A stretch of DNA of 64,000 bases, from positions 1,350 to 65,349 of the forward strand of contig CADBXS010000004.1 of assembly GCA_902798705.1 (NCBI GenBank). Direction: 5' to 3'. This stretch comes from an uncultured Bacteroidales bacterium (GTDB lineage Bacteria > Bacteroidota > Bacteroidia > Bacteroidales > Bacteroidaceae). Below, piece after piece: positions 1 to 64,000 of the stretch. The translations under genes and the position numbers were made by a program. How positions within the stretch are numbered: the first letter of the stretch is position 1; the number at the start of each line of letters is the position of its first letter. The notes beneath the pieces were generated by a model. That model did no database searches, was not told where the DNA came from, and saw nothing but the letters and a program-made list of their open reading frames with translations.

Positions 1-439
1 TGGTACCATTGACTTCTGTCCACTCATAATAACACTTAGTTGCCAGTTCCTGTATCTGTTCGAATGATGGCATTTGCCAATAACCACCCCACTTCACATG
101 GGCAACATCGTATTCTGTGCCACAAATAGTAAGTCCTATATCAATATAAGAATTCTGTGAACCATTGCTATAGATGTAGTTTTTCCAGTCATATCCTTCG
201 CTTTTCTCTTCCGTTTCTCCCCAAGCATAATAACCACCAGAACCCTCTGGAGCGGTCGCACCCACATTGCAGCAAGCCCACAACGTGCCTGAAGTCAAGC
301 CAAGGTTAATGAGATGGGGGTGGTGGTTGTCTGGACACGATAGATAAGATTCTCTTTGCTCAGGCTCTTCGTTATCATCATGACAAGCCGTCAGTCCTAT
401 AAAAACAGGAACAAGAAACAAATACCAATACTTTTTCAT
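1..439 (-). CDS. Lipoprotein, 3' part beyond the window edge; Fib_succ_major/DUF1566-like domain
   Basis: My own translation from the ATG at 437-439 gives MKKYWYLFLVPVFIGLTAC (lipobox LTAC), then GTLWACCNVGA..GGYYAWGE..WGGYWQMPSFEQIQELATKC. It runs off the left edge, so it is absent from the ORF track. Confidence 0.55.
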   Translation of the reverse strand, partial: MKKYWYLFLVPVFIGLTACHDDNEEPEQRESYLSCPDNHHPHLINLGLTSGTLWACCNVGATAPEGSGGYYAWGETEEKSEGYDWKNYIYSNGSQNSYIDIGLTICGTEYDVAHVKWGGYWQMPSFEQIQELATKCYYEWTEVNGT

Positions 440-538
440 AAACAACTGAATTTTAAATTATTTACTTCTGTTTTTATCTTTAATCTTTTCAATCAGAAAA
501 ATATCTGGGAAATCTGTAGTTCTGATGAATTCAAGCCT

Positions 539-1165
539 CTATTTCAAGCCAATCTTGTAGCCAAAGGTGAATTGGAAGACACAATTTTCAACACGATATT
601 CTTTGAAAACGTGCGTCAAGCCCAAGTTGTAGCGACAATCGAGAACGGCCCTGCCAAAACAGAGGCCAAAGCCCATTGGTATGGACAAATCGAAGTCATT
701 CGTTTGGATATCTACTCTTGAGAAGCTACCACTCAGTTTTTCATTACCAGGGATATCATACTTATCCCGAATCATGAACCCAGGCTGTAAGCCAAGTTTC
801 AGAGCCAAATTCTTTGTGACATAAAAATTTGCCATCACGGGAAAATTGATGTAATCCGTCTTGAATGTTACTTTGTCAATATAGACAGGATAAGTTGCAC
901 CTACATGCACCTTAGCTCCCTGCATGGAATACATGGCAGCAAGCGATGCGCTTAGCCAATGGGTGAATTGGTACTCCAATTCTGCACCAACAGCCAGTCC
1001 TGCACGAAGGTCAGAACTTTGGCCTTTATCAATGAAGCCACTACCTTTGTAATTAGCCAAATTTATTCCCACCTTGGGCTGAACGGTGAACGAACCTACT
1101 TCCTGCTGGGCAAAACCAGTGATGAAACTCACTAAAAAAAGAACTGAGAAAAATAATCGTTTCAT
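539..1165 (-). CDS. Small outer-membrane beta-barrel protein (OMP_b-brl/porin-like)
   Basis: Internal start MKRLFFSVLFLVSFITGFAQQ is a signal peptide. The body shows alternating amphipathic beta-strand patterns and ends in an aromatic-rich strand, FTFGYKIGLK. Confidence 0.7.
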   Translation of the reverse strand: MKRLFFSVLFLVSFITGFAQQEVGSFTVQPKVGINLANYKGSGFIDKGQSSDLRAGLAVGAELEYQFTHWLSASLAAMYSMQGAKVHVGATYPVYIDKVTFKTDYINFPVMANFYVTKNLALKLGLQPGFMIRDKYDIPGNEKLSGSFSRVDIQTNDFDLSIPMGFGLCFGRAVLDCRYNLGLTHVFKEYRVENCVFQFTFGYKIGLK

Positions 1166-1268
1166 ATCGTGATTGTTTATAGAAAGCAAAGTTAGAGAAA
1201 TTAGAACAAACAAGTAAAAAAAAACGGAAATAAAAAATACACATTTTCGAAAAAAATGAAATAAACGG

Positions 1269-1640
1269 CTATCGCACATGTCCATCAAGTTCGCTCAGGT
1301 TCCTCGCGAGTGGCATCGCGCTCCTTGTGCCGAACAGCTTCAGGTTCGCACCTGCCTTGATGTTGGTGACACGCTGGGTGGAAGTGCGAAGCAGGACGGC
1401 TATTTCCTTATTCCTGAAGCCGAGGCGCACAAGGATGCAGGTTCGAAGTTCCTGTAGGCTGAGCTTTTTGCGGTCCTGCAAGGTGTCGGTGAGAAGAGGG
1501 AATCGCTCCAGTGCCAATGTGTCGAGCTGCTCCCAGTTGGCATCAGTGGGCTGAATGGAATGCCAGCTGAATTGCGCCTTGGCATGGAGGAAGGCCACAA
1601 TCCCACCGTCTGGCCTTGTCTTTTCATCATCAATTGCCAT
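1269..1640 (-). CDS. Stand-alone LuxR-type HTH domain protein
   Basis: LSLQELRTCILVRLGFRNKEIAVLLRTSTQRVTNIKAGANLKLFG matches the LuxR/FixJ-type HTH pattern. It is paralogous to the C-terminal ~120 aa of the neighbouring 1816-3732 protein. Confidence 0.6.
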   Translation of the reverse strand: MAIDDEKTRPDGGIVAFLHAKAQFSWHSIQPTDANWEQLDTLALERFPLLTDTLQDRKKLSLQELRTCILVRLGFRNKEIAVLLRTSTQRVTNIKAGANLKLFGTRSAMPLARNLSELDGHVR

Positions 1641-1815
1641 CGTCTGCTTTATTTCTCTTGGTTTGCAGCAAAGTTATGGGAAATAGAAAAGACGGATAGA
1701 AAAAACAGTAGTTAAATTTTACACCTTCTTTACACCTATAGAAGTGCATAGGATGATAAACATTTGAAAGGCAATAAATTATGGAAAACGCAACCGAATA
1801 GCAAAAGAATAAAGG

Positions 1816-3732
1816 CTATTCGATGGAGCAGAGGTTTTTCAAAAGATTGACTGCGTTCGTCTCACCAAAAAGTTTTTGGTTTACCTTGGTCTTGACATTG
1901 GTGATACGCTGAGCCGATGTTTGTAAGAGAAGAGCTATTTCGCTATTGGAGAAATTGAGACGGGTGAGAAGGCAGGTCTGCCATTCCTGTTTGGAAAGTT
2001 GATTATCCTTTCCGATGGTGGCAACGAAGAGAGGGAAAGACTGCTTCATCAACGAATAGAGCTGCTCCCAATCGGTTTCGGTTGGAGTTTGAGAATTTAA
2101 CTTATAGTTTGCCATGTCGCGGAAAGAGGTGACAACACTGCTATGAAGCAAGGCGTGTTCCTTTTCAAAGCTATTCAGTTTCTCATAGCGTTTCTGATAT
2201 TCATGAATCTGTTCGGTCAAACTATCGATTTCTGATTGCTTCTGCTGAAGCAAAAGTTGGTTCTGCTGTTTGAGCGTAGTGAGTTCTTCCGATAGGGCTT
2301 GATAGCGACCATTCAGCTTTTTCCATTCCTGCTCGTTCCATTGCAGGGAATCCCTGTTAGCTTCGTATTCAGACAACTTCAGCTCATATTGCTGCACCTC
2401 TGCTTCCTTCTGATGCAGCAAAATCGTATAGGCTTCTTTCAGTGTCTGCAATTCTCGATGCGCCTTGCCAATCTGTTCTTTTGCCTCCCAATAGTGGGTT
2501 GTGAGGGATTGAATCTCAGCAGCCTTGTTTATTTGATATTGACGGTAACGATGAAAAAAGAAAGTCGCTGCCATCAATGTGAGGATTACTATCAAAATGA
2601 TGATGTGCCTTGCCTTTTCAGCTTCCCGTTCCTTCTTCTCCGCCAGTTGCTGTGCCTTGTTGTAGTTGTAGAGGGCTGATGTCTGAACGACGGCTTGAAT
2701 CCTATTGTGGGCGAAGATGTTATCCAGAGCTGTTTCGCTGAGTGCAGCGAACTTGACGATGGAATCAGCGTTTGGCTTGGCTTGATAGACTAATAGCAAT
2801 CCCCTGTAGGCTTCGTAATCGTAATGGAAAGGCAATAATTTACGGAAATAGTATTCAGCAGAGTCTATTTGATGTATTCCTAAACGATATAATCCCATAC
2901 TGTAGTAATACGATTCGCGATGACCAACAATATCTCCGTTTTCGTCAAACAGTTCTCCCTCCTGCTCGAAAATCTGCATCAGTTCATGGGCTTTGTCATA
3001 TTGATGCCGCATCAGATAAACATAAATAGCATTGTAACAAACACGAGCAGCAGCCACTTTCATTCCATACTGCAAGTATAATTTACGACTTTTTTCTTCC
3101 GTTTTAAGTGCTTGTAGCGTATCACCCTGCATTAAATAATTGGCAGCATTAAATTCAATCCCTCTAATATAATTATAGGTATCATTTGCTTTCCATGCAA
3201 AGTGGCTATATTTTTCCCAGGCTTCCTTTTCTTGTTCAAAAAGAAACTGATGTCGGAAAATCATAGCCATTTGCCCATAGATACTGAAAAGCGTGATGTA
3301 GTCACACGAAGCATCCAATGTGTCTGCACATTCAACCGCTCTATAGTAAGTGTCTATAGCTCGTGGAGCATCTTGCAAGTCACGATAGGCAGAACCAAGC
3401 ATATAGTAGGCTAACATCCTTTCATTGGACTCTCCATTTTTATCATAGTATTGAACGACACGAAGCAGAACAGAGTCGGAAGTGAAAGGAACATCCGTCT
3501 TGTTCATAGATTGCGCCCGCAGAAGTTCATAGCGCATTCGCAACGACTGGGGAAGACGCTCTTTCTCGCCCTCCAACTTGTCAAGCAGGGCATAAGCAGA
3601 ATCAGGATGCTCCTCCATCACAGTCTCTGCCTGTTTGAGAATGTATTTCGTCTCTTTGTGATTGGAACAGGAATAATTGGAAACTATAATGAGAACGAAA
3701 CATATATAATTCAAAACTGCTATCTTTTTCAT
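1816..3732 (-). CDS. TPR-repeat / coiled-coil membrane protein with a C-terminal LuxR-type HTH
   Basis: The likely start is MKKIAVLNYICFVLIIVSNYSC. TPR-like repeats are followed by a TM segment (IIILIVILTLMAATFFF), a Q/E-rich coiled coil and LSKQEWQTCLLTRLNFSNSEIALLLQTSAQRITNVKTKVNQKLFG. Confidence 0.65.
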   Translation of the reverse strand: MKKIAVLNYICFVLIIVSNYSCSNHKETKYILKQAETVMEEHPDSAYALLDKLEGEKERLPQSLRMRYELLRAQSMNKTDVPFTSDSVLLRVVQYYDKNGESNERMLAYYMLGSAYRDLQDAPRAIDTYYRAVECADTLDASCDYITLFSIYGQMAMIFRHQFLFEQEKEAWEKYSHFAWKANDTYNYIRGIEFNAANYLMQGDTLQALKTEEKSRKLYLQYGMKVAAARVCYNAIYVYLMRHQYDKAHELMQIFEQEGELFDENGDIVGHRESYYYSMGLYRLGIHQIDSAEYYFRKLLPFHYDYEAYRGLLLVYQAKPNADSIVKFAALSETALDNIFAHNRIQAVVQTSALYNYNKAQQLAEKKEREAEKARHIIILIVILTLMAATFFFHRYRQYQINKAAEIQSLTTHYWEAKEQIGKAHRELQTLKEAYTILLHQKEAEVQQYELKLSEYEANRDSLQWNEQEWKKLNGRYQALSEELTTLKQQNQLLLQQKQSEIDSLTEQIHEYQKRYEKLNSFEKEHALLHSSVVTSFRDMANYKLNSQTPTETDWEQLYSLMKQSFPLFVATIGKDNQLSKQEWQTCLLTRLNFSNSEIALLLQTSAQRITNVKTKVNQKLFGETNAVNLLKNLCSIE

Positions 3733-4314
3733 ATCACCTTTTGAAGTTTGCGCAAAGGTAAAAGAAATAAAAGAAAAAAGCGGAAGAAACAATATTTATT
3801 TTTACACTTTCTTTACACCGTGGAAAGAAATGAAGGTGAGTCAATGGAATGGCACGATTTTCAGAAGTGAAACTTCCGTTGAGAACACCAAAAAGCGTTG
3901 AAGGTTCAAATGAATCTCAACAAACGATTGTCACCTTTTCGTTTAAACGCTCAAAGATATCAAAACGAACATTCGTTCTATCAGCGTGAAAGATACATTC
4001 TCCAGCATCGCTTCGGTATCACCGACAAGGACAAGCGCCTGAAGGATGTGCTATTGGAAATGGCGCAAGGGAAAAATGAAGAATGAAATAACGTTTAAAG
4101 TTTAACGTTTAACGAAGTTAGTTGAAAAAACGTGAAGCATGAAGCGACGCCATCCACAAAACAACTATCATTGTTCTAATAATATCCCGAACTGACATCC
4201 ACACATCCTGTTCAGTCAATCCCCGAATGAACTGCGGATAATCCCCTCATGTGCTGAAGATAATCCACTAAGGTACAGCACAAAAATCAATCCAACATAA
4301 TTTGTAGAACCTAC

Positions 4315-6327
4315 CTATAAGGAAAAAACGAGTTTTACGCCTACATCTCGACCCATGTTGTAGATGCCAGCGGATTTGAGGCGATTGAGGTGAGTGACAT
4401 AACTGCGGTCGAAGAGGTTGTGGCAAAAGGCATAGATAGAGAACAACTTTTCTCCACGACGGAGGATGTCCGTACCTGCCGTTACATTAAATAAGGTGTA
4501 GCTTGGTGTTTCTGTTTCCGTTCCATTTACCTTATAGTAATGATTCTGACGCAAATTCACGTCTATCTGCAACTCCACAAACAAATTCCTTAGCCAATGT
4601 TGCTTGCCCTTCAAATCGTAATGGAGTGTGGAAAGCCAGCGAGGAGCGGGAGTCAGTGGCAACCATTCCGCATCTTTATCCACCACATGCAGGCGTTTGC
4701 TATTGACGTAGGAAAAGGCATTTTCCCAATGCATATACTTGAAAGGATGCAGAATCACCGTCGCTTCACCACCAAAAAGACGTGCATCACCTTGTGTGAA
4801 GAGAAACACAGGTACACCCTCCTGCTCACGCCCAGCCTTCTCAGCGTAGATATAGTTGCTGATGCGGTTGAAGAAAAGCGAGAGTTGCGCGGAAAAAACA
4901 TCCGAAGAATAATCAAGTCCTGCATCAAATTGCCAACTGAATTCTGGGTCAAGTTGATGATTGCCAATCTCATAGCGGAACGTACCTTCGTGCACTCCAT
5001 TCGAGCCCAATTCACTGAGATTCGGTGCACGATAACCTCTTGCCACATTCAAGCGCAAGTCGAGATTCTTCTGAAGGTTGTAAATAGCGCCCACACTTCC
5101 CGTCAGTCCACTGAAATTGCGAGAAAATGCCTCGAAACGCTCCTCTAACTGATGGCTGTTGAGATGACGAGTGTCGAAACGCAGTCCTCCGCTCAGGTGC
5201 AGACGGTCAATGAAGGATTTACTTGCCGTGGCAAAAACACCCAAATCAAAGAAACGGTAGGCTGGGATGAGGTATTCCGTTCCTTTGTTTTGCGATTCCT
5301 GCCACATTCCACCCACACCGAGATTCGTTTTCCATCCGCTCCATTCAGGCGATACATAGCGCAGGTCGTAGTTCACCGTCTGCAAAAGGAAATCGAGTCC
5401 ACATGCATCGGGTGTTTCAAATTCCTTGCGACGGTTATGCTGATAACCAATAATCGCCTTCAACTGTCCTTCGCCCAAAAAAATTGAATTGTCGAGCACT
5501 GCCTTGTAGTGATTGATGCGCTGGAAAGGGTGCTCCTCTACTGTTTCCTCATTCTCTTCTCCTTCCTCTTCCCTCTCGCCCACTTCGATGATTCCTGGGC
5601 GAAAATGATAGTAACTCAGTTTCAATCGACTCACACCCCAGTTGCGACTCAATCCAAACATACCGCTGAGTGCCTGTTCACGGAATTGCGAGTTGTCCAC
5701 CGTTCCGTTTCGTGGGTTCTTATACGAATCCGTAGCCTTGTCACTCCATCGCCAGTCCCACAGCCATCCTTTCTGATTGCCAGCAAAATCTACCGTGTAG
5801 CCACGCAAATTACCATTGCTATGATACTCTCCTGCTGCATTCACACGGATGTCACCCTCCATCAGCGCTGGAGCATCGTGAAACACAAGTACACCTGCCA
5901 TCGCATCGGAACCATACATCAGCGAGGCTGGTCCTTTCATGATTTCTACGGAATGTATCGCCTGCCCATCGATTTCCACTCCATGCTCATCGCCCCATTG
6001 CTGTCCTTCCTGGCGCACACCACCATTCACAACCAGCACACGATTATAGCCCAAACCACGAATCACAGGTTTCGAGATGCCATTACCCGTTGTGATTTGT
6101 GACACGCCCGCTTGTTTGGATAAGGCATCAATCACGTTCGTGGAGAAATGGGATTCCAATTCGGTTGCCGACACCGTCGATACTGGTGCAGGAACCTGAT
6201 TCACTCGTTGAGCGCCAGTCACACCTGTCACCATCACTTCGTGCAGGTGTAAACACGTGTCCAGTTGTTGTGCATGGGCCGATACGCTCAAGCACAGCAA
6301 CAGACACGCAATATGTCTTGCTTTCAT
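4315..6327 (-). CDS. TonB-dependent receptor
   Basis: Signal peptide MKARHIACLLLCLSVSAHAQQ. The plug motifs are DALSKQAGV, ISKPVIRGLGYNRVLVVNGGVRQEGQQWGDEHG and IEIMKGPASLMYGSDA. The beta-barrel ends in an aromatic C-terminal strand. Confidence 0.85.
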   Translation of the reverse strand: MKARHIACLLLCLSVSAHAQQLDTCLHLHEVMVTGVTGAQRVNQVPAPVSTVSATELESHFSTNVIDALSKQAGVSQITTGNGISKPVIRGLGYNRVLVVNGGVRQEGQQWGDEHGVEIDGQAIHSVEIMKGPASLMYGSDAMAGVLVFHDAPALMEGDIRVNAAGEYHSNGNLRGYTVDFAGNQKGWLWDWRWSDKATDSYKNPRNGTVDNSQFREQALSGMFGLSRNWGVSRLKLSYYHFRPGIIEVGEREEEGEENEETVEEHPFQRINHYKAVLDNSIFLGEGQLKAIIGYQHNRRKEFETPDACGLDFLLQTVNYDLRYVSPEWSGWKTNLGVGGMWQESQNKGTEYLIPAYRFFDLGVFATASKSFIDRLHLSGGLRFDTRHLNSHQLEERFEAFSRNFSGLTGSVGAIYNLQKNLDLRLNVARGYRAPNLSELGSNGVHEGTFRYEIGNHQLDPEFSWQFDAGLDYSSDVFSAQLSLFFNRISNYIYAEKAGREQEGVPVFLFTQGDARLFGGEATVILHPFKYMHWENAFSYVNSKRLHVVDKDAEWLPLTPAPRWLSTLHYDLKGKQHWLRNLFVELQIDVNLRQNHYYKVNGTETETPSYTLFNVTAGTDILRRGEKLFSIYAFCHNLFDRSYVTHLNRLKSAGIYNMGRDVGVKLVFSL

Positions 6328-6402
6328 AATAATTGCTTGTTCTTGATAAATGAAAATGGGTGATTTCCGAATCATTCAGAAATCACAAAGAATGGTATTT
6401 AT

Positions 6403-6762
6403 CTATTGTTTTTCAGACAAATAGGGCGGCGCTCTTCCGCTCAAGCACATCGTCTTGTTTCCAAATAAAGAAGAATGGTTGGAAACAAGCACACGATGTG
6501 CCATTGAAAAAGCTGTGCCAAGAACGATGAACGCAATTGGAAGGTATGATAAGGCACAGAACTGGCATACCAAGCAATGAGAAAAAGAGAACCCCGATGC
6601 CGACAAATGTCCGTCGTGGTGAATATGCTTCACGCACTCCACACAGGGATTCACCCCACCCTCTGACTCGGGATGGACGTGAATCCAAGTTGTCAATAGC
6701 ACTGACAAGAACACCGCCAAGATCCATTGAGCAACAAGAGTTTGTCGTTTACCAGTTCTCAT
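6403..6762 (-). CDS. Cys/His-rich small membrane protein, directly upstream of the TonB-dependent receptor
   Basis: An N-terminal TM segment is followed by HVHPESEGGVNPCVECVKHIHHDGH and HCLVCQFC, then a second TM segment. It lies 27-75 nt upstream of the receptor gene on the same strand. Confidence 0.5.
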   Translation of the reverse strand: MRTGKRQTLVAQWILAVFLSVLLTTWIHVHPESEGGVNPCVECVKHIHHDGHLSASGFSFSHCLVCQFCALSYLPIAFIVLGTAFSMAHRVLVSNHSSLFGNKTMCLSGRAPPYLSEKQ

Positions 6763-6779
6763 TTCAAATGAAAAGGCAA

Positions 6780-6962
6780 CTATTTGCTTTTATTGTTCTT
6801 CACTACGTTCATGCCAAAATAGAGAAGCGCAATGAAGAAGAACACTACCATTATGTAGGACATGGGGTCACGCATAACGGAAGCCATCCAAATGCTGCCA
6901 ACCAAACAAAGGAAGCAGCAGATGGTGGAGATAATCCAAATGATTCTACTGAACTTATTCAT
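6780..6962 (-). CDS. 60-aa two-TM membrane protein, hypothetical
   Basis: It has two hydrophobic helices and sits between cysS and the Cys/His-rich gene on the same strand. There is no other support. Confidence 0.35.
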   Translation of the reverse strand: MNKFSRIIWIISTICCFLCLVGSIWMASVMRDPMSYIMVVFFFIALLYFGMNVVKNNKSK

Positions 6963-6987
6963 AAGGAATTAAATATAAGGTGGAAAA

Positions 6988-8484
6988 TCACACATTCAGT
7001 TGCCAACTGAAACCATCCTTGGTGGCCTTCACCTCAAAGCCGAGGGCTGCCAGGCGGTCGCGAATGAGGTCGCTCGTTGCCCAGTCCTTGTTGGCTTTGG
7101 CCTTCATGCGCTGTTCGAGGAGCATATCCACCACCTTACCGAAAGCCTCTTCGCGTGCTGCGTTGTTGCCTTCAGCAGAGGATGCTGACTTGCGCAAACC
7201 AAGAATTTCGAAGGCGAAGGTTTCGAACACAGCGGTGAGTGCCTTCAGCACGTCCTCCGAAATCGTCTCTTTCTTGTCGATGATGGAATTGATCGTCTTG
7301 GAAGCTTCGAAGAGGGCGCTGATGACAGTTGGAGTGGAGAAGTCATCATTCATAGCCTCATAGCACTTGTTATGCAAATCCTCCACAAACGCCATCTTCA
7401 CGCTACCGTTGGCCTCAGGCTGAATCTTACCCAGCGCATTATAGGCATCGAGCAGACGCTCCAAACCCTTCTCGGCTGCCTGCAGTGCTTCGTTGCTGAA
7501 ATCCACCGTCGAACGGTAGTGAGCCTGCAAGATGAAGAAACGGATGGTCATTGGCGAATAAGCCTGACTGAGGTTCTTGTTGGTTCCCGCAAAGAATTCA
7601 GGAAGCGTGATGAAATTGCCAAGGCTCTTGCCCATCTTCTGACCATTGATGGTAATCATGTTGTTGTGAATCCAGTATTTCACCATCTGGTCGCCCTGAC
7701 TGGCCACCGCCTGTGCAATTTCGCATTCATGATGAGGGAACACCAAGTCCATGCCTCCACCGTGAATATCAAAGTGGTTGCCAAGGTATTTGCGTCCCAT
7801 TGCCGTACATTCACAATGCCAACCAGGGAAACCATCGCTCCACGGACTTGGCCAGCGCATGATATGCTCTGGCTGTGCCTTCTTCCAGAGGGCGAAATCC
7901 ACCTGATTGCGCTTCTCATCCGTACCGTCGAGGGTACGGGAATTGTTGATGACATCGTTGAGATTGCGTCCCGAAAGGATGCCATAGTGATGGTCGTGGT
8001 TGTACTTCTCCACATCGAAATACACAGAACCCTGACTCTCGTATGCATAACCGTTCTTCAGGATTTCCTCCACCAGTTGGATTTGTTCGATGATGTGTCC
8101 CGTGGCATGAGGTTCGATGCTTGGTGGTAGCACATTCAGCGCATCCATCGCCTCATGGTAGCGGTTCGTGTAGTACTGCGCTACCTCCATAGGTTCCAAC
8201 TGTTCGAGACGTGCCTTCTTTGCAATCTTGTCCTCACCCTCATCAGCATCGTGCTCCAAGTGGCCCACATCGGTGATATTGCGCACATAACGCACTTTGT
8301 AGCCGAGGTGTTTGAGATAGCGGAAGACAATGTCAAAGGTGATGGCAGGACGCGCATGACCTAAGTGTGCATCGCCATAGACGGTGGGGCCACAAACATA
8401 CATACCCACAAAAGGAGCATGAAGTGGTTTGAAGGGTTGCTTCGTACGAGAAAGGCTATTGTAAATGTAAAGTTGATTGTCCAT
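6988..8484 (-). CDS. cysS: Cysteine--tRNA ligase
   Basis: Class I aaRS signatures HLGH (HIGH) and KMGKS (KMSKS). The N-terminus [23 protein letters not shown]-type is typical of CysRS. Confidence 0.95.
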
Positions 8485-8508
8485 TGGTTTGCTTGAATTA
8501 TGATATAT

Positions 8509-10413
8509 CTACTTGTTCTTTAAATCTTCTTCGATGAATGCAAGGAGGCGGTCCACAGCTTCCGCCTCTGGGATGTTCTTCTCGATACATTCCTTCTGCT
8601 TGTAGAGGCTCACCTTTCCCGCAGCAGCACCCACATAGCCGTAGTCGGCATCTGCCATCTCACCTGGACCATTCACGATGCAGCCCATGATACCAATCTT
8701 GAGGGTGCGGAAACGCGGATTCTCATCGGCCTTGGCCAAAATCGCTGTCTTGATGCGGGCGATGGTATCTTCCAGATTGTAAAGCGTACGGCCACAGCCT
8801 GGACAGGAAATAAACTCCGTCTTAGTGGTGCGGAGTCGTGCTGCCTGCAGAATGCCAAAGGCAATGGCATCCTTGTGCGCATTCGTCACATAACCTTCGT
8901 TGTAGAGATAGAAGCCGTCGATGAGTTGGTCGATGCAGAGAGCACCCATGTCGGCAGCTGCCTTCAGCTGCAGTTCTTCCTTAGAATTGGTTTTATAACC
9001 TTGGAACACCACCACAGGATTCTGCAAATGCTCTGTCCAGAGTTCATGAATCAAGGCACGCAACTCGCCCACCCGATTCTGATGATTGCTCTGTGCAATG
9101 ACCACCACCTCTGGATGGAATTTCAGACAGGCACGTGCCTCATCGTTGAGCGAACCGTATGAGAGGAAAAGGAATTTGAGCGGAGCAGCGCACCGTGACA
9201 CGAACATCATATTCGTGTGGTTGAAAGCTGGATAGGTGTTTTCCTCACCTGTCCATACATTGGCATCCACAATGTAGGCGGTAGCTTCACGCTCTGCCTT
9301 GTCGGGCAACTGCTGCCCTGCATAGATGTAATCGGGCACCACCTTTGTTGGCTGCGTTTCCTTCACACTTTCTTTCAGGAAGCGGTCGGCAACAACCACG
9401 GGCGCGTTCTCACCACCGATATTCAGTACAGCCTTCGTCGGACGACGCTTCGGACAGAAATAGTCGAATTCATCGGACGAAACACCAGGGATGAGCATAT
9501 GGCCTTCCCGCTGCACGATATAGTCACGAAGAGCAATGGCCACAGGGATTTCCGCCTCGGGAGCCTCACTCAGCGAAACACGGATGGTGTCGCCATAGCC
9601 GTCGCTCAACAAGGCACCGATGCCCACAGCCGACTTGATACGTCCGTCTTCACCCTCTCCGGCCTCGGTCACGCCCAAGTGAAGTGGAAACTGCATCCCC
9701 TCTTCCTCCATCTTCTTTACCAACAGGCGAACGGTGCGAACCATAATGACTGTGTTGCTGGCCTTGATGGAAATGACGACATCGCTGAAATGCTCCTTCA
9801 CACAAATGCGAAGGAACTCGAGACACGACTCCACCATACCTTCGGGTGTATCGCCATAGCGCGACATGATGCGGTCAGACAGTGAACCGTGGTTCACGCC
9901 GATGCGCACTGCCGTGTGATGCTCCTTACAGATGTTGAGAAACGGCACGAAACGGGCTTCCAGCTTAGCCAGTTCTTCTGCATATTCAGCATCGGTATAT
10001 TCCAAGTGCTTGAACTTGCGGGCTGGATCCACGTAATTGCCAGGATTCACGCGCACCTTCTCAGCGTAGAGGGCTGCTTCATCAGCCACGTAGGCATTGA
10101 AATGCACGTCGGCTACAAGAGGAACTTGACAGCCACGAGCACGCAGTCCCTCACTGATGTTCTGAAGGTTTTTCGCCTCTTTCACTCCCTGCGTGGTGAG
10201 ACGCACATACTCGCCTCCTGCTTCCACAATGCGAAGAGTCTGAGCAATCGAACCTTCTGTATCCATCGTGGAAGTGTTGGTCATCGACTGCACTCGGATG
10301 GGATTGTCACCACCCAGTGGAGTTTGCCCGATGTGGACCTCATTGGTCGCACGACGCTGGTAGTTGAAGAGCGCATTCCAATTGCCAGTACGAAGGAAAG
10401 AATTCTTTGGCAT
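8509..10413 (-). CDS. ispG: 4-hydroxy-3-methylbut-2-en-1-yl diphosphate synthase, long Bacteroidota-type form
   Basis: The N-terminal TIM-barrel motifs are IGGDNPIRVQSMTNT and VRINPGN-like. A large insert domain is followed by the C-terminal ISCPGCGRT and GCIVNGPGE Fe-S motifs. Confidence 0.93.
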   Translation of the reverse strand: MPKNSFLRTGNWNALFNYQRRATNEVHIGQTPLGGDNPIRVQSMTNTSTMDTEGSIAQTLRIVEAGGEYVRLTTQGVKEAKNLQNISEGLRARGCQVPLVADVHFNAYVADEAALYAEKVRVNPGNYVDPARKFKHLEYTDAEYAEELAKLEARFVPFLNICKEHHTAVRIGVNHGSLSDRIMSRYGDTPEGMVESCLEFLRICVKEHFSDVVISIKASNTVIMVRTVRLLVKKMEEEGMQFPLHLGVTEAGEGEDGRIKSAVGIGALLSDGYGDTIRVSLSEAPEAEIPVAIALRDYIVQREGHMLIPGVSSDEFDYFCPKRRPTKAVLNIGGENAPVVVADRFLKESVKETQPTKVVPDYIYAGQQLPDKAEREATAYIVDANVWTGEENTYPAFNHTNMMFVSRCAAPLKFLFLSYGSLNDEARACLKFHPEVVVIAQSNHQNRVGELRALIHELWTEHLQNPVVVFQGYKTNSKEELQLKAAADMGALCIDQLIDGFYLYNEGYVTNAHKDAIAFGILQAARLRTTKTEFISCPGCGRTLYNLEDTIARIKTAILAKADENPRFRTLKIGIMGCIVNGPGEMADADYGYVGAAAGKVSLYKQKECIEKNIPEAEAVDRLLAFIEEDLKNK

Positions 10414-10438
10414 GAGGGGAATCGGTTTTTATTTATAT

Positions 10439-10948
10439 TTAATTGGTCTTGAACTTGTAATGGATTTCGGACAGTTCGGCATTCGCCTTTTCAATCTTGT
10501 CACGAAGTCCCAGCTTGTAGGCAGCCAGCTTATCTGCAAGAGAACCATCACTGAGCGCGAGCATCTGCATCGCCAAGATGGCAGCATTAAGCGAACCATT
10601 GATTGCCACCGTTGCCACAGGAATGCCTGGAGGCATCTGCAAGATGCTGAGCACAGCATCCACGCCATCGAGAGTAGAACCTTTCACAGGAACACCAATG
10701 ACGGGCAGCGTCGTACTGGCAGCGATGACGCCTGGCAGTGCAGCAGCCATGCCAGCTCCTGCGATAATCACCTTCACACCCCTTCCCTGTGCATCTTTGG
10801 CAAACGCCTCAACGGCATCGGGAGTGCGATGTGCAGACAGTGCATTCATTTCGAACGGAATTTCCATTTCCTCGAAGAACTTGGCAGCTTTTTCCATAAC
10901 AGGCAAATCACTGGTGCTGCCCATGATAATACTTACGAGTGGATTCAT
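10439..10948 (-). CDS. purE: 5-(carboxyamino)imidazole ribonucleotide mutase
   Basis: IMGSTSDLPVM..SAHRTP..IIAGAGMAAALPGV..PVIGVPV are canonical PurE motifs. Confidence 0.93.
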   Translation of the reverse strand: MNPLVSIIMGSTSDLPVMEKAAKFFEEMEIPFEMNALSAHRTPDAVEAFAKDAQGRGVKVIIAGAGMAAALPGVIAASTTLPVIGVPVKGSTLDGVDAVLSILQMPPGIPVATVAINGSLNAAILAMQMLALSDGSLADKLAAYKLGLRDKIEKANAELSEIHYKFKTN

Positions 10949-10981
10949 ATATCTATCTTATTTTATGATTAATTCTTTCTA

Positions 10982-11057
10982 CTCCCCTCGCTTTCAAAGT
11001 TCCCCTCGCCCTTCGGAGAGGGGTTAGGGGTGAGGCTCGGGGTTGGGGGTGAGGCTT
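10982..11057. repeat. REP-like palindromic element (CCCCTCGCCCTTxGGAGAGGGGTTAGGGGTGAGGC), copy 1, with a partial tandem tail
   Basis: The same ~39-nt element recurs at 30913-30951 and 33991-34029, and inverted at 45819-45857. The CCCCTC/GAGGGG stem is visible. Confidence 0.75.
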
Positions 11058-11063
11058 ATCTTA

Positions 11064-11687
11064 CTATATCCACGCAAATAGTATGCAAATCAGCGAACTG
11101 AAGAACCCCACGGCAAAGCCCACGAGCACTTGTGCCAGACTATGCTGACGAAGTACCATGCGGCTGGTACCCAAGACGCCCGACAACAGAACAAGCGCAC
11201 ATCCTGGCCAGAAGGGATTGTAGAAAAAGATGCTACTGAACGACAGAAGCATACCTACCAGTCCACCCATGCCCACCATGTGGGTACTGATTTTCCACCA
11301 CACGTTCACCACCACGCACACAATCTGTGCCACGATGGCAGCCATGATGATGCCACGGAAGAACATGGCCGTGTTGATTTGCGTGAATAGCATCAAGCAG
11401 GCCGAATAGCTCAGCAGCGTGAGGACGTAAGGCATGTGTCGGTGCTCACGATGGCTCAACTGCCAATGCGACCAGCGGTTCAGATGCCGAAACAGATTGA
11501 TACTCAGACGCGGAATGAGGATGGTGAATACAAAGACGATGCCCAGTATCAGCAACTTGTAGCCTAAGGGCAACAGCTTGAGGTAGCTGAAGAAGAAAAG
11601 CCACAAGAATGCCCATATCGGTGCGTAGAATGGTGAAAACACCACCGACAGAACATGAGCAATTTGTAATAGTTTTTTTTCCAACAT
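11064..11687 (-). CDS. PAP2-family membrane phosphatase
   Basis: Multi-TM protein with PAP2 motifs STHMVG and SRMVLRQHSLAQVLVG (SRxxxxxHxxxD-like). Confidence 0.7.
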   Translation of the reverse strand: MLEKKLLQIAHVLSVVFSPFYAPIWAFLWLFFFSYLKLLPLGYKLLILGIVFVFTILIPRLSINLFRHLNRWSHWQLSHREHRHMPYVLTLLSYSACLMLFTQINTAMFFRGIIMAAIVAQIVCVVVNVWWKISTHMVGMGGLVGMLLSFSSIFFYNPFWPGCALVLLSGVLGTSRMVLRQHSLAQVLVGFAVGFFSSLICILFAWI

Positions 11688-11761
11688 CCGAACGTCCAGA
11701 GTTCTTTATTTATTTTAAAACCGTTCTAAAAAATTCATTTTTTAGCCAAAAACCAAGTCCC

Positions 11762-13333
11762 TCAAATCTGCTTGCGGAACTTGGCAGGCGGTATTTTCAT
11801 CTCCTCGCGATACTTCGACACGGTGCGGCGACTGATTTTCAGTCCATTCTCCTCCTTCAGCAGTGCGGCGATGCGCTCGTCGGGCAGCGGCTTCTGCTTG
11901 TCCTCGTGGTCGATGATATCCCTGATGAGCGGGAACACCTTCGTGCGCATGATGAGGTCGCCCTCAGCATTGGTCGCCGAGCGAACGAAGAAATGCTTGA
12001 GCGAATAAAGGGAACCGTCCAGCAGCACGTACTTGCTGTTCACCACGCGCGAGATGGTCGAGATATCCAGATGCGTGCGCTCAGCCACATCCACCATTCG
12101 GAGCGGCTTGAGCAAGTTGTCGTCCTGCGTCAGCATGAAGTCGCGCTGAAAGGCGATGATAGCCTTCATGGTCGAGATGAGCGTGTTCTGGCGCTGCTTG
12201 ATGGCCGCAATGAACATACGTGCCGAATCCACCTCCTTGCGGACATAAGTGTAGGCTTCTTTTTGCTCATGGTTCAACTTCTCCGACATCTTCTGATAGG
12301 TGTCTGCCTGTTGCACGAATTCCCGACTCACGCGGAGCGAAGGAATCTTACCCGTATTGAGCGAGAAAATAATGCTGTTCTCATGGTCCGTCTCCACATA
12401 GAAGTCGGGCACGATGGTCTGTGCCTGATCGGTGGCAGCCTCGTGGAGCGAACGTCCTGGATGCGGATTGAGCCTGCTGATGGCAGTGATGGCCAAACGC
12501 AGACGATCGCCACTGATGCCCAGTTCTTTCGCCAGTCGTTGGGGGTCGTTACGTTCGAAGAGCGTGAAATGGTCGGCAATAATGCGGCGTTCCAACTCCA
12601 AGAGTTGACGTGCCTTCTGCTGCTGTTCGCTGAGTTCAGCGTCATCTCTCGCATCCACCTCCTGCAACTGACGGTCAATCTGCAAAAGCAGGCACTCGCG
12701 CAAGTTACGTGCACCGATGCCACAAGGCTCAAACTGCTGCAAGATAGCCAGCGCCTCTTCCAGTTCCTCCACACTCGCCTCCACATTGTGGTCGAAGAGC
12801 AAGTCGTCGGAGATGTCTGCCAACGAACGTTCCAGGAACCCGCGCTCGTCGAGTGAGCCGATGAGGTGGACAATAAGCTCGCGCTGCTTGTCCGTCACGT
12901 CGTATTCCCCTATCTGAGCCTGCAAGTCCTCGATGAACGAACCCGTGTCGCCAATAGGTATTTCCGCACCCTCATCCCTTGTGGTAGCCTTCTTCGAGTA
13001 GTTCGGCAACTCGTCATCCCCGTAGTCCGAGAGAGTCTCGTGGTAGTCAATGTCCCTGTCATCACTGCCGTTGTCAGGGTTGAACTCATCGACCGAGTCC
13101 TCCTTCCCAGCGTCGAAGTCATCGTCATTCTCGTACAGTCCGTTGCGGTCGTAGTCGTCGCCACCCTCGTGTCCTTCCTCCAAAACGGGATTCAAGAACA
13201 TCTCATCCTTCACCCTCTGCTCAAAATCAGTCAGAGGCAACTCCACGAGTTTCGCCACAAGATATTGCTGTGGTGACAGCTTCTGGAGTTGCTTCTGATC
13301 TAAGTGTTGTGTCAGTTCCGACTTTGCTTGCAT
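11762..13333 (-). CDS. rpoN: RNA polymerase sigma-54 factor
   Basis: The start is taken at MQAKSELTQHL. An acidic region II is followed by the C-terminal HTH and the RpoN box ISRRTVSKYREEMKIP. Confidence 0.9.
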   Translation of the reverse strand: MQAKSELTQHLDQKQLQKLSPQQYLVAKLVELPLTDFEQRVKDEMFLNPVLEEGHEGGDDYDRNGLYENDDDFDAGKEDSVDEFNPDNGSDDRDIDYHETLSDYGDDELPNYSKKATTRDEGAEIPIGDTGSFIEDLQAQIGEYDVTDKQRELIVHLIGSLDERGFLERSLADISDDLLFDHNVEASVEELEEALAILQQFEPCGIGARNLRECLLLQIDRQLQEVDARDDAELSEQQQKARQLLELERRIIADHFTLFERNDPQRLAKELGISGDRLRLAITAISRLNPHPGRSLHEAATDQAQTIVPDFYVETDHENSIIFSLNTGKIPSLRVSREFVQQADTYQKMSEKLNHEQKEAYTYVRKEVDSARMFIAAIKQRQNTLISTMKAIIAFQRDFMLTQDDNLLKPLRMVDVAERTHLDISTISRVVNSKYVLLDGSLYSLKHFFVRSATNAEGDLIMRTKVFPLIRDIIDHEDKQKPLPDERIAALLKEENGLKISRRTVSKYREEMKIPPAKFRKQI

Positions 13334-13339
13334 AATTCC

Positions 13340-13560
13340 AAATGAGAACGAAGAAGGAAAAACGTGGAGCGTGAAGAGTGAAGAGTGGAGCGTGAAGAGT
13401 GGAGATAAGTACAAAGGACAAAAGGACAAAGTACAACGTAGTTAAGTGCTAAAAGCATAACTGTACCTTGTAAATTGTACATTGTACTTTTTGTGATTTT
13501 TCACTTTTCACTTCTAACTTTATTAGAATCCTTTTAAATCCTTTAAATCCCTGATTCACT
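13340..13560. repeat. Composite short-word repeat block forming an imperfect long palindrome
   Basis: The words GTGAAGAGTGGAG and GTACAAAGGACAAA on the left are mirrored by TTGTACATTGTAC and TTCACTTTTCAC on the right. The block ends in the AATCCTTTAAATCCCTGATTCA word, which is also seen at 36610 and inverted at 54420. Confidence 0.5.
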
Positions 13561-13562
13561 TT

Positions 13563-13904
13563 TTATTCTTCGTCATCCTCAAACTGTTCCGAGTATTCCA
13601 TTTCCGCCTGAACCACGAGAAGGATGTCGTCGTGTTCGTACTCGCCTATCTTCTCCTTCTTCGCCTTGGCGATGACCACGTCAGCCACCTTGTCGAGGTC
13701 GATTTCCACATAACCATCCTTGTCAGGCTCAGCATTAAGGACGTCGCCCGAGGTGTAGTAGTCGATGATGACATCCAGGAAGTAGTAAAGCTCGTCGTCG
13801 GAGAACTTCTCCTTCAGCTCGAGCGGCAGAAAGTTGCGGATGAACTCAATCTCGCGAGCGTCATCCTCAGCATCTTTCAGAATTTCGTCATCTATTGCAG
13901 ACAT
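13563..13904 (-). CDS. Acidic hypothetical protein (113 aa)
   Basis: A clean ORF between trxA and rpoN on the same strand. The composition is very acidic and I recognise no domain. Confidence 0.55.
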   Translation of the reverse strand: MSAIDDEILKDAEDDAREIEFIRNFLPLELKEKFSDDELYYFLDVIIDYYTSGDVLNAEPDKDGYVEIDLDKVADVVIAKAKKEKIGEYEHDDILLVVQAEMEYSEQFEDDEE

Positions 13905-13946
13905 GATGAAAAGAATTGAATTGGTAAAACGGAAAGAAACGGAACA

Positions 13947-14255
13947 CTAAAGCATCGCCTTGATCTTGTCCTCATAGGCCGACTTCACGGTAGCGCCGAC
14001 AATCTTGTCCACCACCTGACCGTCCTTGATGAAGAGCACTGTTGGGATGTTGCGGATGCCGTACTGCGACGAGAGGTCGTCGTTCTCTTCCACATCCACC
14101 TTTCCCACGATTACCTGGTCGGCATACTGCTCAGCCAGTTCCTCAATCACAGGAGCAATTTTCTTGCAAGGGCCACACCAAGTAGCCCAGAAATCAAGTA
14201 CGACAGGCTTGCCTGCATTCATTACAGACTCGAAATTGTCACTTGTAATCACCAT
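13947..14255 (-). CDS. trxA: Thioredoxin
   Basis: WATWCGPCK active site and a size of 102 aa. Confidence 0.93.
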   Translation of the reverse strand: MVITSDNFESVMNAGKPVVLDFWATWCGPCKKIAPVIEELAEQYADQVIVGKVDVEENDDLSSQYGIRNIPTVLFIKDGQVVDKIVGATVKSAYEDKIKAML

Positions 14256-14375
14256 AGTTTTGTTTCCTTTCTATACTTTATTTTGTTAATAATATGTTTG
14301 CGAATCAAAGTTTGCGTGTCTTCTCGAACTGATAAAAACGAACCCATTCTGCTCTTCAATCCTAAAAAGATGATG

Positions 14376-14383
14376 CAAATATA
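14376..14383 (-). promoter_or_regulatory. Candidate Bacteroidota -7 box (TATATTTG on the minus strand) upstream of trxA
   Basis: Matches TAnnTTTG about 120 nt upstream of the trxA ATG. It is a motif match only. Confidence 0.3.
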
Positions 14384-14734
14384 CGGTTTTTTACCGATAA
14401 AGCGAATGAAAACCCAAAATTGTTCCTCCTTTTTATCATTATTTATCAATCGCCCCATTTCCACATTTCGCTATCGCCCCATTTCGTCGTATGCGATGCA
14501 CCTTTTTTCCGTCCATTCCTCCGTCAGTCAGTGCAAGGGAAGGTGCAGCGCCATAGAGGATTGTCTGAACCTTCTGTTAGGCGTAAGCCAACCGCATGAG
14601 GGGATTCACTGAACCGCACGTTTGGTTCAACTAGTTGCCCGAAGGCTCGTTATCGAATCGGCGAACCCTCGGCGTTGCGATGGCGAAGGCTCGGCAGAAA
14701 AACGTTGAGGGCTCGGCTATTCAGTTGAACCGTT

Positions 14735-14780
14735 AGCTCGGCGCAAGCCAATCAAAGAATTAATTGGCTTACGCCGAGCT
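14735..14780. repeat. 18-bp-stem hairpin (AGCTCGGCGCAAGCCAAT / ATTGGCTTACGCCGAGCT) inside a GAAGGCTCG/CGAACCTTCG word block
   Basis: The arms are complementary with one mismatch. The GGCT(T)ACGCCGAGCTGAA(A/G)GTTC word recurs at ~43046 and ~52786, and related words occur at 46180-46330. Confidence 0.55.
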
Positions 14781-14857
14781 GAAAGTTCAGTAGAATCAAA
14801 GGAAAGCGCCAGTACATTCGAAGCCACACAGTGTTCCATCCCTTTTTAGTGCGTAAA

Positions 14858-14890
14858 AAAGGGGCTTGGCGATGTTGCCAAGCCCCGGAT
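14858..14890 (-). terminator. Rho-independent terminator of the 2359-aa gene
   Basis: On the minus strand, GGGGCTTGGCAACATCGCCAAGCCCC is followed by TTTTTT, about 65 nt after the stop codon. Confidence 0.65.
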
Positions 14891-14950
14891 AGGACGATTC
14901 GAATCTGACTGACATGGAAAGTCAGTGCTTGTGATTCGAGTGGGATGAGA

Positions 14951-17900
14951 TTACTTCAAGAACATCTTCTTGCCATTGACAATGTAGATGTTGCCCTTGA
15001 CAGGAACGCGAACACGCTGGCCGTTGAGGTCGTAGATGACTGCGTTCTCGAGGTCGGCATAGATGCCGTTGATGCCTACAGGAAGCACGTACGAGAATAT
15101 AATCTTGACGAGAACAGCCTTGGTCTCGTTGGCGATAGCCCAGTAGCAGTTGATGGTCTGCTGTTCGCATCCATTGATGTTCCAGCAACCGTAGTTCTGA
15201 CCATCGGTGTACTTCACACAAGCAGGAACTGTAGCGTCGCCAGTGTGATTTGCGAAGTCGCCATCAACATTGCGCCATCCGTCGAATGCAACAAAGTCGG
15301 CGATGAATTCCTGAGTGGTTGGGTTGTAAGCATAAACAGTTGCATCGCTGAGAGATGCGAGTCCGAGTTCTTCGAGGATAGCTGCCACCTGGTCGTCAGT
15401 GAGGCTGACGGTCTTATTGAGGTAGCTTTCATCGGTAGTGTTGTACTCAACAGCAAGCTCGTAGATGTTGTCGGAGATTTCGAGTTCGATTGGCTGAGGT
15501 GGATTCTCATCTGACACGAAGGTGACATCGACAGAGAGTACGACAGCCTTGCCGTCGGCAACGAATGCAAAGAGCGTATTGAAGGTGTCGCCAGCAGAGA
15601 AGGTAGCATCGTGTTCACCGAGGTAATCGATGATGCCGCTTGCTGGGTCCTGAATCTTAGCGCAGAGACCATTTGCACAAGTTGCCCACATAGCAGCGAA
15701 TCCCTCAGAGTTGCGCCAACCGTCGATGGTGCCGCCACCGTACTCAGCGAGAACTGCGGTCTTGTCTGGATTCACGAAGTACTGAGTAGCAGCGGAGAGA
15801 TTCTCGATGCCGAGCCATTCAGCAATGGCAGCAGCGTCGAACTTAGCAGTATCGCCTGAATAAGCGCGCTTCTCGATCATCTCAACAGCTACGTTGGTCG
15901 TTGCAATGATAGGGATGAGCTCTTCGCCCACAATGATGGATGGAACTGGTTCGTCGCCCTTCTCCTTACCGAGCTTGATGCTGGTAACGGTAGCAGGACC
16001 GCCCCAAGTAGCCTTGATAACATTGAGGTGGACGAAGCCTCTCTCAGCCTTGATGGCAGCGAGGTTAATAATCCAGTTGCCATTCTCGTCAACAGTGACG
16101 TATGGGCTTTCAGTCGAGTTGATTTCGATGAAGTCGGAGCTGGTGTCTTCCGAGCGGTCGAAGAGGAGGCGTGGAGTACCCGAAGCCACTTCGATAACCA
16201 TGTGGTCGTACTCGGTGAGGTCGGCATAGAGCTTAGCAGCTACATTCACGTTACCATAGATGGTGCCGCCAGCACCTACCTCAGTGCCTACCTGATATTC
16301 ACGCCAAGGATTTTCGTTGACAACCTGTGCATCTGCACCGCTGCTGTCCCACTCCTTGAACATATCCTCTGTGAGGTCGGTGTAAACATACTCTTTCTGA
16401 GGCTCAACATAGTTCTTCGCAGCGATGATTTCAGCAATAGCCTCGGGTGTGAGGACATAGTTGGTAACCATCACGTCGTCGAAGCGGAATGGTGCATCGC
16501 CGTCGTTCCAGTCCCAAGCCTGGTTACCACCGAGGCAGATGTACTTGAGGTCGGCACCATCGGAGAAGAGTCCGTCGAGTGTGCAGCCAGGGTTAGCACC
16601 GAGCTTCCACTGGTTCTTCACATTGCCATCGAGATAGATGGTGAGGCCTTCGGCAGTGAAGACAGCTGTGTAGAAGTGCCACTGGTTGTCCTCGAGCCAG
16701 TTCTCAACGAAGTTGAAGTTAGCGTCGCCTGCTTCCCAAGCATTGCTGTTGTAGAGGTTGTTCTTGCCTTCTACGTTCTCAGCAGCTGTGAAGTCGGTCC
16801 ATCCGTTGCAGTTGACCTGTGCGAATCCGCGGCTCTGGAGTGCGAGCATTGGCCAAGAGTTGGCAGCGCCTTCCGTGTTGCTTGCGTAAGCCGTGAAGAA
16901 TGGTGCGTAGGTGTAAGCATCAGGTGTGTTGCCGTTGGCATTTACCCAGAATGCGATGGAGAGTTCCTTGCTGAGTGTGCTCTGAGCGAAGAGCGTGTCA
17001 GGGAGCGTGATGTAGTTAGCACGAACGCCTGCATTGACATTCTCGAATACCTTACCGAAGTTAGGTGTCTCATCGTCAACGATAGCGCCACCACCCACGA
17101 TGTTCACATTTTCGTCAGCCTCTTCGAAGTTGTAGAACCAAGTGTACTCCACTGGAACTGGAGCTGGCTCAACATAGGTGAATGCCACCTTGACGAGGAC
17201 TGCTGTGGTCTTGTTAGCGATAGCCCAATAGCAATCGATTGTCTGAGGTTCGCAACCAGAGATGTTGTAGCAATTGTAAGTCTGTCCGTCGGTGTACTTC
17301 ACACAAGCAGGAACAGTAGCGTCGCCAGTGTGCATTGCAAAGTCGCCAGCAGCATTACGCCATCCGTCGAATGCAGCAAAGTCGGTGAGGATTTCCTGTG
17401 TGGTTGGGTTGTAAGCATAAACGGTTGCCTCAGAGAGAGACTCGAAGCCGAGTTCTGCACAGATAGCTGCTACCTGTTCGTCGGTGAGGACAGCCATCTT
17501 CTGTGTGTAATTAGGCTCGTTGGTCTCGTAGGAAACAGTTGCGTCATAAACATTCTCGGAGATGGTGAGTTCTGGCAACTTGATGAAGCTGACAACAGCG
17601 TTCAAGATGACAGCCTTGCCGTCGGCAACGAATGCGAAGCCAGCTGTGTAGGAGTCGCCTTCTACGAAGTTAGCGTCGTGAGCGCCGAGGTAATTGATGA
17701 TGCCGCTTGCAGGGTCCTCAATCTTAGCGCAGAATCCGTTAGCACTTTCGCCCCAAGAAGCAGCGAAGCCTTCAGCGTTGCGCCAACCGTCGTTGGTGCC
17801 GTCGCCGTACTCAGCGAGAACGGTGGTCTTGTCAGGGTTGAGGAAGTACTGAGTAGCTGTAGAGAGGTCCTCGATGCCGAGAGCTGCAGCGATGGCAGCA

Positions 17901-20900
17901 GCATCGAACTGAGCAGTGTCGCCCGAGTAAGGACTCTTCTCGTACATCTCAACAGGTACGTTGATCTCAGTCACGATAGGGATAGCCTCTTCGCCCACCA
18001 TGATGGATGGAACTGGTTCGTCGCCCTTCTCCTTACCGAGCTTGATAGCAGTAACGGTAGCTGCGCCGCCCCAAGTAGCCTTCATGACATTGAGGTGAAC
18101 GAAGCCTCTCTCAGCCTTGATGGCAGAGAGGTCGATGGTCCAGTTGCCATTCTCGTCAACAGTGACGTATGGGCTTTCTGGTGAGTTGATTTCGAGGAAG
18201 TCGGAACTGTTGTCTTCCGTGCGGTTGAAGAGGAGGCGTGGAGTACCCGAAGCCACTTCGATAACCATCACGTCGTAGTCGGTGATGTCGGCATAGAGCT
18301 TTGCGAGTACGCTACCATTTCCGTAGATAGTGCCGCCAGCACCTACCTCAGTGCCTACCTGATATTCATGTCCAGGGTTGTTGTTGACAACCTGTGCATC
18401 GGCAGTGACACCGTCCCACTCCTTGAACATATCCTCGGTGAGGTCGGTATAAACATATTCCTTCTGAGGTTCTGGAATCACAACCTTTGCAATGGACCAA
18501 AGGATGTTGTCGCCATTGTTCTTGTCGGCATAGCAAGGAGCACCTTCAGCGAGGTCGCCATCGTTGGTACCGATGTGGTGGTTTGCATTGCTTGGCTTGT
18601 AGATGTAATAGAAGTCATCGCCAGCAGGTGCAATTGCCCACTCATACTTGTACTCTTGGGATGTGCTCATTGTCCAGTTGTCGGAACCTACAAAGCCTAC
18701 GTACTCGGTGCCGTTGGTGAGGAACCAACCACCGTTTTCGCCAGCTACGAAGGAGAGATTAGCTGGAATTTCGCTCAGCACTACCTTGGCATTCTCAGTG
18801 TCGAAAGCAAGATAGAGGCCAGAAGCCTTCTGCTGGAAAATGTACTCTGCACCTTCTTCAGGAGCGTTGACTGGAGTAGTGTTGTAAGCCTCGATAGCTG
18901 CATTGAGTTCGGTGAGTGCCTGCTCGTAGTCAGCCTTCGTAAGTTCAGTGTTGTTAGCAACGTCAGTAGCTTTCTTCACAGCAGAGAGGAAGGTTTCGAG
19001 TGCTGATGTAGGAATCTGGAACAAATCGTCGCCTACAAGGTCGGCATCGATGACAACGTCCTCGAGAGCACCATTCAATGCAGCGCGTGCCAACTCGTCG
19101 TCGCTCACCTTCTTGATATCAACGCGGTCGATGAAGAGGTGAGGAGAAGCAGCTGAACCTACGTCCTGAGATTCGTAACCCACGGAGATGACACCTGAGG
19201 TTTCCTCAGTGAGGGTGAAGTTGATGATTTCGTTGGTCCAGACATTGACAGGATAAGACTTAGCAGGAGCCAAGTACTCGGTGCCATCGTCGGCAATGAA
19301 ACCGAACAAGCTCTTTGCAGGAACTGATGTGCCACCTACAGAATTGTAGATAGGGATGGTGATGGAGTAGTTGCCTGGTTCGAGGGTCACCTTCTGTGTG
19401 TACTGAGCAGTGCCTGTCCAAACAGCTACGAGACCGAGAGCCTGCTTGCCATCAGTGTCTTCTGGGCCTTGAGCAGGAGCAATGTATCCAGCACCACCGA
19501 GCCATGCGGTAGCTTCTGAACCGTATGCGAAGATACCAGCAGCACGAGCATCGCCGTTCTCAACTGCGATGTCCCAACCTTCCACTGGCTGCAACTGGCT
19601 CAGCGTTGTGCCGTTGGTCTCCATATCCTTGGCATACGTGCAGATGCCCTGAGCAACAGGAGCACCAAGCTCGAAGTCGAGGTTAGGTTCAACTGGCTCT
19701 GGATCCTTCTCGCCTGCGGTGTACTTCACATCCTTGAAGCTGAGCCAGCTGATGTTGTTGTCAGCAGCGATGTTGAATGTGATGGTCAGCTTGCCGTCGG
19801 CATCTGCTCTACCCTCAGCCTGGATGGTATCGCAGAAGAGCTGGATAGTACCTGCCTTAGTTGGGTTGACAGCAATTGCCTCGCCATCGCCCACTGCGAA
19901 GGTAACTCCATTGTCCTCCACCTCGAGGCTGTTCTTGCGGATACGAGTCCAAACGTCAACAGAATAGTGACGACCTGGGTCGAGACCCTCAACAGTGGCC
20001 TGGATGGTGTTAGCGTTGAGTGGATTGCCATCTTGGTTCCAATACTCATAGAATGGAACCAAGAAGTTGGTGCCGTCGTTCTCACCTTCATGAGACCAAG
20101 TGTTGATGTAGAGAGAGCGCATATAGTCAACAGCCTGCTCGCCACCGATGGTCCATGCAGAAAGGAGGAACTGGTTGGATGCAATGCCCGAATCGTGCTG
20201 CCATCCTGTGACAAGCAATGGATTCGTCACAACCTCTTCGAGGGTGTTGTTGTCGTACTTCAGCTTGTAGTCGTCAGCCATCCCCTTATAAGTGTCGTAT
20301 GCCTCTTGGGTATAGACATTGGTTGATGCTATCAATTCGTACATAGCATCGATGGCTGGCTTGCTGCTTTCGTAGAGGGCAACAGATGCCTGAGCAGCTG
20401 CAACGGCATCGTAGAGAGCATAGTAAGTGTCCTCTGTCAACTCTGCCTCAGCAGCCTGATAAGCAGAAACCAAAGCCGTTGCCTTTGCAGACGACATCTT
20501 CTTGTTTGCGAGTTCCATGACAGCAGGAGTGAGTGCTGCGTATGCCTCATGGATTTCGGTCAGCTTCTTGAGCGAATAAATCTGAATGGTGTGCCATTCA
20601 GTCTGATTTGCCTTGCCGAGTGCTTCACCGATGGTGAGGATTCCGCCTTCAGGAACTACGATGTCGCTAATCGTGTATTTAGGAGCTTCTGTGAAACCAG
20701 TCTGCTTGCCTGCAACGACGGCAACAGTCTTGATTTGGTCGCCAACCTTTGCATAAACATAAGCAACGTCGGAAGACTCGGTAGTCAACCAAGAGTCGCC
20801 CTTCCATGCATTGAAAGAAGTAGCGAATACAGTGACTTCGTAAGTACCTGCCTCAAGTCCTTGGATGTCCTGATGCATCACATCACCTACATCTGCGAAG

Positions 20901-22030
20901 CCATAACGCTCAACGATGTTGTTGGTACGGCCGTCGGCAGAAGTGACTTTCACACCATAAGTGCCTGATGCACCTACCCAGTCGGACTGAGCCATGCCCA
21001 CAACGTTGGTGATATCAGACTTCACATAGACAAGTTCTGGCTCTGGACCAGGACCAGGTTCGTCGCCTGGATCGTCCTCAGCTTCTTCGCCAAGAGATAC
21101 AGCGATGCTGCTGATGCGAGTCTGTGAATTAACGGTGAAAACGATGTTCTTAGCGTCACCATTCCAAGTTAAACCCGTGAGTTCGCCCTTGTTAGGGGTA
21201 AGGTCAAACTTGTCGCCAGTTACTTCGAACTGAGCACTGAGAATCTTGCGGCGCTCGGAAGAGAGTTTAATCGTTCCGCCATAGACACGGAGCTGAGGAA
21301 CAATGAGAGTAGAGCCATCAGGAAGAGTTGCATTCACACCCCAAAGACGATTAGGAGTGGCAACACCCGATGGAGAAACAGTGAGTGAAATGCCATTGGC
21401 ACCACCAAATGTCTGGTCTTCGTTGATATCGCCGTCATGCGAGTCGTTGGTCGATACAGGAAGATTCGTCATCAAGTTGAAATTCAGCGTCACAAAGTCA
21501 GGATCCGTGCCTTCGTCGTTCACGTATTCTGCCAAGATAATGACACCAAACTGTCCACCTTTAGTAGTGAAGGTGACAGTCTTCTGAGGAGTTGGAATAG
21601 AAAAATAGCGGAGGTCGTACTTGCCATTGTCGACAAAACCTACCATAGCACCACCCGATGCCTTAGCGTCAGCGTATTCCACGCCACCAACTTCTTTCCA
21701 ATAGCAATCGCCTTCCACGTCGGCCTTATTGGCATTGACATAGGAATAGAATGCAATTCTCGAAACCAGCATTCCCTCAGGTGCTGTAAATGTATTCTGA
21801 TCGCCATCTGGGAGCAAAATGGAAGGGAAAGAGAAACCACTATAGGAAACCGTTCCTCCTCTGCTGTATTTTGCCTCAGGATTTCCATTGGCTGTAATGG
21901 TCGATCCGTCGCTGAATGTGATGGTATTGCCAGGCTTGAAATTGAATTTCCAATAGTAGAAATCGGAATCCTGCGCCTGGATGCCAATAGCCACCAGCAT
22001 CATTGCTAATAAAGCGAAGAATTTCTTCAT
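14951..22030 (-). CDS. Giant (2359 aa) modular cell-surface protein, T9SS cargo
   Basis: Signal peptide MKKFFALLAMMLVAIGIQAQ. It contains CBM-like beta-sandwich modules, a FIVAR-like helical segment and a beta-trefoil-like segment. A LamG/ConA-like domain is marked by LSIAFWVNA..WHFYTAVFTAEGLTIYLDG. The C-terminal T9SS sorting domain is VIYDLNGQRVRVPVKGNIYIVNGKKMFLK. Confidence 0.85.
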   Translation of the reverse strand: MKKFFALLAMMLVAIGIQAQDSDFYYWKFNFKPGNTITFSDGSTITANGNPEAKYSRGGTVSYSGFSFPSILLPDGDQNTFTAPEGMLVSRIAFYSYVNANKADVEGDCYWKEVGGVEYADAKASGGAMVGFVDNGKYDLRYFSIPTPQKTVTFTTKGGQFGVIILAEYVNDEGTDPDFVTLNFNLMTNLPVSTNDSHDGDINEDQTFGGANGISLTVSPSGVATPNRLWGVNATLPDGSTLIVPQLRVYGGTIKLSSERRKILSAQFEVTGDKFDLTPNKGELTGLTWNGDAKNIVFTVNSQTRISSIAVSLGEEAEDDPGDEPGPGPEPELVYVKSDITNVVGMAQSDWVGASGTYGVKVTSADGRTNNIVERYGFADVGDVMHQDIQGLEAGTYEVTVFATSFNAWKGDSWLTTESSDVAYVYAKVGDQIKTVAVVAGKQTGFTEAPKYTISDIVVPEGGILTIGEALGKANQTEWHTIQIYSLKKLTEIHEAYAALTPAVMELANKKMSSAKATALVSAYQAAEAELTEDTYYALYDAVAAAQASVALYESSKPAIDAMYELIASTNVYTQEAYDTYKGMADDYKLKYDNNTLEEVVTNPLLVTGWQHDSGIASNQFLLSAWTIGGEQAVDYMRSLYINTWSHEGENDGTNFLVPFYEYWNQDGNPLNANTIQATVEGLDPGRHYSVDVWTRIRKNSLEVEDNGVTFAVGDGEAIAVNPTKAGTIQLFCDTIQAEGRADADGKLTITFNIAADNNISWLSFKDVKYTAGEKDPEPVEPNLDFELGAPVAQGICTYAKDMETNGTTLSQLQPVEGWDIAVENGDARAAGIFAYGSEATAWLGGAGYIAPAQGPEDTDGKQALGLVAVWTGTAQYTQKVTLEPGNYSITIPIYNSVGGTSVPAKSLFGFIADDGTEYLAPAKSYPVNVWTNEIINFTLTEETSGVISVGYESQDVGSAASPHLFIDRVDIKKVSDDELARAALNGALEDVVIDADLVGDDLFQIPTSALETFLSAVKKATDVANNTELTKADYEQALTELNAAIEAYNTTPVNAPEEGAEYIFQQKASGLYLAFDTENAKVVLSEIPANLSFVAGENGGWFLTNGTEYVGFVGSDNWTMSTSQEYKYEWAIAPAGDDFYYIYKPSNANHHIGTNDGDLAEGAPCYADKNNGDNILWSIAKVVIPEPQKEYVYTDLTEDMFKEWDGVTADAQVVNNNPGHEYQVGTEVGAGGTIYGNGSVLAKLYADITDYDVMVIEVASGTPRLLFNRTEDNSSDFLEINSPESPYVTVDENGNWTIDLSAIKAERGFVHLNVMKATWGGAATVTAIKLGKEKGDEPVPSIMVGEEAIPIVTEINVPVEMYEKSPYSGDTAQFDAAAIAAALGIEDLSTATQYFLNPDKTTVLAEYGDGTNDGWRNAEGFAASWGESANGFCAKIEDPASGIINYLGAHDANFVEGDSYTAGFAFVADGKAVILNAVVSFIKLPELTISENVYDATVSYETNEPNYTQKMAVLTDEQVAAICAELGFESLSEATVYAYNPTTQEILTDFAAFDGWRNAAGDFAMHTGDATVPACVKYTDGQTYNCYNISGCEPQTIDCYWAIANKTTAVLVKVAFTYVEPAPVPVEYTWFYNFEEADENVNIVGGGAIVDDETPNFGKVFENVNAGVRANYITLPDTLFAQSTLSKELSIAFWVNANGNTPDAYTYAPFFTAYASNTEGAANSWPMLALQSRGFAQVNCNGWTDFTAAENVEGKNNLYNSNAWEAGDANFNFVENWLEDNQWHFYTAVFTAEGLTIYLDGNVKNQWKLGANPGCTLDGLFSDGADLKYICLGGNQAWDWNDGDAPFRFDDVMVTNYVLTPEAIAEIIAAKNYVEPQKEYVYTDLTEDMFKEWDSSGADAQVVNENPWREYQVGTEVGAGGTIYGNVNVAAKLYADLTEYDHMVIEVASGTPRLLFDRSEDTSSDFIEINSTESPYVTVDENGNWIINLAAIKAERGFVHLNVIKATWGGPATVTSIKLGKEKGDEPVPSIIVGEELIPIIATTNVAVEMIEKRAYSGDTAKFDAAAIAEWLGIENLSAATQYFVNPDKTAVLAEYGGGTIDGWRNSEGFAAMWATCANGLCAKIQDPASGIIDYLGEHDATFSAGDTFNTLFAFVADGKAVVLSVDVTFVSDENPPQPIELEISDNIYELAVEYNTTDESYLNKTVSLTDDQVAAILEELGLASLSDATVYAYNPTTQEFIADFVAFDGWRNVDGDFANHTGDATVPACVKYTDGQNYGCWNINGCEQQTINCYWAIANETKAVLVKIIFSYVLPVGINGIYADLENAVIYDLNGQRVRVPVKGNIYIVNGKKMFLK
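15085..16405 (-). repeat. Intragenic ~1.3-kb duplication, C-proximal copy
   Basis: Starts at EPQKEYVYTDLTEDMFKEWDSSGADAQ and ends at CYWAIANETKAVLVKIIFSYV. The DNA is alignable with 17170-18472 at an offset of 2067-2085 nt. Confidence 0.85.
17170..18472 (-). repeat. Intragenic ~1.3-kb duplication, N-proximal copy
   Basis: Starts at EPQKEYVYTDLTEDMFKEWDGVTADAQ and ends at CYWAIANKTTAVLVKVAFTYV. It is separated from the second copy by the LamG-like segment at 16406-17169. Confidence 0.85.
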
Positions 22031-22272
22031 AACAAAGAATATTTTCTGAGTTACTGCGTATTCGGCTTGTTTGCGCAGTGAATTAGAGTTAGATTCATGT
22101 AGGCGTGTTGGGGCTGCAAGCCGTTTAAAACTCTCCCAGTCTGAGTGGTAAGAGCAACCTCAACAAATGTTTAGTTGATTTTTTTGATTAGTTAGGATTA
22201 ATTCCTGTTAAAACAATGATTTTTATGGTGTTGAACAATAGAATTTATCTGACATACAGAATATATCGGATG

Positions 22273-22280
22273 CAAAAATA
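22273..22280 (-). promoter_or_regulatory. Candidate -7 box (TATTTTTG on the minus strand) for the 2359-aa gene
   Basis: A TAnnTTTG match about 240 nt upstream of the ATG, which implies a long leader. It is a motif match only. Confidence 0.3.
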
Positions 22281-22323
22281 GAACAAATATTTAAAAATCA
22301 CAAAAAAAATTACTTTTTTTTCT

Positions 22324-22349
22324 GAAAAAGAAAAGGCGTGACTCACGCC
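22324..22349 (-). terminator. Candidate terminator of dnaE
   Basis: On the minus strand, the GGCGTGAGTCACGCC hairpin is followed by TTTTCTTTTT, about 15 nt after the stop. Confidence 0.5.
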
Positions 22350-22363
22350 ACGCCCTAAAGATT

Positions 22364-25300
22364 CTATTCCAAATGATAGCTAAGTCCTTCGTTGGATTCG
22401 ATGTAATCGAGCAAATGCCGATTCACACTCAAATGCAACGACACGGAACGAAGATTGACGCTCAAATCTTCAGAAGCCTTGATGTTGAAGTACAATTCCG
22501 TATCGCCCGGATTCGCCTTCACAATTTCTGCTAAATTCTCAACCATCGGCACATTCAACTGGTCAACAGGCACGTCTATCGTGATGCGCTTTATCAACTT
22601 TTCCTTCGCCTCAGACAGAAGCTGAATATCGATAATCACCAAATCGACGATTTTCGGGTTGAAGCGACGGGGTAGCAATTTGGCAGTTATGTAGAGCGAA
22701 GTGCCCTCCACAAAGAAATGCTGCCACTTGAGCCATTCCTGTCCAAAAAGGGCGATTTCACCGCTATTTTCGAAGTCTTCCAACTTGACAACACCAAAGG
22801 TGTTTCCACTCTTGCTCGTACCCACTCTACGTCCCGAAACGATGCCGCCGAACTTGACGCTTTGCATTCCGAGCAACGACTCATCCTTTTCTTGTACCTT
22901 GGCAATGTTGGTGTTGCAATAATGCTTGAGAATCACAGCATATTCATCAAGAGGATGCGCAGAGAGATAGATGCCTACCAAATCGCGCTCCTTGTTGAGA
23001 CGTTCCAAGTCACTCCATATCGCCACTTCCTTCGGCGGTTCAGGGTGCGCCACTTCCAACTCCATTCCCATATCGCCAAACAACGAATGGGCTTGCTGCT
23101 GCTTATCGGCCTGGAAACTGTTGCCAAAACGAATGAGGGTTTCGACATAAGTTTCCGATGAATTCGGCTGTTTTGCGAAGAAAGCTTCACGAGGACAAGC
23201 ATCGAATCCATCGAATGCGCCTGCCAAAATCAAGCTTTCCACCGACTTGCGGTTGCAAACAGTGAGGTTCACTCGTTCGAAGAAATCGAAAAGGCTGGTG
23301 AATGCTCCGTTCTTCTCACGCTCATCAAGAATAGCTTGCACAGCACTCTTTCCTACTCCCTTCACAGCAGCCATACCGAAACGGATATCGCCATTGTGGT
23401 TAACGGCAAACTTCAACTTACTTTCGTTGATATCAGGCCCGAGCGTGTTGATGCCCATCGACTTACACTCGTCCATCAACTTACGAATTTCAGTGATATT
23501 ATCGAGGTTTCGGCTCATGTTTCCTGCCATGTACTGAGCAGGAAAATGTGCCTTGAGGTATGCTGTCTGGTAGGCCACCCACGAATAGCATGTGGCATGA
23601 CTCTTATTGAAGGCATAGGAAGCGAATTTCTCCCAGTCGGCCCAAATTTTCTCCAGAACTACTGGGTCGTGACCATTCTTCTTTCCGCCTTCAATAAATT
23701 TTGGCTTAAGCATATCCAGCTTGTCCTTCTGCTTCTTACCCATCGCCTTGCGCAAGGTGTCGCTCTCACCACGAGTGAAATCCGCCAACAAACGCGAGAG
23801 CAACATCACCTGCTCCTGATAGACCGTGATGCCGTAGGTGTCCTTCAGGTATTTCTGCATCACAGAGATATCGTATTCGATAGGTTTCCGACCCATTTTT
23901 CTATCGATGAAATCGGGAATATAGTCCATTGGACCGGGACGGTACAAGGCATTCATGGCTATGAGATCCTCGAACACATGAGGCTGCAGTTCGCGCAGAT
24001 ATTTCTGCATTCCCGCCGATTCAAACTGGAAGGTGCCAATGGTGCGTCCATCGCAATAAAGCTGATAGGTGGCTGGATCCTCGATGTCGAGCAAATCCAC
24101 ATCAACGGTAATTCCCAAACTGTCCTTGATGTTTTCCACCGCTTCCTTCAGGATGGAAAGGGTTTTCAGTCCGAGGAAGTCCATCTTGATGAGTCCCGTT
24201 TCCTCAATCACATGTCCGTCGTACTGGGTGCAGCGGAGTTTCTCGCCAGGAAAATCCTTATCGTCGGCAGTGGAAACAGGTACCCAGTCGCTGATGTCGT
24301 CACGGCAGATGATAGTGCCACAGGCATGAACACCGGTGTTTCGCACATTGTTTTCGAGCATCTGCGCATAGCGGATGGTGTCTCTCAGCAATGGGTCGGG
24401 CGACGTGGAAGCAGCTTTCAGTTCCGGCACTACACTTATCACATTCTTGAGGTTCATCTTCAAGCCATCAGGCAGACGGTCGGGGATGCACTTGCAAAGG
24501 GCATTGGTCTTGTCGAGCGGATATTTCTGTACTCGAGCCACATCCTTGATGGCGAGTTTTGTTGCCATCGTACCGTAGGTGATGATGTGTGCCACCTTCT
24601 CAGCACCATATTTATCCGTTACCCACTGCAACACCTTTCCGCGTCCATCATCATCGAAATCGACATCGATATCGGGCAAGGAAATGCGGTCGGGGTTCAG
24701 GAAACGCTCGAACAGCAAGTCGTACTTGATTGGATCGACTTTCGTGATGCCCAAGCAATAGGCCACAGTGGAACCCGCAGCGGAACCACGACCAGGACCT
24801 ACCCACACACCGAGTTCCTTGCGAGCGGCATTGATATAGTCCTGCACAATCAAGAAGTAGCCGGGAAAACCCATCGTCTTCATGATGTGCAATTCAAACT
24901 TGATTTGGTCGGCGACATGCTGAGGAAGAGGGTCTCCATAGAGCTTCTTGGCACCTTCGTAAGAAAGCTTAGCCAAGTAGTCAGCCTCGAATTTGATACG
25001 ATACAATTTCTCGTATCCACCGAGTCTTTTTATCTTTTTCAGTCCCTCTTCTTCGCTCATCACCACATTGCCGTTCTCATCCTGGGTGAATTCGTCGAAG
25101 AGTTCCTTTTCGGAAATGCGCTGACGGTATTCCTCTTCCGTGCCGAAACTCTCAGGAATGGCGAAATTTGGCATGATAGGTGCATGGTCGATGTTGTATG
25201 CCTCCACTTTGCTCAGCACCTCCAAAGTGTTGCTTAATGCCTCAGGCACATCGGAGAAAACATCGTTCATCTCTTCCTTCGTCTTGAACCACTCTTGCTT

Positions 25301-26071
25301 GGAATACAACATGCGAGTTGGATCGTCCAAGTCCTTGCCTGTACTCAGACATATCAAGCGGTCGTGAGCTTCTGCATTTTCCTCATCCACGAAATGCACA
25401 TCGTTCGTACACACCAACTTCACATGAAGCTTTGCCGCCAGTTCTATCAACCCACGATTCACCTGCTGCTGAAGGGGGAAGGTCTCACGATTGGCACGCT
25501 GCATGGGGTCTTTCACTTCGTGTCGCTGCAACTCCAGATAATAGTCGTCGCCAAAGAGGTTCTTGAACCAAAGCACAGCCTCCTCTGCCTTGTCCATCTG
25601 TCCATTGCGGATGAACACAGGTACTTCGCCTGCCAAACAGGCGGAGCAGCAGATGAGTCCTTCGTGGTACTTCTCCAAATCGGCATGGTCAGTGCGTGGA
25701 CGCATATAGAATCCATCCACCCATGCACGGCTCACGATTTTAATCAGATTGTGATAACCCTTTTCGTTCTTGGCAAGGAGAATCAAGTGATAACCACTCT
25801 GGTCCATTTTACCCTCTTTCAACTCCTTACTTCGGCGAGCACAATAGACCTCGCAACCAAAAATAGGCATGAAATCAAGGTCGGGGTTCTTGCCTTTCAC
25901 TTTTTTGACATAGTTGAAAAACTCCTTGATTCCAAACATGTTGCCGTGGTCAGTGACAGCCATGCCCTTCATGCCGTTGGCAATGGCCTTGTCAACGAGC
26001 TTCGGGATGGATGCCTGACCATCGAGTATAGAGTACTGAGTGTGTACGTGTAGGTGAATGAAGTCTTGCAT
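22364..26071 (-). CDS. dnaE: DNA polymerase III subunit alpha
   Basis: The PHP domain begins FIHLHVHTQYSILDG. Polymerase core motifs are present, followed by an OB-fold C-terminal region. The start is taken at the ATG (MQDFIHLHVH) because a -7 box lies just upstream of it. Confidence 0.95.
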   Translation of the reverse strand: MQDFIHLHVHTQYSILDGQASIPKLVDKAIANGMKGMAVTDHGNMFGIKEFFNYVKKVKGKNPDLDFMPIFGCEVYCARRSKELKEGKMDQSGYHLILLAKNEKGYHNLIKIVSRAWVDGFYMRPRTDHADLEKYHEGLICCSACLAGEVPVFIRNGQMDKAEEAVLWFKNLFGDDYYLELQRHEVKDPMQRANRETFPLQQQVNRGLIELAAKLHVKLVCTNDVHFVDEENAEAHDRLICLSTGKDLDDPTRMLYSKQEWFKTKEEMNDVFSDVPEALSNTLEVLSKVEAYNIDHAPIMPNFAIPESFGTEEEYRQRISEKELFDEFTQDENGNVVMSEEEGLKKIKRLGGYEKLYRIKFEADYLAKLSYEGAKKLYGDPLPQHVADQIKFELHIMKTMGFPGYFLIVQDYINAARKELGVWVGPGRGSAAGSTVAYCLGITKVDPIKYDLLFERFLNPDRISLPDIDVDFDDDGRGKVLQWVTDKYGAEKVAHIITYGTMATKLAIKDVARVQKYPLDKTNALCKCIPDRLPDGLKMNLKNVISVVPELKAASTSPDPLLRDTIRYAQMLENNVRNTGVHACGTIICRDDISDWVPVSTADDKDFPGEKLRCTQYDGHVIEETGLIKMDFLGLKTLSILKEAVENIKDSLGITVDVDLLDIEDPATYQLYCDGRTIGTFQFESAGMQKYLRELQPHVFEDLIAMNALYRPGPMDYIPDFIDRKMGRKPIEYDISVMQKYLKDTYGITVYQEQVMLLSRLLADFTRGESDTLRKAMGKKQKDKLDMLKPKFIEGGKKNGHDPVVLEKIWADWEKFASYAFNKSHATCYSWVAYQTAYLKAHFPAQYMAGNMSRNLDNITEIRKLMDECKSMGINTLGPDINESKLKFAVNHNGDIRFGMAAVKGVGKSAVQAILDEREKNGAFTSLFDFFERVNLTVCNRKSVESLILAGAFDGFDACPREAFFAKQPNSSETYVETLIRFGNSFQADKQQQAHSLFGDMGMELEVAHPEPPKEVAIWSDLERLNKERDLVGIYLSAHPLDEYAVILKHYCNTNIAKVQEKDESLLGMQSVKFGGIVSGRRVGTSKSGNTFGVVKLEDFENSGEIALFGQEWLKWQHFFVEGTSLYITAKLLPRRFNPKIVDLVIIDIQLLSEAKEKLIKRITIDVPVDQLNVPMVENLAEIVKANPGDTELYFNIKASEDLSVNLRSVSLHLSVNRHLLDYIESNEGLSYHLE

Positions 26072-26094
26072 ATATTTGCTTTTAAACAGTCTTG

Positions 26095-26102
26095 CAAATG
26101 TA
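26095..26102 (-). promoter_or_regulatory. Candidate -7 box (TACATTTG on the minus strand) for dnaE
   Basis: A TAnnTTTG match about 24 nt upstream of the ATG at 26071. It lies inside the longer ORF-track extension, which argues for the shorter start. Confidence 0.4.
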
Positions 26103-26124
26103 CGCAAATTTCTTCAATCAGTCG

Positions 26125-28836
26125 CTACTCGTTCACAATAAATTTTCCGCTTGGCGTAATTCCCTCAGCAGAGATATACATCTGCGTGCAAGAGGAATTG
26201 TTGAAGAATTCCACGCGTCCCTGACCATTGGCGTCAATCTTCACCCAAGGCTGCCAATAGAGGGTGCGACGGAAATCCTCCATCGCTGGCATCACACTGT
26301 AGTCCTCCATTTCGAAACCTTCGGGTTCGTTGAATCCCTGGAAATGAGTGCGACGGATTCCCTTCTCCTTGCTGAAGAACTGTGGATGGGTATAGACAAA
26401 GACAGTGACAGGGTGAAGGATGGACAGTTCATCGGCCTGAATAAAATGAGTGTAGTTGTCGTCGTCCTCTGAAATATACACACTCTTCACTTCGTCGATG
26501 AAATCGGGCATTGCCGTGGCACCGCTAACATTGTTCTTCCACCTAATTGTATATGTAGGGCGTTCAGGGTATTGTGTCACAGTGCAATACGTATTGTTCA
26601 CAATCCAGATGATAGGTCGATTCTTGTATGAAAGACCATCCTTAAATACCAACAACGAATAATTTGTCAGAGTAGAATCCGAATTACGGACATCCGTCAA
26701 CTCACCCGTTTCTTCGTTCGTCATCCACTTATCGTCCAATGCGTCGGTACCCCCGAAGAATTCATTCTTGTTCTTCAGCCATTCATAGAGTGTTGGCATT
26801 AGTTCGCCTTCATCGGCAATGCGGTCCGTAGCCTCATCTATATTATAATAGACGGTGGATTTCCTCGCACCTGTTTTCTCGTCATACCAAGGCAATTGGG
26901 AACTATCCGTGAAATAACGCTTCTTCACCTTCACCGTTGGCAACACATAGCTGACATTCTTGCCCGTTCCCGACATTTTCAATTTTCCTTCCACTTCCGT
27001 TTCCTGCACATCATCCTTCCGTTTCAGTTTGATGAATGCCTCGGGCAGCGGAATCATCTCCGTTTCGTAAGGCGAGAGAGTTTTGCCTACTGGCGAGAAA
27101 TGGCGATCGACTGCCACTACGTAAGCGGCATTCTTGTCGTCCCATTTCGTCTGGATATACATGTTCCACTCACCTTTCAAGTTCGGCATCTCGAAGGCAT
27201 AGCCACCCACACTGTCAGTCACGGTACTTCCCTGATAATGCTCTCCCTTTTGATTGAAAAGGACTGCTTTCAGATCCACACCAGCCACAGGATGCTTCTT
27301 GCGCCATTTGTTTGTGTCGGGCTTCAGTTTACCAAAGAGGTAAAGCTTGTCCTCGATAGGTTGGATTCGGCCAAGATTGCCCTCCAATTCTTCGAATTTC
27401 ATCTGTCCCGAGTGCAATTTCCAGTTGTAGCGTCGCCAACCCTGCACCATCATCAGCATATCGGCTGCCTCACGGTGTTCCTGGTCGTCTTTCTCAAAAT
27501 AATAGTCGGGGTTCTCAATATAGCCTTTCACCTCACTGCTCAAAAGCATCCAGGTCAAGGCATTACCCACCTTACCGTTCGTCAGTGTAGCAGCATCCAT
27601 AGCAGCAAAACTTACCGATGAATTCGGCTCTGCCGTCAATGTGAGGCTCACACGCCCACAAGGACGAAGGGACGATTCGGGTACAGACACCTTGATGCTG
27701 TCAGCCACAGAACTTTTCGGAATGATGAAGAAAAGACGGTCGGCTTGAATACGTCCATCAGAATCGAAAATGGTCAACTGGTTCACACCCTCTCTCATCT
27801 TGCTGCGGTCGAACTCCACTTTCAACACATCCTCGGCCTTCATCGTGTCACACTGCACTACGGCTCCACCATTAATGATGGTATAGCCCAGAAGCCGGCC
27901 CTGCATGGATGGTGAGGACTGGATAGTGGCTGTCAACTCATCGTCAGCAGTATTGGGATGACCCACAGCATTCATTTGGAGCACACAACCATCTGTCTTG
28001 GCCTGTGGCAACGGATATTCATGCTTCTTACCCTTATCATCGGTCACAACGAATGTCAATGGCTTGCCGTCGGGACGAACCACAAACATGCCTCGTCCGT
28101 CTTCACCACTCTGCGTGATGGCCAAAGTCTCGCCTGAGGAATCCAAAATCAAGCCTTTCACGGCAACGTGTTTTCCTTCCTTGTCAGTCACACTGAATGC
28201 CACACGGCTCTGTAGTCCTATCACCAAGTCGCCTCCTTCGGGATAGAAATGGAGGGTATAGCCCTTGTTGGTAGCCGTCTTCTTCTGTTTCACATTCTCT
28301 ACACTGGCATTCTCGCGTCCATTAGGCAAGCGATGCGTATAGCTCAAATCGTCTATCTGTGGATTGTCGTAAGCACCTTCATGAGCTGGTTTCTTGAAGA
28401 TAGGAAAGACGCGTGAGAACACGCCATTTCCTCCCCAATTCATCATGTATCGGGTGAAGGCACGCACCTCATAGAATCCGGTGCCGAAAAGACTGTCCAA
28501 CTTGATGTCGCCTTCCGACTCTCCATTCTGAATGTAGAGCTTGCGTGTTTCCACCACGTCACCACTCGGATTGAGCAGTTCCACATAGAGCACTTTACTG
28601 ATAGTTGTGGGCTTTCCGTTATCTGCCCTTACCACGTAAGCCTTGAAGTGCATGGTCTCTCCCTTGAAATAACCCGTATTGTCGAAGTGCAAGTAGGCTT
28701 TTTCCTGTGGGGTCGATTGATTGAACAGCATGGCATGTTTCATATAGACCAGCAAGCGCGTCACATCATCGTCCGTCTTCTGAGCATTCAAAGTTAAAAA
28801 ACATGTGGCAAAAGCCAAGAAAAACCATCGTTTCAT
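26125..28836 (-). CDS. Large secreted protein, MG2 / alpha-2-macroglobulin-fold-like (hypothetical)
   Basis: Signal peptide MKRWFFLAFATCFLTLNAQ. The N-terminal pattern YLHFDNTGYFKGETMHFKAYVV..VLYVELLNPSGDVV resembles Bacteroidota MG2-domain proteins. This is a family assignment from memory. Confidence 0.5.
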   Translation of the reverse strand: MKRWFFLAFATCFLTLNAQKTDDDVTRLLVYMKHAMLFNQSTPQEKAYLHFDNTGYFKGETMHFKAYVVRADNGKPTTISKVLYVELLNPSGDVVETRKLYIQNGESEGDIKLDSLFGTGFYEVRAFTRYMMNWGGNGVFSRVFPIFKKPAHEGAYDNPQIDDLSYTHRLPNGRENASVENVKQKKTATNKGYTLHFYPEGGDLVIGLQSRVAFSVTDKEGKHVAVKGLILDSSGETLAITQSGEDGRGMFVVRPDGKPLTFVVTDDKGKKHEYPLPQAKTDGCVLQMNAVGHPNTADDELTATIQSSPSMQGRLLGYTIINGGAVVQCDTMKAEDVLKVEFDRSKMREGVNQLTIFDSDGRIQADRLFFIIPKSSVADSIKVSVPESSLRPCGRVSLTLTAEPNSSVSFAAMDAATLTNGKVGNALTWMLLSSEVKGYIENPDYYFEKDDQEHREAADMLMMVQGWRRYNWKLHSGQMKFEELEGNLGRIQPIEDKLYLFGKLKPDTNKWRKKHPVAGVDLKAVLFNQKGEHYQGSTVTDSVGGYAFEMPNLKGEWNMYIQTKWDDKNAAYVVAVDRHFSPVGKTLSPYETEMIPLPEAFIKLKRKDDVQETEVEGKLKMSGTGKNVSYVLPTVKVKKRYFTDSSQLPWYDEKTGARKSTVYYNIDEATDRIADEGELMPTLYEWLKNKNEFFGGTDALDDKWMTNEETGELTDVRNSDSTLTNYSLLVFKDGLSYKNRPIIWIVNNTYCTVTQYPERPTYTIRWKNNVSGATAMPDFIDEVKSVYISEDDDNYTHFIQADELSILHPVTVFVYTHPQFFSKEKGIRRTHFQGFNEPEGFEMEDYSVMPAMEDFRRTLYWQPWVKIDANGQGRVEFFNNSSCTQMYISAEGITPSGKFIVNE

Positions 28837-28853
28837 CTTTCCTAATGTCATTG

Positions 28854-29306
28854 TTAAGAGTTGTAACTACTCCCCACCCTATCAGGGATGGGAAGGGGAA
28901 GGGTCTGCACTGTTCTTGTTCCATCTTCCAACTCCTCGATGCTAACTTTCACTGTGTCCTCTGGGAGCAGGACCTCGATGAGTTCTGGCCATTCCATGAA
29001 GCACAGATGTCCGCTATACACATATTCTTCAAAACCGATGTCGTATGCCTCGCTTTCCTTCTTGATACGATAGAAATCGAAATGGAATATTGGTTCTCCA
29101 TTCCCATCGGTATATTCATTCACAATGGCAAATGTGGGAGAATTAACAACATCCTCCACACCCAGTTCCTCACAGATGGCCTTGATGAAAGTGGTCTTTC
29201 CCGCTCCCATCTTTCCATAGAAGGCAAACACCTTGTTATCACCCATCTGGGCAACAAATTCCTTTGCTGCCTCCTGTATTCTGTCTATCGAATCTATCTT
29301 GATCAT
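28854..29306 (-). CDS. tsaE: tRNA t6A37 threonylcarbamoyladenosine biosynthesis ATPase TsaE
   Basis: The P-loop [12 protein letters not shown] is followed by [12 protein letters not shown], which is typical of YjeE/TsaE. Its start overlaps the upstream ORF's stop by 4 nt. Confidence 0.85.
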
Positions 29307-30698
29307 CTTTTTCGTTTACTTGTCAGTGTCACGAGTGGAATCAGCATTTCCTCCATCGAGATTCCTCCATGCTGGAAAGTGTTCTTATAGTACGACACAT
29401 AGTAGTTGTAGTTGTTCGGATATGCGAAGAACGTGTCGCCCTTGGCAAACACATAACTCGTCGAGAGGTTTGGAGCAGGCAGGAAGGCCTTCTTCGGATT
29501 CTTCAGCACAAAGAGGTCTTTGGCATTGTACGAGAGGTTCTTGCCCAACTTATAGCGAAGATTCGTGTTTGTATTCTTATCGCCAATAATCTTCGTCGGA
29601 TTGTTCACACGGATAGAACCGTGGTCGGTGGTAATCACAATCTTTGCATTCGTATTCGCCAGCGCATGGAACAGTTCATTCACAGGCGAATGGCGGAACC
29701 AGCTCGACGTGATGCTGCGATAAGCAATCTCGTCGGATGCCAATTCGCGCACCATCGTGGATTCTGTGCGGGCATGGGAAAGCATATCGATGAAGTTCAC
29801 CACAATCACGTTCAACTGCTTCGTGGAGAGCTGACGGAACTGATTGACGAGTTTCTCTGTCTCTGCCGAGTGATTCAACTTCGAGTAAGTGAAACTCTCG
29901 CTACGACGGTAGCGGTCGAGTTGTGTCTGAATCAGCGGAGCCTCATTGAGGTTCTTGCCTTCTTCCTCGTCCTCATCCACCCACAACTCTGGAAACATCG
30001 TGGCAATCTGATTAGGCATCAGTCCGGCGAAGATGGAATTGCGGGCATACTGCGTGGCTGTAGGGAGAATCGACACATAGAGGTTCTCGTCGAAAGTGAA
30101 ATCATCAGCCAACTGCTGACTAATCACGCGCCACTGGTCGTAGCGGAAATTGTCGAACACCACCAGATACACCTGTTCGCCAACATTGAGCAGAGGAAAT
30201 ATCACCTTCTTGAAGATGTCGGGACTCATGATAGGACGATGGTCGGGGTCGTTCAACCAGTCGATATAGTTCTTCATGATGAACTTGGCAAATTCCTGAT
30301 TGGCATCTGCCTTCTGCATCTGAATCATCTCCTTCATCGGACTATCGGTCTCAGCTAACTCCAGCTCCCAAAACACCAGCTTCTTATACACTTCCTTCCA
30401 GTCGTCGAGATTGCGAGCATCATTGATTTGCATACTGATATTCCCGAAGTTCTGCTGATAGCTGCTATTCGTCTGATTTGTCTCGATGGCCTTCTTGTGC
30501 AGATGTCGCCAGTCCTGTCAAACCAGGCATATTCTCATCCAAGAAAATCAAGTCGAAGTTTCGTTCTTGACACAAGTCGATGGCATCCTGCCCATTCGTA
30601 GCAGTCACCACCTCATAGTCCTTCTTCTCTAAAAATATTATATGTGGGCGAAGCAATTCAATCTCATCATCCACCCACAGCAATGTTCCCTGTGCCAT
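29303..30698 (-). pseudogene. porX: porX-like response regulator with a PglZ (alkaline-phosphatase superfamily) domain, split by an internal deletion plus frameshift
   Basis: ORF 30465-30698 encodes the first ~63 aa of a CheY-like receiver (LLWVDDE..DLIFLDENMPGLTGL) and then leaves the frame. A second frame resumes at ..HLHKKAIETNQTNSSYQQNFGNISMQINDA and continues through ORF 29303-30433 (FDNFRYDQW, TDHGS: PglZ motifs). About 50-55 aa of the receiver are missing, including the conserved T and K-P positions. Confidence 0.7.
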
Positions 30699-30912
30699 AT
30701 CGTTAAGTTTTAAGTTTTTAAGATTATGTAATGATAAAAAAATAAATTAGTACGATTTACTCATATTTTGGAGATGTTTTTGTTCGTTTTTGAAGGAGTG
30801 ATGCGGGCATCATGACTGAGAAAACGGGCTAAAACAGCCCAAAAGATGAGCACAACATGAGGTCAATATGAATGTATCTAAATGTACCAAGTTATTTTTT
30901 TATCGTTACTAT

Positions 30913-30951
30913 ACTCCCCTCGCCCTTTGGAGAGGGGTTAGGGGTGAGGCC
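30913..30951. repeat. REP-like palindromic element, copy 2
   Basis: ACTCCCCTCGCCCTTTGGAGAGGGGTTAGGGGTGAGGC abuts the stop codon of the porW-like gene. Confidence 0.75.
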
Positions 30952-33870
30952 CTAGAAAATAAAGTTGTCTTCTTCCGGCCCTTCATCGTCATCGTTTCCT
31001 TGTTGCTGCATGTCCTCCAACTCTTCTTGCGTAGGCAGGTCAGTTGGTTCGTCGAGCATGTTTTCATCCAGCTGCAAATGCGAGATGCGGTCGAAATGTC
31101 GGTCGTAGAAATTAAAGTATTCCTCGAAACTCTTGCCGTTCATCAGCACCTTCAAGTTGTCCTCCGAGATGATAAACATCTTCAGTCCTTCCAACTTCTT
31201 CGACATCTCCTCGTTGTTCGTCAACTTGTGCATATAGACGTATGCCTCATCGTAGTTCAAGAAACTCTTCACTTCCAAGAGGTCGATGCCGTCGCCACGA
31301 AGGGTTTCCAAATCGAAATAGCGAATGGCGAAGTTCGAGAAGTTGTAGCGAGCCACTTCGAAAATCAACTGGTTCTCGTCGATGCTGTCATGCTCGTATG
31401 CAATCACAAACAGATGGTTCACATTCTTATCCACCTTGAACACAGTGTCAGCACTCGTAGAGTCAGCCAAAGCCATACCCATGCGGCGGCTCCAGATATC
31501 TCCTGAGCTCATCCTACCACTGGCGAGAATACGTCCTTCTTGCAAGCCCTTCACATAGAGTCCTGCCAATTCGCTCACCGTACTCTGCGGATAGGTCTGC
31601 ACGATGTTCTTCATGGCATTCATAAACTGCCCACGGTCTCCTTTCTCCAGCTTACTCATGGCATCGATGAAGAGGAATCGAGCACGGTTGGCACCCTTTG
31701 GATATTCGCGTTCGGCGTATGTGTTACCAGCAATCACCTGGTCGAAGTCACCTGCCTCATAGAATTCGTAGGCGGCAGTATAGAGTGAGTCCTCCACCTG
31801 CTTGCCATAACGACCTTTGAATTCGAAGTTTGGGTCTGCCACCAGCTTGGCATGTTCATTCTCTGGATAGCCATCTACTAACCGCTTCCTATAGTCCTCG
31901 GCCTCCGTTTCTCGCCCTTGTCGGGCATAGAGCTGGAACATGTTATAGTACAACTCATCCAAATGCTCAAATTCCTCGAAGTCAACGAGCACTCTTTGGA
32001 AGGTTCGCTCTGCCAAAGGGAAGTTCTCCATTCGGTCTTTATAGATGATAGCAGAATTATAAAGGCCATCCACCAAGGCTGCGTTCGATGTTGCCATCTG
32101 TTCCTCAGTGTAAGGGATGTCCTTAATATAGTATTCACGTCGGTGAGGGTCGGCTTCGTATTCCTTCTGCTTCTCCAACCGTTCCTTTTCTTTTTCGCTG
32201 AGTTCTGTGCCGTCAGGATTAAGCATGGTGGAGTCGTTGGCAAGACCTTCACTCATCACACTGTCGGTCATCAGCGAATCGCCTTCAGCCATGTCTTCGT
32301 CGAAACTGCCCAAAACGGTCTTGTTGCTACGCCGCCAGTTGTCCGCCAACTCACGTTCGCCCCATTTCCGCTTGAACTCCGCCTTTCCAGCATTTACAGA
32401 CGATGGATTGTAGAAGTACCACAAACCGCCTTGCTGCTGGTTGTTGTTCGCACCCATTTGGTTGTTCATCGGTTGGTTCGGACGATTTCCTTCTGCAGTG
32501 ATACCCGCAGCTTCGTTCTGCTTGCGCTCTTCCTCACGTTCCTTCTTCTTCAGTTCCTCAATCAGTCCGTCAATCTTCTTCAGCATCTCCGTAGAGTCCA
32601 TCTTCGCCAACTCCTGCAAGCTGTCTTGCAGTTCCACAGCCTGAGCGTATGGTTTCAGCTCTTCCAGTATCTTGGCTCTTTCGTCGATGTCCTTATAGTC
32701 GTCACGGTCCTTATCGAACAGTCCTAACACACCTGAATAGCATTCCTGTGCCTTAACGAATTCTTCCCTATCCCAATAGAGCTGTCCCAAATGCAGCCAC
32801 ACCACACCTTTTTCCACACCATTACGTGTACTCTTCTCCACTCCGTCCTTATAGGCATAGAGAGCATGGAGTGTATCGCCTTGGGCCAAATAGATGTTGC
32901 CCATGGCATAATACACCTGGTCCAAGTATTCAGCATTCTTGCGGTTGCGAGCCATTGCCTTCAACTTGCCAATCATCTTCTTGCTCTGTCCCTTCGACAT
33001 CACCTCGGTCTGCTGTATCCGTGCATTGAACTCCAGTTCGTAAGGCGGATTGCTCTTGAACACCTTCTTGAATTCCTTGAAGGCCAACTTGTTTTGACCT
33101 GTTTCGCGATACAGTTGTCCCAGCAGGAAGTGGAGTCGTGCCTTTTCCACGCCATGACTCTTCTTCATTGCCAACTGGATGTTAGGGATGGCTTCCTCAT
33201 ACAGTCCCTGGCGCAACTGATAGTCAGCCATCACCGAAGCACGCAAGGCATTGAGATTCGTCGGAAAACTGTCTCTCCGAGTCTCGTTCACCAGTCGTTC
33301 GGCATCATAGAGCCAGTCCAACTCGGCATAGCACTTGGCTTCCGACAGTCGAGCACGAGCAATGAGATTTGGTTTGGAGAAATAAAGACGCTGGATATAG
33401 GCAAAGGTGGAAGCAGCTTCCATATATTCACCTTTCCTGAATTGTGCCTCACCCATCAGGAACCAAGCCCTCCACAAGAACGGATTATACTCCTTCTGAC
33501 TCAGCCAAATCTTGTCCTTCGGCGTTTTCGGCTTCGAACTTTTCCAGTCAGGACGAGCCGTAATGGTATGCTGCTTGATGGTCTTCTGGCATTTCTCCAC
33601 AGCACGGTCGAATTGCCCCTTACCCAGCGCAACCGTTTTCGGATTTCCCGTTACATAGAGTGGAATCACCTCCATATAATTATCCTTATTCCCCGTTCTT
33701 TGTGTTTGCACACCCTCTTTATAAGCCTCATGTCCATTGAAGTAAGTATTATAGCGAGCCTTGAACGCCTGCACACGACGCGTCAGTCCCGTATTCTTCT
33801 TTGTAGAACACGAAACCATCAAGCCCATCACCACCAGGCTCACCAACAATGTCAATACTTTCTTCATCAA
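30952..33870 (-). CDS. porW: TPR-repeat periplasmic lipoprotein, PorW/SprE-like T9SS component
   Basis: Lipoprotein signal MMKKVLTLLVSLVVMGLMVSCSTKKN. The N-terminal motif is RRVQAFKARYNTYFNG. Multiple TPR units and a central K/E/Q-rich coiled coil follow. The layout and N-terminus resemble SprE/PorW as I recall them. Confidence 0.6.
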   Translation of the reverse strand: MMKKVLTLLVSLVVMGLMVSCSTKKNTGLTRRVQAFKARYNTYFNGHEAYKEGVQTQRTGNKDNYMEVIPLYVTGNPKTVALGKGQFDRAVEKCQKTIKQHTITARPDWKSSKPKTPKDKIWLSQKEYNPFLWRAWFLMGEAQFRKGEYMEAASTFAYIQRLYFSKPNLIARARLSEAKCYAELDWLYDAERLVNETRRDSFPTNLNALRASVMADYQLRQGLYEEAIPNIQLAMKKSHGVEKARLHFLLGQLYRETGQNKLAFKEFKKVFKSNPPYELEFNARIQQTEVMSKGQSKKMIGKLKAMARNRKNAEYLDQVYYAMGNIYLAQGDTLHALYAYKDGVEKSTRNGVEKGVVWLHLGQLYWDREEFVKAQECYSGVLGLFDKDRDDYKDIDERAKILEELKPYAQAVELQDSLQELAKMDSTEMLKKIDGLIEELKKKEREEERKQNEAAGITAEGNRPNQPMNNQMGANNNQQQGGLWYFYNPSSVNAGKAEFKRKWGERELADNWRRSNKTVLGSFDEDMAEGDSLMTDSVMSEGLANDSTMLNPDGTELSEKEKERLEKQKEYEADPHRREYYIKDIPYTEEQMATSNAALVDGLYNSAIIYKDRMENFPLAERTFQRVLVDFEEFEHLDELYYNMFQLYARQGRETEAEDYRKRLVDGYPENEHAKLVADPNFEFKGRYGKQVEDSLYTAAYEFYEAGDFDQVIAGNTYAEREYPKGANRARFLFIDAMSKLEKGDRGQFMNAMKNIVQTYPQSTVSELAGLYVKGLQEGRILASGRMSSGDIWSRRMGMALADSTSADTVFKVDKNVNHLFVIAYEHDSIDENQLIFEVARYNFSNFAIRYFDLETLRGDGIDLLEVKSFLNYDEAYVYMHKLTNNEEMSKKLEGLKMFIISEDNLKVLMNGKSFEEYFNFYDRHFDRISHLQLDENMLDEPTDLPTQEELEDMQQQGNDDDEGPEEDNFIF

Positions 33871-33928
33871 AAATCCGAATCAAATGACTGTCATTCCATT
33901 ATATAACGCATATCTCTTCAAAATATTG

Positions 33929-33988
33929 CCCATTCACCTCATTAATCCCATTAAACCCATTACCCCCATCAACCCCATTACCCTCATT
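33929..33988. repeat. 9-nt-periodic word repeat (CCCATTAAN-like)
   Basis: CCCATTCACCTCATTAATCCCATTAAACCCATTACCCCCATCAACCCCATTACCCTCATT. Related blocks occur at 36685-36725 and inverted at ~55290-55330. Confidence 0.6.
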
Positions 33989-33990
33989 CT

Positions 33991-34029
33991 ACTCCCCTCG
34001 CCCTTTGGAGAGGGGCTGGGGGTGAGGCC
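33991..34029. repeat. REP-like palindromic element, copy 3
   Basis: ACTCCCCTCGCCCTTTGGAGAGGGGCTGGGGGTGAGGCC. Confidence 0.75.
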
Positions 34030-34034
34030 TTCAC

Positions 34035-34457
34035 TTATCCTCCTCTCCGTTCTCCTACCACCATCACCACTTCATCCTTCACCTCGTCAGGCAGTTCCAC
34101 AGCCCTGAGTTGCAAACTGCGCACCCATCCGGCCACTTCCGTTTCCTTCATTGTATAAAGCACCTCACGGAACTCCTCCACTTCCTCCTCCGTATATTCA
34201 TCGCTCTTACGGCCTTGGAAGCGGTCCAATTCCTCATCGTTATAATATTCTATTTCCTTACTGATAGCAGCCAACAGACTCTCCTTCTCGCACACCTCAT
34301 GTTGTCCGCAGCACTCCATATCTTGCGCCTGTACGATATTTGGCAGTTCCTCGATCTCCCCCCTCTCCAGTTTCTTCTGAAGAGAGCGGTTCCTAAACCA
34401 TCCCGCCACCATCGCCACCACGCCTAACAAAATCAAACCTATCGCTAAATAAAACAC
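34035..34457 (-). CDS. Membrane-anchored hypothetical protein with a CCGQHEVC motif
   Basis: An N-terminal TM helix is followed by a cytoplasmic acidic domain containing DMECCGQHEVCEKE. I recognise no family. Confidence 0.5.
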   Translation of the reverse strand: MFYLAIGLILLGVVAMVAGWFRNRSLQKKLERGEIEELPNIVQAQDMECCGQHEVCEKESLLAAISKEIEYYNDEELDRFQGRKSDEYTEEEVEEFREVLYTMKETEVAGWVRSLQLRAVELPDEVKDEVVMVVGERRGG

Positions 34458-34510
34458 CCTATATATTAAATTAAAAATTAAAAGTTAAAAGTTAAAAACT
34501 ATATTTAATC

Positions 34511-34595
34511 TCTACGGAGTATAGGAGATTTGGAGGTTCATTTTTAATTTTTGATTTTTAATTCATCTACCTCCTTTACTCCCATCCTCCGTAGA
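34511..34595. repeat. TCTACGGAG-family long imperfect hairpin (left flank of the GxxExxY gene)
   Basis: CTACGGAGTATAGGAGATTTGGAGG .. loop .. CCTCCTTTACTCCCATCCTCCGTAG. The helical segments are CTACGGAG/CTCCGTAG, GGAG/CTCC and GGAGG/CCTCC. Confidence 0.7.
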
Positions 34596-34597
34596 AT

Positions 34598-34990
34598 TTA
34601 TTTAGATTCAAAAGAAAAACGGTTTACTACTGGATGAATACCATCCTTCAAATGTTCGACATTGAAGTTTATGACATAACCAAGTTCACAATCCATCAAT
34701 CTTAAATAAGTATATAACTGCTTCTCGAACAATTTCTTATAGTCAAGAACCGATTTCAGTTCTAAGATAATCTTACCATCCACCAGCAAATCCAGCCGCA
34801 AGTCATTGCAAAGCTGTTCTCCTTTATATATCACAGGCACTTGTACTTGCCTATCCACTTGAAATCCATTCATAACAAGTTCCTTTGTCAACGCCTCTTC
34901 ATAAATGTTTTCGAGCAGTCCGGGCCCTAACTCATTAAACACTTCATAAGCACAATGCAGTAGTTTGAATGTATAATCTCTTGAAATCAT
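34598..34990 (-). CDS. GxxExxY protein (PD-(D/E)XK nuclease-fold family)
   Basis: LHCAYEVFNELGPGLLENIYEEAL..VPVIYKG..LRLDLLVDGKIILELKSV are hallmark motifs of the GxxExxY family. Confidence 0.85.
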   Translation of the reverse strand: MISRDYTFKLLHCAYEVFNELGPGLLENIYEEALTKELVMNGFQVDRQVQVPVIYKGEQLCNDLRLDLLVDGKIILELKSVLDYKKLFEKQLYTYLRLMDCELGYVINFNVEHLKDGIHPVVNRFSFESK

Positions 34991-35030
34991 TTTACTATAT
35001 AGATTTTATCTCTATTATCTCTACTTTATC

Positions 35031-35168
35031 TCTACGGAGTATAGGAGATTTGGAGGTTATTGGGTGAAAAAACTCCTTTACTCCATTACTCCGTAGATTT
35101 TTAAAGAAGAACATGAAAGGTTTGGAGTCGCTGTAGATAAAACTCCTTTACTCCATTACTCCGTAGAA
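35031..35168. repeat. TCTACGGAG-family hairpins (right flank of the GxxExxY gene), one full unit and one partial unit
   Basis: TCTACGGAGTATAGGAGATTTGGAGG..CTCCTTTACTCCATTACTCCGTAGA is followed by a second ..CTCCTTTACTCCATTACTCCGTAGA. The left arm is identical over ~28 nt to the one at 34511. Confidence 0.7.
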
Positions 35169-35202
35169 TTTAAAAACATCATCCGAAGAGAAGAAAAACA
35201 AG

Positions 35203-36450
35203 TCACTCCTCAGAGATCTCAAATCCCGCCTTCCGCAGCTCCTCCCAGTACCCAGGGTACGACTTACTCACCACCTGCGGTTCGCGAATCCTCAAATGTC
35301 CCAAGCATATTGCTGCTGGGGCAAAGCACATCGCCATGCGGTGGTCCTCGTATGTATCAATCGGTTCCGTATCCAGTGCGTTTCCACGGGATCCATCCCA
35401 GAAAAGCTCCGAGTCGTTCGCCTCCTGCACTTCGAAACCTAACTTTCTCAGTTCTTGCCGCAATGCAGTGATTCTGTCCGTTTCCTTGATTTTCAGGCTC
35501 TGCAAACCCGTGAAGTGAAAAGGTACACCCATCAGGCAACACGTCACCACGAAGGTTTGTGCTAAGTCGGGCTGGTTCACGAAGTCATAGTCTAAACGCT
35601 CACATGCCTGACCAATCTTCTTAAGACGAACACAAGGCACCCCATCTTTTTCAAAAAACGTCGATTTCACCGATAGTTTTTCGAATATCTCAGCCACCTT
35701 TGCATCGCCCTGATAACTCTCCTGATAGAGTCCTGGCAGCACCACTTCAGCACCTTCCTCCGACAGTGCCACCATCTCATACCAGTAGCTTGCAGCACTC
35801 CAATCGTTCTCCACGTAGTAGTCACGAGCCACATAACGCTTCGTGCCCACCGCGATTTCATTCTCGCTCACCCACTCCACTTCTGCGCCAAATTCACGCA
35901 TCAGTTGCATGGTGAGGTTGATATATGGTCGGGAAATCACCGTTCCCGTCAGTGTCAATTTCAGTCCCTGTTTCAATTTTGGAGCAATCATCAGCAAGGC
36001 AGAGATATATTGCGAACTCACATTCCCCGGCAATGACAACTCACCGCCTTCCAAGTCGCTTCGTCCCTTGATATGTAGCGGAGGAAAACCGTCCTTCTCC
36101 ACATACTCAACCTCTGCACCCAATGTTCGGAGTGCATCCACCAGCACCCCAATCGGACGGTTCTTCATGCGTTCCGTACCTGTGATGACTCGCTCTCCTT
36201 CAGTCACAGCCAAGAGTGCTGATGAGAAACGCATAGCTGTTCCTGCCGCTCCGATATCTACCACTGCAGGTTGTTCCTTCAGCCACCGCAGCATCACTCG
36301 TGTGTCGTCACAATCCGACACATTCCGAGGCACACCATGTTTAGTACCCGCCAACTGGTTCATCACCAGCACACGATTACTGATACTCTTCGAAGCGGGC
36401 AGTGTCACACATCCCTCCACCCTCTTTGGTCCAATCAATTCTATCTGCAT
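35203..36450 (-). CDS. aroA: 3-phosphoshikimate 1-carboxyvinyltransferase (EPSP synthase)
   Basis: LPASKSISNRVL, GAAGTAMRF and the C-terminal DHRMAM-type motif; 415 aa. Confidence 0.92.
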   Translation of the reverse strand: MQIELIGPKRVEGCVTLPASKSISNRVLVMNQLAGTKHGVPRNVSDCDDTRVMLRWLKEQPAVVDIGAAGTAMRFSSALLAVTEGERVITGTERMKNRPIGVLVDALRTLGAEVEYVEKDGFPPLHIKGRSDLEGGELSLPGNVSSQYISALLMIAPKLKQGLKLTLTGTVISRPYINLTMQLMREFGAEVEWVSENEIAVGTKRYVARDYYVENDWSAASYWYEMVALSEEGAEVVLPGLYQESYQGDAKVAEIFEKLSVKSTFFEKDGVPCVRLKKIGQACERLDYDFVNQPDLAQTFVVTCCLMGVPFHFTGLQSLKIKETDRITALRQELRKLGFEVQEANDSELFWDGSRGNALDTEPIDTYEDHRMAMCFAPAAICLGHLRIREPQVVSKSYPGYWEELRKAGFEISEE

Positions 36451-36479
36451 CGTTCTCTTATTTTAGAACCTATCTTATT

Positions 36480-36960
36480 CCTTTCGTAAACAAATCCTCA
36501 CAAAGGTAACACTTTTTTTTCATTTTTCATTCTTCATTCTTCATTTATTCTACGGAGTTTCGGAGTATTGGAGTATTCTTTTTTAACTTTTCACTATAAA
36601 AATCTTTTTTAATCCTTTAAATCCCTGATTCATTTTTAATTTTTAACTTTTAATTTTTTGTTTTAAATTCCCCTCCTTCCCCATTACGCCCACAAACTCC
36701 CATCAAGCCCATTAATCCCATTCTTCAATTTATCTACGGAGTTTAGGAGTATTGGAGTTTCATTTTTCACTTTTAACTTTTAACTTTTAATTTTACGTCT
36801 GGACGGCAGTTATCGTTATGGTTATCGTTATCGTTGACTCCCTTTTCTTCATTCAACCTTAACTCTAACCATAACCTTAACTTTCCATCCGGACGGCAGT
36901 TATCGTTATGGTTATCGTTATCGTTGACTCCCTTTTAATTTTTAACTTTTAACTTTTAAT
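36480..36960. repeat. Composite block of short-word repeats
   Basis: Concatenated words: CATTCTT x3, TCTACGGAGTTTxGGAGTATTGGAGT (x2), AATCCTTTAAATCCCTGATTCA, TTAACTTTTAA runs, the CCCATTA word, and two copies of GGACGGCAGTTATCGTTATGGTTATCGTTATCGTTGACTCCC around AACCTTAACTCTAACCATAACCTTAAC. Confidence 0.8.
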
Positions 36961-36962
36961 TT

Positions 36963-36994
36963 AAATAAAAGGCAGGGCACTTTCGCACCCTGCC
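36963..36994 (-). terminator. Cassette terminator (GGCAGGGTGCGAAAGTGCCCTGCC + T-rich tail on the minus strand)
   Basis: The hairpin lies ~30 nt after the small-ORF stop. The same stem sequence follows the small ORFs at 39893, 45784 and 52564. Confidence 0.7.
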
Positions 36995-37022
36995 ACCTTA
37001 TTATATATAATGAGTCTCTATT

Positions 37023-37184
37023 TTACCACTGATACTGACCGAAGCCCTTCTCTTCCTCTTCGTAACGCTCCTTGCTCTCCGCTGGCTTAGTAGGGTCTGC
37101 AGGAGTGTCCGATGTATTCAGTTGGCAAAGAGTCAGTGAAGGAACTCTCACAAGCGTCTCTGGAATCAAATATACTTTTTTCAT
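37023..37184 (-). CDS. Conserved cassette small protein, copy 1 (53 aa)
   Basis: MKKVYLIPETLVRVPSLTLCQLNTSDTPADPTKPAESKERYEEEEKGFGQYQW, 33 nt after the stop of the 812-aa gene. The start is chosen by alignment with the four other copies; the ORF track extends it to 37217. Confidence 0.75.
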   Translation of the reverse strand: MKKVYLIPETLVRVPSLTLCQLNTSDTPADPTKPAESKERYEEEEKGFGQYQW

Positions 37185-37217
37185 TATTTCAGTCATTTTT
37201 ATAGTTTTTAAAATCAA

Positions 37218-39656
37218 TTACTTCACGATGACCTTGCGAGTCGTACCGTCAGCCATCTTCAAGATGTTCACACCCTTCTCGATACGGTTCAGCTTCACAC
37301 CGTCAACACTGTAGATGCCTTCGTAAGCACCACTGGTCAGAGCATTGAGTGCATTGATAGCAGTTGCATCATCACCACCAAGGTAGAATGCCTTCACATT
37401 GCTGTCCTTTGTGAGGTAAGCACGGTATGGAGTGTTAATCGTAAATTCACCTTCTACCTTGTAGAATGCCTGCTTGCCATTCAGAGTCTGGAGAACATAA
37501 CTACCTTCAGGTACAGTTGTTTCAGCAAACACACCAGTAAGATAACCTGCTGTATAAGGTTCTGTTCCTGCCATTCCAAAATCTGATTGACTTGCATTTA
37601 CGTTTTCATCACCTGCCTGAAGGATATAAGGAGTGTTTGCTTTCAAGTCAGAAACTTCATCGAGAGTGATGGAATTACCATTGACAGCTTCGATAGTGAA
37701 ATATGTAACACCATTAATAGCGTCTGGAACGAAAGGATAGATGCGAGTTGCAAACTTATTAGCATCAATATTTGTTGTTACTTCGGCTTTAACAGCTTCA
37801 GCAACCGTGAAATCAGCATTGCCTTCCTCTGTATAGATGTTTCCACCTGCTTGTGCTGCAATAGAAGAGTTGGTTTTTGTGTTATATATGTTAAAAGCGC
37901 CTTCAGTCGTAGAAGCAACTATTCTGAAAGCCATTTTATTATCACTAATAGTGGTGCCTTGAATCTGCCAATCAGCCCAACCTGCAGCACTGCTGTTATT
38001 CGTTCCATTAGTCAAATATACAGTACCTTCAGGAAGGTCAATACTGATGTAGTAGTCGTTTGGATTCTCTGCATCACCTGCAGAAGTGAATGTGAATGCT
38101 TGTGCCAAGTAAGAAGTTGCGGCATTTTTTACATTTAAGCCATAACCTGTAGGATTATTCGCTGTTGTAGATCCAGGAGTTATAAAAATAGGATTGTCAA
38201 AATAATCATGACCACTTGTAGCGACTTTTATATAGTATTTTGTTCCTTCAGCTGGAGGATTGAGTGCTACATTCTTGTATGATGCAATAGCATCTGAAAG
38301 AGCTTCTGTAGAAGATTCCACTACATCAAGGGTTGCCTCTGCATCATCATATACTTCTTGAGCAGAACTGCGAATTGATATGAAGTCAGATGCCTCAGAA
38401 GATGGGATTTGGAATACTCCATCACCTACATTTGAAGTATTTAAGCCATTAGCTTCTGTTATCTTTTCATAAAGAATACCCTTTGCAGCAGCAATATCAT
38501 CAGCTTCTGTAAGACCACTAATATATGTCAAGTTAAAATAATCGGCTTTAAACCAAGATGAGCTTGAAACTTTGATTTCAGCTTGACCTGAGGAAATCAA
38601 AACATCATCAATTGAAACTGTTGTTCCTGTTTCTTTGTTCTCGGTTATAACAGTATTACTACCGCTTCCAAACGAAAGAGTAACTTCTTTGCCATTATCA
38701 CTGGAAACTATTGCAGAAATAGCATAATGACCTTGAGGCAAGTTATTAATTGTCTGCGTAACATAAAAATCTACAGGCGATCCATTCCATGTGTTGAAAA
38801 CATAATTACCGTTACTATTACTGAAGCCATAGCTCCCCACACTTGATGCCACTTTTGTGTCTCCAGTTGCAGCTGAATTTGCTGACCAAGCATTAAGATT
38901 TCCTGTTTCAAAAGAATAGTTAGGTACAAGTCCAGTTACGTCAGCATTTGTTGCATCGGTCATATTGTAAAGTTTGAGGTTGTCCCAAATGATGTCGGAA
39001 CGACCGCTATTCACCATGTTTTGAACCAATGAAATCGTAACACTACTCTCTTCTGTTACTTTAAAGAACACACCAAGTTTTGTCCATGGAGCAGTTTTCA
39101 TATAGGTGTCACTACCAGGGTTTGAACCATTATTCGCTATAGAATAGGCACGTTTTACAGCTGCTGTTGTACCAATTGTGGTGTCAGAAGCATCTTTAAC
39201 TGTGATTCCGATTGTAGTTCCATTTTTCCCTGCATTATTATTATTAGAATAATCTGCAGCTTTATAATAGATTTCAGCATAATATAAGCCTACAGGCAGT
39301 GCTTGAGATGTAGTTGTTTTCAATTCAGAGTTTTTATTAGCCCAACCTTGACGATTGAAATAATAATACGTACCATTTTGTGGTGTAATGGAGCCACCAT
39401 TCACGAATCCTGAAGAAGAGCCACTTGCTTCACTCTCCACTTGATAGTTACTCATTGATGGTACTTCCCATCCAAAGAGGCCATTACTTAAAGTGTTTTT
39501 AACAGTGACATCTGTAGTCCCATCTGCAGCTTTGAGTATTTCAAAGTCTGGATTAACAAGGTACGTGCTTGTCACGTCCGTTTGTGCTTGGATGTTGTTC
39601 CATCCGAGCATACCTGTGACTAAAGCCACAGCAAAAAGTAGTCCTTTTCTTTTCAT
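37218..39656 (-). CDS. Cassette cargo 1: 812-aa secreted modular protein with a T9SS C-terminal domain
   Basis: Signal peptide MKRKGLLFAVALVTGMLGWNNIQAQ. It contains CBM-like beta-sandwich modules, a FIVAR-like helical linker and a beta-trefoil-like segment. The shared pre-CTD module is KFATRIYPFVP..ANTPYIL..YVLQTLNGKQAFYKV..YRAYL. The CTD is GIYSVDGVKLNRIEKGVNILKMADGTTRKVIVK. Confidence 0.85.
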   Translation of the reverse strand: MKRKGLLFAVALVTGMLGWNNIQAQTDVTSTYLVNPDFEILKAADGTTDVTVKNTLSNGLFGWEVPSMSNYQVESEASGSSSGFVNGGSITPQNGTYYYFNRQGWANKNSELKTTTSQALPVGLYYAEIYYKAADYSNNNNAGKNGTTIGITVKDASDTTIGTTAAVKRAYSIANNGSNPGSDTYMKTAPWTKLGVFFKVTEESSVTISLVQNMVNSGRSDIIWDNLKLYNMTDATNADVTGLVPNYSFETGNLNAWSANSAATGDTKVASSVGSYGFSNSNGNYVFNTWNGSPVDFYVTQTINNLPQGHYAISAIVSSDNGKEVTLSFGSGSNTVITENKETGTTVSIDDVLISSGQAEIKVSSSSWFKADYFNLTYISGLTEADDIAAAKGILYEKITEANGLNTSNVGDGVFQIPSSEASDFISIRSSAQEVYDDAEATLDVVESSTEALSDAIASYKNVALNPPAEGTKYYIKVATSGHDYFDNPIFITPGSTTANNPTGYGLNVKNAATSYLAQAFTFTSAGDAENPNDYYISIDLPEGTVYLTNGTNNSSAAGWADWQIQGTTISDNKMAFRIVASTTEGAFNIYNTKTNSSIAAQAGGNIYTEEGNADFTVAEAVKAEVTTNIDANKFATRIYPFVPDAINGVTYFTIEAVNGNSITLDEVSDLKANTPYILQAGDENVNASQSDFGMAGTEPYTAGYLTGVFAETTVPEGSYVLQTLNGKQAFYKVEGEFTINTPYRAYLTKDSNVKAFYLGGDDATAINALNALTSGAYEGIYSVDGVKLNRIEKGVNILKMADGTTRKVIVK

Positions 39657-39799
39657 AATGTAAAAATTTGTTAGTTAAAAAAATGTCTATTAGATGCAGA
39701 GAGATTCATCGCGGGAGGAAGGTTATTCGTTATCAATAATTCATTGCTCACAATTCCCCATTCTCTACTTTCGAATCTTTCCTGTAATATATTGGTTTG

Positions 39800-39807
39800 C
39801 AAATATA
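39800..39807 (-). promoter_or_regulatory. Candidate -7 box (TATATTTG on the minus strand) for cargo 1
   Basis: A TAnnTTTG match ~145 nt upstream of the ATG. Confidence 0.4.
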
Positions 39808-39892
39808 AAACTTTTTTTTCGTTTTGACACTTTATCATAAAAAAAACAATCCAAACAAATAGAATTTCATTTCCTATTATCACAAAACGAGA

Positions 39893-39922
39893 CAAAAATA
39901 GCAGGGTACAAAAGCACCCTGC
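39893..39922 (-). terminator. Cassette terminator (GCAGGGTGCTTTTGTACCCTGC + T-rich tail on the minus strand)
   Basis: The hairpin lies ~65 nt downstream of the stop of small ORF copy 2. Confidence 0.65.
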
Positions 39923-39984
39923 CACCTTAAATTATAAAAAGAATTTAGTAAATTTTGTCTGTTTCTTTAGGAGATTTCAGTCTT

Positions 39985-40146
39985 TTACCACTGGTACTGA
40001 CCAAAGCCCTTTTCGTCCTCTTCGTAACGTTCCTTGCTCTCCGCTGGCTTAGTAGGGTCTGCAGGAGTGTCCGATGTATTCAACTGGCAAAGAGTCAGTG
40101 AAGGAACTCTCACAAGCGTCTCTGGAATCAAATATACTTTTTTCAT
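39985..40146 (-). CDS. Conserved cassette small protein, copy 2 (53 aa); not in the ORF track
   Basis: My own translation gives MKKVYLIPETLVRVPSLTLCQLNTSDTPADPTKPAESKERYEEDEKGFGQYQW, 39 nt after the stop of the 855-aa gene. Confidence 0.75.
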   Translation of the reverse strand: MKKVYLIPETLVRVPSLTLCQLNTSDTPADPTKPAESKERYEEDEKGFGQYQW

Positions 40147-40185
40147 TGTTTTCATTATTCTATTTGATAAGTTAATAATAATCGA

Positions 40186-42753
40186 TTACTTCACGATGAC
40201 CTTGCGAGTCGTACCGTCAGCCATCTTCAGGATGTTCACACCCTTCTCGATGCGGTTCAGCTTCACACCGTCAACACTGTAGATGCCTTCGTAAGCACCA
40301 CTGGTCAGAACTTCAAGCGTGTTGATAGCAGTTGCATCACCACCAAGGTAGAATGCCTTTACCTCTCCTGTCGTATTGAGATATGCACGATATGCAGGAA
40401 CTGTTATTGGATCAACAACCTTGTAGAATGCCTGCTTATCATTCTGAGTCTGGAGAACATAACCAGAAGTAATAGTATTTTCAGCAAACACACCTGTGAG
40501 CAAACCTACTGTATATTCTGCATCTACGTGGAAGTCAAAACCCTTCTGAGTGATGTCAATTTCTGCTTCAGAAGCATTCTCAAGGATATATGGAGTGTTT
40601 GCTTCAGGAGCAGAGACTTCTGTCAGAGCAAGCGCATTTCCTTCCTTAGTTTCGCAAGAGTAGAACCTAACACCATCTTTTTTCTCTGGCTTAAATGGGA
40701 AGATACGAGTAGCAAACTTACCAACTCCAAGAGTACCTGGAACATTTGCGATGATGTCTGCATTGTCAGTAAGAACTGTAGCGTCACAGAAACTTACCCA
40801 CATGTGTTCAGCAGTAGCTTTTGCTTCAACAGCCACATTCACTGTAGCAGCTTCAGTAAGTGTAAACTGCACATAGCGCCATTCGAAGCCGCGTCCAGCA
40901 TTATTGTTGGCGTAACTACCTTCAGGAGAGAAGTTAGTAGCACCACTTTTGTCAATACCACGACCTGTGTCACCACGAGGGAAGTCAGAAACAGTACCAA
41001 GCACAGTTTCTCCATTCTTCACAGTCAGGCTCAAACTTACATTATCACTGCTTGCTTGACGACCAGCCACCTTGAATACATATTTACCTGCAGGAAGTAA
41101 TAAATCCTGGTAGTATTTAATTTCCCAACCGCTACTATTCCATGCTGCACCCGATTGCTCCAAATAAGGGCGTGGCTCACCACTCCAATGCTGTTCTGTC
41201 AAAGAACCCGTTGGGCCTTCTTCTTGCCAAGTACCGAGTTCAACACCATATCCATATTCTGTAGTCACAAAATTGTATTCAGCCACCTTCAAATCTTGAA
41301 CATTTGTGTATGAATTTACAGTGGTTTCATCCATACCCAGTGCTATTGCCTTTGGTCTCTCTGCCAGCAATGCTTCGTATGCTAAAGCAGCTTCATAAGC
41401 AGCTTTCGCAGGAGCAACTTCTGTAGCTGTGCCCTCATTGTATGAAGTAAGTACATCAGCATATAATACTTGTGCTTCTGCAGATAGAGTTGCAGCCAAA
41501 GCGTTATAACCAGCTATTTCAGTATATATTTCAATGGATGCTTTGGCATCAATGATTGCAGAAGTCAATGCATTGTAGTTTGCTACAGAAGCCGTATTTT
41601 GGAAATTAGCGACAGCTGTGTTCAGTGCAGTCTCAACCTCAGCATTCATTTTGCCAGAAGGAACTTCTGCTAAAAGTGCATTGATTTCATCCTCAGGCAT
41701 TTCACCAAGATATGTAATAGTCACATTTTTGAAAGACAACCAGTTGATTTCAGCATTTTCAATCTTGAAGCCATATTCAATTGGAGTTCCTGCCACACCA
41801 TCAGCCATAGCTGTATAAGTGCCAAGGCGTCCCTTTCCGCCATTGACTGGTGCGCCAGAGCATGCGTCACTTTCTGCATCACCCACAAAGATCTTTACTC
41901 CCGTCACAGCACCACCACCCTCATTCATGGCACGTACCCATGCACTGACTTTATAGACACCTGTTTCTGTTGGAGTGTAAGAGCCTGTGATGGTAGCATC
42001 TTCTAATTTACCACCACTTGCTACCCACAACTCATGGAATCGCACCTGGAAGCGAGAACCATCTCTCTGACCTTCTGTTGACCAGAAGTTGGTATGCCAA
42101 CCTTGGGTACCGCTATATGTAAACGGATCGACACTATTGTTTGGCACAGCGAAAATATTTGTTGAATTAAGAGTAAGCTTCACGTTCCTAATCTGGCACC
42201 AATCAATCTTGCTATCATCAGTAAGCTTTTTGATACCAAACTCGTATGCCGTGTTCGCGGTCGTCACATCCAAGGTGAAAGAGACATTATGGAAGTTGGC
42301 ATCACCAGCTGCTGCTATATTGGTAATGTCAACGTCGGTTTCACCTGTCAAGAATGCAACAGCATCGCCTGCTTGAGGAAGGGTATTTGGATCAGCAGAG
42401 TTGGTGGCGTTACATGCAAATGCCTCAAAGCTTAGAGTGTAATTACCTGCAGGAAGCACCACCGTACGTCCCATCATCACACCGCTACTACCGAAACCTG
42501 GAGACCAGCTTTCGCCAATACCACCATCAGCATTTGGTGCTGCAAATGCGTGCCATCCAGATGGGAGATTTTGATTATTCCACCATCCAATACCGTCAGA
42601 CTCCTTATGGTTGCTTGAAGTATGGTTATGACCACCACCATTCACAATCCATGTAACATCACCAATATAACTTTCCGTTACATCGGTTTGAGCCCACAAG
42701 CTACTTGCCATAATCATGGCTGTAGCCAAAGTAAGTAATCTTTTTCTTTTCAT
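40186..42753 (-). CDS. Cassette cargo 2: 855-aa secreted modular protein with a T9SS C-terminal domain
   Basis: Signal peptide MKRKRLLTLATAMIMASSLWAQ. It has CBM-like modules and a long Ala-rich FIVAR-like helical region. The shared pre-CTD module is KFATRIFPFKP..ANTPYIL..YVLQTQNDKQAFYKV..YRAYL. The last ~42 codons are nearly identical at the DNA level to cargo 1. Confidence 0.85.
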   Translation of the reverse strand: MKRKRLLTLATAMIMASSLWAQTDVTESYIGDVTWIVNGGGHNHTSSNHKESDGIGWWNNQNLPSGWHAFAAPNADGGIGESWSPGFGSSGVMMGRTVVLPAGNYTLSFEAFACNATNSADPNTLPQAGDAVAFLTGETDVDITNIAAAGDANFHNVSFTLDVTTANTAYEFGIKKLTDDSKIDWCQIRNVKLTLNSTNIFAVPNNSVDPFTYSGTQGWHTNFWSTEGQRDGSRFQVRFHELWVASGGKLEDATITGSYTPTETGVYKVSAWVRAMNEGGGAVTGVKIFVGDAESDACSGAPVNGGKGRLGTYTAMADGVAGTPIEYGFKIENAEINWLSFKNVTITYLGEMPEDEINALLAEVPSGKMNAEVETALNTAVANFQNTASVANYNALTSAIIDAKASIEIYTEIAGYNALAATLSAEAQVLYADVLTSYNEGTATEVAPAKAAYEAALAYEALLAERPKAIALGMDETTVNSYTNVQDLKVAEYNFVTTEYGYGVELGTWQEEGPTGSLTEQHWSGEPRPYLEQSGAAWNSSGWEIKYYQDLLLPAGKYVFKVAGRQASSDNVSLSLTVKNGETVLGTVSDFPRGDTGRGIDKSGATNFSPEGSYANNNAGRGFEWRYVQFTLTEAATVNVAVEAKATAEHMWVSFCDATVLTDNADIIANVPGTLGVGKFATRIFPFKPEKKDGVRFYSCETKEGNALALTEVSAPEANTPYILENASEAEIDITQKGFDFHVDAEYTVGLLTGVFAENTITSGYVLQTQNDKQAFYKVVDPITVPAYRAYLNTTGEVKAFYLGGDATAINTLEVLTSGAYEGIYSVDGVKLNRIEKGVNILKMADGTTRKVIVK

Positions 42754-42863
42754 GTTGAAAAATAATTAGTTAATATTTAAGTTGATTGTAAATAATAATC
42801 GAGTGAAAATACTTTTGAACCATCTTGTAGGAAATCCACGGATAATCCATAGTTCCAAAGGTG

Positions 42864-42871
42864 CAAAGTTA
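42864..42871 (-). promoter_or_regulatory. Candidate -7 box (TAACTTTG on the minus strand) for cargo 2
   Basis: A TAnnTTTG match ~110 nt upstream of the ATG. Confidence 0.4.
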
Positions 42872-42959
42872 AGACAAAATTATTAAAACCGACATTCTTC
42901 GTGTAAAAAACTTTATATAAATAAGGTAAACCAAGAACTTTTGTCAATAAATGACTCAA

Positions 42960-43320
42960 ATTTGAACAATAGCCTCTTAAATATCTCCTAAAGAAACGTA
43001 CTAAATAGACAAAAGAGAAATTATTTAGTAAATTTAGTCTATTTGGCTACGCCGAGCTGAAGGTTCTTCAGGAGGCTTTCATTTGAAAAAATTCATGATA
43101 AATTCGTGGCAATTGGTGTTAAAAATAAAACATGAATTACCATATAATTTCCCATAAATTTTTGTCTATTTAGTCTGTTTCTACGGAGTTTTGGAGTATT
43201 GGAGTTTTATAGCCTCCTAAAGAAACGTACTAAATAGACAAAAGAAAATATAGTATATTTGGTTTATTTCTTTAGGAGACCCATTGTTTCTTTAGGAAAT
43301 TTTTTCCACCGTGAACGATT
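42960..43320. repeat. Composite word-repeat block in the divergent intergenic region
   Basis: CTCCTAAAGAAACGTACTAAATAGACAAAAG appears twice (42985-43015 and 43214-43244). Inverted TTTCTTTAGGAG words lie at ~43267 and ~43287. The block also holds GGCTACGCCGAGCTGAAGGTTC, a ~95-nt unit (ATTCATGATAAATTCGTGGCAATTGGTG..) and a TCTACGGAG word. Confidence 0.75.
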
Positions 43321-43368
43321 TTCATTAAAAAAGTACGAATTTGTTAATTACCTATATAAAAAAAGCGT

Positions 43369-43376
43369 TAAATTTG
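43369..43376 (+). promoter_or_regulatory. Candidate -7 box (TAAATTTG) for cargo 3
   Basis: A TAnnTTTG match ~150 nt upstream of the ATG at 43525. Confidence 0.4.
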
Positions 43377-43524
43377 CAGCGGAAATTATAGGTGTAAAAG
43401 GATGAATTCCCCGATGGATTCGTAAAAAACAAACCATTCCGTCTTTTCACAAACCCACCACACCTATCCCTAAACGAGATAAAAAAACTAATATTCAAAT
43501 TTTTAACTATCAAATTTTAAAATC

Positions 43525-45537
43525 ATGAAACATTTTACAAAAAAATTAGCGCTCCTCACCCTCTTAGCAGGATTGTGCGGAAGTGCATGGGCAGATACTA
43601 TCAATGCTACATTGGATCATACTGCCAGTTCATCAAGAGACGGTTCCAATAATATTACAACAACCGTTGACCAGGAAAAAGAACATTACAACAACACCAA
43701 GGCAGCTGCATGGGGTGGTTGGGCTTATGCTCAGTTCTCTTTTACTATTCCTTCTGGTCATTCTATAGCATCTGCTAAATTAACATGGGGAACAAAAATT
43801 GGTGGAAATACTAATACACGTGATAATAATATTTATTATGTAAACTCAGGAGTAGAAATAGATTATGAGTCTCTGACTTCAACTACAAATTTGAATTTAA
43901 CTGGTAGTGCTACTTACTTCACAAACGTACGACTTTATTCTGCCAACGATAATTCGTCTGTTGAAACGGATGTAACTTCAGCTGTTCAGACAATAGCCGC
44001 AACTCAGAGTTATATAATATTCGAATGGACTAACAATGCAGCAGGTGCAGATCTTTATGGAAAAATTTCTGAACATAAACCAACATTGGTAATTACTACT
44101 GTTGCTGAAACTTTATATACAGCAACTTTTTCAGAAACAACAGGTCTCACACCAACAATAGCTATTTTCAAGGATGAAGATAGAACAGAACCTATTACAA
44201 ATGGTGCGCTGAGAAATAATACAACTTATTACTACACTGCTACTTTATCTGGCTATTATGATTATAATGGCTCTTTCAAAGTGAATGGTGATAATCCTTC
44301 TGTTTCTTTTACAATGGATGCAAAATCGTTGATAACTTATAATGTTGTTGCTGTCGATGGTGAAGGAAATATATTGAGCACTCTATCTACAGGTACTGTT
44401 TATGAAGGTGAAACTGCCAACTATGGCTATTCTCAATTTATCGCAGTAGATGGTGTACTATATACTACAGCAAGACAATACTCTAATCCTTGGTGGGGCA
44501 AAAGCTTCACACCTCAAGCAGACGGTGAAACTGTAACCGTTACTTATACTCCAGAAGGTACGACGGGAGTTGTATTCTGTGAAGAAGCTGAAAACATCAG
44601 TACATTGACTACAGTGACTGGTGGAAACACAGACATCCGAGCTTCAAATCGTGCTGGCGGTTATGCAGCAAGCGATGCTCTCATCACTACACTTCCTGCA
44701 GGCAAATACAAAGTTGCAGGAGCGACATACGGTAATGAGGGAACAACTTTCACTGTGAAAGCAGGTGAAAACATCGTACTGACTATTACCACATCAGGAA
44801 ATCCTGTTCATACAGTAGGTGAAGAATTTGTTCTGACAGAAGAGACAGAAATCATTGTCCCTAAAGCTGGTAATGGAGGTAATTCTCCAAAAAGCATCGA
44901 CTACCTCTTCATTGTTAAGACTGGTGATGTAGTTTCACCTCCTGTCACTTTGAACATTGGTACTATCGGCTATGCTACATTGTACTATTCCGACCGTGCA
45001 TTGGTTGTTCCAGCAGGAGTTGAGGCTTATACTTACACCGTTACTGAGGGTGGAGCTGCTTACTCTACTATATACTCCGAAGGAGAAGTGATTCCAGCAG
45101 ATGAGGCCGTTGTCATTTACAAGCAGGGAGGTGGTGATGCTATATTTGAAGTTTCGTCCGAAAATCCAACCAAGAGTAGCGACAATATGCTGAGGGGCTT
45201 TGATACGACTCATTTAACTGAAGGTGGAGATATTTTCTATGCTTTAAGCCTTAATGCATCTGGGGATGAAAACAGTATTGGTTTCTACTGGATGGAAGAA
45301 AATGGAGAAGCCTTCGAAAGTGGTGCTCACAAGGCTTATCTTGCATTGCGCAATGAAGGTGAAGTAAACGTGAAGAGCTTCTACGCCTTTGGCAATTCCA
45401 CAACAGCTATTCAGGGCATCGAAATGAATGCTTTCATGAAGGATGCAGTCATCTACAACCTCGCTGGCCAACGTGTATCTGCTCCAGTGAAGGGCAATAT
45501 GTACATTGTGAACGGCAAAAAGGTGATGATGAAGTAA
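43525..45537 (+). CDS. Cassette cargo 3: 670-aa secreted protein with a T9SS C-terminal domain
   Basis: Signal peptide MKHFTKKLALLTLLAGLCGSAWA. The divergent pre-CTD module is IGYATLYYSD..VPAGVEAYT..VIPADEAVV..NMLRG..FYALS..GFYW..AHKAYL. The CTD VIYNLAGQRVSAPVKGNMYIVNGKKVMMK is close to that of the 2359-aa protein. Confidence 0.85.
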   Translation: MKHFTKKLALLTLLAGLCGSAWADTINATLDHTASSSRDGSNNITTTVDQEKEHYNNTKAAAWGGWAYAQFSFTIPSGHSIASAKLTWGTKIGGNTNTRDNNIYYVNSGVEIDYESLTSTTNLNLTGSATYFTNVRLYSANDNSSVETDVTSAVQTIAATQSYIIFEWTNNAAGADLYGKISEHKPTLVITTVAETLYTATFSETTGLTPTIAIFKDEDRTEPITNGALRNNTTYYYTATLSGYYDYNGSFKVNGDNPSVSFTMDAKSLITYNVVAVDGEGNILSTLSTGTVYEGETANYGYSQFIAVDGVLYTTARQYSNPWWGKSFTPQADGETVTVTYTPEGTTGVVFCEEAENISTLTTVTGGNTDIRASNRAGGYAASDALITTLPAGKYKVAGATYGNEGTTFTVKAGENIVLTITTSGNPVHTVGEEFVLTEETEIIVPKAGNGGNSPKSIDYLFIVKTGDVVSPPVTLNIGTIGYATLYYSDRALVVPAGVEAYTYTVTEGGAAYSTIYSEGEVIPADEAVVIYKQGGGDAIFEVSSENPTKSSDNMLRGFDTTHLTEGGDIFYALSLNASGDENSIGFYWMEENGEAFESGAHKAYLALRNEGEVNVKSFYAFGNSTTAIQGIEMNAFMKDAVIYNLAGQRVSAPVKGNMYIVNGKKVMMK

Positions 45538-45586
45538 TCACTTGAAGAATTTATTTATTAATCATAAAAAAACAGACATGAAAATC

Positions 45587-45751
45587 ATGAAAAGATACGA
45601 AGCTCCAGAAATGAAAATGCGTCAGATATCATTGGCAAGCATAATGCAGCAATCTCCATTAGACATTCATGATGAAATTGGTGGTGGCCAGCTTACGAAG
45701 GAGCGTGATGACGCTGAAGCTGAAGGCTGGAACGAGAATGGCCTCTGGTGA
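45587..45751 (+). CDS. Conserved cassette small protein, divergent copy 3 (54 aa)
   Basis: MKRYEAPEMKMRQISLASIMQQSPLDIHDEIGGGQLTKERDDAEAEGWNENGLW. It has the same position, size and MK+/Y/PE/SL/KER/acidic/terminal-W pattern as the other four. The ORF track extends the start to 45542. Confidence 0.6.
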   Translation: MKRYEAPEMKMRQISLASIMQQSPLDIHDEIGGGQLTKERDDAEAEGWNENGLW

Positions 45752-45783
45752 TTTAGAGCAGGTTCTTTATATATAATTAAGGC

Positions 45784-45814
45784 AGCAGGGTGCGTAAGTG
45801 CCCTGCTTTTTTTT
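45784..45814 (+). terminator. Cassette terminator (GCAGGGTGCGTAAGTGCCCTGC + T8)
   Basis: A hairpin plus T-run ~30 nt after the stop of small ORF copy 3. Confidence 0.75.
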
Positions 45815-45818
45815 GAAA

Positions 45819-45857
45819 GCCTCACCCCCAGCCCCTCTCCAAAGGGCGAGGGGAGTA
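45819..45857. repeat. REP-like palindromic element, copy 4 (inverted orientation)
   Basis: GCCTCACCCCCAGCCCCTCTCCAAAGGGCGAGGGGAGTA. Confidence 0.75.
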
Positions 45858-45869
45858 GAATGAGTAATG

Positions 45870-46560
45870 AAAAATGAAACTCCAAGACTCCTAAACTCCG
45901 TAGAAAAGAACTAAATAGACTAAAATTCATGGGTAATTATATGGTAATTCATGTTTTTATTTTTAACACCAATTGCCACGAATTTATCACGATTTTTTTT
46001 GTCCATTTAGTACATTTCTTTAGGAGGCTATGAAACTCCAAGACTCCTAAACTCCGTAGAAAACAATTAAAAGCGAGTCAACGATAACCATAACGATAAC
46101 TGCCGTCCGGATGGAAAGTTAAGGTTAAGGTTAGGGTTAAGGTTAAAAGTTAATTAGATGGTAATTCATGTTATTATTTTAACACGAACCTTCGACAAAA
46201 GCCAATCGGTCCTTCGATTCTACTAAATCATTTCTTCGATTGTACTAAAACGCTGAGCCTTCGTTATCGTAACGCCGAACCTTCGCTGGTGCAACGCCGA
46301 AGGCTCGCCGATTCGATGCCGAACCTTCGGCAATTCTACGGAGTATAGGAGTTTATTAGCCTCCTAAAGAAATGTACTAAATAGACAAAAAAGAAAATTT
46401 AGTTAATTTGGTCAGTTTCTTTAGGAGATTATTTGTTTTTCTACGGAGGTAAGGAGTATTGGAGTTTCTTTTTTCATTCAACCTTAACCCTAACCTTAAC
46501 CTTAACTTTCCATCCGAACGGCAGTTATCGTTATCGTTATGGTTATCGTTGTTTTCTTCA
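45870..46560. repeat. Composite word-repeat block between cassettes 3 and 4
   Basis: It contains inverted TCTACGGAG words (45876, 46032) and forward ones (46334, 46440). It also holds the ~110-nt unit in the orientation opposite to 43088-43180, the GATAAC/GGTTAA hexamer hairpin element in both orientations (46074-46146 and 46470-46552), and a CGAACCTTCG/GAAGGCTCG block (46180-46330). Confidence 0.8.
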
Positions 46561-46623
46561 TTATTTTTATGGGGTTGATGACTTTTTTTGAGGAAAAGAG
46601 GGACGGGATACAAAAAAATGTTG

Positions 46624-46631
46624 TAACTTTG
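46624..46631 (+). promoter_or_regulatory. Candidate -7 box (TAACTTTG) for cargo 4
   Basis: A TAnnTTTG match ~86 nt upstream of the ATG at 46717. Confidence 0.45.
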
Positions 46632-46716
46632 CAAGGTTTTTCTATTTATAGAAAAGCTTTTGGATCTACTGCTTATTATCTAAAACTAATTTATATTCTT
46701 TAAAAACTTAATTACA

Positions 46717-48807
46717 ATGAAAAAAATTACTCAAAACTTAAGATGGCTCGTCACGCTATTGGCTATGATAGTTTGCACGGGCGCGTGGGCACAAGAAACT
46801 GGTACCATTATCTTTGGTAATAACGGAACAAAGATAACAAAAGCCTCTGTTACAGGTGATGATGATAAAGGTAATACTTGGACCATTACTTCTACTGGTA
46901 CAACTTCTTATACTCAAAATACGAATTATAGTCAAGTTGGAAAATCTACTGAACCAGCCACCAGTATTACTTTTACTACTACGTTAACAGATGATGTGAC
47001 CTTTACTTCTTTTTCCGCAAAGTTCGGAGGTTTCAGTGGAACAGCAGGAACAGTCACTCTGAAAGTCGGTAACACAACTGTAGGTACAGGAAGCTTAAAT
47101 GGCTCGAATGATGTTACTGTTAGTTCAACTACATCGGAGACTGGTAAGGTTCTCACTGTAACTGTGACAGGTATATCAAGAGGCGTGAAGTGCTATTATA
47201 TTTCATATACGTATACTTCTGCTTCTGGAAAGCAGAATTCCCAAATAGCATGGAGCGCAAGTGAGGCTTCTGCCACTATGGGCAACAATTTTAATAATGC
47301 TCCAACGTTGTCCAACCCTTATAATTTACCTGTTACTTACAATTCAAGTGCTCCAACCGTTGCAACTATCGGTAATAATGGTGCAATCACTCTTGTTGGT
47401 GCAGGAACAACTACCATTTCAGCTGTGTTTGTTGGTGACGACACATACGATGCTAAGACTGTTAGCTATACACTGACCGTCAGCAAGCAAGATGTGACAT
47501 TGTCTTTCTCTGAGACATCATTCAATATAGATTTTGATGACAAGGATTCTTTTGAAGAGCCAACTTTAACTGGTGTTCCAGAGGGTTTGACTGTCACTTA
47601 TGCAAGTAATAAAACCAGTGTTGCAACTGTTGATGCTACAACAGGTGACGTGACAATCGTTGGTAAGGGTTCAGCACAAATCACTGCTACTTTTGCTGCC
47701 ACCGATATTTACAATGGTGCAAGCAAAACTTATACTATCAACGTAACAGGAACTTACAAGAAAGCCAATGGGTACTATGCATTAGTAACAGACGCTTCAA
47801 CACTTGCAGAAGGCGATGAAATCATCATTGTTAACACAGACGCTAATGTTGCATTAAGTACAAATCAAAAAACAAACAATCGTGATGAGATTTCTTTAGC
47901 TAATGCTACTTGGAATGCTGAAAATACTCTTGTTGAGATAACAATCAATGAGACAGGTGATAATGTTCAGGCTTTGACCTTGGAAGCTTCAAGCGACAAA
48001 TGGCTTTTCAATACAGGAAATGGTTATCTTTATGCTGCAAGCAGTTCAAATAATTACATGAAAACAGAAGCAACAGCAGATAACAATGCAAAAGCTACTA
48101 TAAGCATTTCAAACGGTAACGCTACAATTACTTTCAAAGGAAGTAATACTCGCAACACCATATTCTATAATTCAAGTAGTAATTTGTTCTCATGCTATGC
48201 CTCTTCAACTACAAATCAGGATCCAGTTCAGATTTACAGGAAGGTAGCAGTTGTTGAAGGAACTCTTGCTGCAGGCAAGTATGCAACCCGCATCTATCCA
48301 TTTGCTCCAAAGACTATCGAAGGTGTTACATTCTATACTTGTATTGGTGTGAACGGTAATGCACTTGCACTTCAACCAATTGACGAACCAGTAGCTAATG
48401 TTCCTTATATCCTCGGAAACGAAACAACGGATGCCATTGACATCACTCAGATGGGTGTTGACATTCACGAAGCAGATACTTACACAGTAGATTTGCTCAC
48501 TGGTACATTCGTAAACATGGACATCACATCTGGTTATGTTCTCCAGACTCAGAACGGTAAGCAGTCGTTCTATAAGGTTGTTGATGCAATCAACGTACCT
48601 CCTTACCGTGCATACCTCGATTACGATGCAGAAATCAAGGCACTCGGATTTGACGATGCAACTGCTATCAACACACTTGAGGTTCTGACCAGCGGTGCAT
48701 ACGAAGGCATCTACAGTGTTGACGGTGTGAAGCTGAACCGCATAGAGAAGGGTGTGAACATCTTGAAGATGGCTGACGGCACCACTCGTAAGGTGATTGT
48801 GAAGTAA
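46717..48807 (+). CDS. Cassette cargo 4: 696-aa secreted modular protein with a T9SS C-terminal domain
   Basis: Signal peptide MKKITQNLRWLVTLLAMIVCTGAWAQ is nearly identical to that of cargo 5. It has two Big_2-like Ig repeats (PVTYNSSAPTVATIGNNGAITLVGAGTTTISA.. and LTVTYASNKTSVATVDATTGDVTIVGKGSAQITA) and a module shared with cargo 5 (YALVTDASTLAEGDEIIIVN..FSCYAS..VQIYRKV). The shared pre-CTD module and CTD follow. Confidence 0.85.
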   Translation: MKKITQNLRWLVTLLAMIVCTGAWAQETGTIIFGNNGTKITKASVTGDDDKGNTWTITSTGTTSYTQNTNYSQVGKSTEPATSITFTTTLTDDVTFTSFSAKFGGFSGTAGTVTLKVGNTTVGTGSLNGSNDVTVSSTTSETGKVLTVTVTGISRGVKCYYISYTYTSASGKQNSQIAWSASEASATMGNNFNNAPTLSNPYNLPVTYNSSAPTVATIGNNGAITLVGAGTTTISAVFVGDDTYDAKTVSYTLTVSKQDVTLSFSETSFNIDFDDKDSFEEPTLTGVPEGLTVTYASNKTSVATVDATTGDVTIVGKGSAQITATFAATDIYNGASKTYTINVTGTYKKANGYYALVTDASTLAEGDEIIIVNTDANVALSTNQKTNNRDEISLANATWNAENTLVEITINETGDNVQALTLEASSDKWLFNTGNGYLYAASSSNNYMKTEATADNNAKATISISNGNATITFKGSNTRNTIFYNSSSNLFSCYASSTTNQDPVQIYRKVAVVEGTLAAGKYATRIYPFAPKTIEGVTFYTCIGVNGNALALQPIDEPVANVPYILGNETTDAIDITQMGVDIHEADTYTVDLLTGTFVNMDITSGYVLQTQNGKQSFYKVVDAINVPPYRAYLDYDAEIKALGFDDATAINTLEVLTSGAYEGIYSVDGVKLNRIEKGVNILKMADGTTRKVIVK

Positions 48808-48841
48808 TCAATTTTAATAACATAAATAACCATTCAGACAA

Positions 48842-49003
48842 ATGAAGAAATCATATTTGATTCCAGAGACCATTGTGAGAGTTCCTTCGCTGACTCTTTG
48901 CCAGCTGAGTACATCGGACACTCCAGCAAACCCTCAGGTGCCTGTAGATAGCAAGGAGCGTCACGAAGAGGAAGAGAAGGGCTTCGGTCAGTACCAGTGG
49001 TAA
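48842..49003 (+). CDS. Conserved cassette small protein, copy 4 (53 aa); not in the ORF track
   Basis: My own translation gives MKKSYLIPETIVRVPSLTLCQLSTSDTPANPQVPVDSKERHEEEEKGFGQYQW, 34 nt after the cargo stop. Confidence 0.75.
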   Translation: MKKSYLIPETIVRVPSLTLCQLSTSDTPANPQVPVDSKERHEEEEKGFGQYQW

Positions 49004-49046
49004 AGTTAAGTGACGTAGTTCTCTTCTACGTTATTCCATAGGTTTG

Positions 49047-49103
49047 GTGGGCAATTCAGAAGAACTGTTTGAAAGTTTTTCACGAATTGCCCACCTTTTT
49101 TTT
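49047..49103 (+). terminator. Terminator (GGTGGGCAATTC ... GAATTGCCCACC + T8)
   Basis: A 12-bp stem with a ~25-nt loop and a T-run. It differs from the terminator of the other four cassettes. Confidence 0.6.
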
Positions 49104-49218
49104 ATGTAGAGTCGGAGTGTTCATTTTTTCGTATGTCACTGATTGCATACGAAAGTGTTGATTTTCATGTCATTTGCAATTTATTTTGAAAAAAGGCGAT
49201 AGGGTTCAAAAAAAATTG

Positions 49219-49226
49219 TATCTTTG
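49219..49226 (+). promoter_or_regulatory. Candidate -7 box (TATCTTTG) for cargo 5
   Basis: A TAnnTTTG match ~67 nt upstream of the ATG. Confidence 0.45.
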
Positions 49227-49292
49227 TGCCGAATATAACACTTTTTGTACGGAGAATCTTTATTTACTATAATCATCAAAACTAAAAACTAA

Positions 49293-52200
49293 ATGACAAT
49301 GAAAAGAATTACGCAAAACCTAAGATGGCTCGTCACGCTATTGGCAATGATAGTTAGCACGGGTGCGTGGGCAGAAGAAACTATTACTTTGTCTGAGCAA
49401 GGCTATACAGATGGAGAGGAAGTTTCTTCAACTGTAGGAACGGACTTTACAATCACTTATAACAAAGGAACATCAACTGCAGCACCTAAATATTATAACA
49501 CAGGTGAAGGTGTACGAGTTTATGCAGGAGGAAATGTAGTGGTTTCTTCAGAGAAAATAATGACAAAAGTAGTTTTCACCTATACAAAAAATAATAGTCC
49601 TACAGTAGAAATTGGAAATAAAACCGTAAGCTCCCCAGCGACATGGGAAGGCTCAGCTAAATCTGTGCAATTAGATGTCAAAACAAAAGGCCACATTCGT
49701 TTGCAGTCGGTAACAGTCACTTTTGAAGATGATGGAGAAGCTACTCTTATAACTATTGCAGAAGCACGCGCTCTAGGAACAGGTTCTGTTTACACTTCGG
49801 GTGTTGTAACCAGCTGCGTTGGAACAAATGCATATATTCAAGATGCTACAGCAGCTATTTGTGTTTATGGTAATGCAAATCTTGTTGTTGGCAATGAAAT
49901 TACTGTTCAAGGAACGCTGACTACTTACAACGGATTACTGGAAATAATGAATCCTACTTGTACGGTGGTTTCCTCTGGCAATTCGATTAGTCCTACAGTA
50001 AAGACAATCGCCGAGATCAACACGGACTATGCAGGAAACAATGAACTCCAAGGTGTGCTTGTGAAAATTGAGAATGCTACTGTGAATGCTAAAGATGGTC
50101 AGAACACTACTATTGCTCAAGGTAATAACACCATTGTTGTTCGTGGTATTTCTTCAAATGTCACCTTTGGTGTGGGTGATGTCATCACTCTTACTGGTAA
50201 TGTGGGATGCTATAATGCTGTTCAAATTGTAAATCCAACAGATGTAGAGGTTAGCCAATTACCTTCCATTACGTTAAGCACAAATGCTATTAATGTATCA
50301 GCAGAGGGAGGAGATGGCACTATAGAAGTGAATCGTAAATATTTCGAGCCAGAATCATTTGAGATTAAATTCTATGAATCAGATGGTACAACAGAAACAG
50401 AAGGTGGTGATTGGCTTTATGTTGAAATCGATGAAAACACTGGCAATATTAATTATATAATTGAAGAAAACGCTGGTGAAGCACGTTCTGCCTATTTCAA
50501 GGTATATGGTATGGATGAAGAAATGAATGAACTCTATTCAGAGTTAATCACTGTCACTCAAGCTGCCTACGTAGCTCCTTCCATTGCTGCCCTTCCATTT
50601 GCATTCGATGGTGGTCGTGCTGACATAGAAGGAACAGATGGCCTCACACAAGAAGGCCTTGATAAAGACTATGCCATTTCTCCTAAGCTGAAATTCGATT
50701 CTACTGGCGACTGGGTGTTGCTTCAATTTGATGAGGCGCCTGGTGACTTGAGCTTTGACATCAAGGGCTATAGCTTTTCTGGTGGTACATTCAAAGTTCA
50801 AACTTCGGTAGATGGTAATACTTACACAGACTTGAAAACTTATACTGATTTAGGTAATACACAATCATCAGAGGTATTCAAAAACTTGAACGAGAATGTT
50901 CGATACATCAAATGGATTTACACAAATAATGTATCTGGCAATGTAGGATTGGGCAATATCAGTCTTACAAAATATGTGGCACCACAGCCTTATACTATGA
51001 CCATCACACCTAATAACAATGCAACTATTAAGGCGTTCTATTATAATGATGTAAATGATTTTATTTGGATTAACAACGGAGATGAAGTACTGTCTAAAAC
51101 AAAGGTGTATATTGCTGTTCATGCTAACAATAACTATGAGGCAAAGAGCGTCACTGTGACCGATGGAAACAATGTAAACGTAACAGTTACCAAGGAGCCA
51201 GTTTATGACGAGAACATAGATCCTGTATGGTCATTTACCATGCCAGAAAGCAATGTGACAGTGTCATGCAAAGTGAAGGAAATTGTAGAATTAAAATTCG
51301 AAAAGGTGACCTCGACAGATGGTCTTTTTGAAGGAGGTGATTATATCATTGTTAATGAGGAGAACTCTAAGGCCATGAGCACTACTCAAAACAGCAATAA
51401 TAGAGGAGCAGCAGAAATAATTTTAGATAATGGCACTGCTACGATTGGTGAAGACACTCAGATATTCACTCTTGAGGGTGGTTCTGATGGTTGGTATTTC
51501 AACACTGGCGATGGATATATATATGCAGCTTCAAAAAGTAGTAATCAGTTGAGAACGAAATCTGAAAAAAACGATGAAGCAAAAGCTGTAATATCGATTG
51601 ATGATGATGGAGATGCAACGATTACATTCCAGAGGGAAGGTCGAAACACAATCATGTTTAACCCTCAAATATTCTCATGCTATGCAAGTAATGCCACAAT
51701 GCAGCCTGTTCAGCTTTACAAAAGGGTGGGACAAAGTCCAATCACTATCGACGAGAATACAACTCTTGCTGTTGGCAAGTATGCAACTCGCATCTATCCA
51801 TTTGCTCCAAAGGCTATAGAAGGCATTACATTCTATTCTTGCAAGGCTGTGAATGGCAATGCTCTCGCTCTCACTCCTGTAACTGAATTGAAAGCCAACA
51901 CTCCTTATATCCTTGGCAACGATGGAGATGGAGCAACTGAGGCTATTAGCATCAAGCAGACAGGTGTTGACAAACACGAGGAAGATACTTACACAGAAGG
52001 TTATCTTACAGGTGTGTTTGCTGCGACGACTGTACCTGAAGGCAGTTATGTTCTCCAGACTCAGAATGAAAAGCAGGCATTCTACAAAGTAGAGGGTGAA
52101 TTTACGATTAACACTCCATACCGTGCATACCTCACTGTGCCTACTGACGTTGCTGGAAATGTGAAGGCATTCTACTTGGGTGTTGACGAAGCAACTGCTA

Positions 52201-52340
52201 TCAACACGCTCGACGTTCTGACCAGCGGTGCATACGAAGGTATCTACAGTGTTGATGGTGTGAAGCTGAACCGCATGGAGAAGGGCGTGAACATCCTGAA
52301 GATGGCTGATGGCACCACTCGCAAGGTCATCGTGAAGTAA
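49293..52340 (+). CDS. Cassette cargo 5: 1015-aa secreted modular protein with a T9SS C-terminal domain
   Basis: The signal peptide is homologous to cargo 4; the start may be the second ATG at 49299 (MKRITQNL). It has an OB-fold-like segment of the kind seen in extracellular nucleases (IAEARALGTGSVYTSGVVTS..VQGTLTTYNGLLEI) and a BACON-like segment (ITLSTNAINVSAEGGDGTIEV). The module shared with cargo 4, the shared pre-CTD module and the CTD follow. Confidence 0.85.
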   Translation: MTMKRITQNLRWLVTLLAMIVSTGAWAEETITLSEQGYTDGEEVSSTVGTDFTITYNKGTSTAAPKYYNTGEGVRVYAGGNVVVSSEKIMTKVVFTYTKNNSPTVEIGNKTVSSPATWEGSAKSVQLDVKTKGHIRLQSVTVTFEDDGEATLITIAEARALGTGSVYTSGVVTSCVGTNAYIQDATAAICVYGNANLVVGNEITVQGTLTTYNGLLEIMNPTCTVVSSGNSISPTVKTIAEINTDYAGNNELQGVLVKIENATVNAKDGQNTTIAQGNNTIVVRGISSNVTFGVGDVITLTGNVGCYNAVQIVNPTDVEVSQLPSITLSTNAINVSAEGGDGTIEVNRKYFEPESFEIKFYESDGTTETEGGDWLYVEIDENTGNINYIIEENAGEARSAYFKVYGMDEEMNELYSELITVTQAAYVAPSIAALPFAFDGGRADIEGTDGLTQEGLDKDYAISPKLKFDSTGDWVLLQFDEAPGDLSFDIKGYSFSGGTFKVQTSVDGNTYTDLKTYTDLGNTQSSEVFKNLNENVRYIKWIYTNNVSGNVGLGNISLTKYVAPQPYTMTITPNNNATIKAFYYNDVNDFIWINNGDEVLSKTKVYIAVHANNNYEAKSVTVTDGNNVNVTVTKEPVYDENIDPVWSFTMPESNVTVSCKVKEIVELKFEKVTSTDGLFEGGDYIIVNEENSKAMSTTQNSNNRGAAEIILDNGTATIGEDTQIFTLEGGSDGWYFNTGDGYIYAASKSSNQLRTKSEKNDEAKAVISIDDDGDATITFQREGRNTIMFNPQIFSCYASNATMQPVQLYKRVGQSPITIDENTTLAVGKYATRIYPFAPKAIEGITFYSCKAVNGNALALTPVTELKANTPYILGNDGDGATEAISIKQTGVDKHEEDTYTEGYLTGVFAATTVPEGSYVLQTQNEKQAFYKVEGEFTINTPYRAYLTVPTDVAGNVKAFYLGVDEATAINTLDVLTSGAYEGIYSVDGVKLNRMEKGVNILKMADGTTRKVIVK

Positions 52341-52374
52341 TCATTTTTTATAACATAAACAACAATTAAGACAA

Positions 52375-52536
52375 ATGAAGAAAGTATATTTGATTCCACA
52401 GACGATTGTGAGAGTTCCTTCGCTGACTCTTTGCCAGCTGAATACATCGGACACTCCTGCAAACCCTCAGGTGCCTGTAGATAGCAAGGAGCGTCACGAA
52501 GAGGACGAGAAGGGCTTCGGTCAGTATCAGTGGTAA
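52375..52536 (+). CDS. Conserved cassette small protein, copy 5 (53 aa); not in the ORF track
   Basis: My own translation gives MKKVYLIPQTIVRVPSLTLCQLNTSDTPANPQVPVDSKERHEEDEKGFGQYQW, 34 nt after the cargo stop. Confidence 0.75.
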   Translation: MKKVYLIPQTIVRVPSLTLCQLNTSDTPANPQVPVDSKERHEEDEKGFGQYQW

Positions 52537-52563
52537 AATTGAGACTCATTATATATAAAAGGT

Positions 52564-52592
52564 GGCAGGGTGCGTAAGTGCCCTGCTATTTT
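52564..52592 (+). terminator. Cassette terminator (GCAGGGTGCGTAAGTGCCCTGC + T-rich tail)
   Basis: The stem-loop is identical to the one at 45784. Confidence 0.7.
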
Positions 52593-52594
52593 AG

Positions 52595-53110
52595 TTAAAA
52601 GTGAAAAGTGAAAAGTGAAAAATTAAAAATGAAAAATTTAAATGAAACTCCAAGACTCCTAAACTCCGTAGAAAAGAACTAAATAGACTAAAATTCATGG
52701 GTAATTATATGGTAATTCATGTTTTTATTTTTATCACCAATTGCCACGAATTTATCACGAATTTTTATCCATTTAGTACATTTGGCTACGCCGAGCTGAA
52801 GGTTCTTTAGGAGGCTATGAAACCCTAATACTCCAAAACTCCGTAGAAAACAATTAAAAGTGAGTCAACGATAACCATAACCATAACGATAACTGCCGTC
52901 TGGATGGAAAGTTAAGGTTAAGGTTAGAGTTAAGGTTGAATGAAGAAAAATGAGGGATAGGATTTGATGTATTGGGGAAGAATGTGTATCTTTGCAGTGC
53001 CTATTTTATGACGAAGACGATAACGATAACGAAGACGATAACGATAACGAAGACGAGGTCTTTTAATTTTTAACTTTTAACTTTTAATTTTTAACTTATC
53101 TATTAGTACC
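52595..53110. repeat. Composite word-repeat block
   Basis: It holds GTGAAAAGTGAAAAGTGAAAA, inverted TCTACGGAG words (52644, 52818), the ~110-nt unit and GGCTACGCCGAGCTGAAGGTTC. It also holds the hexamer hairpin element (52861-52950), an (ACGATA/ACGAAG)n run (53011-53059) and TTAACTTTTAA runs. Confidence 0.8.
52987..52994 (+). promoter_or_regulatory. Candidate -7 box (TATCTTTG) for the 437-aa gene
   Basis: A TAnnTTTG match ~125 nt upstream of the ATG at 53119, embedded in the repeat block. Confidence 0.4.
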
Positions 53111-53118
53111 AGGATAAC

Positions 53119-54432
53119 ATGTATCAGATTGATTTTAAGATTGTGGGACTCCCTTATCATGCTTGGGGAGGCAATGAGTTGGGCGAAAAGGTACGCACAG
53201 CTTTGGGAAAGCGCGTGACGCTGTCGCACGACTGTGATAACGAGAAGAACCCTGAGGCGACGATGGCGATTATCGACACGGAGTTTGTGGGGTATGTGAG
53301 TAATGAACTGTGCCATGTGGTGAGTTCGTATTGTGACAGGTCGGCAACGAAGACGCTGTCGGCTGTGGTGGTCGATTACGACGAGCAGGAAGGGAACTAT
53401 GCGCTATTAGCTCGTACCGACGTGGGGGAAACGATGGATGTGGACGAGGTGCATGAGCACGAGGAAGCACGACGATGGAGTGAGGAATATGGCTGGTTGG
53501 CGATGATGAAGAAGACGGACGAGGAGAAGAGGATGAAAGCATTGGTGGGGGAAATGAAACGAGCCCTGATGGAAGGCAAGGGACTGGAAGGTGAGCAGAA
53601 GACGGTGTTTGATGCCTACTTGCGGGAGTGTCGCTGGTATGTGAGTTGGGAGGCTACTCAGGAACGGGAGGAGTTGCAACGCCTGACGGCAGCGAGTGAG
53701 CATGAGGACATGCGGGAATGGAGTCGGCAGTTGAGTCATGTGATGACGATGATGGGTAATGATGAGCACTTGGCAAAGATTTACGACCGTATGTTTGAGG
53801 AAACGAAGAGAAGTGGAGCGTTCTTGCGTCTATGCCGTATGCACGAGGAACTGAAACTCGGTGCGCTGCGCCAGGCTTTGATGCGCTTTCCTGGATGGAT
53901 GTACCAATACTTTGGGAAGATGGAGAAATGGGAATATGTTTCCACCTTATATTATATGCGTGTGCCTGAGGTGGCTTTGAACCGCTTCGTGACGGGTGTG
54001 CTGATGGAACAGCAACTGAGGGAGTGGACTCAGACGGAAATGATGGAGCGGAACAACGATGTTCGTGAGAGAGATGAGGAAACGGGTGCGACTGACGTGA
54101 AGGAACGTCTGAAGCGGGTGATTGCTCAAATGCGAGAGGAGCAGTGCCTGAGGCATCAGTATGACTATGTGTGGTTGATGGTGGTGATGAACAAGACGGA
54201 GAGACTGCCGCATTTTGATGGATTGCAGTCGTTCACAGACTTCTTGCACGACGACTTGCAACTGGAAGATGCACCTGCCCGCTCGACGATGCACGCGAAG
54301 ATGTATGTGTGTCGTGGTGGCAGCAAGCCTGACGAGTGGTCGTTCTCGGACACGGAGGATGCGAAGGAATGCCATAGGAGGATTAATGTGGCAAAAAGAT
54401 TCTTGAGGCTGTGGAGAGAATCAGGGATTTAA
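53119..54432 (+). CDS. Hypothetical 437-aa protein with an N-terminal HIRAN-like domain
   Basis: FKIVGLPYHAWGG..GKRVTLSHDCDNEKNPEATMAII..FVGYVSNE fits the HIRAN pattern (GxxYY..G..V.L...NxxDxxA..V...G.IGYV). The remaining ~330 aa are helical, rich in E/R/M/W, and unrecognised. Confidence 0.45.
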   Translation: MYQIDFKIVGLPYHAWGGNELGEKVRTALGKRVTLSHDCDNEKNPEATMAIIDTEFVGYVSNELCHVVSSYCDRSATKTLSAVVVDYDEQEGNYALLARTDVGETMDVDEVHEHEEARRWSEEYGWLAMMKKTDEEKRMKALVGEMKRALMEGKGLEGEQKTVFDAYLRECRWYVSWEATQEREELQRLTAASEHEDMREWSRQLSHVMTMMGNDEHLAKIYDRMFEETKRSGAFLRLCRMHEELKLGALRQALMRFPGWMYQYFGKMEKWEYVSTLYYMRVPEVALNRFVTGVLMEQQLREWTQTEMMERNNDVRERDEETGATDVKERLKRVIAQMREEQCLRHQYDYVWLMVVMNKTERLPHFDGLQSFTDFLHDDLQLEDAPARSTMHAKMYVCRGGSKPDEWSFSDTEDAKECHRRINVAKRFLRLWRESGI

Positions 54433-54796
54433 AGGATTTAAAAGGATTTTCTGAAAAGACTCCTATACTCCTATGCTCTGTAGAGTTTTTATCAAGGATT
54501 GAAAGGATTTAAAGGATTTGGGGCGCTTCGCTTGAAATTGTATTTAGAATTATCATTTAGAATTTTAAAAATAATTTTACGTTTCAATTTTAAACTTCAT
54601 AAGGATTTATAAGGATAATATTAAATTAAAAATTAAAAGCGAGTCAACGATAACGATAACCATAACGATAACTGCCATCCGGATGGATAGTTAAGGTTAG
54701 GGTTAAGGTTGAACGAAGAAAAGGGAGTCAACGATAACTGCCATCCGGATGGAAAATTAAGGTTAAGGTTAGCGTTAAGGTTAAGGGGGGGGGGGA
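54420..54796. repeat. Composite word-repeat block ending in a G11 homopolymer
   Basis: It holds inverted AATCCTTTAAATCC words, a degenerate TCTACGGAG word and TTAAAAATTAAAAG. Two hexamer hairpin elements lie at 54639-54786, followed by G x11 at 54785-54795. Confidence 0.8.
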
Positions 54797-54897
54797 AGGA
54801 ATGATAAATTCGACGGGGAGAACGGAAAGTTTTCGACGGAATCGACGGATGGGCCGACAAAAGTGTGTCGGGTGTTGGAGGTGCGGTGGGATGGTGG

Positions 54898-54905
54898 TAA
54901 TTTTG
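54898..54905 (+). promoter_or_regulatory. Candidate -7 box (TAATTTTG)
   Basis: A TAnnTTTG match ~68 nt upstream of the ATG at 54974. Confidence 0.4.
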
Positions 54906-54973
54906 CAACGGTTTTGGAAACGAATGAGCAATGGTGCCCAATTCGTCAACAACCAAAACACGTTAATAATATC

Positions 54974-55345
54974 ATGGATAACATCAAAACACAAGAACTG
55001 AATGCCGTGATGGCAAATGCCATGCAACAGGAAGAATCGCGTCGCCAAGTTTTCAAGATGGAAACGAGCGATGGCGAACGGAAAAGAACATTGGTGCTGG
55101 AGGAGGCTCCTGCCGTACAGAATCCGATGAATAGGGACGTGCGCTCCTGCGTGGGGTGCTTCTTTTACCAGAACCCCGACTATTCGTGCCAGGACTTAGG
55201 ACGCTTTGGCCTGCCGTCGTGTGTGCAATTCGTGAAGGTGGTGAAGAAAAGGGAGGTGATCTTTGCACTGAAAACGAGGGGAATGAGGGACGATGGGGAT
55301 GATGGAATGAATGGGGATAATGTGATGGATGGGAAACATTCTTAG
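54974..55345 (+). CDS. Hypothetical small protein with a four-Cys motif
   Basis: It begins MDNIKTQELNAVMANAMQQEE and contains CVGCFFYQNPDYSCQDLGRFGLPSC, a possible zinc ribbon. The D/G/M-rich tail is a translation of the 9-nt word repeat, so the true 3' end is uncertain. Confidence 0.45.
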   Translation: MDNIKTQELNAVMANAMQQEESRRQVFKMETSDGERKRTLVLEEAPAVQNPMNRDVRSCVGCFFYQNPDYSCQDLGRFGLPSCVQFVKVVKKREVIFALKTRGMRDDGDDGMNGDNVMDGKHS

Positions 55346-55431
55346 TTCTTCATCTTACATCCTTCATAAAAAAATGGCATGGTTTTTTCGGGGGGTACTG
55401 AAAAACTATTGCATGATAACGGAAAAGGCTT

Positions 55432-55439
55432 TACCTTTG
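55432..55439 (+). promoter_or_regulatory. Candidate -7 box (TACCTTTG) for HU-like gene 1
   Basis: A TAnnTTTG match ~170 nt upstream of the ATG at 55609. Confidence 0.35.
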
Positions 55440-55608
55440 CATCGCAATTCAGAAAAAGAGGGCTCTGAACCAAAACAGGATAACACAAGAAACGGAATGA
55501 GCCCACCATGAGAAACCTATTTTATGTTTAACTTGAGTGGATGACGCGTTGGGTAACGTCGCGAAAACTGAACTCGGCATCACTCGCAAAAAATCAAATG
55601 ACAGTATT

Positions 55609-56004
55609 ATGGCAAGTTTGAATCCAACCATGAAACTGAAAATCAGTGAGCGTACATGTGGCATCGACAAGAAGGTGCGCTACTACACAAGCATCAATCG
55701 CGCTCCTGAAATCAACGATGAGAATCTCATCAAGTACGCAACCAACGACTCGGGTATGCGCATCGAACAGATCGCTTCGGTCTATCGCAGCCTCATCACA
55801 CAGGTGCAGGAGCTGGTGTGCAACGGTCACTCGGTGCAACTGGGCGATATGGGCACCCTCTACTTCAAGATTCACGCGAAGATTTCGGAGGAACAGGCAG
55901 ACGCAGGTGGTAGTGCCGTGAAAAGCAAGCGCATCGGTTTCCGTGCCAGCAAGACACTTCGCCAGAAGTTGCAGACGGTGAACTTCGTTTCGGAAGCGGA
56001 GTAG
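55609..56004 (+). CDS. Bacteroidota HU-family DNA-binding protein (HU_2-like), paralog 1
   Basis: LIKYATNDSGMRIEQIASVYRSLITQVQELVCNGHSVQLGDMGTLYFKIHAK fits the HU-fold pattern. The start is uncertain (ATG at 55609 or 55630; the ORF track starts at 55537). Confidence 0.65.
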   Translation: MASLNPTMKLKISERTCGIDKKVRYYTSINRAPEINDENLIKYATNDSGMRIEQIASVYRSLITQVQELVCNGHSVQLGDMGTLYFKIHAKISEEQADAGGSAVKSKRIGFRASKTLRQKLQTVNFVSEAE

Positions 56005-56109
56005 GCCCTGGGATTTGAGCCCAGAGCTGATGCTCAGGGAACGGTAAAGGGGACAGGACTTCTAATTATCAACTCTTATTTTTTAACCTTTTTAATTCAA
56101 TCAAAAAAC

Positions 56110-56499
56110 ATGGGAAAAGTATTTATTAAGACTCAGCAGCAGTATTTCAAGCCTGAAGACAAGCAGATGTATTTCACTAAGTCAATCACTTACACCAAGA
56201 TCGGTTTCGACCAGCTCGTGAAGCATGTGGCAGCCGACTCTGGCATGAGCGAAGGAGCATGTGAGGGTGCCGTGCGCAGCATCATCAAGCAGATGGAGGA
56301 GATGGTTCTCAACGGTCACACCATCTACGTGAAGCAACTCGGAACGTTCAAGGTGTCCATTTCCGCCAAGGCTCCTCTCGACAGGGAAGAGGCCGGTGCC
56401 AAGCAAATCTATCGTCGTCGCATCCTCTATTTCCCTTCGGAGGAAATCAAGAACGAAATCGAGAACACAGAACTGGAATGTGTGACGAAGAAGGACTAA
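56110..56499 (+). CDS. Bacteroidota HU-family DNA-binding protein (HU_2-like), paralog 2
   Basis: LVKHVAADSGMSEGACEGAVRSIIKQMEEMVLNGHTIYVKQLGTFKVSISAK has the same architecture as paralog 1. Confidence 0.7.
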   Translation: MGKVFIKTQQQYFKPEDKQMYFTKSITYTKIGFDQLVKHVAADSGMSEGACEGAVRSIIKQMEEMVLNGHTIYVKQLGTFKVSISAKAPLDREEAGAKQIYRRRILYFPSEEIKNEIENTELECVTKKD

Positions 56500-56532
56500 T
56501 CTGCGAAGAAGCTCATTGGAAATAAACGCGAA

Positions 56533-56567
56533 GCGGTGTTGTGTCGGAAGGCACAGCACCGCTTTTT
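56533..56567 (+). terminator. Rho-independent terminator after HU-like gene 2
   Basis: GCGGTGTTGTG..CACAGCACCGC followed by TTTTT. Confidence 0.65.
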
Positions 56568-56601
56568 GTGTGATTTTTATGGTAACAACAAGCTTTTTTA
56601 T

Positions 56602-56609
56602 TATCTTTG
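56602..56609 (+). promoter_or_regulatory. Candidate -7 box (TATCTTTG) for the GT2-yfhO pair
   Basis: A TAnnTTTG match ~45 nt upstream of the ATG at 56655. Confidence 0.45.
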
Positions 56610-56654
56610 CAAAAATTCTCAGAGCGCTAGGGAGAATCAATAACAATAAAAGTG

Positions 56655-57626
56655 ATGGCTAATTTGAAAGAGAATGAAAATGAGTTTCCTGTGTTATACT
56701 TGATCGTGCCATGTTACAACGAAAGGGAAATGTTGCCTGAGACTAACAAGCAGTTGGGAGCTTTACTTTCCATGATGATAACGAATCACGTCATTGATTC
56801 AAAAAGCAGGATTGTATATGTGGATGATGGATCGGAAGATGGTACATGGGGACTAATTGAGAAATTCCATCAGAAATCTGAGATTGTGAATGGTGTGAAG
56901 TTAGCAGGTAATTCGGGCCACCAGAGCGCCTTAGTAGCAGGATTAACTATCGCCAAAGAATATGCAAACGTGATGATTACCATTGATGCTGACCTTCAAG
57001 ATGATATCCATGCGATTCCAACAATGATTGATAAATACAGAGAAGGTTGTGACATTGTGTATGGAGTGCGTTCATCTCGTAAAAGCGACTCTTTCCTCAA
57101 GCGTAATTCTGCCTTGACGTTCTATAAGATAATGTTTTATTTGGGAGCAAAGTCTATTTATAATCATGCAGATTTCAGATTGATGAGTAAGCGTGCCGTT
57201 GAACAATTACTTTTATATCGTGAACGGAATCTTTTTCTGAGAGGCATTGTTCCACTGATTGGATACAGAAGTGAACAGATTTACTACGAACGGAAGGAAA
57301 GGCTGGCAGGAAAGAGCAAATATTCTTTTGCAAAAATGCTGAATTTTGCCACTGATGGTATCACTTCGTTCAGCGTGAAACCCATCCGCCTCATATTCAA
57401 CCTTGGACTGGTGTTCATTTTTATTGCCATTTGCATTCTCGTTTATGTTCTTCATGCCTACTTCAGAGGAAATACCATGCCAGGGTGGTCGTCACTCATC
57501 TTGTCAATGTGGTTTATTGGTGGATGTGTTCTTGTCGGTTTAGGAATTGTAGGAGAATACATCGGGAAAATCTATTTAGAGGTGAAGGATAGACCTCGAT
57601 ATGTGATCGAAAAGGAATTGAAATAG
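56655..57626 (+). CDS. Family-2 glycosyltransferase, GtrB/CsbB-like polyprenyl-phosphate glycosyltransferase
   Basis: LIVPCYNE, VDDGSEDGT, NSGHQSAL and IDADLQDD, plus two C-terminal TM helices. Confidence 0.8.
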   Translation: MANLKENENEFPVLYLIVPCYNEREMLPETNKQLGALLSMMITNHVIDSKSRIVYVDDGSEDGTWGLIEKFHQKSEIVNGVKLAGNSGHQSALVAGLTIAKEYANVMITIDADLQDDIHAIPTMIDKYREGCDIVYGVRSSRKSDSFLKRNSALTFYKIMFYLGAKSIYNHADFRLMSKRAVEQLLLYRERNLFLRGIVPLIGYRSEQIYYERKERLAGKSKYSFAKMLNFATDGITSFSVKPIRLIFNLGLVFIFIAICILVYVLHAYFRGNTMPGWSSLILSMWFIGGCVLVGLGIVGEYIGKIYLEVKDRPRYVIEKELK

Positions 57627-57642
57627 ATTTTTTACAATACAA

Positions 57643-59940
57643 ATGAAAAAGTTAGTCTTCTATATTATTGTCACCACATTCATCGGCATTCTCCCTTCGC
57701 TACTTCAATATGGTGCATTCATGCCGTTTGGAGATTTTGCCAACCAACAGATTCCATTCATCATGGAAACCAAACGCATGTTGGCGTCTGGTCATCCCTG
57801 GTGGAGTTGGAACACTTATTTCGGAGACAATTTCATTGGTGCTTATTCATTCTATACACTCACCAGCCCTTTTGTGTGGCTTAATTGTTTGTTTCCCTAT
57901 GAGTACATTATTGAAAGCATCACCCTTACGCTATTTCTGAAATTGATTTGCATGGGGTTGTTCACCTTCTTGTATCTGAAGAAGATGGATTTGGATGAAG
58001 ACCTATCTCAAGTAGGTGCGATGATGTATGTGTTTTCTTCGTTCAGCATCACCAATCTGTATTATTACCATTTTTTAGAGCCCATGATGTGCTTTCCACT
58101 ATTTCTCATTGCCATCGAGAAATATGTGAGAGGGGAAAAATATTCTGATGTGCTATTATCCTTAGCCACTTTTCTGATTTCATTCATCAATTTTTATTTT
58201 TTCCCTTGTTCGCTCATTCCTGGCATTATCTATTACCTATGCAGGATCAGCTCAAAAGAACACAAGTTCTCGGGCAGTAAGTTTGGCTACGCAGTTTTTC
58301 TGGTGTTATTGGGGACATGCATGTCTGCCTTCATTTTGTTGCCATCAGTATTGCATTTAGTGGGAGGGCCAAGAACTGATGCGAACTTGGGACTTTCCGT
58401 CTCAAGCACATTGGTGAGGATACGAGCACTACTTTCACCAGAAATTGTTGAAGGTCCAAACCATTTAGTCATTTGTACTTCTTGGAACAGTAATGCTGCT
58501 TATATTCCTATTTTTGGCTGTTTCTTGGCTATTCTGTATTGTTGGAAGAAAAGAGATTGGATAGCAAGATTATGCATCATCGTTGTTGTTTTATTTATTA
58601 CCCCGCTCAATGGACTCTTTTCCTTGTTCACTAATCCCTACTATTCGCGATGGGCTTATGCTTTAGTACTTTTTTTAATTTTGGCAAGCATGAAGTATCT
58701 TTCGCATGGAATCAACATCAGTGTAAGAGAAGTGGTGATCTATTCATCTATTTGTTTAGTTTTCTTTTTGGGTGTATATGCATTAGGATGGATAGTACAG
58801 GCTGACAGCTATTTCAGCCTTCACAAATCGCATTTCATTATCAATGCTGTTATCGTTGTACTTTTCCTGTTCAGTATATTTTTGATGTGGACATATGCTA
58901 GGAGGGGAAACAGAAAGTCACTTATCAAATATGTGTGTCTATTCTCCGTGGTCAACCTATCTCTCTTCATGATAAAGTGGACAGATGTTTCCTTCAACGT
59001 TACGACCCCCCCCCATGAGATGTTAATATATCAAGGAATCAATAAGCAATATGTTCTCAACAATAAACTTGAAAGATTACAAGACAATCATATGTTCAAC
59101 TATCGCACACATTTTATTTCACGAAACAGTGTAAGATATAATAATATCTCTTTACTTAAAAATCGTCCTAGTATAGAAACATTCCATTCCGTTAAAAATA
59201 ATAATATCCGAGAACTATTTAACACTTCGGACTCAACAAATATTGCAAGAAGTAATCGATTCTGCCCCACATGCAATATACCATCTTTTGAATCACTCAT
59301 GTCTGTTCGTAATATTATCATTTATAATGATCCCAAACGGAAGTTTATACAATTAGGGCGAAAGGATTTAGAAGAAAAGGGTGATGGATATGTAGTCTAT
59401 AGCAATCTAAACTATCTACCTATGGGATTCACTTACGACCATTATATAGATGAAAAAAAAATTGATTCCCTACTTCAGATTGCGCCACTACCAGATGTGC
59501 CACTTCAGCTGTTGGCAAATTTGGCAGTAACTAAAGAGAGTATACCTGTCATCAGTAAATACTTGGTACAAGGTCTTATCAACGACAATTTTGACTTAGA
59601 CAGCGTGGTGATGGAACGAAGAAAAACTGTTTGTTCATCATTTGAAGGAGATACACATGGGTTCTCTGCAGAGATAGATTTGCCAAAAGACAATCTTGTG
59701 TTTTTCAGTGTACCAGCAGACAAAGGATTTTTTGCTACAATAGATGGAAAAGAAACGCAGATTCATAAGGTAAACTTAGGTCAAATAGGCATTGTTGTTC
59801 CAAAAGGCAAACATTCCATTCGATGCGAATATTTTCCCACAGGGCTCAAAGAGGGCAGTTTTTGCAGTATCATAGCGTTATTAATAATTATCGGACTTGC
59901 CTTCAGGAATGCCCAAGAATTTAAACAAAAAAGTAAATGA
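57643..59940 (+). CDS. YfhO-family polytopic membrane protein (GT-C-like)
   Basis: 765 aa with >10 TM segments. The N-terminal pattern is FMPFGDFANQQIPFIMETKRMLASGHPWWSWNTYFGDNFIGAYSFY, followed by a large C-terminal extracytoplasmic domain and a final TM segment. Confidence 0.75.
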   Translation: MKKLVFYIIVTTFIGILPSLLQYGAFMPFGDFANQQIPFIMETKRMLASGHPWWSWNTYFGDNFIGAYSFYTLTSPFVWLNCLFPYEYIIESITLTLFLKLICMGLFTFLYLKKMDLDEDLSQVGAMMYVFSSFSITNLYYYHFLEPMMCFPLFLIAIEKYVRGEKYSDVLLSLATFLISFINFYFFPCSLIPGIIYYLCRISSKEHKFSGSKFGYAVFLVLLGTCMSAFILLPSVLHLVGGPRTDANLGLSVSSTLVRIRALLSPEIVEGPNHLVICTSWNSNAAYIPIFGCFLAILYCWKKRDWIARLCIIVVVLFITPLNGLFSLFTNPYYSRWAYALVLFLILASMKYLSHGINISVREVVIYSSICLVFFLGVYALGWIVQADSYFSLHKSHFIINAVIVVLFLFSIFLMWTYARRGNRKSLIKYVCLFSVVNLSLFMIKWTDVSFNVTTPPHEMLIYQGINKQYVLNNKLERLQDNHMFNYRTHFISRNSVRYNNISLLKNRPSIETFHSVKNNNIRELFNTSDSTNIARSNRFCPTCNIPSFESLMSVRNIIIYNDPKRKFIQLGRKDLEEKGDGYVVYSNLNYLPMGFTYDHYIDEKKIDSLLQIAPLPDVPLQLLANLAVTKESIPVISKYLVQGLINDNFDLDSVVMERRKTVCSSFEGDTHGFSAEIDLPKDNLVFFSVPADKGFFATIDGKETQIHKVNLGQIGIVVPKGKHSIRCEYFPTGLKEGSFCSIIALLIIIGLAFRNAQEFKQKSK

Positions 59941-59988
59941 TATTATACTACGTCCAAAAACTTCCGATGGAATCGACATTTTTAGTCA

Positions 59989-60447
59989 TTAATCATCATT
60001 TTCATGATGGTGATGGTGGTGATGATGATGTTCACCAGAATGAGATGAGTCTTCGGATGAGGAATGATGATGGTGATGGCGTTCACCAGAACGAGAACCG
60101 CCTCTTTCCGAAGAAGAATGGAGGCGAGAACTTCCGTTGGATTCGCCATTTTCATATTCATCTGAAGAATGGGAGTGAGAACCTTCACTGCTATGATGGT
60201 GATGATGGTGGTGATGACGAGCACTTCTAATTTCTGCTTCTTCTTGCTTTCGCATATAATACTTGAAACGAAGTTCGTCAATAATCTGTCCTATGATAAG
60301 ACCAACAAAAGCAAAAACAGCCACATAGAGCGTAGGCAATGTGTAGATTTTAATAGCCACACAACCAATAATTACGGCAATGATAATGAGAAGAATGGTG
60401 TACTGACTTCGTGGTTTTCTTGTCCTTTTGATGTCGATTGTTCGCAT
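59989..60447 (-). CDS. Two-TM membrane protein with a poly-His/Ser/Glu tail
   Basis: After the TM segments the tail reads ..ARHHHHHHHHSSEGSHSHSSDE..GERHHHHHSSSEDSSHSGEHHHHHHHHHENDD (H8, H5 and H9 runs). Confidence 0.6.
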   Translation of the reverse strand: MRTIDIKRTRKPRSQYTILLIIIAVIIGCVAIKIYTLPTLYVAVFAFVGLIIGQIIDELRFKYYMRKQEEAEIRSARHHHHHHHHSSEGSHSHSSDEYENGESNGSSRLHSSSERGGSRSGERHHHHHSSSEDSSHSGEHHHHHHHHHENDD

Positions 60448-60469
60448 AAATCAATTATTTTTGTGGTTG

Positions 60470-60477
60470 CAAAGTTA
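60470..60477 (-). promoter_or_regulatory. Candidate -7 box (TAACTTTG on the minus strand) for the His-rich gene
   Basis: A TAnnTTTG match ~23 nt upstream of the ATG at 60447. Confidence 0.45.
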
Positions 60478-60649
60478 CATATTTTAAGTTTGTCATACAA
60501 ATTTTCAGGAAAGAGAATTGACAGGCTCCACTCATCTACGAGAGAGAATCAACTAAGAAAAACACAAAAAAAGTGGCAAAACACCACTGAAAATACGGGA
60601 AGAAAAGAAAAAAAGAGCATAAAAGAATGTGCTATTGCCTAAAAATTCG

Positions 60650-60657
60650 TAACTTTG
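60650..60657 (+). promoter_or_regulatory. Candidate -7 box (TAACTTTG), plus strand
   Basis: A TAnnTTTG match ~290 nt upstream of the next plus-strand ATG (60945). Confidence 0.3.
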
Positions 60658-60944
60658 CACCGAAATAATAGCTATTATAATCGCAATAAAACCAAAAAAC
60701 GGATGAACAATGATGGAAAGCTCTATTAAACTGTAAATCTTAGGCAATGAAAAACGACAACTCTCAATCAACTTTGTTATTGTTTTTCTAATTTTTCAAG
60801 AGATTTAGGGGGAATAGTGCAATCTTGTTAAAATCCGTTAACAAAAGAGAATAAAACTTTCTAACTTACTGTAAATAAATTATTTACAATAAGGATAGAA
60901 GTGATTGTTTTGTGTGGATATACAAATTTTTTAGGAAATTAAGG

Positions 60945-62027
60945 ATGACAATTGCAGAGGAAAGATTCTTTGAGGTGCTACGCATTGCGTTGGGGACTCA
61001 GAAAGAATTGACATCACCCATAAGTGCTGAAGAATGGAACGAGATTCCAGAAATTGCAGCGAAGCAGTGTGTGATGGGATTGTTGATGAGTGCCATTGAG
61101 CAGTTGCCACGTGGTCAGCGGCCTCCGAACAACATACTCTTGGCCATTCACGACAGAGTTCAGGAAATTGAGGAGCAGAACCGCTACATCAACAAACTCA
61201 CCTATGCCACCAGTAAGCGCTTCGAGGTGGATGGTTTTCCCAACTGCATTCTGAAAGGTCAAGGCATCGCCACCCTCTACCCCAACCCACTCCGTCGAGA
61301 ATCAGGAGACATTGATGTGTGGCTACAAGGCGATCGAGACAAGATTATCGAATATGTACGGAATGTGGGTGAGGCAAAAGAACCATCACCGCTCCATATC
61401 GGATTCGACCTCAAAGACGGTACTCCTGTAGAGGCACATTTCACCCCTAGCTTTTTCAGCAATCCCTTTACCGACCACAAATTCAACAAGTGGGCGAAGG
61501 AACACCAAGCAGAGCAGAACAGTCATTATGTTCCATTCGATGGGGGTACAGAATTGCCCATTCCAACGATAGAATTCAACATCGTTTTCATTCTATGCCA
61601 TGCTTACCAGCATTTCATTGGCACAGGTGTTGGACTCCGCCAAATCATTGACTATTTCTATGTGCTAAAGCATTATCATGAAGAAGCTTCATCTTCGACC
61701 TCTCTTCACGTTTTGCGCTCCACGCTTCACGGACTCTCACTTGAAAAGTTTTGTGCAGCAGTCGGTTGGCTTCTTCACACACAACTCGGACTTCCAGCCG
61801 AATATCTCATCGTTGAGCCTAATGCCAAAGAGGGCGAATTCCTATTGAAAGAAGTCCTGCTCACAGGCAATTTCGGTCATGCTGATAAGCGAACAGCCAA
61901 CGGACATCGACTCAGTGGAAAGCGATATCGCCTTGGACATCTTTTCCTCGCCTACCCTTCCGAAATCTGTTGGTATGTTCTCCAGGGCATCAAGCGATTG
62001 ATAACGAGGGAAGAACCGATAGATTGA
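60945..62027 (+). CDS. Uncharacterised nucleotidyltransferase-family protein (NTP_transf_5-like)
   Basis: ILKGQGIATLYPNPLRRESGDIDVWL is the typical motif. The start is taken at the ATG (MTIAEERFF). Confidence 0.6.
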   Translation: MTIAEERFFEVLRIALGTQKELTSPISAEEWNEIPEIAAKQCVMGLLMSAIEQLPRGQRPPNNILLAIHDRVQEIEEQNRYINKLTYATSKRFEVDGFPNCILKGQGIATLYPNPLRRESGDIDVWLQGDRDKIIEYVRNVGEAKEPSPLHIGFDLKDGTPVEAHFTPSFFSNPFTDHKFNKWAKEHQAEQNSHYVPFDGGTELPIPTIEFNIVFILCHAYQHFIGTGVGLRQIIDYFYVLKHYHEEASSSTSLHVLRSTLHGLSLEKFCAAVGWLLHTQLGLPAEYLIVEPNAKEGEFLLKEVLLTGNFGHADKRTANGHRLSGKRYRLGHLFLAYPSEICWYVLQGIKRLITREEPID

Positions 62028-62090
62028 AGAAAAGAATCATCTTAAAAGGCATAAATTACACTTAATCTAACAAACTTTATAAAGCAGAAT

Positions 62091-62930
62091 ATGTCATTCA
62101 CAACATATTTAAAAAGAGGAATAAAATACATTATTTACGGGCAGCCAATGGTCAACAATAATGTAATAGCCAATGTGACTTATACCAGTCCCACAAATAT
62201 CCTTATCAATAAAAAAATCATTGTAACAGGAGGTGGAAGAGGATTGGGATTTGCTATGGCTAAAAAATTCAAAGCTGAAGGAGCCAAAGTTCTAATAACT
62301 GGTAGAAATAATGATGTATTAGAAAAAGCCTCGAAAGAGCTAAACTGTTCATACATGAAATTTGATGTTCAAAACAGTTCATCTTATAAAGAATTCATTT
62401 ATGAAGCGGATAAGATCCTTGGTGGTGTCAATTGTTTGGTAAACAATGCTGGCGTATCGCTTCATGAAAATGATTTCACCAAAGTTACCCCAGAGAGTTT
62501 TGATACACAAATCAATACGAATCTCAAGGGTGGCTTTTTCTTAACCAAAGAATTCGTCGAGCTACTAAAATCGAGGAATGAGAAAGGCGTTGTTCTCTTT
62601 ACGTCATCAGAAACAGGCGAGACTGTTGATGAAAGGCCATACGGATGGACAAAGGCTGCAATCAACAGCATGGTTCAAGGGTTAGCCTACAAATTGGCTA
62701 AAGATGGTTTTCGTATTAATGCTGTAGCTCCAGGCATAACAGCATCAGACATGACAGGGCTTAAAGCTGATGGGAATATATATTTTACAGGCAACATTAT
62801 TGAACGCGTATATTTACCTGGAGAAGTTGCCGAAACGGCATGTTTCTTATTATCAGATGCTTCTGGATGTATCAATGGGCAGATCATTTATTGTAATAAT
62901 GGACAAACGATTAATGCAAGATGGAAATAA
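62091..62930 (+). CDS. SDR-family oxidoreductase
   Basis: The Rossmann motif is IIVTGGGRGLGFAMAKKF and NNAG is present. The N-terminal ~40 aa extension makes the true start uncertain. Confidence 0.8.
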   Translation: MSFTTYLKRGIKYIIYGQPMVNNNVIANVTYTSPTNILINKKIIVTGGGRGLGFAMAKKFKAEGAKVLITGRNNDVLEKASKELNCSYMKFDVQNSSSYKEFIYEADKILGGVNCLVNNAGVSLHENDFTKVTPESFDTQINTNLKGGFFLTKEFVELLKSRNEKGVVLFTSSETGETVDERPYGWTKAAINSMVQGLAYKLAKDGFRINAVAPGITASDMTGLKADGNIYFTGNIIERVYLPGEVAETACFLLSDASGCINGQIIYCNNGQTINARWK

Positions 62931-64000
62931 ACAATCAAAAATATTATACGAATGAACGTAACGTTCAAATCCTGATTAGTTTATTAAAAGAGCATGGAAT
63001 TAAAAAAGTCATTGCCTCTCCAGGAACAACAAATATAACTTTCGTTGGTAGTATTCAACAGGATCCGTGGTTTGAGGTCTATTCCAGTGTTGACGAACGT
63101 AGTGCAGCATATATTGCATGTGGAATGGCAGCAGAGAGTGGCGAACCTGCCAATCTTGGCTGTTACCTCTCATCATGGCACACATGACATTGGGCATTTG
63201 ATTGCCCAACAAATTGACAGACGTGTTATCCCTTCTGATATTGCTATCGAAAGCGTCACATTGCCAACTGTAAAAGACAGAACCGATGAGAGATTCTGTG
63301 AAATAGAAGCCAACAAAGCAATTTTAGCTTGTAAGCAAAGAAATGGAGGTCCTGTCCATATCAACATGTTCACTACTTTTAGCAGAGACTTCAGCATAAA
63401 AAATCTACCAAGTGCAAATGCCATACACAGATACAGAGAGAAAGACAGATTGCCCGAATTAGACAAACAAAAGAACGTTGCAATATTCATTGGTTCGCAT
63501 CGATTATTCTCAAACGATGAAACATTAGCCATTGACCAATTCTGTGAAAGTAATAATGCAATAGTCATATATGATCATACAAGTGGATATCGGGGACGAT
63601 ACGGAATCCACTGGGGACTTTTTTTAATACAGCCCGTCTCTTCAGAATTAAAAGACATCAACACCTTAATTCATATAGGTGAGGTTTCTGGTGACTATAA
63701 CTCCTTAGCTTTTTCCGTAAATAAAGTATGGAGAGTGAATGAAGATGGCCAATTGAGAGATACCTTTCGAAGACTATCTGCTGTGTTCCAAATGGATGAG
63801 CAGAGTTTCTTTGAGAGATATACAAAGACAGAACAAACATGTCTGGATTATTACAATTCCTGTAAGAAGGCATATAACGAAGTCTATGAAAGGATACCGG
63901 AATTGCCATTCAGCAACATTTGGATTGCTCATCATCTTCATAACAAGTTACCAGAAGGATGCAATCTTCATCTTGGCATTTTAAACACATTGCGTTCATG
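62921..64000 (+). pseudogene. Thiamine-diphosphate-binding enzyme (MenD/acetolactate-synthase-like), frame-disrupted; 3' end beyond the window
   Basis: Frame 1 (62921-63187) reads ..IASPGTTNITFVGSIQQDPWFEVYSSVDERSAAYIACGMAAESGEPA and then hits a stop. A second frame, which has no start codon and so is not in the ORF track, resumes at PILAVTSHHGTHDIGHLIAQQIDR.. and stays open to 64000. About 25 aa of the conserved ThDP N-domain core are missing at the junction near 63140. Confidence 0.6.

Follow-up and report, generated by a model that had tools for sequence, protein, structure and literature searches.

Why should each of five large genes for surface proteins be followed directly by a tiny open reading frame (ORF) whose product has no signal peptide? 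The question is raised by the window, a 64,000-nucleotide stretch of DNA from an uncultured, Prevotella-like Bacteroidales bacterium of the gut or rumen, in which an earlier note had seen five paralogous cassettes, each with a variable type IX secretion system (T9SS) cargo gene, a small conserved ORF and a terminator.

Layout of the five units

The five units (U1 to U5) were all found where the note had placed them, and the observation holds far beyond the window. Each comprises a gene whose signal-peptide product has 670-1015 aa, a spacer of 33-49 nt, an ORF of 53-57 aa and a strong terminator hairpin. Their features are as follows (CTD, C-terminal sorting domain).

U1, 39800-39807, minus strand: candidate -7 box
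U1, 37218..39656, minus strand: large gene (ORF call), 812-aa signal-peptide surface protein
U1, 37221-37862, minus strand: pre-CTD beta-domain and short CTD, last ~214 aa; C-terminal-module profile E = 9.4e-78
U1, 37023..37184, minus strand: small ORF, 53 aa, MKKVYLIPETLVRVPSL...KGFGQYQW; could also start at 37196 or 37217
U1, 36971..36994, minus strand: terminator hairpin, GGCAGGGTGC-GAAA-GTGCCCTGCC then a T-run; -22.5 kcal/mol, z = -5.4
U2, 42864-42871, minus strand: candidate -7 box
U2, 40186..42753, minus strand: large gene, signal-peptide surface protein of 855 aa carrying DUF5013
U2, 40189-40800, minus strand: pre-CTD domain and short CTD, from ORF, shared-region mapping and profile match
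U2, 39985..40146, minus strand: small ORF, 53 aa, or 56 aa if started at the ATG at 40155
U2, 39895..39928, minus strand: terminator hairpin, core GCAGGGTGC-TTTT-GTACCCTGC; -22.9 kcal/mol
U3, 43369-43376: candidate -7 box
U3, 43525..45537, plus strand: large gene, 670 aa; profile match E = 4.5e-34
U3, 44896-45534, plus strand: divergent pre-CTD domain and GxY-type short CTD
U3, 45578..45751, plus strand: small ORF, 57 aa (54 aa from 45587), MKRYEAPEMKMRQISL...EGWNENGLW
U3, 45784..45807, plus strand: terminator hairpin, then T8
U4, 46624-46631: candidate -7 box
U4, 46717..48807, plus strand: large gene, 696 aa
U4, 48190-48804, plus strand: pre-CTD domain and short CTD, from shared-region mapping and profile match
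U4, 48842..49003, plus strand: small ORF, 53 aa
U4, 49046..49103, plus strand: terminator with a different 12-bp stem, GGTGGGCAATTC...GAATTGCCCACC then T8; -29.8 kcal/mol, z = -5.9
U5, 49219..49226, plus strand: candidate Bacteroidota -7 box TATCTTTG, 74 nt upstream of U5
U5, 49293..52340, plus strand: large gene, 1015 aa
U5, 51702-52337, plus strand: pre-CTD domain and short CTD; stretch modeled with AlphaFold2, pLDDT 88.5
U5, 52375..52536, plus strand: small ORF, 53 aa
U5, 52559..52592, plus strand: terminator hairpin; -22.6 kcal/mol

The measured spacers (33, 39, 49, 34 and 34 nt in U1 to U5) agree with the range first given; in U1 the two ORFs share a reading frame, with one TAA and 11 sense codons between them. 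As had been claimed for four of the five units, a common hairpin (GCAGGGTRC-N4-GYRCCCTGC) follows U1, U2, U3 and U5, and these are its only occurrences in 64 kb, where none is expected. Folding energies of all five hairpins lie between -18.6 and -29.8 kcal/mol, with z between -3.5 and -5.9. The TAnnTTTG box that had been noted before each large gene indeed lies 74-156 nt upstream of all five, as a consensus match only, to a motif that recurs on both strands roughly every kb. No such box was found in the 200 nt before any of the five small ORFs, and no terminator-like hairpin in the spacers between large gene and small ORF. From this sequence layout, we infer that each unit is a two-gene operon whose genes are co-transcribed.

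The large proteins have only their C-terminal 190-215 aa in common (363 aa for the U4/U5 pair), which upholds the reported variability of their N-terminal parts. The domains proposed for these parts fared less well: the FIVAR and OB/BACON calls were not reproduced, Big_2 matched only below threshold (in U4, as did F5/8-C in U5), and the only Pfam domain above threshold was DUF5013 in U2. Nor are the units simple copies of one another, since DNA identity among four of them is 88-94% in the C-terminal tail and 84-93% in the small ORF, but 50-70% in the pre-CTD domain and 66% in the spacer between tail and small ORF. The fifth, U3, had been counted among the cassettes. Its C terminus gave no BLASTP match to those of the other four and is recognized by the profile alone, while its small ORF belongs to a divergent subfamily (31% identity to the other four; homologs P0011, P0018 and P0019). 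Judged by its sequence profile, U3 is a distant member of the family.

A short type IX tail and its link to the small ORF

The window itself contains a type IX gene, porW (PorW/SprE, 30952-33870, E = 6e-214). The claim that the large proteins end in a T9SS sorting domain holds for a different type from the canonical one: the type-A models TIGR04183 and PF18962 did not match the large proteins even at E <= 1, and the type-B models TIGR04131 and PF13585 did not match the tail. Counted from a predicted ..AT/AI.. site, the tail is 47 aa long and was modeled by AlphaFold2 as a helix and three strands. In the passages of the study that describes them, the short CTDs of Prevotella intermedia, the species in which this type has so far been documented, have 40-55 aa, three strands and motifs B, D (GxY or GxN) and E (PMC11969387). 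By its sequence and predicted structure, the tail fits this short CTD, as characterized in those passages, and not the canonical type-A domain.

On the contigs covered, every gene encoding both the ~150-aa pre-CTD beta-domain and the short tail had a small ORF 20-145 nt downstream, in about 20 distinct pairs. Among module genes of the window and loci L001-L026, 35/35 are followed on the same strand by an ORF at 20-88 nt, a count that leaves out three further distinct pairs, two of them outside the set (L027, with a 145-nt spacer, and L031) and the third, on L001, having too low a module score. These linkage counts cover metagenome contigs reached via either gene; two scans of species genomes yielded nothing. 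When distant module homologs were picked regardless of the ORF, 5/5 had it. Genes around the pairs vary (aroA, GH115, GH2, patatin, DUF4493, an MFS transporter). Proteins with the tail only lack the small ORF, namely those at L022 (2-1276) and L013 (3-1130) and, as the earlier note had stated, the 2359-aa protein encoded at 14951-22030 in the window; it is also absent at 16 loci from behind a phage protein that has the domain but no tail. On these contigs the small ORF was found only directly 3' of genes combining beta-domain and short tail, and it is linked to one cargo family, not to T9SS cargo in general, as the note had proposed. That homologs are many outside this locus, and all in the same position, favors its reading.

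The small-protein family and its possible roles

Comparison of homologs indicates that the small ORF is a genuine conserved protein-coding gene: dN/dS is 0.02-0.3 at dS around 1, U1 differs from L008 by 11 synonymous changes and one non-synonymous change, and length differences are in-frame indels in mid-protein. Profile searches gave 40 and later 163 clusters in a 90%-identity database, and 903 among 50%-identity clusters (E <= 0.001), nearly all of 47-75 aa, matching from residue 1 and none with a functional name. By these sequence matches, the family is very large and unnamed. Its consensus runs from MKKxY[IL]xPE through a hydrophobic segment ending in ALS (positions 22-24) and ADP..VLxKE to an acidic tail that contains Trp. 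Conservation is complete at Y5 and P8, 91% at A30 and 95% for a C-terminal Trp. On average, members have 2.7 charged residues in positions 5-24 and a net charge of -5.7. The absence of a Sec signal peptide, already noted, was borne out. AlphaFold2 predicted no fold and no stable secondary structure for the protein alone (pTM 0.20); Pfam, NCBIfam and the PDB gave no match, and a literature search no described family or paper, which agrees with the note's failure to recognize this type of partner.

Could the ORF nevertheless have no protein function, its conservation reflecting gene conversion of cassette 3' ends or a 3'-UTR RNA element? Four units do have homogenized 3' ends, and the terminator hairpin is kept even in the divergent U3. 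Contradicting this are the excess of synonymous changes between species-level homologs and the motifs and length held in common by 903 diverged clusters; moreover, indels keep the frame, the ORF is better conserved than the spacer lying within the presumed conversion tract, and an Rfam search found no match. We consider such an explanation very improbable.

An exported or processed peptide, RiPP-like or signaling and merely sharing the operon, would have a leader (MKKxYxxPE...ALS) and a Trp-containing core. The invariant YxxP, with a strand-prone segment after MKKxYxxP, resembles leaders read by RRE (RiPP recognition element) domains, as in lasso peptides; one member resembles the lasso-leader model NF033528 over residues 1-12, below threshold (E = 0.083; 12.9 bits, with the cut-off at 33). 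A-L-S looks like a cleavage site, and predicted disorder and the Trp near the C terminus would also suit a peptide. Unlike in RRE-dependent leaders, the C-terminal part is conserved and not hypervariable, with conserved blocks spanning the whole length, and Cys is not conserved (47/268 members). No RRE, cyclase, radical-SAM or protease genes were found near the pairs, and no maturase, peptidase or transporter gene recurs there in >10 genomic contexts. A peptide, which would also leave the strict link to one domain and secretion tail unexplained, therefore seems unlikely.

The small protein might instead be a regulator or sensor made in step with the cargo, reporting cargo load or secretion stress or limiting expression of the family, for example through an acidic aromatic C terminus (YQW, DQW, DIW) that binds a protease or regulator. 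C-terminal peptides of outer-membrane proteins, which these tripeptides recall, are read by PDZ proteases. A transcript probably shared with the cargo, disorder with short conserved linear motifs and four near-identical copies in a single genome, which would add up, are compatible with such a role. We nonetheless see little chance of it: known sensors of that kind are periplasmic, while the small protein has no export signal, about 40% of members end in a non-aromatic residue, no regulator gene recurs near the pairs, and a general sensor need not be tied to one domain class.

Immunity proteins suggest another role, that of an antidote-like inhibitor masking harmful binding or another harmful activity of the beta-domain in the producer until export. 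The ORF lies directly downstream of the conserved C-terminal part, its product is small, acidic and cytoplasmic, and the ORF is missing where the domain occurs outside a secreted protein. Yet what the domain conserves is hydrophobic and aromatic residues, Gly and Pro, and no polar catalytic set; the variable end is N-terminal, the reverse of what polymorphic toxins show; the small ORFs are neither hypervariable nor in step with the domain of their partner; and defense and toxin libraries gave no match. This role is quite improbable.

A candidate accessory factor and its known counterparts

The favored reading, to which we tentatively assign a probability of about 40%, makes the small protein a cargo-specific accessory factor, disordered by itself, that would bind the pre-CTD domain or the tail ahead of export or in its course. 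The first gene product, with its signal peptide, variable binding-type domains, ~150-aa beta-domain and 47-aa tail, would be exported by Sec and then by the type IX system as a surface protein, the tail presumably being cleaved off afterwards, as in other type IX cargo. The second, an acidic protein of 50-65 aa with a strand-like hydrophobic segment, lacks an export signal and, by prediction, a fold when alone; it would bind its partner's C-terminal end (beta-domain, tail or both) and fold on binding, adding a strand at its N terminus and anchoring itself through Trp. The site of action would be the cytoplasm. There the end of a very long Sec substrate, synthesized last, is waiting, and the small protein might keep it unfolded, mask it or set its timing correctly for export and later type IX handling. 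A selection argument for an accessory factor can be made from the 84-94% DNA identity of tail and small ORF across a 66%-identical spacer. Other points count against such a factor. The small protein has no signal peptide, whereas its partner passes through the inner membrane in an unfolded state; they could meet only before export, and we know of no Sec substrate class that needs a private cytoplasmic partner. The U5 beta-domain models confidently without a partner (AlphaFold2, pLDDT about 96 over residues 21-160) and so is not missing a strand. Near-identical small ORFs stand behind beta-domains only 60% identical in U1 and U2, so any binding would be via conserved surfaces or the tail. The earlier note's observation is confirmed and its interpretation partly supported; chaperone or targeting factor, regulator and peptide precursor may each be candidate roles only.

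PorP/SprF proteins (PF11751) carry signal peptides and form outer-membrane beta-barrels of about 300 aa. As in type-B CTD cargo with PorP/SprF (SprB/SprF of Flavobacterium johnsoniae), a cargo class here has a clustered, dedicated partner, which in that case too is specific to the class and not to the entire secretion system; a T9SS review lists these partners only and does not mention chaperones (PMC10202324). Unlike PorP/SprF, the partner here has 50-65 aa, is acidic, predicted to be disordered and without a signal peptide, and the tail is not type B.

The tail resembles the P. intermedia short CTD, as far as the passages searched describe it, in length (47 aa vs. 40-55), in a sheet predicted to have three strands, to which a helix is sometimes added, and in motifs B (IYxxxGxK/R), D (GxN/GxY, then I) and E (basic-x-x-x-K at the C terminus); those passages report neither a conserved pre-CTD domain nor a downstream small gene (PMC11969387).

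Class I chaperones of type III secretion (T3SS) and the small partners or chaperones of LXG toxins in T7SSb are likewise small, acidic, cytoplasmic and encoded beside their cargo, of which they bind one region, and they are needed for its stability or export (PMC10653861, PMC12478183). The small protein has no sequence similarity to them; theirs are folded (helical or alpha/beta), whereas ours is predicted to be disordered, and their cargo leaves the cytoplasm in one step, with the partner or after its release, whereas the cargo here first uses Sec. By analogy, these partners are the closest functional counterparts of the proposed accessory factor, and the small-ORF family may add a new helper to type IX secretion.

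Architecture of the five cassettes

Each of the five cassettes (U1 to U5) comprises a gene for a large predicted surface protein, which starts with a type-I signal peptide in 5/5 cases, and a small ORF located 3' of it on the same strand.

Large and small ORFs of the five cassettes
U1, minus strand: large ORF 37218-39656 (812 aa), small ORF 37023-37184, spacer of 33 nt
U2, minus strand: large ORF 40186-42753 (855 aa), small ORF 39985-40146, spacer of 39 nt
U3, plus strand: large ORF 43525-45537 (670 aa), small ORF 45578/45587-45751, spacer of 49 nt
U4, plus strand: large ORF 46717-48807 (696 aa), small ORF 48842-49003, spacer of 34 nt
U5, plus strand: large ORF 49293-52340 (1015 aa), small ORF 52375-52536, spacer of 34 nt

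The layout that the earlier note had described is real, with ORFs, spacers, hairpins, and upstream TAnnTTTG boxes all present. The box is found 74-156 nt 5' of every large gene and is absent from the 200 nt preceding each small ORF. Between the two genes, in A/T-rich spacers devoid of hairpins, there is neither a terminator hairpin nor a promoter-like box, the terminator coming after the small gene; from this layout, we infer that large and small genes are co-transcribed. The hairpin GCAGGGTRC-N4-GYRCCCTGC, expected zero times in the 64 kb, occurs there solely behind U1, U2, U3, and U5, in keeping with the claim that four of the five units share it, and U4 ends with another strong stem. The five terminator hairpins range from -18.6 to -29.8 kcal/mol, and each is followed by a T-run.

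The large and small ORFs of U1 and U2 share a reading frame and are separated (37185-37217 and 40147-40185, minus strand) by a single TAA plus 11 or 13 sense codons, respectively. Read-through of this stop codon to form a fusion protein was considered and rejected: in U3-U5 and in most homologues the small ORF is out of frame, with spacers of 20-145 nt that cover all three frames, and fusion is therefore not a conserved feature. Also rejected was the idea that the small ORF is a leader of the next gene, because downstream genes vary, are often on the opposite strand, and are separated from it by the terminator.

The DNA flanking the cassettes is itself repetitive. A GC-rich core, TGCCGTCCGGATGGAAAG, is flanked by the hexamer arrays (GTTATC)n, (GTTAAG)n, and (AACCTT)n; copies of the core are 94% identical in the same orientation and 94-96% complementary to those in the opposite orientation. 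The cassette terminators are directly followed by arrays of the heptamers (CTTTTAA)n and (AGTGAAA)n, and the boxes CTACGGAGTTTNGGAGTATTGGAGTTT and TTCTTTAGGAGGCT recur. A similar short-period array after a terminator in a related rumen contig (L001, 6214-6447) can be read as a repetitive PINPIN pseudo-ORF.

Repeats flanking the cassettes
36500-36965: intergenic mosaic of repeat modules
42960-43290: intergenic mosaic of repeat modules
45870-46570: intergenic mosaic of repeat modules
52590-53100: intergenic mosaic of repeat modules
36861-36928, 46080-46147, 46486-46553, and 52873-52940: copies of the hexamer-flanked core, in both orientations

The small ORF and its protein family

The small ORFs of U1, U2, U4, and U5 share 81-92% identity, and that of U3, which keeps the layout, is 31% identical to the other four. 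Compared codon by codon, 16 copies taken from the window and related contigs gave dN/dS values of 0.02-0.3 at a dS of ~0.4-2. For example, the small ORFs of U1 and of the related locus L008 differ by 11 synonymous changes and one non-synonymous change.

DNA identity among U1, U2, U4, and U5
Pre-CTD domain: 50-70%
Secretion tail: 88-94%
Spacer: 66%
Small ORF: 84-93%
Downstream: 30-50%

The small ORF (84-93%) is thus conserved beyond its flanks, the spacer (66%) and the downstream region (30-50%), and an Rfam search returned no credible RNA family. We conclude that the small ORF encodes a protein. That a conserved ORF of this kind has no protein function is highly improbable, being contradicted by the excess of synonymous changes, by conserved protein motifs, and by the size of the family.

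Homologues outside this locus, on which the earlier note had made its proposal depend, are numerous. A profile of the five small ORFs retrieved 40 clusters of proteins of 53-64 aa (47-96% identity), with conserved N and C termini and in-frame indels in the middle. Widened with distant small ORFs, the profile found 163 clusters in a 90%-identity database, and HMMER, run exhaustively against 1.84 billion representatives, yielded 903 clusters at E <= 0.001, almost all of 47-75 aa and aligned from residue 1. The consensus consists of four blocks: M-K-K-x-Y-[IL]-x-P-E, a strand-like segment with [MI]-A-L-S at its end, A-D-(P)...V-L-x-K-[EG], and an acidic tail with a Trp. Among 268 members compared (median length 56.5 aa, mean net charge -5.7), Y5 and P8 never vary, and conservation reaches 91% for one Ala and 95% for one Trp; a Trp occurs within the last 25 residues in 96% and is the final residue in 59%. 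The few organism labels read Bacteroidaceae bacterium, Paraprevotella sp., and uncultured Prevotella sp., and the samples come from rumen, pig gut, and gut metagenomes. A metagenome scan recovered six loci, all of a narrow subfamily, and viral contigs yielded no member of the family.

Pfam, NCBIfam, PADLOC, PHROGs, and PDB sequence profiles gave no match to the small ORFs, and no source offers a functional name for the family. Two apparent relationships were dismissed. Homology of the small ORF to the C-terminal module or tail of the large proteins, suggested by a mixed alignment, received an hhalign probability of 0.06%, and two database entries that looked like natural fusions, P0270 (669 aa) and P0261 (467 aa), are unrelated sequences brought in by wrong clustering.

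As judged by composition, the small proteins have neither a Sec signal peptide nor a lipobox Cys. Positions 5-24 contain on average 2.7 charged residues, which argues against a Sec signal peptide, the longest run without charged, polar, or Pro residues averages 5.6, and no Cys is conserved in the family. Modeled alone by AlphaFold2 (49 sequences), the small protein shows no fold (pTM 0.20). These properties bear on two alternative roles. The small ORF could encode an exported or processed leader-core peptide, since its N terminus has a sub-threshold resemblance to YxxP leaders; however, the best match, to NF033528, scores 12.9 bits against a cut-off of 33, and neither maturation nor export genes are present in any neighborhood examined, which makes this role improbable. 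It is about as improbable that the small protein is a regulator or sensor of cargo load, as the export signal is missing and no regulator gene recurs nearby.

The shared C terminus of the large proteins

BLASTP similarity between the large proteins of U1, U2, U4, and U5 is limited to the last 190-215 aa (57-67% identity), with 363 aa in common between U4 and U5. The C terminus of U3 has no BLASTP match to the other units and is recognized by profile (E = 4.5e-34). The N-terminal parts differ among units, as the earlier note had said, and matched domain models no better than weakly or marginally (DUF5013, Big_2, and F5/8-C); its FIVAR-like and OB-fold/BACON-like modules were not recovered.

Modeled with AlphaFold2 from an alignment of 74 sequences (pLDDT 88.5), the C-terminal 212 aa of U5 display a confident all-β domain (residues ~12-160) followed by a low-confidence linker, a helix, and three strands. 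This β-domain of ~150 aa, for which there is no Pfam or NCBIfam model and no fold match in the PDB (best E = 0.098, TM-score <= 0.18), is a previously unannotated domain that is now defined. Conservation within it falls on aromatic and hydrophobic residues, Gly, and Pro, a pattern suggestive of a role in structure or binding and not of an enzyme. If the small protein were an antidote-like inhibitor, the β-domain would be its natural target; it has no conserved catalytic residues, and we rate this role lower than either of the two above.

As for the tail, the type-A CTD models TIGR04183 and PF18962 match neither the five proteins (E <= 1) nor three distant homologues (E <= 10), and type-B models give no match to the large proteins. 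The seven-strand (3+4) β-sandwich of type A is absent, the model having a helix (168-175) and strands at 178-182, 195-201, and 206-211. A paper on Prevotella intermedia describes a short CTD of 40-55 aa, counted from a cleavage motif (small residue / x-Ile), with motifs B (Tyr, Gly, basic), D (GxY/GxN plus Ile), and E (two basic residues), and a single three-strand sheet, sometimes with a helix (PMC11969387). Measured against this description, the tail, ...DDAT/AINALNALTSGAYEGIYSVDGVKLNRIEKGVNILKMADGTTRKVIVK, has 47 aa from the predicted cleavage site, within the 40-55 aa range. The last 47 aa of U5 read AINAL...IYSVDGVKL..KGVNIL..RKVIVK, in which, by eye, IYSVDGVK corresponds to motif B, KGVNIL (KGNMYIV in U3) to motif D, and RKVIVK (KKVMMK in U3) to motif E, and the tail is modeled as a single three-strand sheet. 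The large proteins, as predicted T9SS cargo, therefore fit the short-CTD class point by point in sequence and model, and the T9SS C-terminal sorting domain of the earlier note is of the short-CTD kind rather than type A.

The window also encodes PorW/SprE (30952-33870, minus strand; NF052312, E = 5.9e-214), and the organism therefore has a T9SS, whose other components lie outside the window. porW is ~3 kb from the cassette array with aroA in between, and the same porW-aroA-cassette synteny occurs in rumen contigs L001-L005. The same tail is found at the end of two solved glycosidases, the β-N-acetylhexosaminidase 8bbl_A (~860-901) and the arabinanase 4kca_A (641-681), the PDB sequence matches being essentially confined to it. 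The arabinanase is presumably a rumen-metagenome enzyme. The occurrence of the short tail on both enzymes suggests that it is common outside P. intermedia. Reported until now as unusual to that species, the tail would, given the family described here, be common among rumen and gut relatives.

Linkage to domain and tail, and a possible role

Each of the 35 ORFs that strongly match the module (β-domain plus tail), from the window and 26 related loci that were reached via one gene or the other, has a member of the small family 20-88 nt downstream on the same strand. Two more subfamilies are linked likewise, with spacers of 29 and 145 nt, and the positional linkage expected by the earlier note is thus upheld. 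Distinct pairs total ~20, in unrelated neighborhoods (aroA/porW, GH115, GH2, patatin, DUF4493, MFS transporter), and L001 holds a third, divergent pair. Behind every distant module homologue on record, chosen blind to downstream sequence, there is a small ORF of the same design and very different sequence, for example MKKNYIAPEMMVANVQLESMIALS...SRADAWSDQW. Species-representative genomes were scanned once with the profile of the small ORF and once with the C-terminal module, and neither scan gave a confirmed locus, perhaps because the patterns were narrow or stretches were masked.

Three contrasts delimit this linkage. First, no small ORF lies behind short-tail proteins without the β-domain, namely Calycin/Flg_new proteins (L013, L022-24) and the 2359-aa protein at 14951-22030, which bears out what had been said of the latter. 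Second, the phage structural protein P0123 (374 aa) has the β-domain, between a ~140-aa domain and an InlB-B-repeat-like domain (PF18998), and neither signal peptide nor tail; in 16 viral loci, representing a single lineage, no small ORF was found downstream of it, even at E <= 10. Third, a small ORF without a domain-plus-tail gene was never seen where upstream sequence existed. The small ORF therefore accompanies the combination of β-domain and short secretion tail.

Additional features of these loci
14951-22030, minus strand: protein of 2359 aa that has a signal peptide, a large duplication inside it, and the short tail IYDLNGQRVRVPVKGNIYIVNGKKMFLK; its N-terminal module, ..NTWS.EGE.DG..F.VPFYEYW.., also occurs in U2 and in a 1430-aa protein of L005
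L032-L048 (IMG/VR viral contigs), ~3001-4100: β-domain in the phage protein, whose structural counterpart in BFVD is A0A8S5QQ35 ("Bacterial repeat domain-containing protein", E = 7e-11)
L014, 2232-4477: cargo gene split inside the β-domain into ORFs of 589 and 158 aa, by either a frameshift or an assembly error, with the small ORF still behind
L015, 433-1374, minus strand: PorP_SprF-family gene adjoining a distant pair and divergently transcribed, which may be coincidence

Our leading reading, to which we give a probability of roughly 40%, is that the small protein is a cargo-specific accessory factor that binds the C-terminal end of its partner. It would bind in the cytoplasm, where the last-made part of a Sec substrate of 670-2000 aa awaits translocation, would fold upon binding, and would keep the C terminus of the cargo masked, properly timed, or competent for export. 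The comparison of tail-only, domain-only (phage), and domain-plus-tail proteins favors such an export-linked role over that of a generic folding aid for the domain. Two points speak against binding: the β-domain models well alone, and near-identical small ORFs pair with domains that are only 60% identical.

T9SS cargo recognition is currently attributed to the C-terminal tail and shared shuttle proteins, with private partners known for type-B cargo alone, and Prevotella-like bacteria, the source of the proteins described here, are dominant in rumen, pig, and many human guts. A widespread small gene kept with one class of short-tail cargo would indicate an unrecognized step in the making or export of surface proteins. 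It is a bolder and rather doubtful proposition that these disordered acidic peptides, in at least 900 clusters, are the first cargo-specific non-membrane class of T9SS accessory proteins, co-transcribed with the cargo, binding directly to its pre-CTD domain or tail, and needed for its export or surface anchoring. If true, a step with a private partner in the cytoplasm would join a pathway for which Sec, the C-terminal tail, and common shuttles of the outer membrane have so far been thought sufficient. As to annotation, hundreds of small proteins that are labeled "hypothetical" and handled inconsistently by gene callers now have a name and a rule for where they occur.

Compared with known systems, the large genes would be a subclass of short-tail T9SS cargo, which is an already-known kind, and nothing equivalent to the small gene appears in the T9SS literature searched. 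A review of T9SS names PorP/SprF of type-B cargo as the only partners and mentions no chaperones (PMC10202324), in agreement with the earlier note. However, PorP/SprF (PF11751) is an outer-membrane protein, whereas the small ORFs encode 50-65 aa without a Pfam or NCBIfam match. The precursor of a lasso-type, RRE-dependent RiPP requires a curated leader match and maturation genes, and the small ORFs have neither. Unlike the small protein here, for which no fold is predicted, the private small chaperones and partners of T3SS and T7SSb are folded and serve one-step export; they nevertheless provide the nearest functional analogy.

Follow-up and report, generated by a model that had tools for sequence, protein, structure and literature searches.

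A small ORF that recurs five times in the 64,000-nt stretch of DNA analysed here (hereafter 'the window'), which comes from the Prevotella-like rumen genome of an uncultured Bacteroidales bacterium, is, judging by its codon-level conservation, almost certainly a genuine protein-coding gene, and very probably forms an obligate cassette with the tail-bearing surface-protein gene upstream of it. The gene pair is found again across ruminant-gut Prevotellaceae, which points to an as yet undescribed factor that assists the secretion or anchoring of proteins.

Five copies in the window

Four of the five copies are close relatives (c1, c2, c4 and c5) and one is divergent (c3):

37023–37184, minus strand: small ORF c1, 53 aa, MKKVYLIPETLVRVPSLTLCQLNTSDTPADPTKPAESKERYEEEEKGFGQYQW; start 33 nt past the stop of an 812-aa ORF
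39985–40146, minus strand: small ORF c2, 53 aa; start 39 nt past the stop of an 855-aa ORF; the locus of the earlier note on this DNA
45587–45751, plus strand: small ORF c3, divergent member, 54 aa (57 aa from the start at 45578); 49 nt past the stop of a 670-aa ORF
48842–49003, plus strand: small ORF c4, 53 aa; start 34 nt past the stop of a 696-aa ORF
52375–52536, plus strand: small ORF c5, 53 aa; start 34 nt past the stop of a 1015-aa ORF

The four peptide sequences quoted in the earlier note are exact (tblastn E = 1.7e-34 to 3.9e-28), and the back-translated GFGQYQW pattern has four matches versus 0.02 expected. The copies had also been said to be largely invisible in the ORF list, and this is so: c2, c4 and c5 fall below 60 aa, and c1 and c3 are present solely as TTG-start ORFs of 64 aa (37023–37217) and 69 aa respectively. 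The divergent copy, MKRYEAPEMKMRQISLASIMQQSPLDIHDEIGGGQLTKERDDAEAEGWNENGLW, is the ORF inside 45542–45751 (plus strand), with its likely start at 45587 or 45578, and is identical to the P0047 cluster. Because in-frame ATGs lie four codons upstream in c1 (MTEI-MKK) and three codons upstream in c2 (MKT-MKK), the exact start of these two copies is ambiguous; MKK is the start common to the whole family.

A translated gene under purifying selection

The proposal that the small ORF is a translated gene under purifying selection is supported by frame, indel, dN/dS, permutation, allele and RNA tests. In a codon-aware alignment of 15 distinct DNA copies, drawn from the window and from metagenome homologues, the proposed frame (+1) is uninterrupted in all 15, which is true of no other frame. 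Gaps in the nucleotide alignment of the small ORF are all multiples of three, and frame-breaking indels in otherwise conserved copies, which the earlier note had named as evidence against translation, were not seen in a check that took in copies from locus flanks found independently of the small ORF. The dN/dS comparison that had been suggested gave NG86 values of 0.04–0.55 among the window paralogues, and of 0.10–0.57 for representative copies taken both from the window and from other samples. Four pairs have more synonymous changes than random placement of the same substitutions would give (P = 0.0185, 0.0025, <0.0005 and <0.0005), and alleles from other samples (c2 versus L009; L003, L004 and L007 mutually) differ by 15 synonymous and no replacement changes. 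Between c1 and c4, every synonymous codon pair reported previously is present (aaa/aag, acg/acc, tca/tcg, caa/cag, cct/cca, tat/tac), along with a further cca/cct, and the replacements do cluster centrally: 8.5 of 12.5 nonsynonymous changes fall in the middle third (16 of 53 codons), where the peptide evolves near-neutrally.

This poorly constrained central third, and a position between a long gene and its terminator, would also suit an ORF that makes no functional protein, either because it is a conserved RNA or terminator leader or because the act of translation alone matters (for example, by covering the mRNA 3′ end), but such a reading is extremely unlikely and already disfavoured. Amino acid motifs are kept in homologues at 25–45% identity (lengths 45–69 aa) from which nucleotide similarity is gone, the spacers on either side are far less conserved than the ORF itself, and both the synonymous excess and the allele counts weigh against it. 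The RNA or terminator-leader alternative, which the earlier note had set aside, also fails on structure: the RNAalifold consensus fold of the small ORF alignment (−6.3 kcal/mol, covariation term −0.48) has almost no covariation, the single-sequence fold z-score of +1.19 indicates no unusually stable RNA, and nothing in Rfam comes near gathering score for the small ORF.

A two-gene cassette

The earlier note overlooked how strictly the small ORF is paired with an upstream surface-protein gene, and how broad the family is. The upstream partners and the hairpins that follow the small ORFs in the window are:

37218–39656, minus strand: upstream partner A37, 812 aa; Sec-type signal peptide (…NIQAQ↓TD), variable passenger and a C-terminal beta module of about 200 aa ending …GIYSVDGVKLNRIEKGVNILKMADGTTRKVIVK
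40186–42753, minus strand: upstream partner B40, 855 aa; C-terminal module as in A37
43525–45537, plus strand: upstream partner C43, 670 aa; second tail class (…VIYNLAGQRVSAPVKGNMYIVNGKKVMMK)
46717–48807, plus strand: upstream partner D46, 696 aa; weak Big_2 / Big-like matches; C-terminal module as in A37, B40 and E49
49293–52340, plus strand: upstream partner E49, 1015 aa; C-terminal module as in A37, B40 and D46
36971–36994, minus strand: terminator hairpin after c1, GGCAGGGTGCGAAAGTGCCCTGCC then a T-run
39895–39928, minus strand: terminator hairpin after c2
45784–45807, plus strand: terminator hairpin after c3; core sequence common to the hairpin after c5
49126–49155, plus strand: weaker terminator-like hairpin after c4, of different sequence
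52565–52586, plus strand: hairpin after c5, core GCAGGGTGCGTAAGTGCCCTGC

At all loci inspected (L001–L049), the small ORF is on the same strand as, and 1–147 nt past, an ORF of 360–1990 aa with a signal peptide and one of two tail types (…NGKKVxVK or …KVIVK), across an A/T-rich spacer with a median of about 36 nt. Searching from the tails, a family member lies ≤130 nt downstream in 38 of 41 distinct tail-bearing ORFs, a count that takes in extra flank cassettes beyond the search target (L002, L032, L039 and L045), and one of the three misses (L035) has a family member at 147 nt. No terminator separates the two genes, and a hairpin terminator lies directly 3′ of the small ORF. A conserved third gene was not found at the loci or in the window, the neighbours differing in every lineage. 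Individual genomes carry multiple cassettes with different copies (the window; L032 and L045). Since one tail-bearing protein in the window (14951–22030, 2359 aa) is without a small ORF, the peptide is not a requirement in every case. A fusion to the upstream ORF by stop-codon read-through was considered and ruled out, as the gaps of 33, 34, 34, 39 and 49 nt set the copies in differing relative frames.

A family of small acidic proteins

The family comprises at least 127 distinct proteins of 45–69 aa with a common architecture: an N-terminal MKKxYxxPE, an alternating hydrophobic stretch, a Pro/Asp-rich linker, a basic K/R-x-R cluster and an acidic, aromatic-containing tail whose last residue is usually Trp. 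One search returned 22 close clusters, another, of 1.84 billion representatives, gave 17 representative clusters at E<1e-3, and the family-profile search returned 87. A metagenome scan gave five loci; a profile search of genome contigs with the close-family alignment gave no confirmed locus, and a later one from a revised, broad alignment did yield loci. All members come from ruminant-gut Prevotellaceae MAGs and metagenomes, and tblastn against plasmid and phage collections returned nothing. Two sequences, a 505-aa protein in the P0040 cluster (P0096) and a 218-aa repeat protein (P0035), were discarded as unrelated, having been brought in by clustering or low complexity. When 3, 27 and 46 members were scanned against Pfam and NCBIfam there was no match (the best score among the small proteins was that of rSAM_RiPP_SSH, E=0.12, for 2 of 27 members), searching PDB sequences with the profile of the small proteins found nothing, and literature searches by topic and by sequence strings returned no description of the family. 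Together these comparisons show a family that appears to have been unannotated before and is absent from Pfam and NCBIfam.

The 'invariant' C-terminal GFGQYQW and single Cys described in the earlier note hold for the close subfamily, but not for the wider family, where Y5 and P8 are the sole invariant positions and K3, R40 and the C-terminal W come close to invariance; 105 of 127 sequences have an aromatic residue among their final three, and Cys is absent from 79 of 127. A lipoprotein reading (LTLC) was rejected because the Cys is not conserved. The absence of a hydrophobic signal sequence, claimed previously for the window copies, extends to the family: the highest hydropathy over any 10 residues is 1.30 at the median, versus 2.71 for the N-terminal signal peptides of the upstream proteins, which have AxA↓Q-type sites. 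Neither a lipobox nor an uninterrupted hydrophobic core was found in the 127 sequences, as charged residues break the N-terminal hydrophobic stretch (within the first 30 residues, the longest uncharged stretch has a median of 10). Median net charge is −5. By prediction the small protein lacks secondary structure, the AF2 model containing none at a pLDDT of about 70–76 over residues 1–40.

A conserved N-terminal part, a basic cluster and a hypervariable C-terminal part are also what might be expected of a RiPP-like or signalling-peptide precursor, in which MKKxYxxPE… would be the leader for a trans-encoded enzyme, K/R-x-R a processing site, and the acidic Trp tail a core that is modified and/or exported. 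RiPP precursors with an RRE-recognised leader include those of lasso peptides, with a YxxPxL motif, and PqqA, with an aromatic-x-x-P; the invariant Y5 and P8 recall both motifs, which we take as a lead only. Further likenesses are the length of about 50 aa, the invariant aromatic-x-x-Pro near the N-terminus, the conserved front and variable back, the conserved terminal aromatic residue and the several differing paralogues per genome noted above for the window, L032 and L045. We nevertheless consider such a precursor distinctly unlikely, as no modifying enzyme, RRE protein, peptidase or exporter adjoins any of the more than 40 cassettes. A search confined to the neighbourhoods of L001–L049 and the window found no RiPP modifying enzyme, RRE protein, protease or exporter, and the cassettes are surrounded by unrelated housekeeping genes. 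The family matches no precursor model in NCBIfam or Pfam, its tails consist of low-complexity Asp/Glu runs rather than Cys/Ser/Thr-rich cores, and the obligate place after a surface-protein gene would be left unexplained.

The C-terminal module and its co-variation with the small protein

The upstream proteins share a conserved C-terminal 200 aa (57–67% identity, with the last 45 aa nearly identical) and have unrelated N-terminal regions. In the tail of the window paralogues dS is 0.17–0.55 and dN is 0–0.04, and on these substitution rates the tail identity is a reflection of selection. Recent gene conversion as the cause of the conservation was rejected because dS reaches 0.1–0.55 in tail and small ORF alike. 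An AF2 model of the last 204 aa of B40 is all-beta (mean pLDDT 81), with approximately four predicted strands in the last 50 aa of the tail, and a Foldseek search of this two-domain model against the PDB gave no significant match, only noise. The C-terminal profile matches the C-termini of 8bbl_A (E=8.7e-5) and 4kca_A (E=0.014), which are tails of like kind.

Distances among the small proteins correlate with those among the last 45 aa of the neighbour (Mantel r = 0.72) and the preceding 155 aa (r = 0.70), versus an r of 0.26 for the passenger region, and small-protein subfamilies follow tail class. As adjacency linkage alone predicts such co-variation, these values show modular co-inheritance rather than contact.

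A small ORF behind the gene of a large, exported multi-domain protein, frequently with several copies in a genome, is also the arrangement of polymorphic toxin/immunity pairs (CDI, Rhs, and TANFOR of Bacteroidetes). However, polymorphic toxins vary at the C-terminus with a matching immunity gene, whereas here the C-terminal 200 aa are constant and the N-terminal passenger varies; a variable C-terminal toxin domain with a matched immunity gene was not found in the five window cassettes.

The short, roughly four-stranded tail raises the further possibility that the peptide is an exported partner that completes or masks an abbreviated C-terminal domain outside the cytoplasm, by strand complementation or as an aromatic ligand for a periplasmic PDZ/TPR protein. 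The beta-strand-like alternation of its N-terminus, its extended AF2 model and the aromatic residue near the C-terminus of most members would all be compatible with this, but the peptide has neither signal peptide nor lipobox and no exporter gene lies nearby, and we regard an exported partner as highly unlikely.

A possible link to T9SS

The window encodes PorW/SprE (712.8 bits) and PorX (572.8 bits), both above NCBIfam cut-offs and 3–8 kb from the cassettes. Neither the type A CTD models (Por_Secre_tail, PF18962 / TIGR04183) nor the type B models (TIGR04131 / CHU_C) match the upstream proteins or the isolated tails, the type A search having covered five full-length proteins and 12 isolated tails, with matches allowed up to E<=10, and the T9SS link therefore rests on motif resemblance, signal peptides and porW/porX.

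A close parallel is the type B CTD substrate of T9SS with its cognate shuttle gene, of the PorP/SprF type, directly downstream, as in SprB/SprF and Fjoh_3952/Fjoh_3951 of Flavobacterium johnsoniae (PMC12618676). In both systems the gene of a Sec-exported, CTD-bearing surface protein is followed at once by the gene for a cargo-specific partner, partner and C-terminal domain co-vary as pairs, 'orphan' substrates without an adjacent partner occur (compare the 2359-aa protein here), and the host has a T9SS (PMC12618676). The differences lie in the partner and the tail: PorP/SprF proteins carry signal peptides and form outer-membrane beta-barrels several hundred residues long, whereas the small protein described here, at about 53 aa, has no leader and is acidic and unstructured, and the tails go unmatched by type B (or type A) CTD models. 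It is conceivable, though on balance somewhat unlikely, that the tails (…NGKKVxVK / …KVIVK) represent a third, unrecognised class of T9SS sorting signal, dependent on a co-translated, leaderless, cargo-specific partner of about 55 aa encoded downstream, such as a cytoplasmic escort that licenses the C-terminal signal, or one half of a split signal. We know of no such cargo-specific partner in any Sec-dependent outer-membrane secretion pathway.

The porX and porW genes lie near cassettes in the window and in L001, and a leaderless, acidic, disordered product whose short gap to the upstream gene implies stoichiometric synthesis might be a cytoplasmic regulatory peptide without cargo binding: made in proportion to cargo, it would report load to a regulator (for example T9SS PorXY, or another DNA- or protein-binding factor) through its basic–acidic dipole and C-terminal aromatic residue. 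This seems unlikely to us, since most of the other loci have no T9SS gene anywhere near the cassettes, the tracking of tail class by subfamilies would be needless for a generic load signal, and no precedent for such a load-reporting peptide is known to us.

A proposed partner for the C-terminal module

We hypothesize that the function of the small protein is coupled to its neighbour rather than unrelated to it, and probably tied to the C-terminal module. The two genes would be co-transcribed and translated back to back, so that the peptide would be made beside, and in step with, the C-terminus of the neighbour. The peptide would then remain in the cytoplasm and would, most likely, bind as an extended strand to the conserved sorting module at the C-terminus of the pre-protein, perhaps acting as a cargo-dedicated escort or holdase, or as a signal of cargo load to the secretion system. 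A cytoplasmic partner, leaderless and extended, for the sorting module at the cargo's C-terminus is the best explanation overall, though one we put forward tentatively, at a little under even chances; that the partner is specifically a cytoplasmic escort or chaperone is a possible but doubtful refinement.

Dedicated secretion chaperones encoded beside their substrate include the T3SS class I chaperones, VirE1 for VirE2, and the Tat REMPs TorD and NapD. Like these, the peptide is a small acidic protein, presumably cytoplasmic, that adjoins one cognate exported protein and has no enzymatic domain, and a holdase or escort role is proposed for it. Unlike it, the dedicated chaperones are folded, are 65–200 aa long and serve T3SS, T4SS or Tat export; sequence or structural similarity to them was not found in the PDB profile search or the Pfam/NCBIfam scans. 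To our knowledge there is no dedicated cytoplasmic escort for Sec/T9SS cargo. Counting against an escort, a cytoplasmic peptide and a Sec-exported cargo could meet only before export.

Significance

A multicopy gene family under selection has been largely dropped by size-filtered gene calling, and where its members have been called in public metagenomes they are named only 'hypothetical protein' or not at all. The cassette is simple and testable. If the proposed partnership is real, it would define a C-terminal sorting module missed by current T9SS models, and T9SS cargo inventories in these genomes are therefore probably incomplete. Prevotellaceae are dominant rumen fibre degraders, and if the peptide is a cargo-specific partner, it would represent a new class of component for the secretion or anchoring of large adhesin-like and glycan-binding surface proteins in this family.

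Small ORF copies and their coding status

The 64 kb window (GC 44.8%) carries, alongside the housekeeping genes cysS, ispG, purE, rpoN, dnaE, tsaE and aroA, a 53-codon ORF in four close copies (tblastn against the window, E = 1.7e-34 to 3.9e-28; 85–96% nucleotide identity to c2) and a fifth, divergent member:

37023-37184 (-), c1, close copy, 53 codons
39985-40146 (-), c2, close copy, 53 codons
45587-45751 (+), c3, divergent member, ~25% identity to c2
48842-49003 (+), c4, close copy, 53 codons
52375-52536 (+), c5, close copy, 53 codons

The back-translated pattern of GFGQYQW matches four times in the window, exactly at the four close copies, where 0.02 matches are expected. The peptide sequences quoted in an earlier note are exact, and a size-filtered ORF list does largely miss the family as that note had said, with c2, c4 and c5 falling under 60 aa and c1 and c3 appearing only as TTG-start extensions. 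In-frame ATG codons lie 4 codons upstream in c1 and 3 codons upstream in c2; the start conserved family-wide is MKK.

The earlier note had also read the copies as a translated gene under purifying selection, and the codon-level comparisons agree. Specifically, NG86 dN/dS is 0.04–0.55 among window paralogues and 0.10–0.57 between representative copies drawn from the window and from other samples, and a codon alignment of the close subfamily (15 distinct DNA copies, from window and metagenome loci) has 28, 20 and 41 variable columns at codon positions 1, 2 and 3. A permutation test in which the observed substitutions were randomly re-placed, avoiding stops, gave a synonymous excess in four pairs (P = 0.0185, 0.0025, <0.0005 and <0.0005). 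Every synonymous codon pair listed for c1 and c4 is present, and their replacements do cluster in the central third, while alleles in other samples differ only synonymously, as between c2 and locus L009 (5 synonymous, 0 replacement) or among L003, L004 and L007 (10 synonymous, 0 replacement). The proposed frame is the sole one open in 15/15 copies, and all gaps in the nucleotide alignment are multiples of three, leaving none of the frame-breaking indels that the note had held to be at odds with its reading.

Enough time separates the window paralogues for such selection tests to be meaningful, because dS is 0.09–0.40 among the small ORFs and 0.17–0.55 over the final 47 codons of the genes upstream (dN 0–0.04); these dS values rule out recent gene conversion as the cause of the conservation and, together with the low tail dN, identify it as selection. 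Both spacers flanking the small ORF are conserved far less than the ORF itself, and a conserved RNA, which had not been expected, finds no signal in the region: the best Rfam match has 24.7 bits where the gathering score is 58.7, no RNA structure emerges from the alignment (RNAalifold consensus -6.3 kcal/mol), and the single-sequence fold has a z-score of +1.19. The small-ORF family is real, multi-copy and under selection, and a non-functional peptide or RNA is scarcely credible.

A two-gene cassette

Each window copy starts 33–49 nt past the stop of a same-strand large ORF (812, 855, 670, 696 and 1015 aa for c1 to c5), and all five upstream proteins carry a signal peptide of the Sec type. In four, the N-terminal regions are unrelated and the C-terminal ~200 aa are shared (57–67% identity), the last 45 aa being nearly identical and ending …GIYSVDGVKLNRIEKGVNILKMADGTTRKVIVK; the fifth, of 670 aa, ends …VIYNLAGQRVSAPVKGNMYIVNGKKVMMK and precedes the divergent c3. 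This arrangement is present in every other locus examined, even with members only 30–45% identical to c2. A census covering the window and a further 49 loci, in which a family member was sought within 130 nt downstream of ORFs bearing such tails, found one after 38/41 distinct tail-bearing ORFs. The small ORF of an apparent exception, L035, lies at 147 nt, and that of L030, flagged by an earlier 120-nt scan, at 122 nt; two cases are true exceptions, namely a second ORF with such a tail in L046 and one gene of the window:

14951-22030 (-), orphan tail-bearing gene, 2359 aa, with signal peptide, Laminin_G_3 match and class II tail …VIYDLNGQRVRVPVKGNIYIVNGKKMFLK

Downstream of this gene there is no small ORF, and a strong terminator hairpin directly follows its stop. 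Cassettes on the flanks of L002, L032, L039 and L045, which were not ascertained via the small ORF, contain intact small ORFs. In L042, two small ORFs in tandem, 5781-5987 (68 aa) and 6001-6177 (58 aa), 13 nt apart, follow a single 544-aa tail-bearing gene.

No terminator-like site was found between upstream gene and small ORF, and a hairpin lies 3′ of the small ORF. Its core, GCAGGGTGC-N4-GTNCCCTGC, is present in the window after c1, c2, c3 and c5 and nowhere else (0.01 expected):

36972-36993, hairpin core after c1, nearly identical core
39901-39922, hairpin core after c2, nearly identical core
45785-45806, hairpin core after c3, identical to the c5 hairpin
52565-52586, hairpin core after c5, identical to the c3 hairpin

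The core also follows the small ORFs of close relatives (L001, L002, L010, L025-L027) but not those of distant lineages; at c3, sequence conservation is higher in the terminator than in the coding region.

A third conserved gene was not found in the cassette among the neighbours in the window and the examined loci, the downstream genes varying by lineage: aroA, GroES/EL, SusD/SusC, HEPN/NT pairs, FtsY, Pta/AckA, polyprenyl synthase, Fic, RG lyase or AbiEii. A RiPP-like or signalling precursor, whose enzymes would have to be encoded in trans, seems to us improbable. Downstream of the last cassette the window encodes a HIRAN-domain protein (53119-54432 (+)), in place of which related genomes (L003, L007, L008 and L023) have nucleotidyltransferase/HEPN (toxin–antitoxin-like) pairs, suggesting a variable, island-like boundary.

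Across 42 distinct small-protein/neighbour pairs, the small protein co-varies with its neighbour's last 45 aa (Mantel r = 0.72) and the preceding 155 aa (r = 0.70), against r = 0.26 for the variable N-terminal passenger region. Small-protein subfamilies track tail classes: tails of the form …QKGVNI…KVxVK pair with …ALSxxDxxA(D/N)P…VL(S/G)(K/R)xR… peptides, and …GQRVxxPxKGLYIVNGKKVxVK tails with …A(G/S)S… peptides, whose Gly/Ser/Thr linkers are longer. Such co-variation is no proof of contact, because adjacent sequences are expected to be co-inherited. It nonetheless shows the evolutionary unit to be ‘C-terminal module + small ORF’, onto which differing passengers are grafted, a layout opposite to that of toxin/immunity pairs.

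Nature of the tails

The tails resemble the ends of type IX secretion system (T9SS) C-terminal domains (CTDs; …G-x-Y-I-V… K-K-V-x-V-K), and the window encodes two T9SS components:

30952-33870 (-), PorW/SprE homologue, T9SS lipoprotein, 712.8 bits
29303-30433 (-), PorX homologue, T9SS, 572.8 bits

The former lies ~3 kb from the first cassette, and its synteny with aroA and PD-(D/E)XK recurs beside a cassette in L001. The PorX homologue matches profile positions 139-513 only (29303-30700 (-)), and its receiver domain (MAQGTLLWVDDEIELL…LDENMPGLTGL) lies immediately upstream in a different frame; the gene therefore has a frameshift, which reflects a true pseudogene or split gene, or else an error in assembling the MAG. 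Predicted signal-peptidase sites in the window's five large ORFs (37218-52340) and in L028, L029 and L031 are mostly followed by Gln (e.g. …AQA/QTD, …LWA/QTD, …AWA/QET, …ANA/QGW), in keeping with the ‘Q-rule’ of exported Bacteroidetes proteins.

Neither the type A nor the type B CTD model matches the full proteins or any of 12 tails taken on their own, even with a cutoff of E<=10. Modelled with AF2, the C-terminal 204 aa of the 855-aa protein are all-beta (pLDDT 81), with four strands in the last 50 aa, and a Foldseek search with this model against PDB gave no informative match. A profile of the module, in turn, matches two solved glycoside hydrolases at their C-termini, 8bbl_A (E=8.7e-5) and 4kca_A (E=0.014), so the tail also occurs on enzymes. 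In the first, a beta-N-acetylhexosaminidase, residues 733-901 form a similar module with the tail …VYNAQGMRLNGMQQGLNVVLFADGTAQKVFMK, and in the second, a rumen-metagenome GH43 arabinanase, residues 640-680 do so with …IYDLSGRLVTTPLQKGIYIRNGKK; the tail may therefore have a solved structure already. The upstream proteins are likely, though not established, to be T9SS cargo with an unrecognised, abbreviated CTD, and the tail class is probably new.

Extent of the family

A single-sequence search returned 22 clusters (53–64 aa, all metagenomic, none named), a profile run against 1.84 billion representatives 17 (E<1e-3), and a broader profile 87; with copies read from loci, this makes 127 distinct sequences of 45–69 aa (median 55) and median net charge -5. 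Members begin MKKxYxxPE (Y5 and P8 invariant) and continue with a stretch of alternating hydrophobicity, often ELQQMIALS, then a linker rich in D/N-P, a basic cluster (KER, RRR, KRRR and similar) and an acidic tail with aromatic residues, in which W is final in 77/127 and an aromatic residue lies within the last three positions in 105/127. The small proteins had no match in Pfam, NCBIfam or PDB, nor the small ORF in plasmid and phage collections; literature searches by topic and sequence string found no description, and source annotations are empty or ‘hypothetical protein’. This is an undescribed, new protein family. Wherever a locus has a named origin, it comes from a ruminant-gut MAG or metagenome under the label Prevotella, Prevotellaceae or ‘Bacteroidaceae’ (L025 and the window stem from essentially one organism), and the family is so far confined to uncultured ruminant Prevotellaceae.

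Possible function

As claimed earlier, the peptide lacks a signal sequence (hydropathy 1.30 vs 2.71 for its neighbours' signal peptides), and its N-terminal hydrophobic stretch is interrupted by charged residues; an exported partner, completing the short tail or presenting a C-terminal aromatic ligand, strikes us as very unlikely. AF2 predicts an extended chain without secondary structure, at moderate confidence, and the small ORF lies a few tens of nt after the C-terminal module in one apparent transcription unit. Taken together, the missing signal peptide, the extended chain and the position would place synthesis beside, and in step with, the cargo's C-terminus and tie the peptide's function to the module. 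The model we favour, tentatively, is that the peptide would stay cytoplasmic as a cargo-dedicated escort or holdase, which may bind the module as an added strand prior to Sec export. Against it, we know of no dedicated cytoplasmic escort for T9SS cargo, and one tail-bearing gene has no small ORF. A regulatory peptide reporting cargo load is an unlikely alternative to this escort.

The small acidic substrate-adjacent chaperones of T3SS class I, VirE1 and the Tat REMPs offer no more than a functional analogy. [quoted passage not shown] The cassette would carry a putative cargo-linked accessory gene, and what it predicts about secretion in the dominant bacteria of the rumen is concrete and testable.
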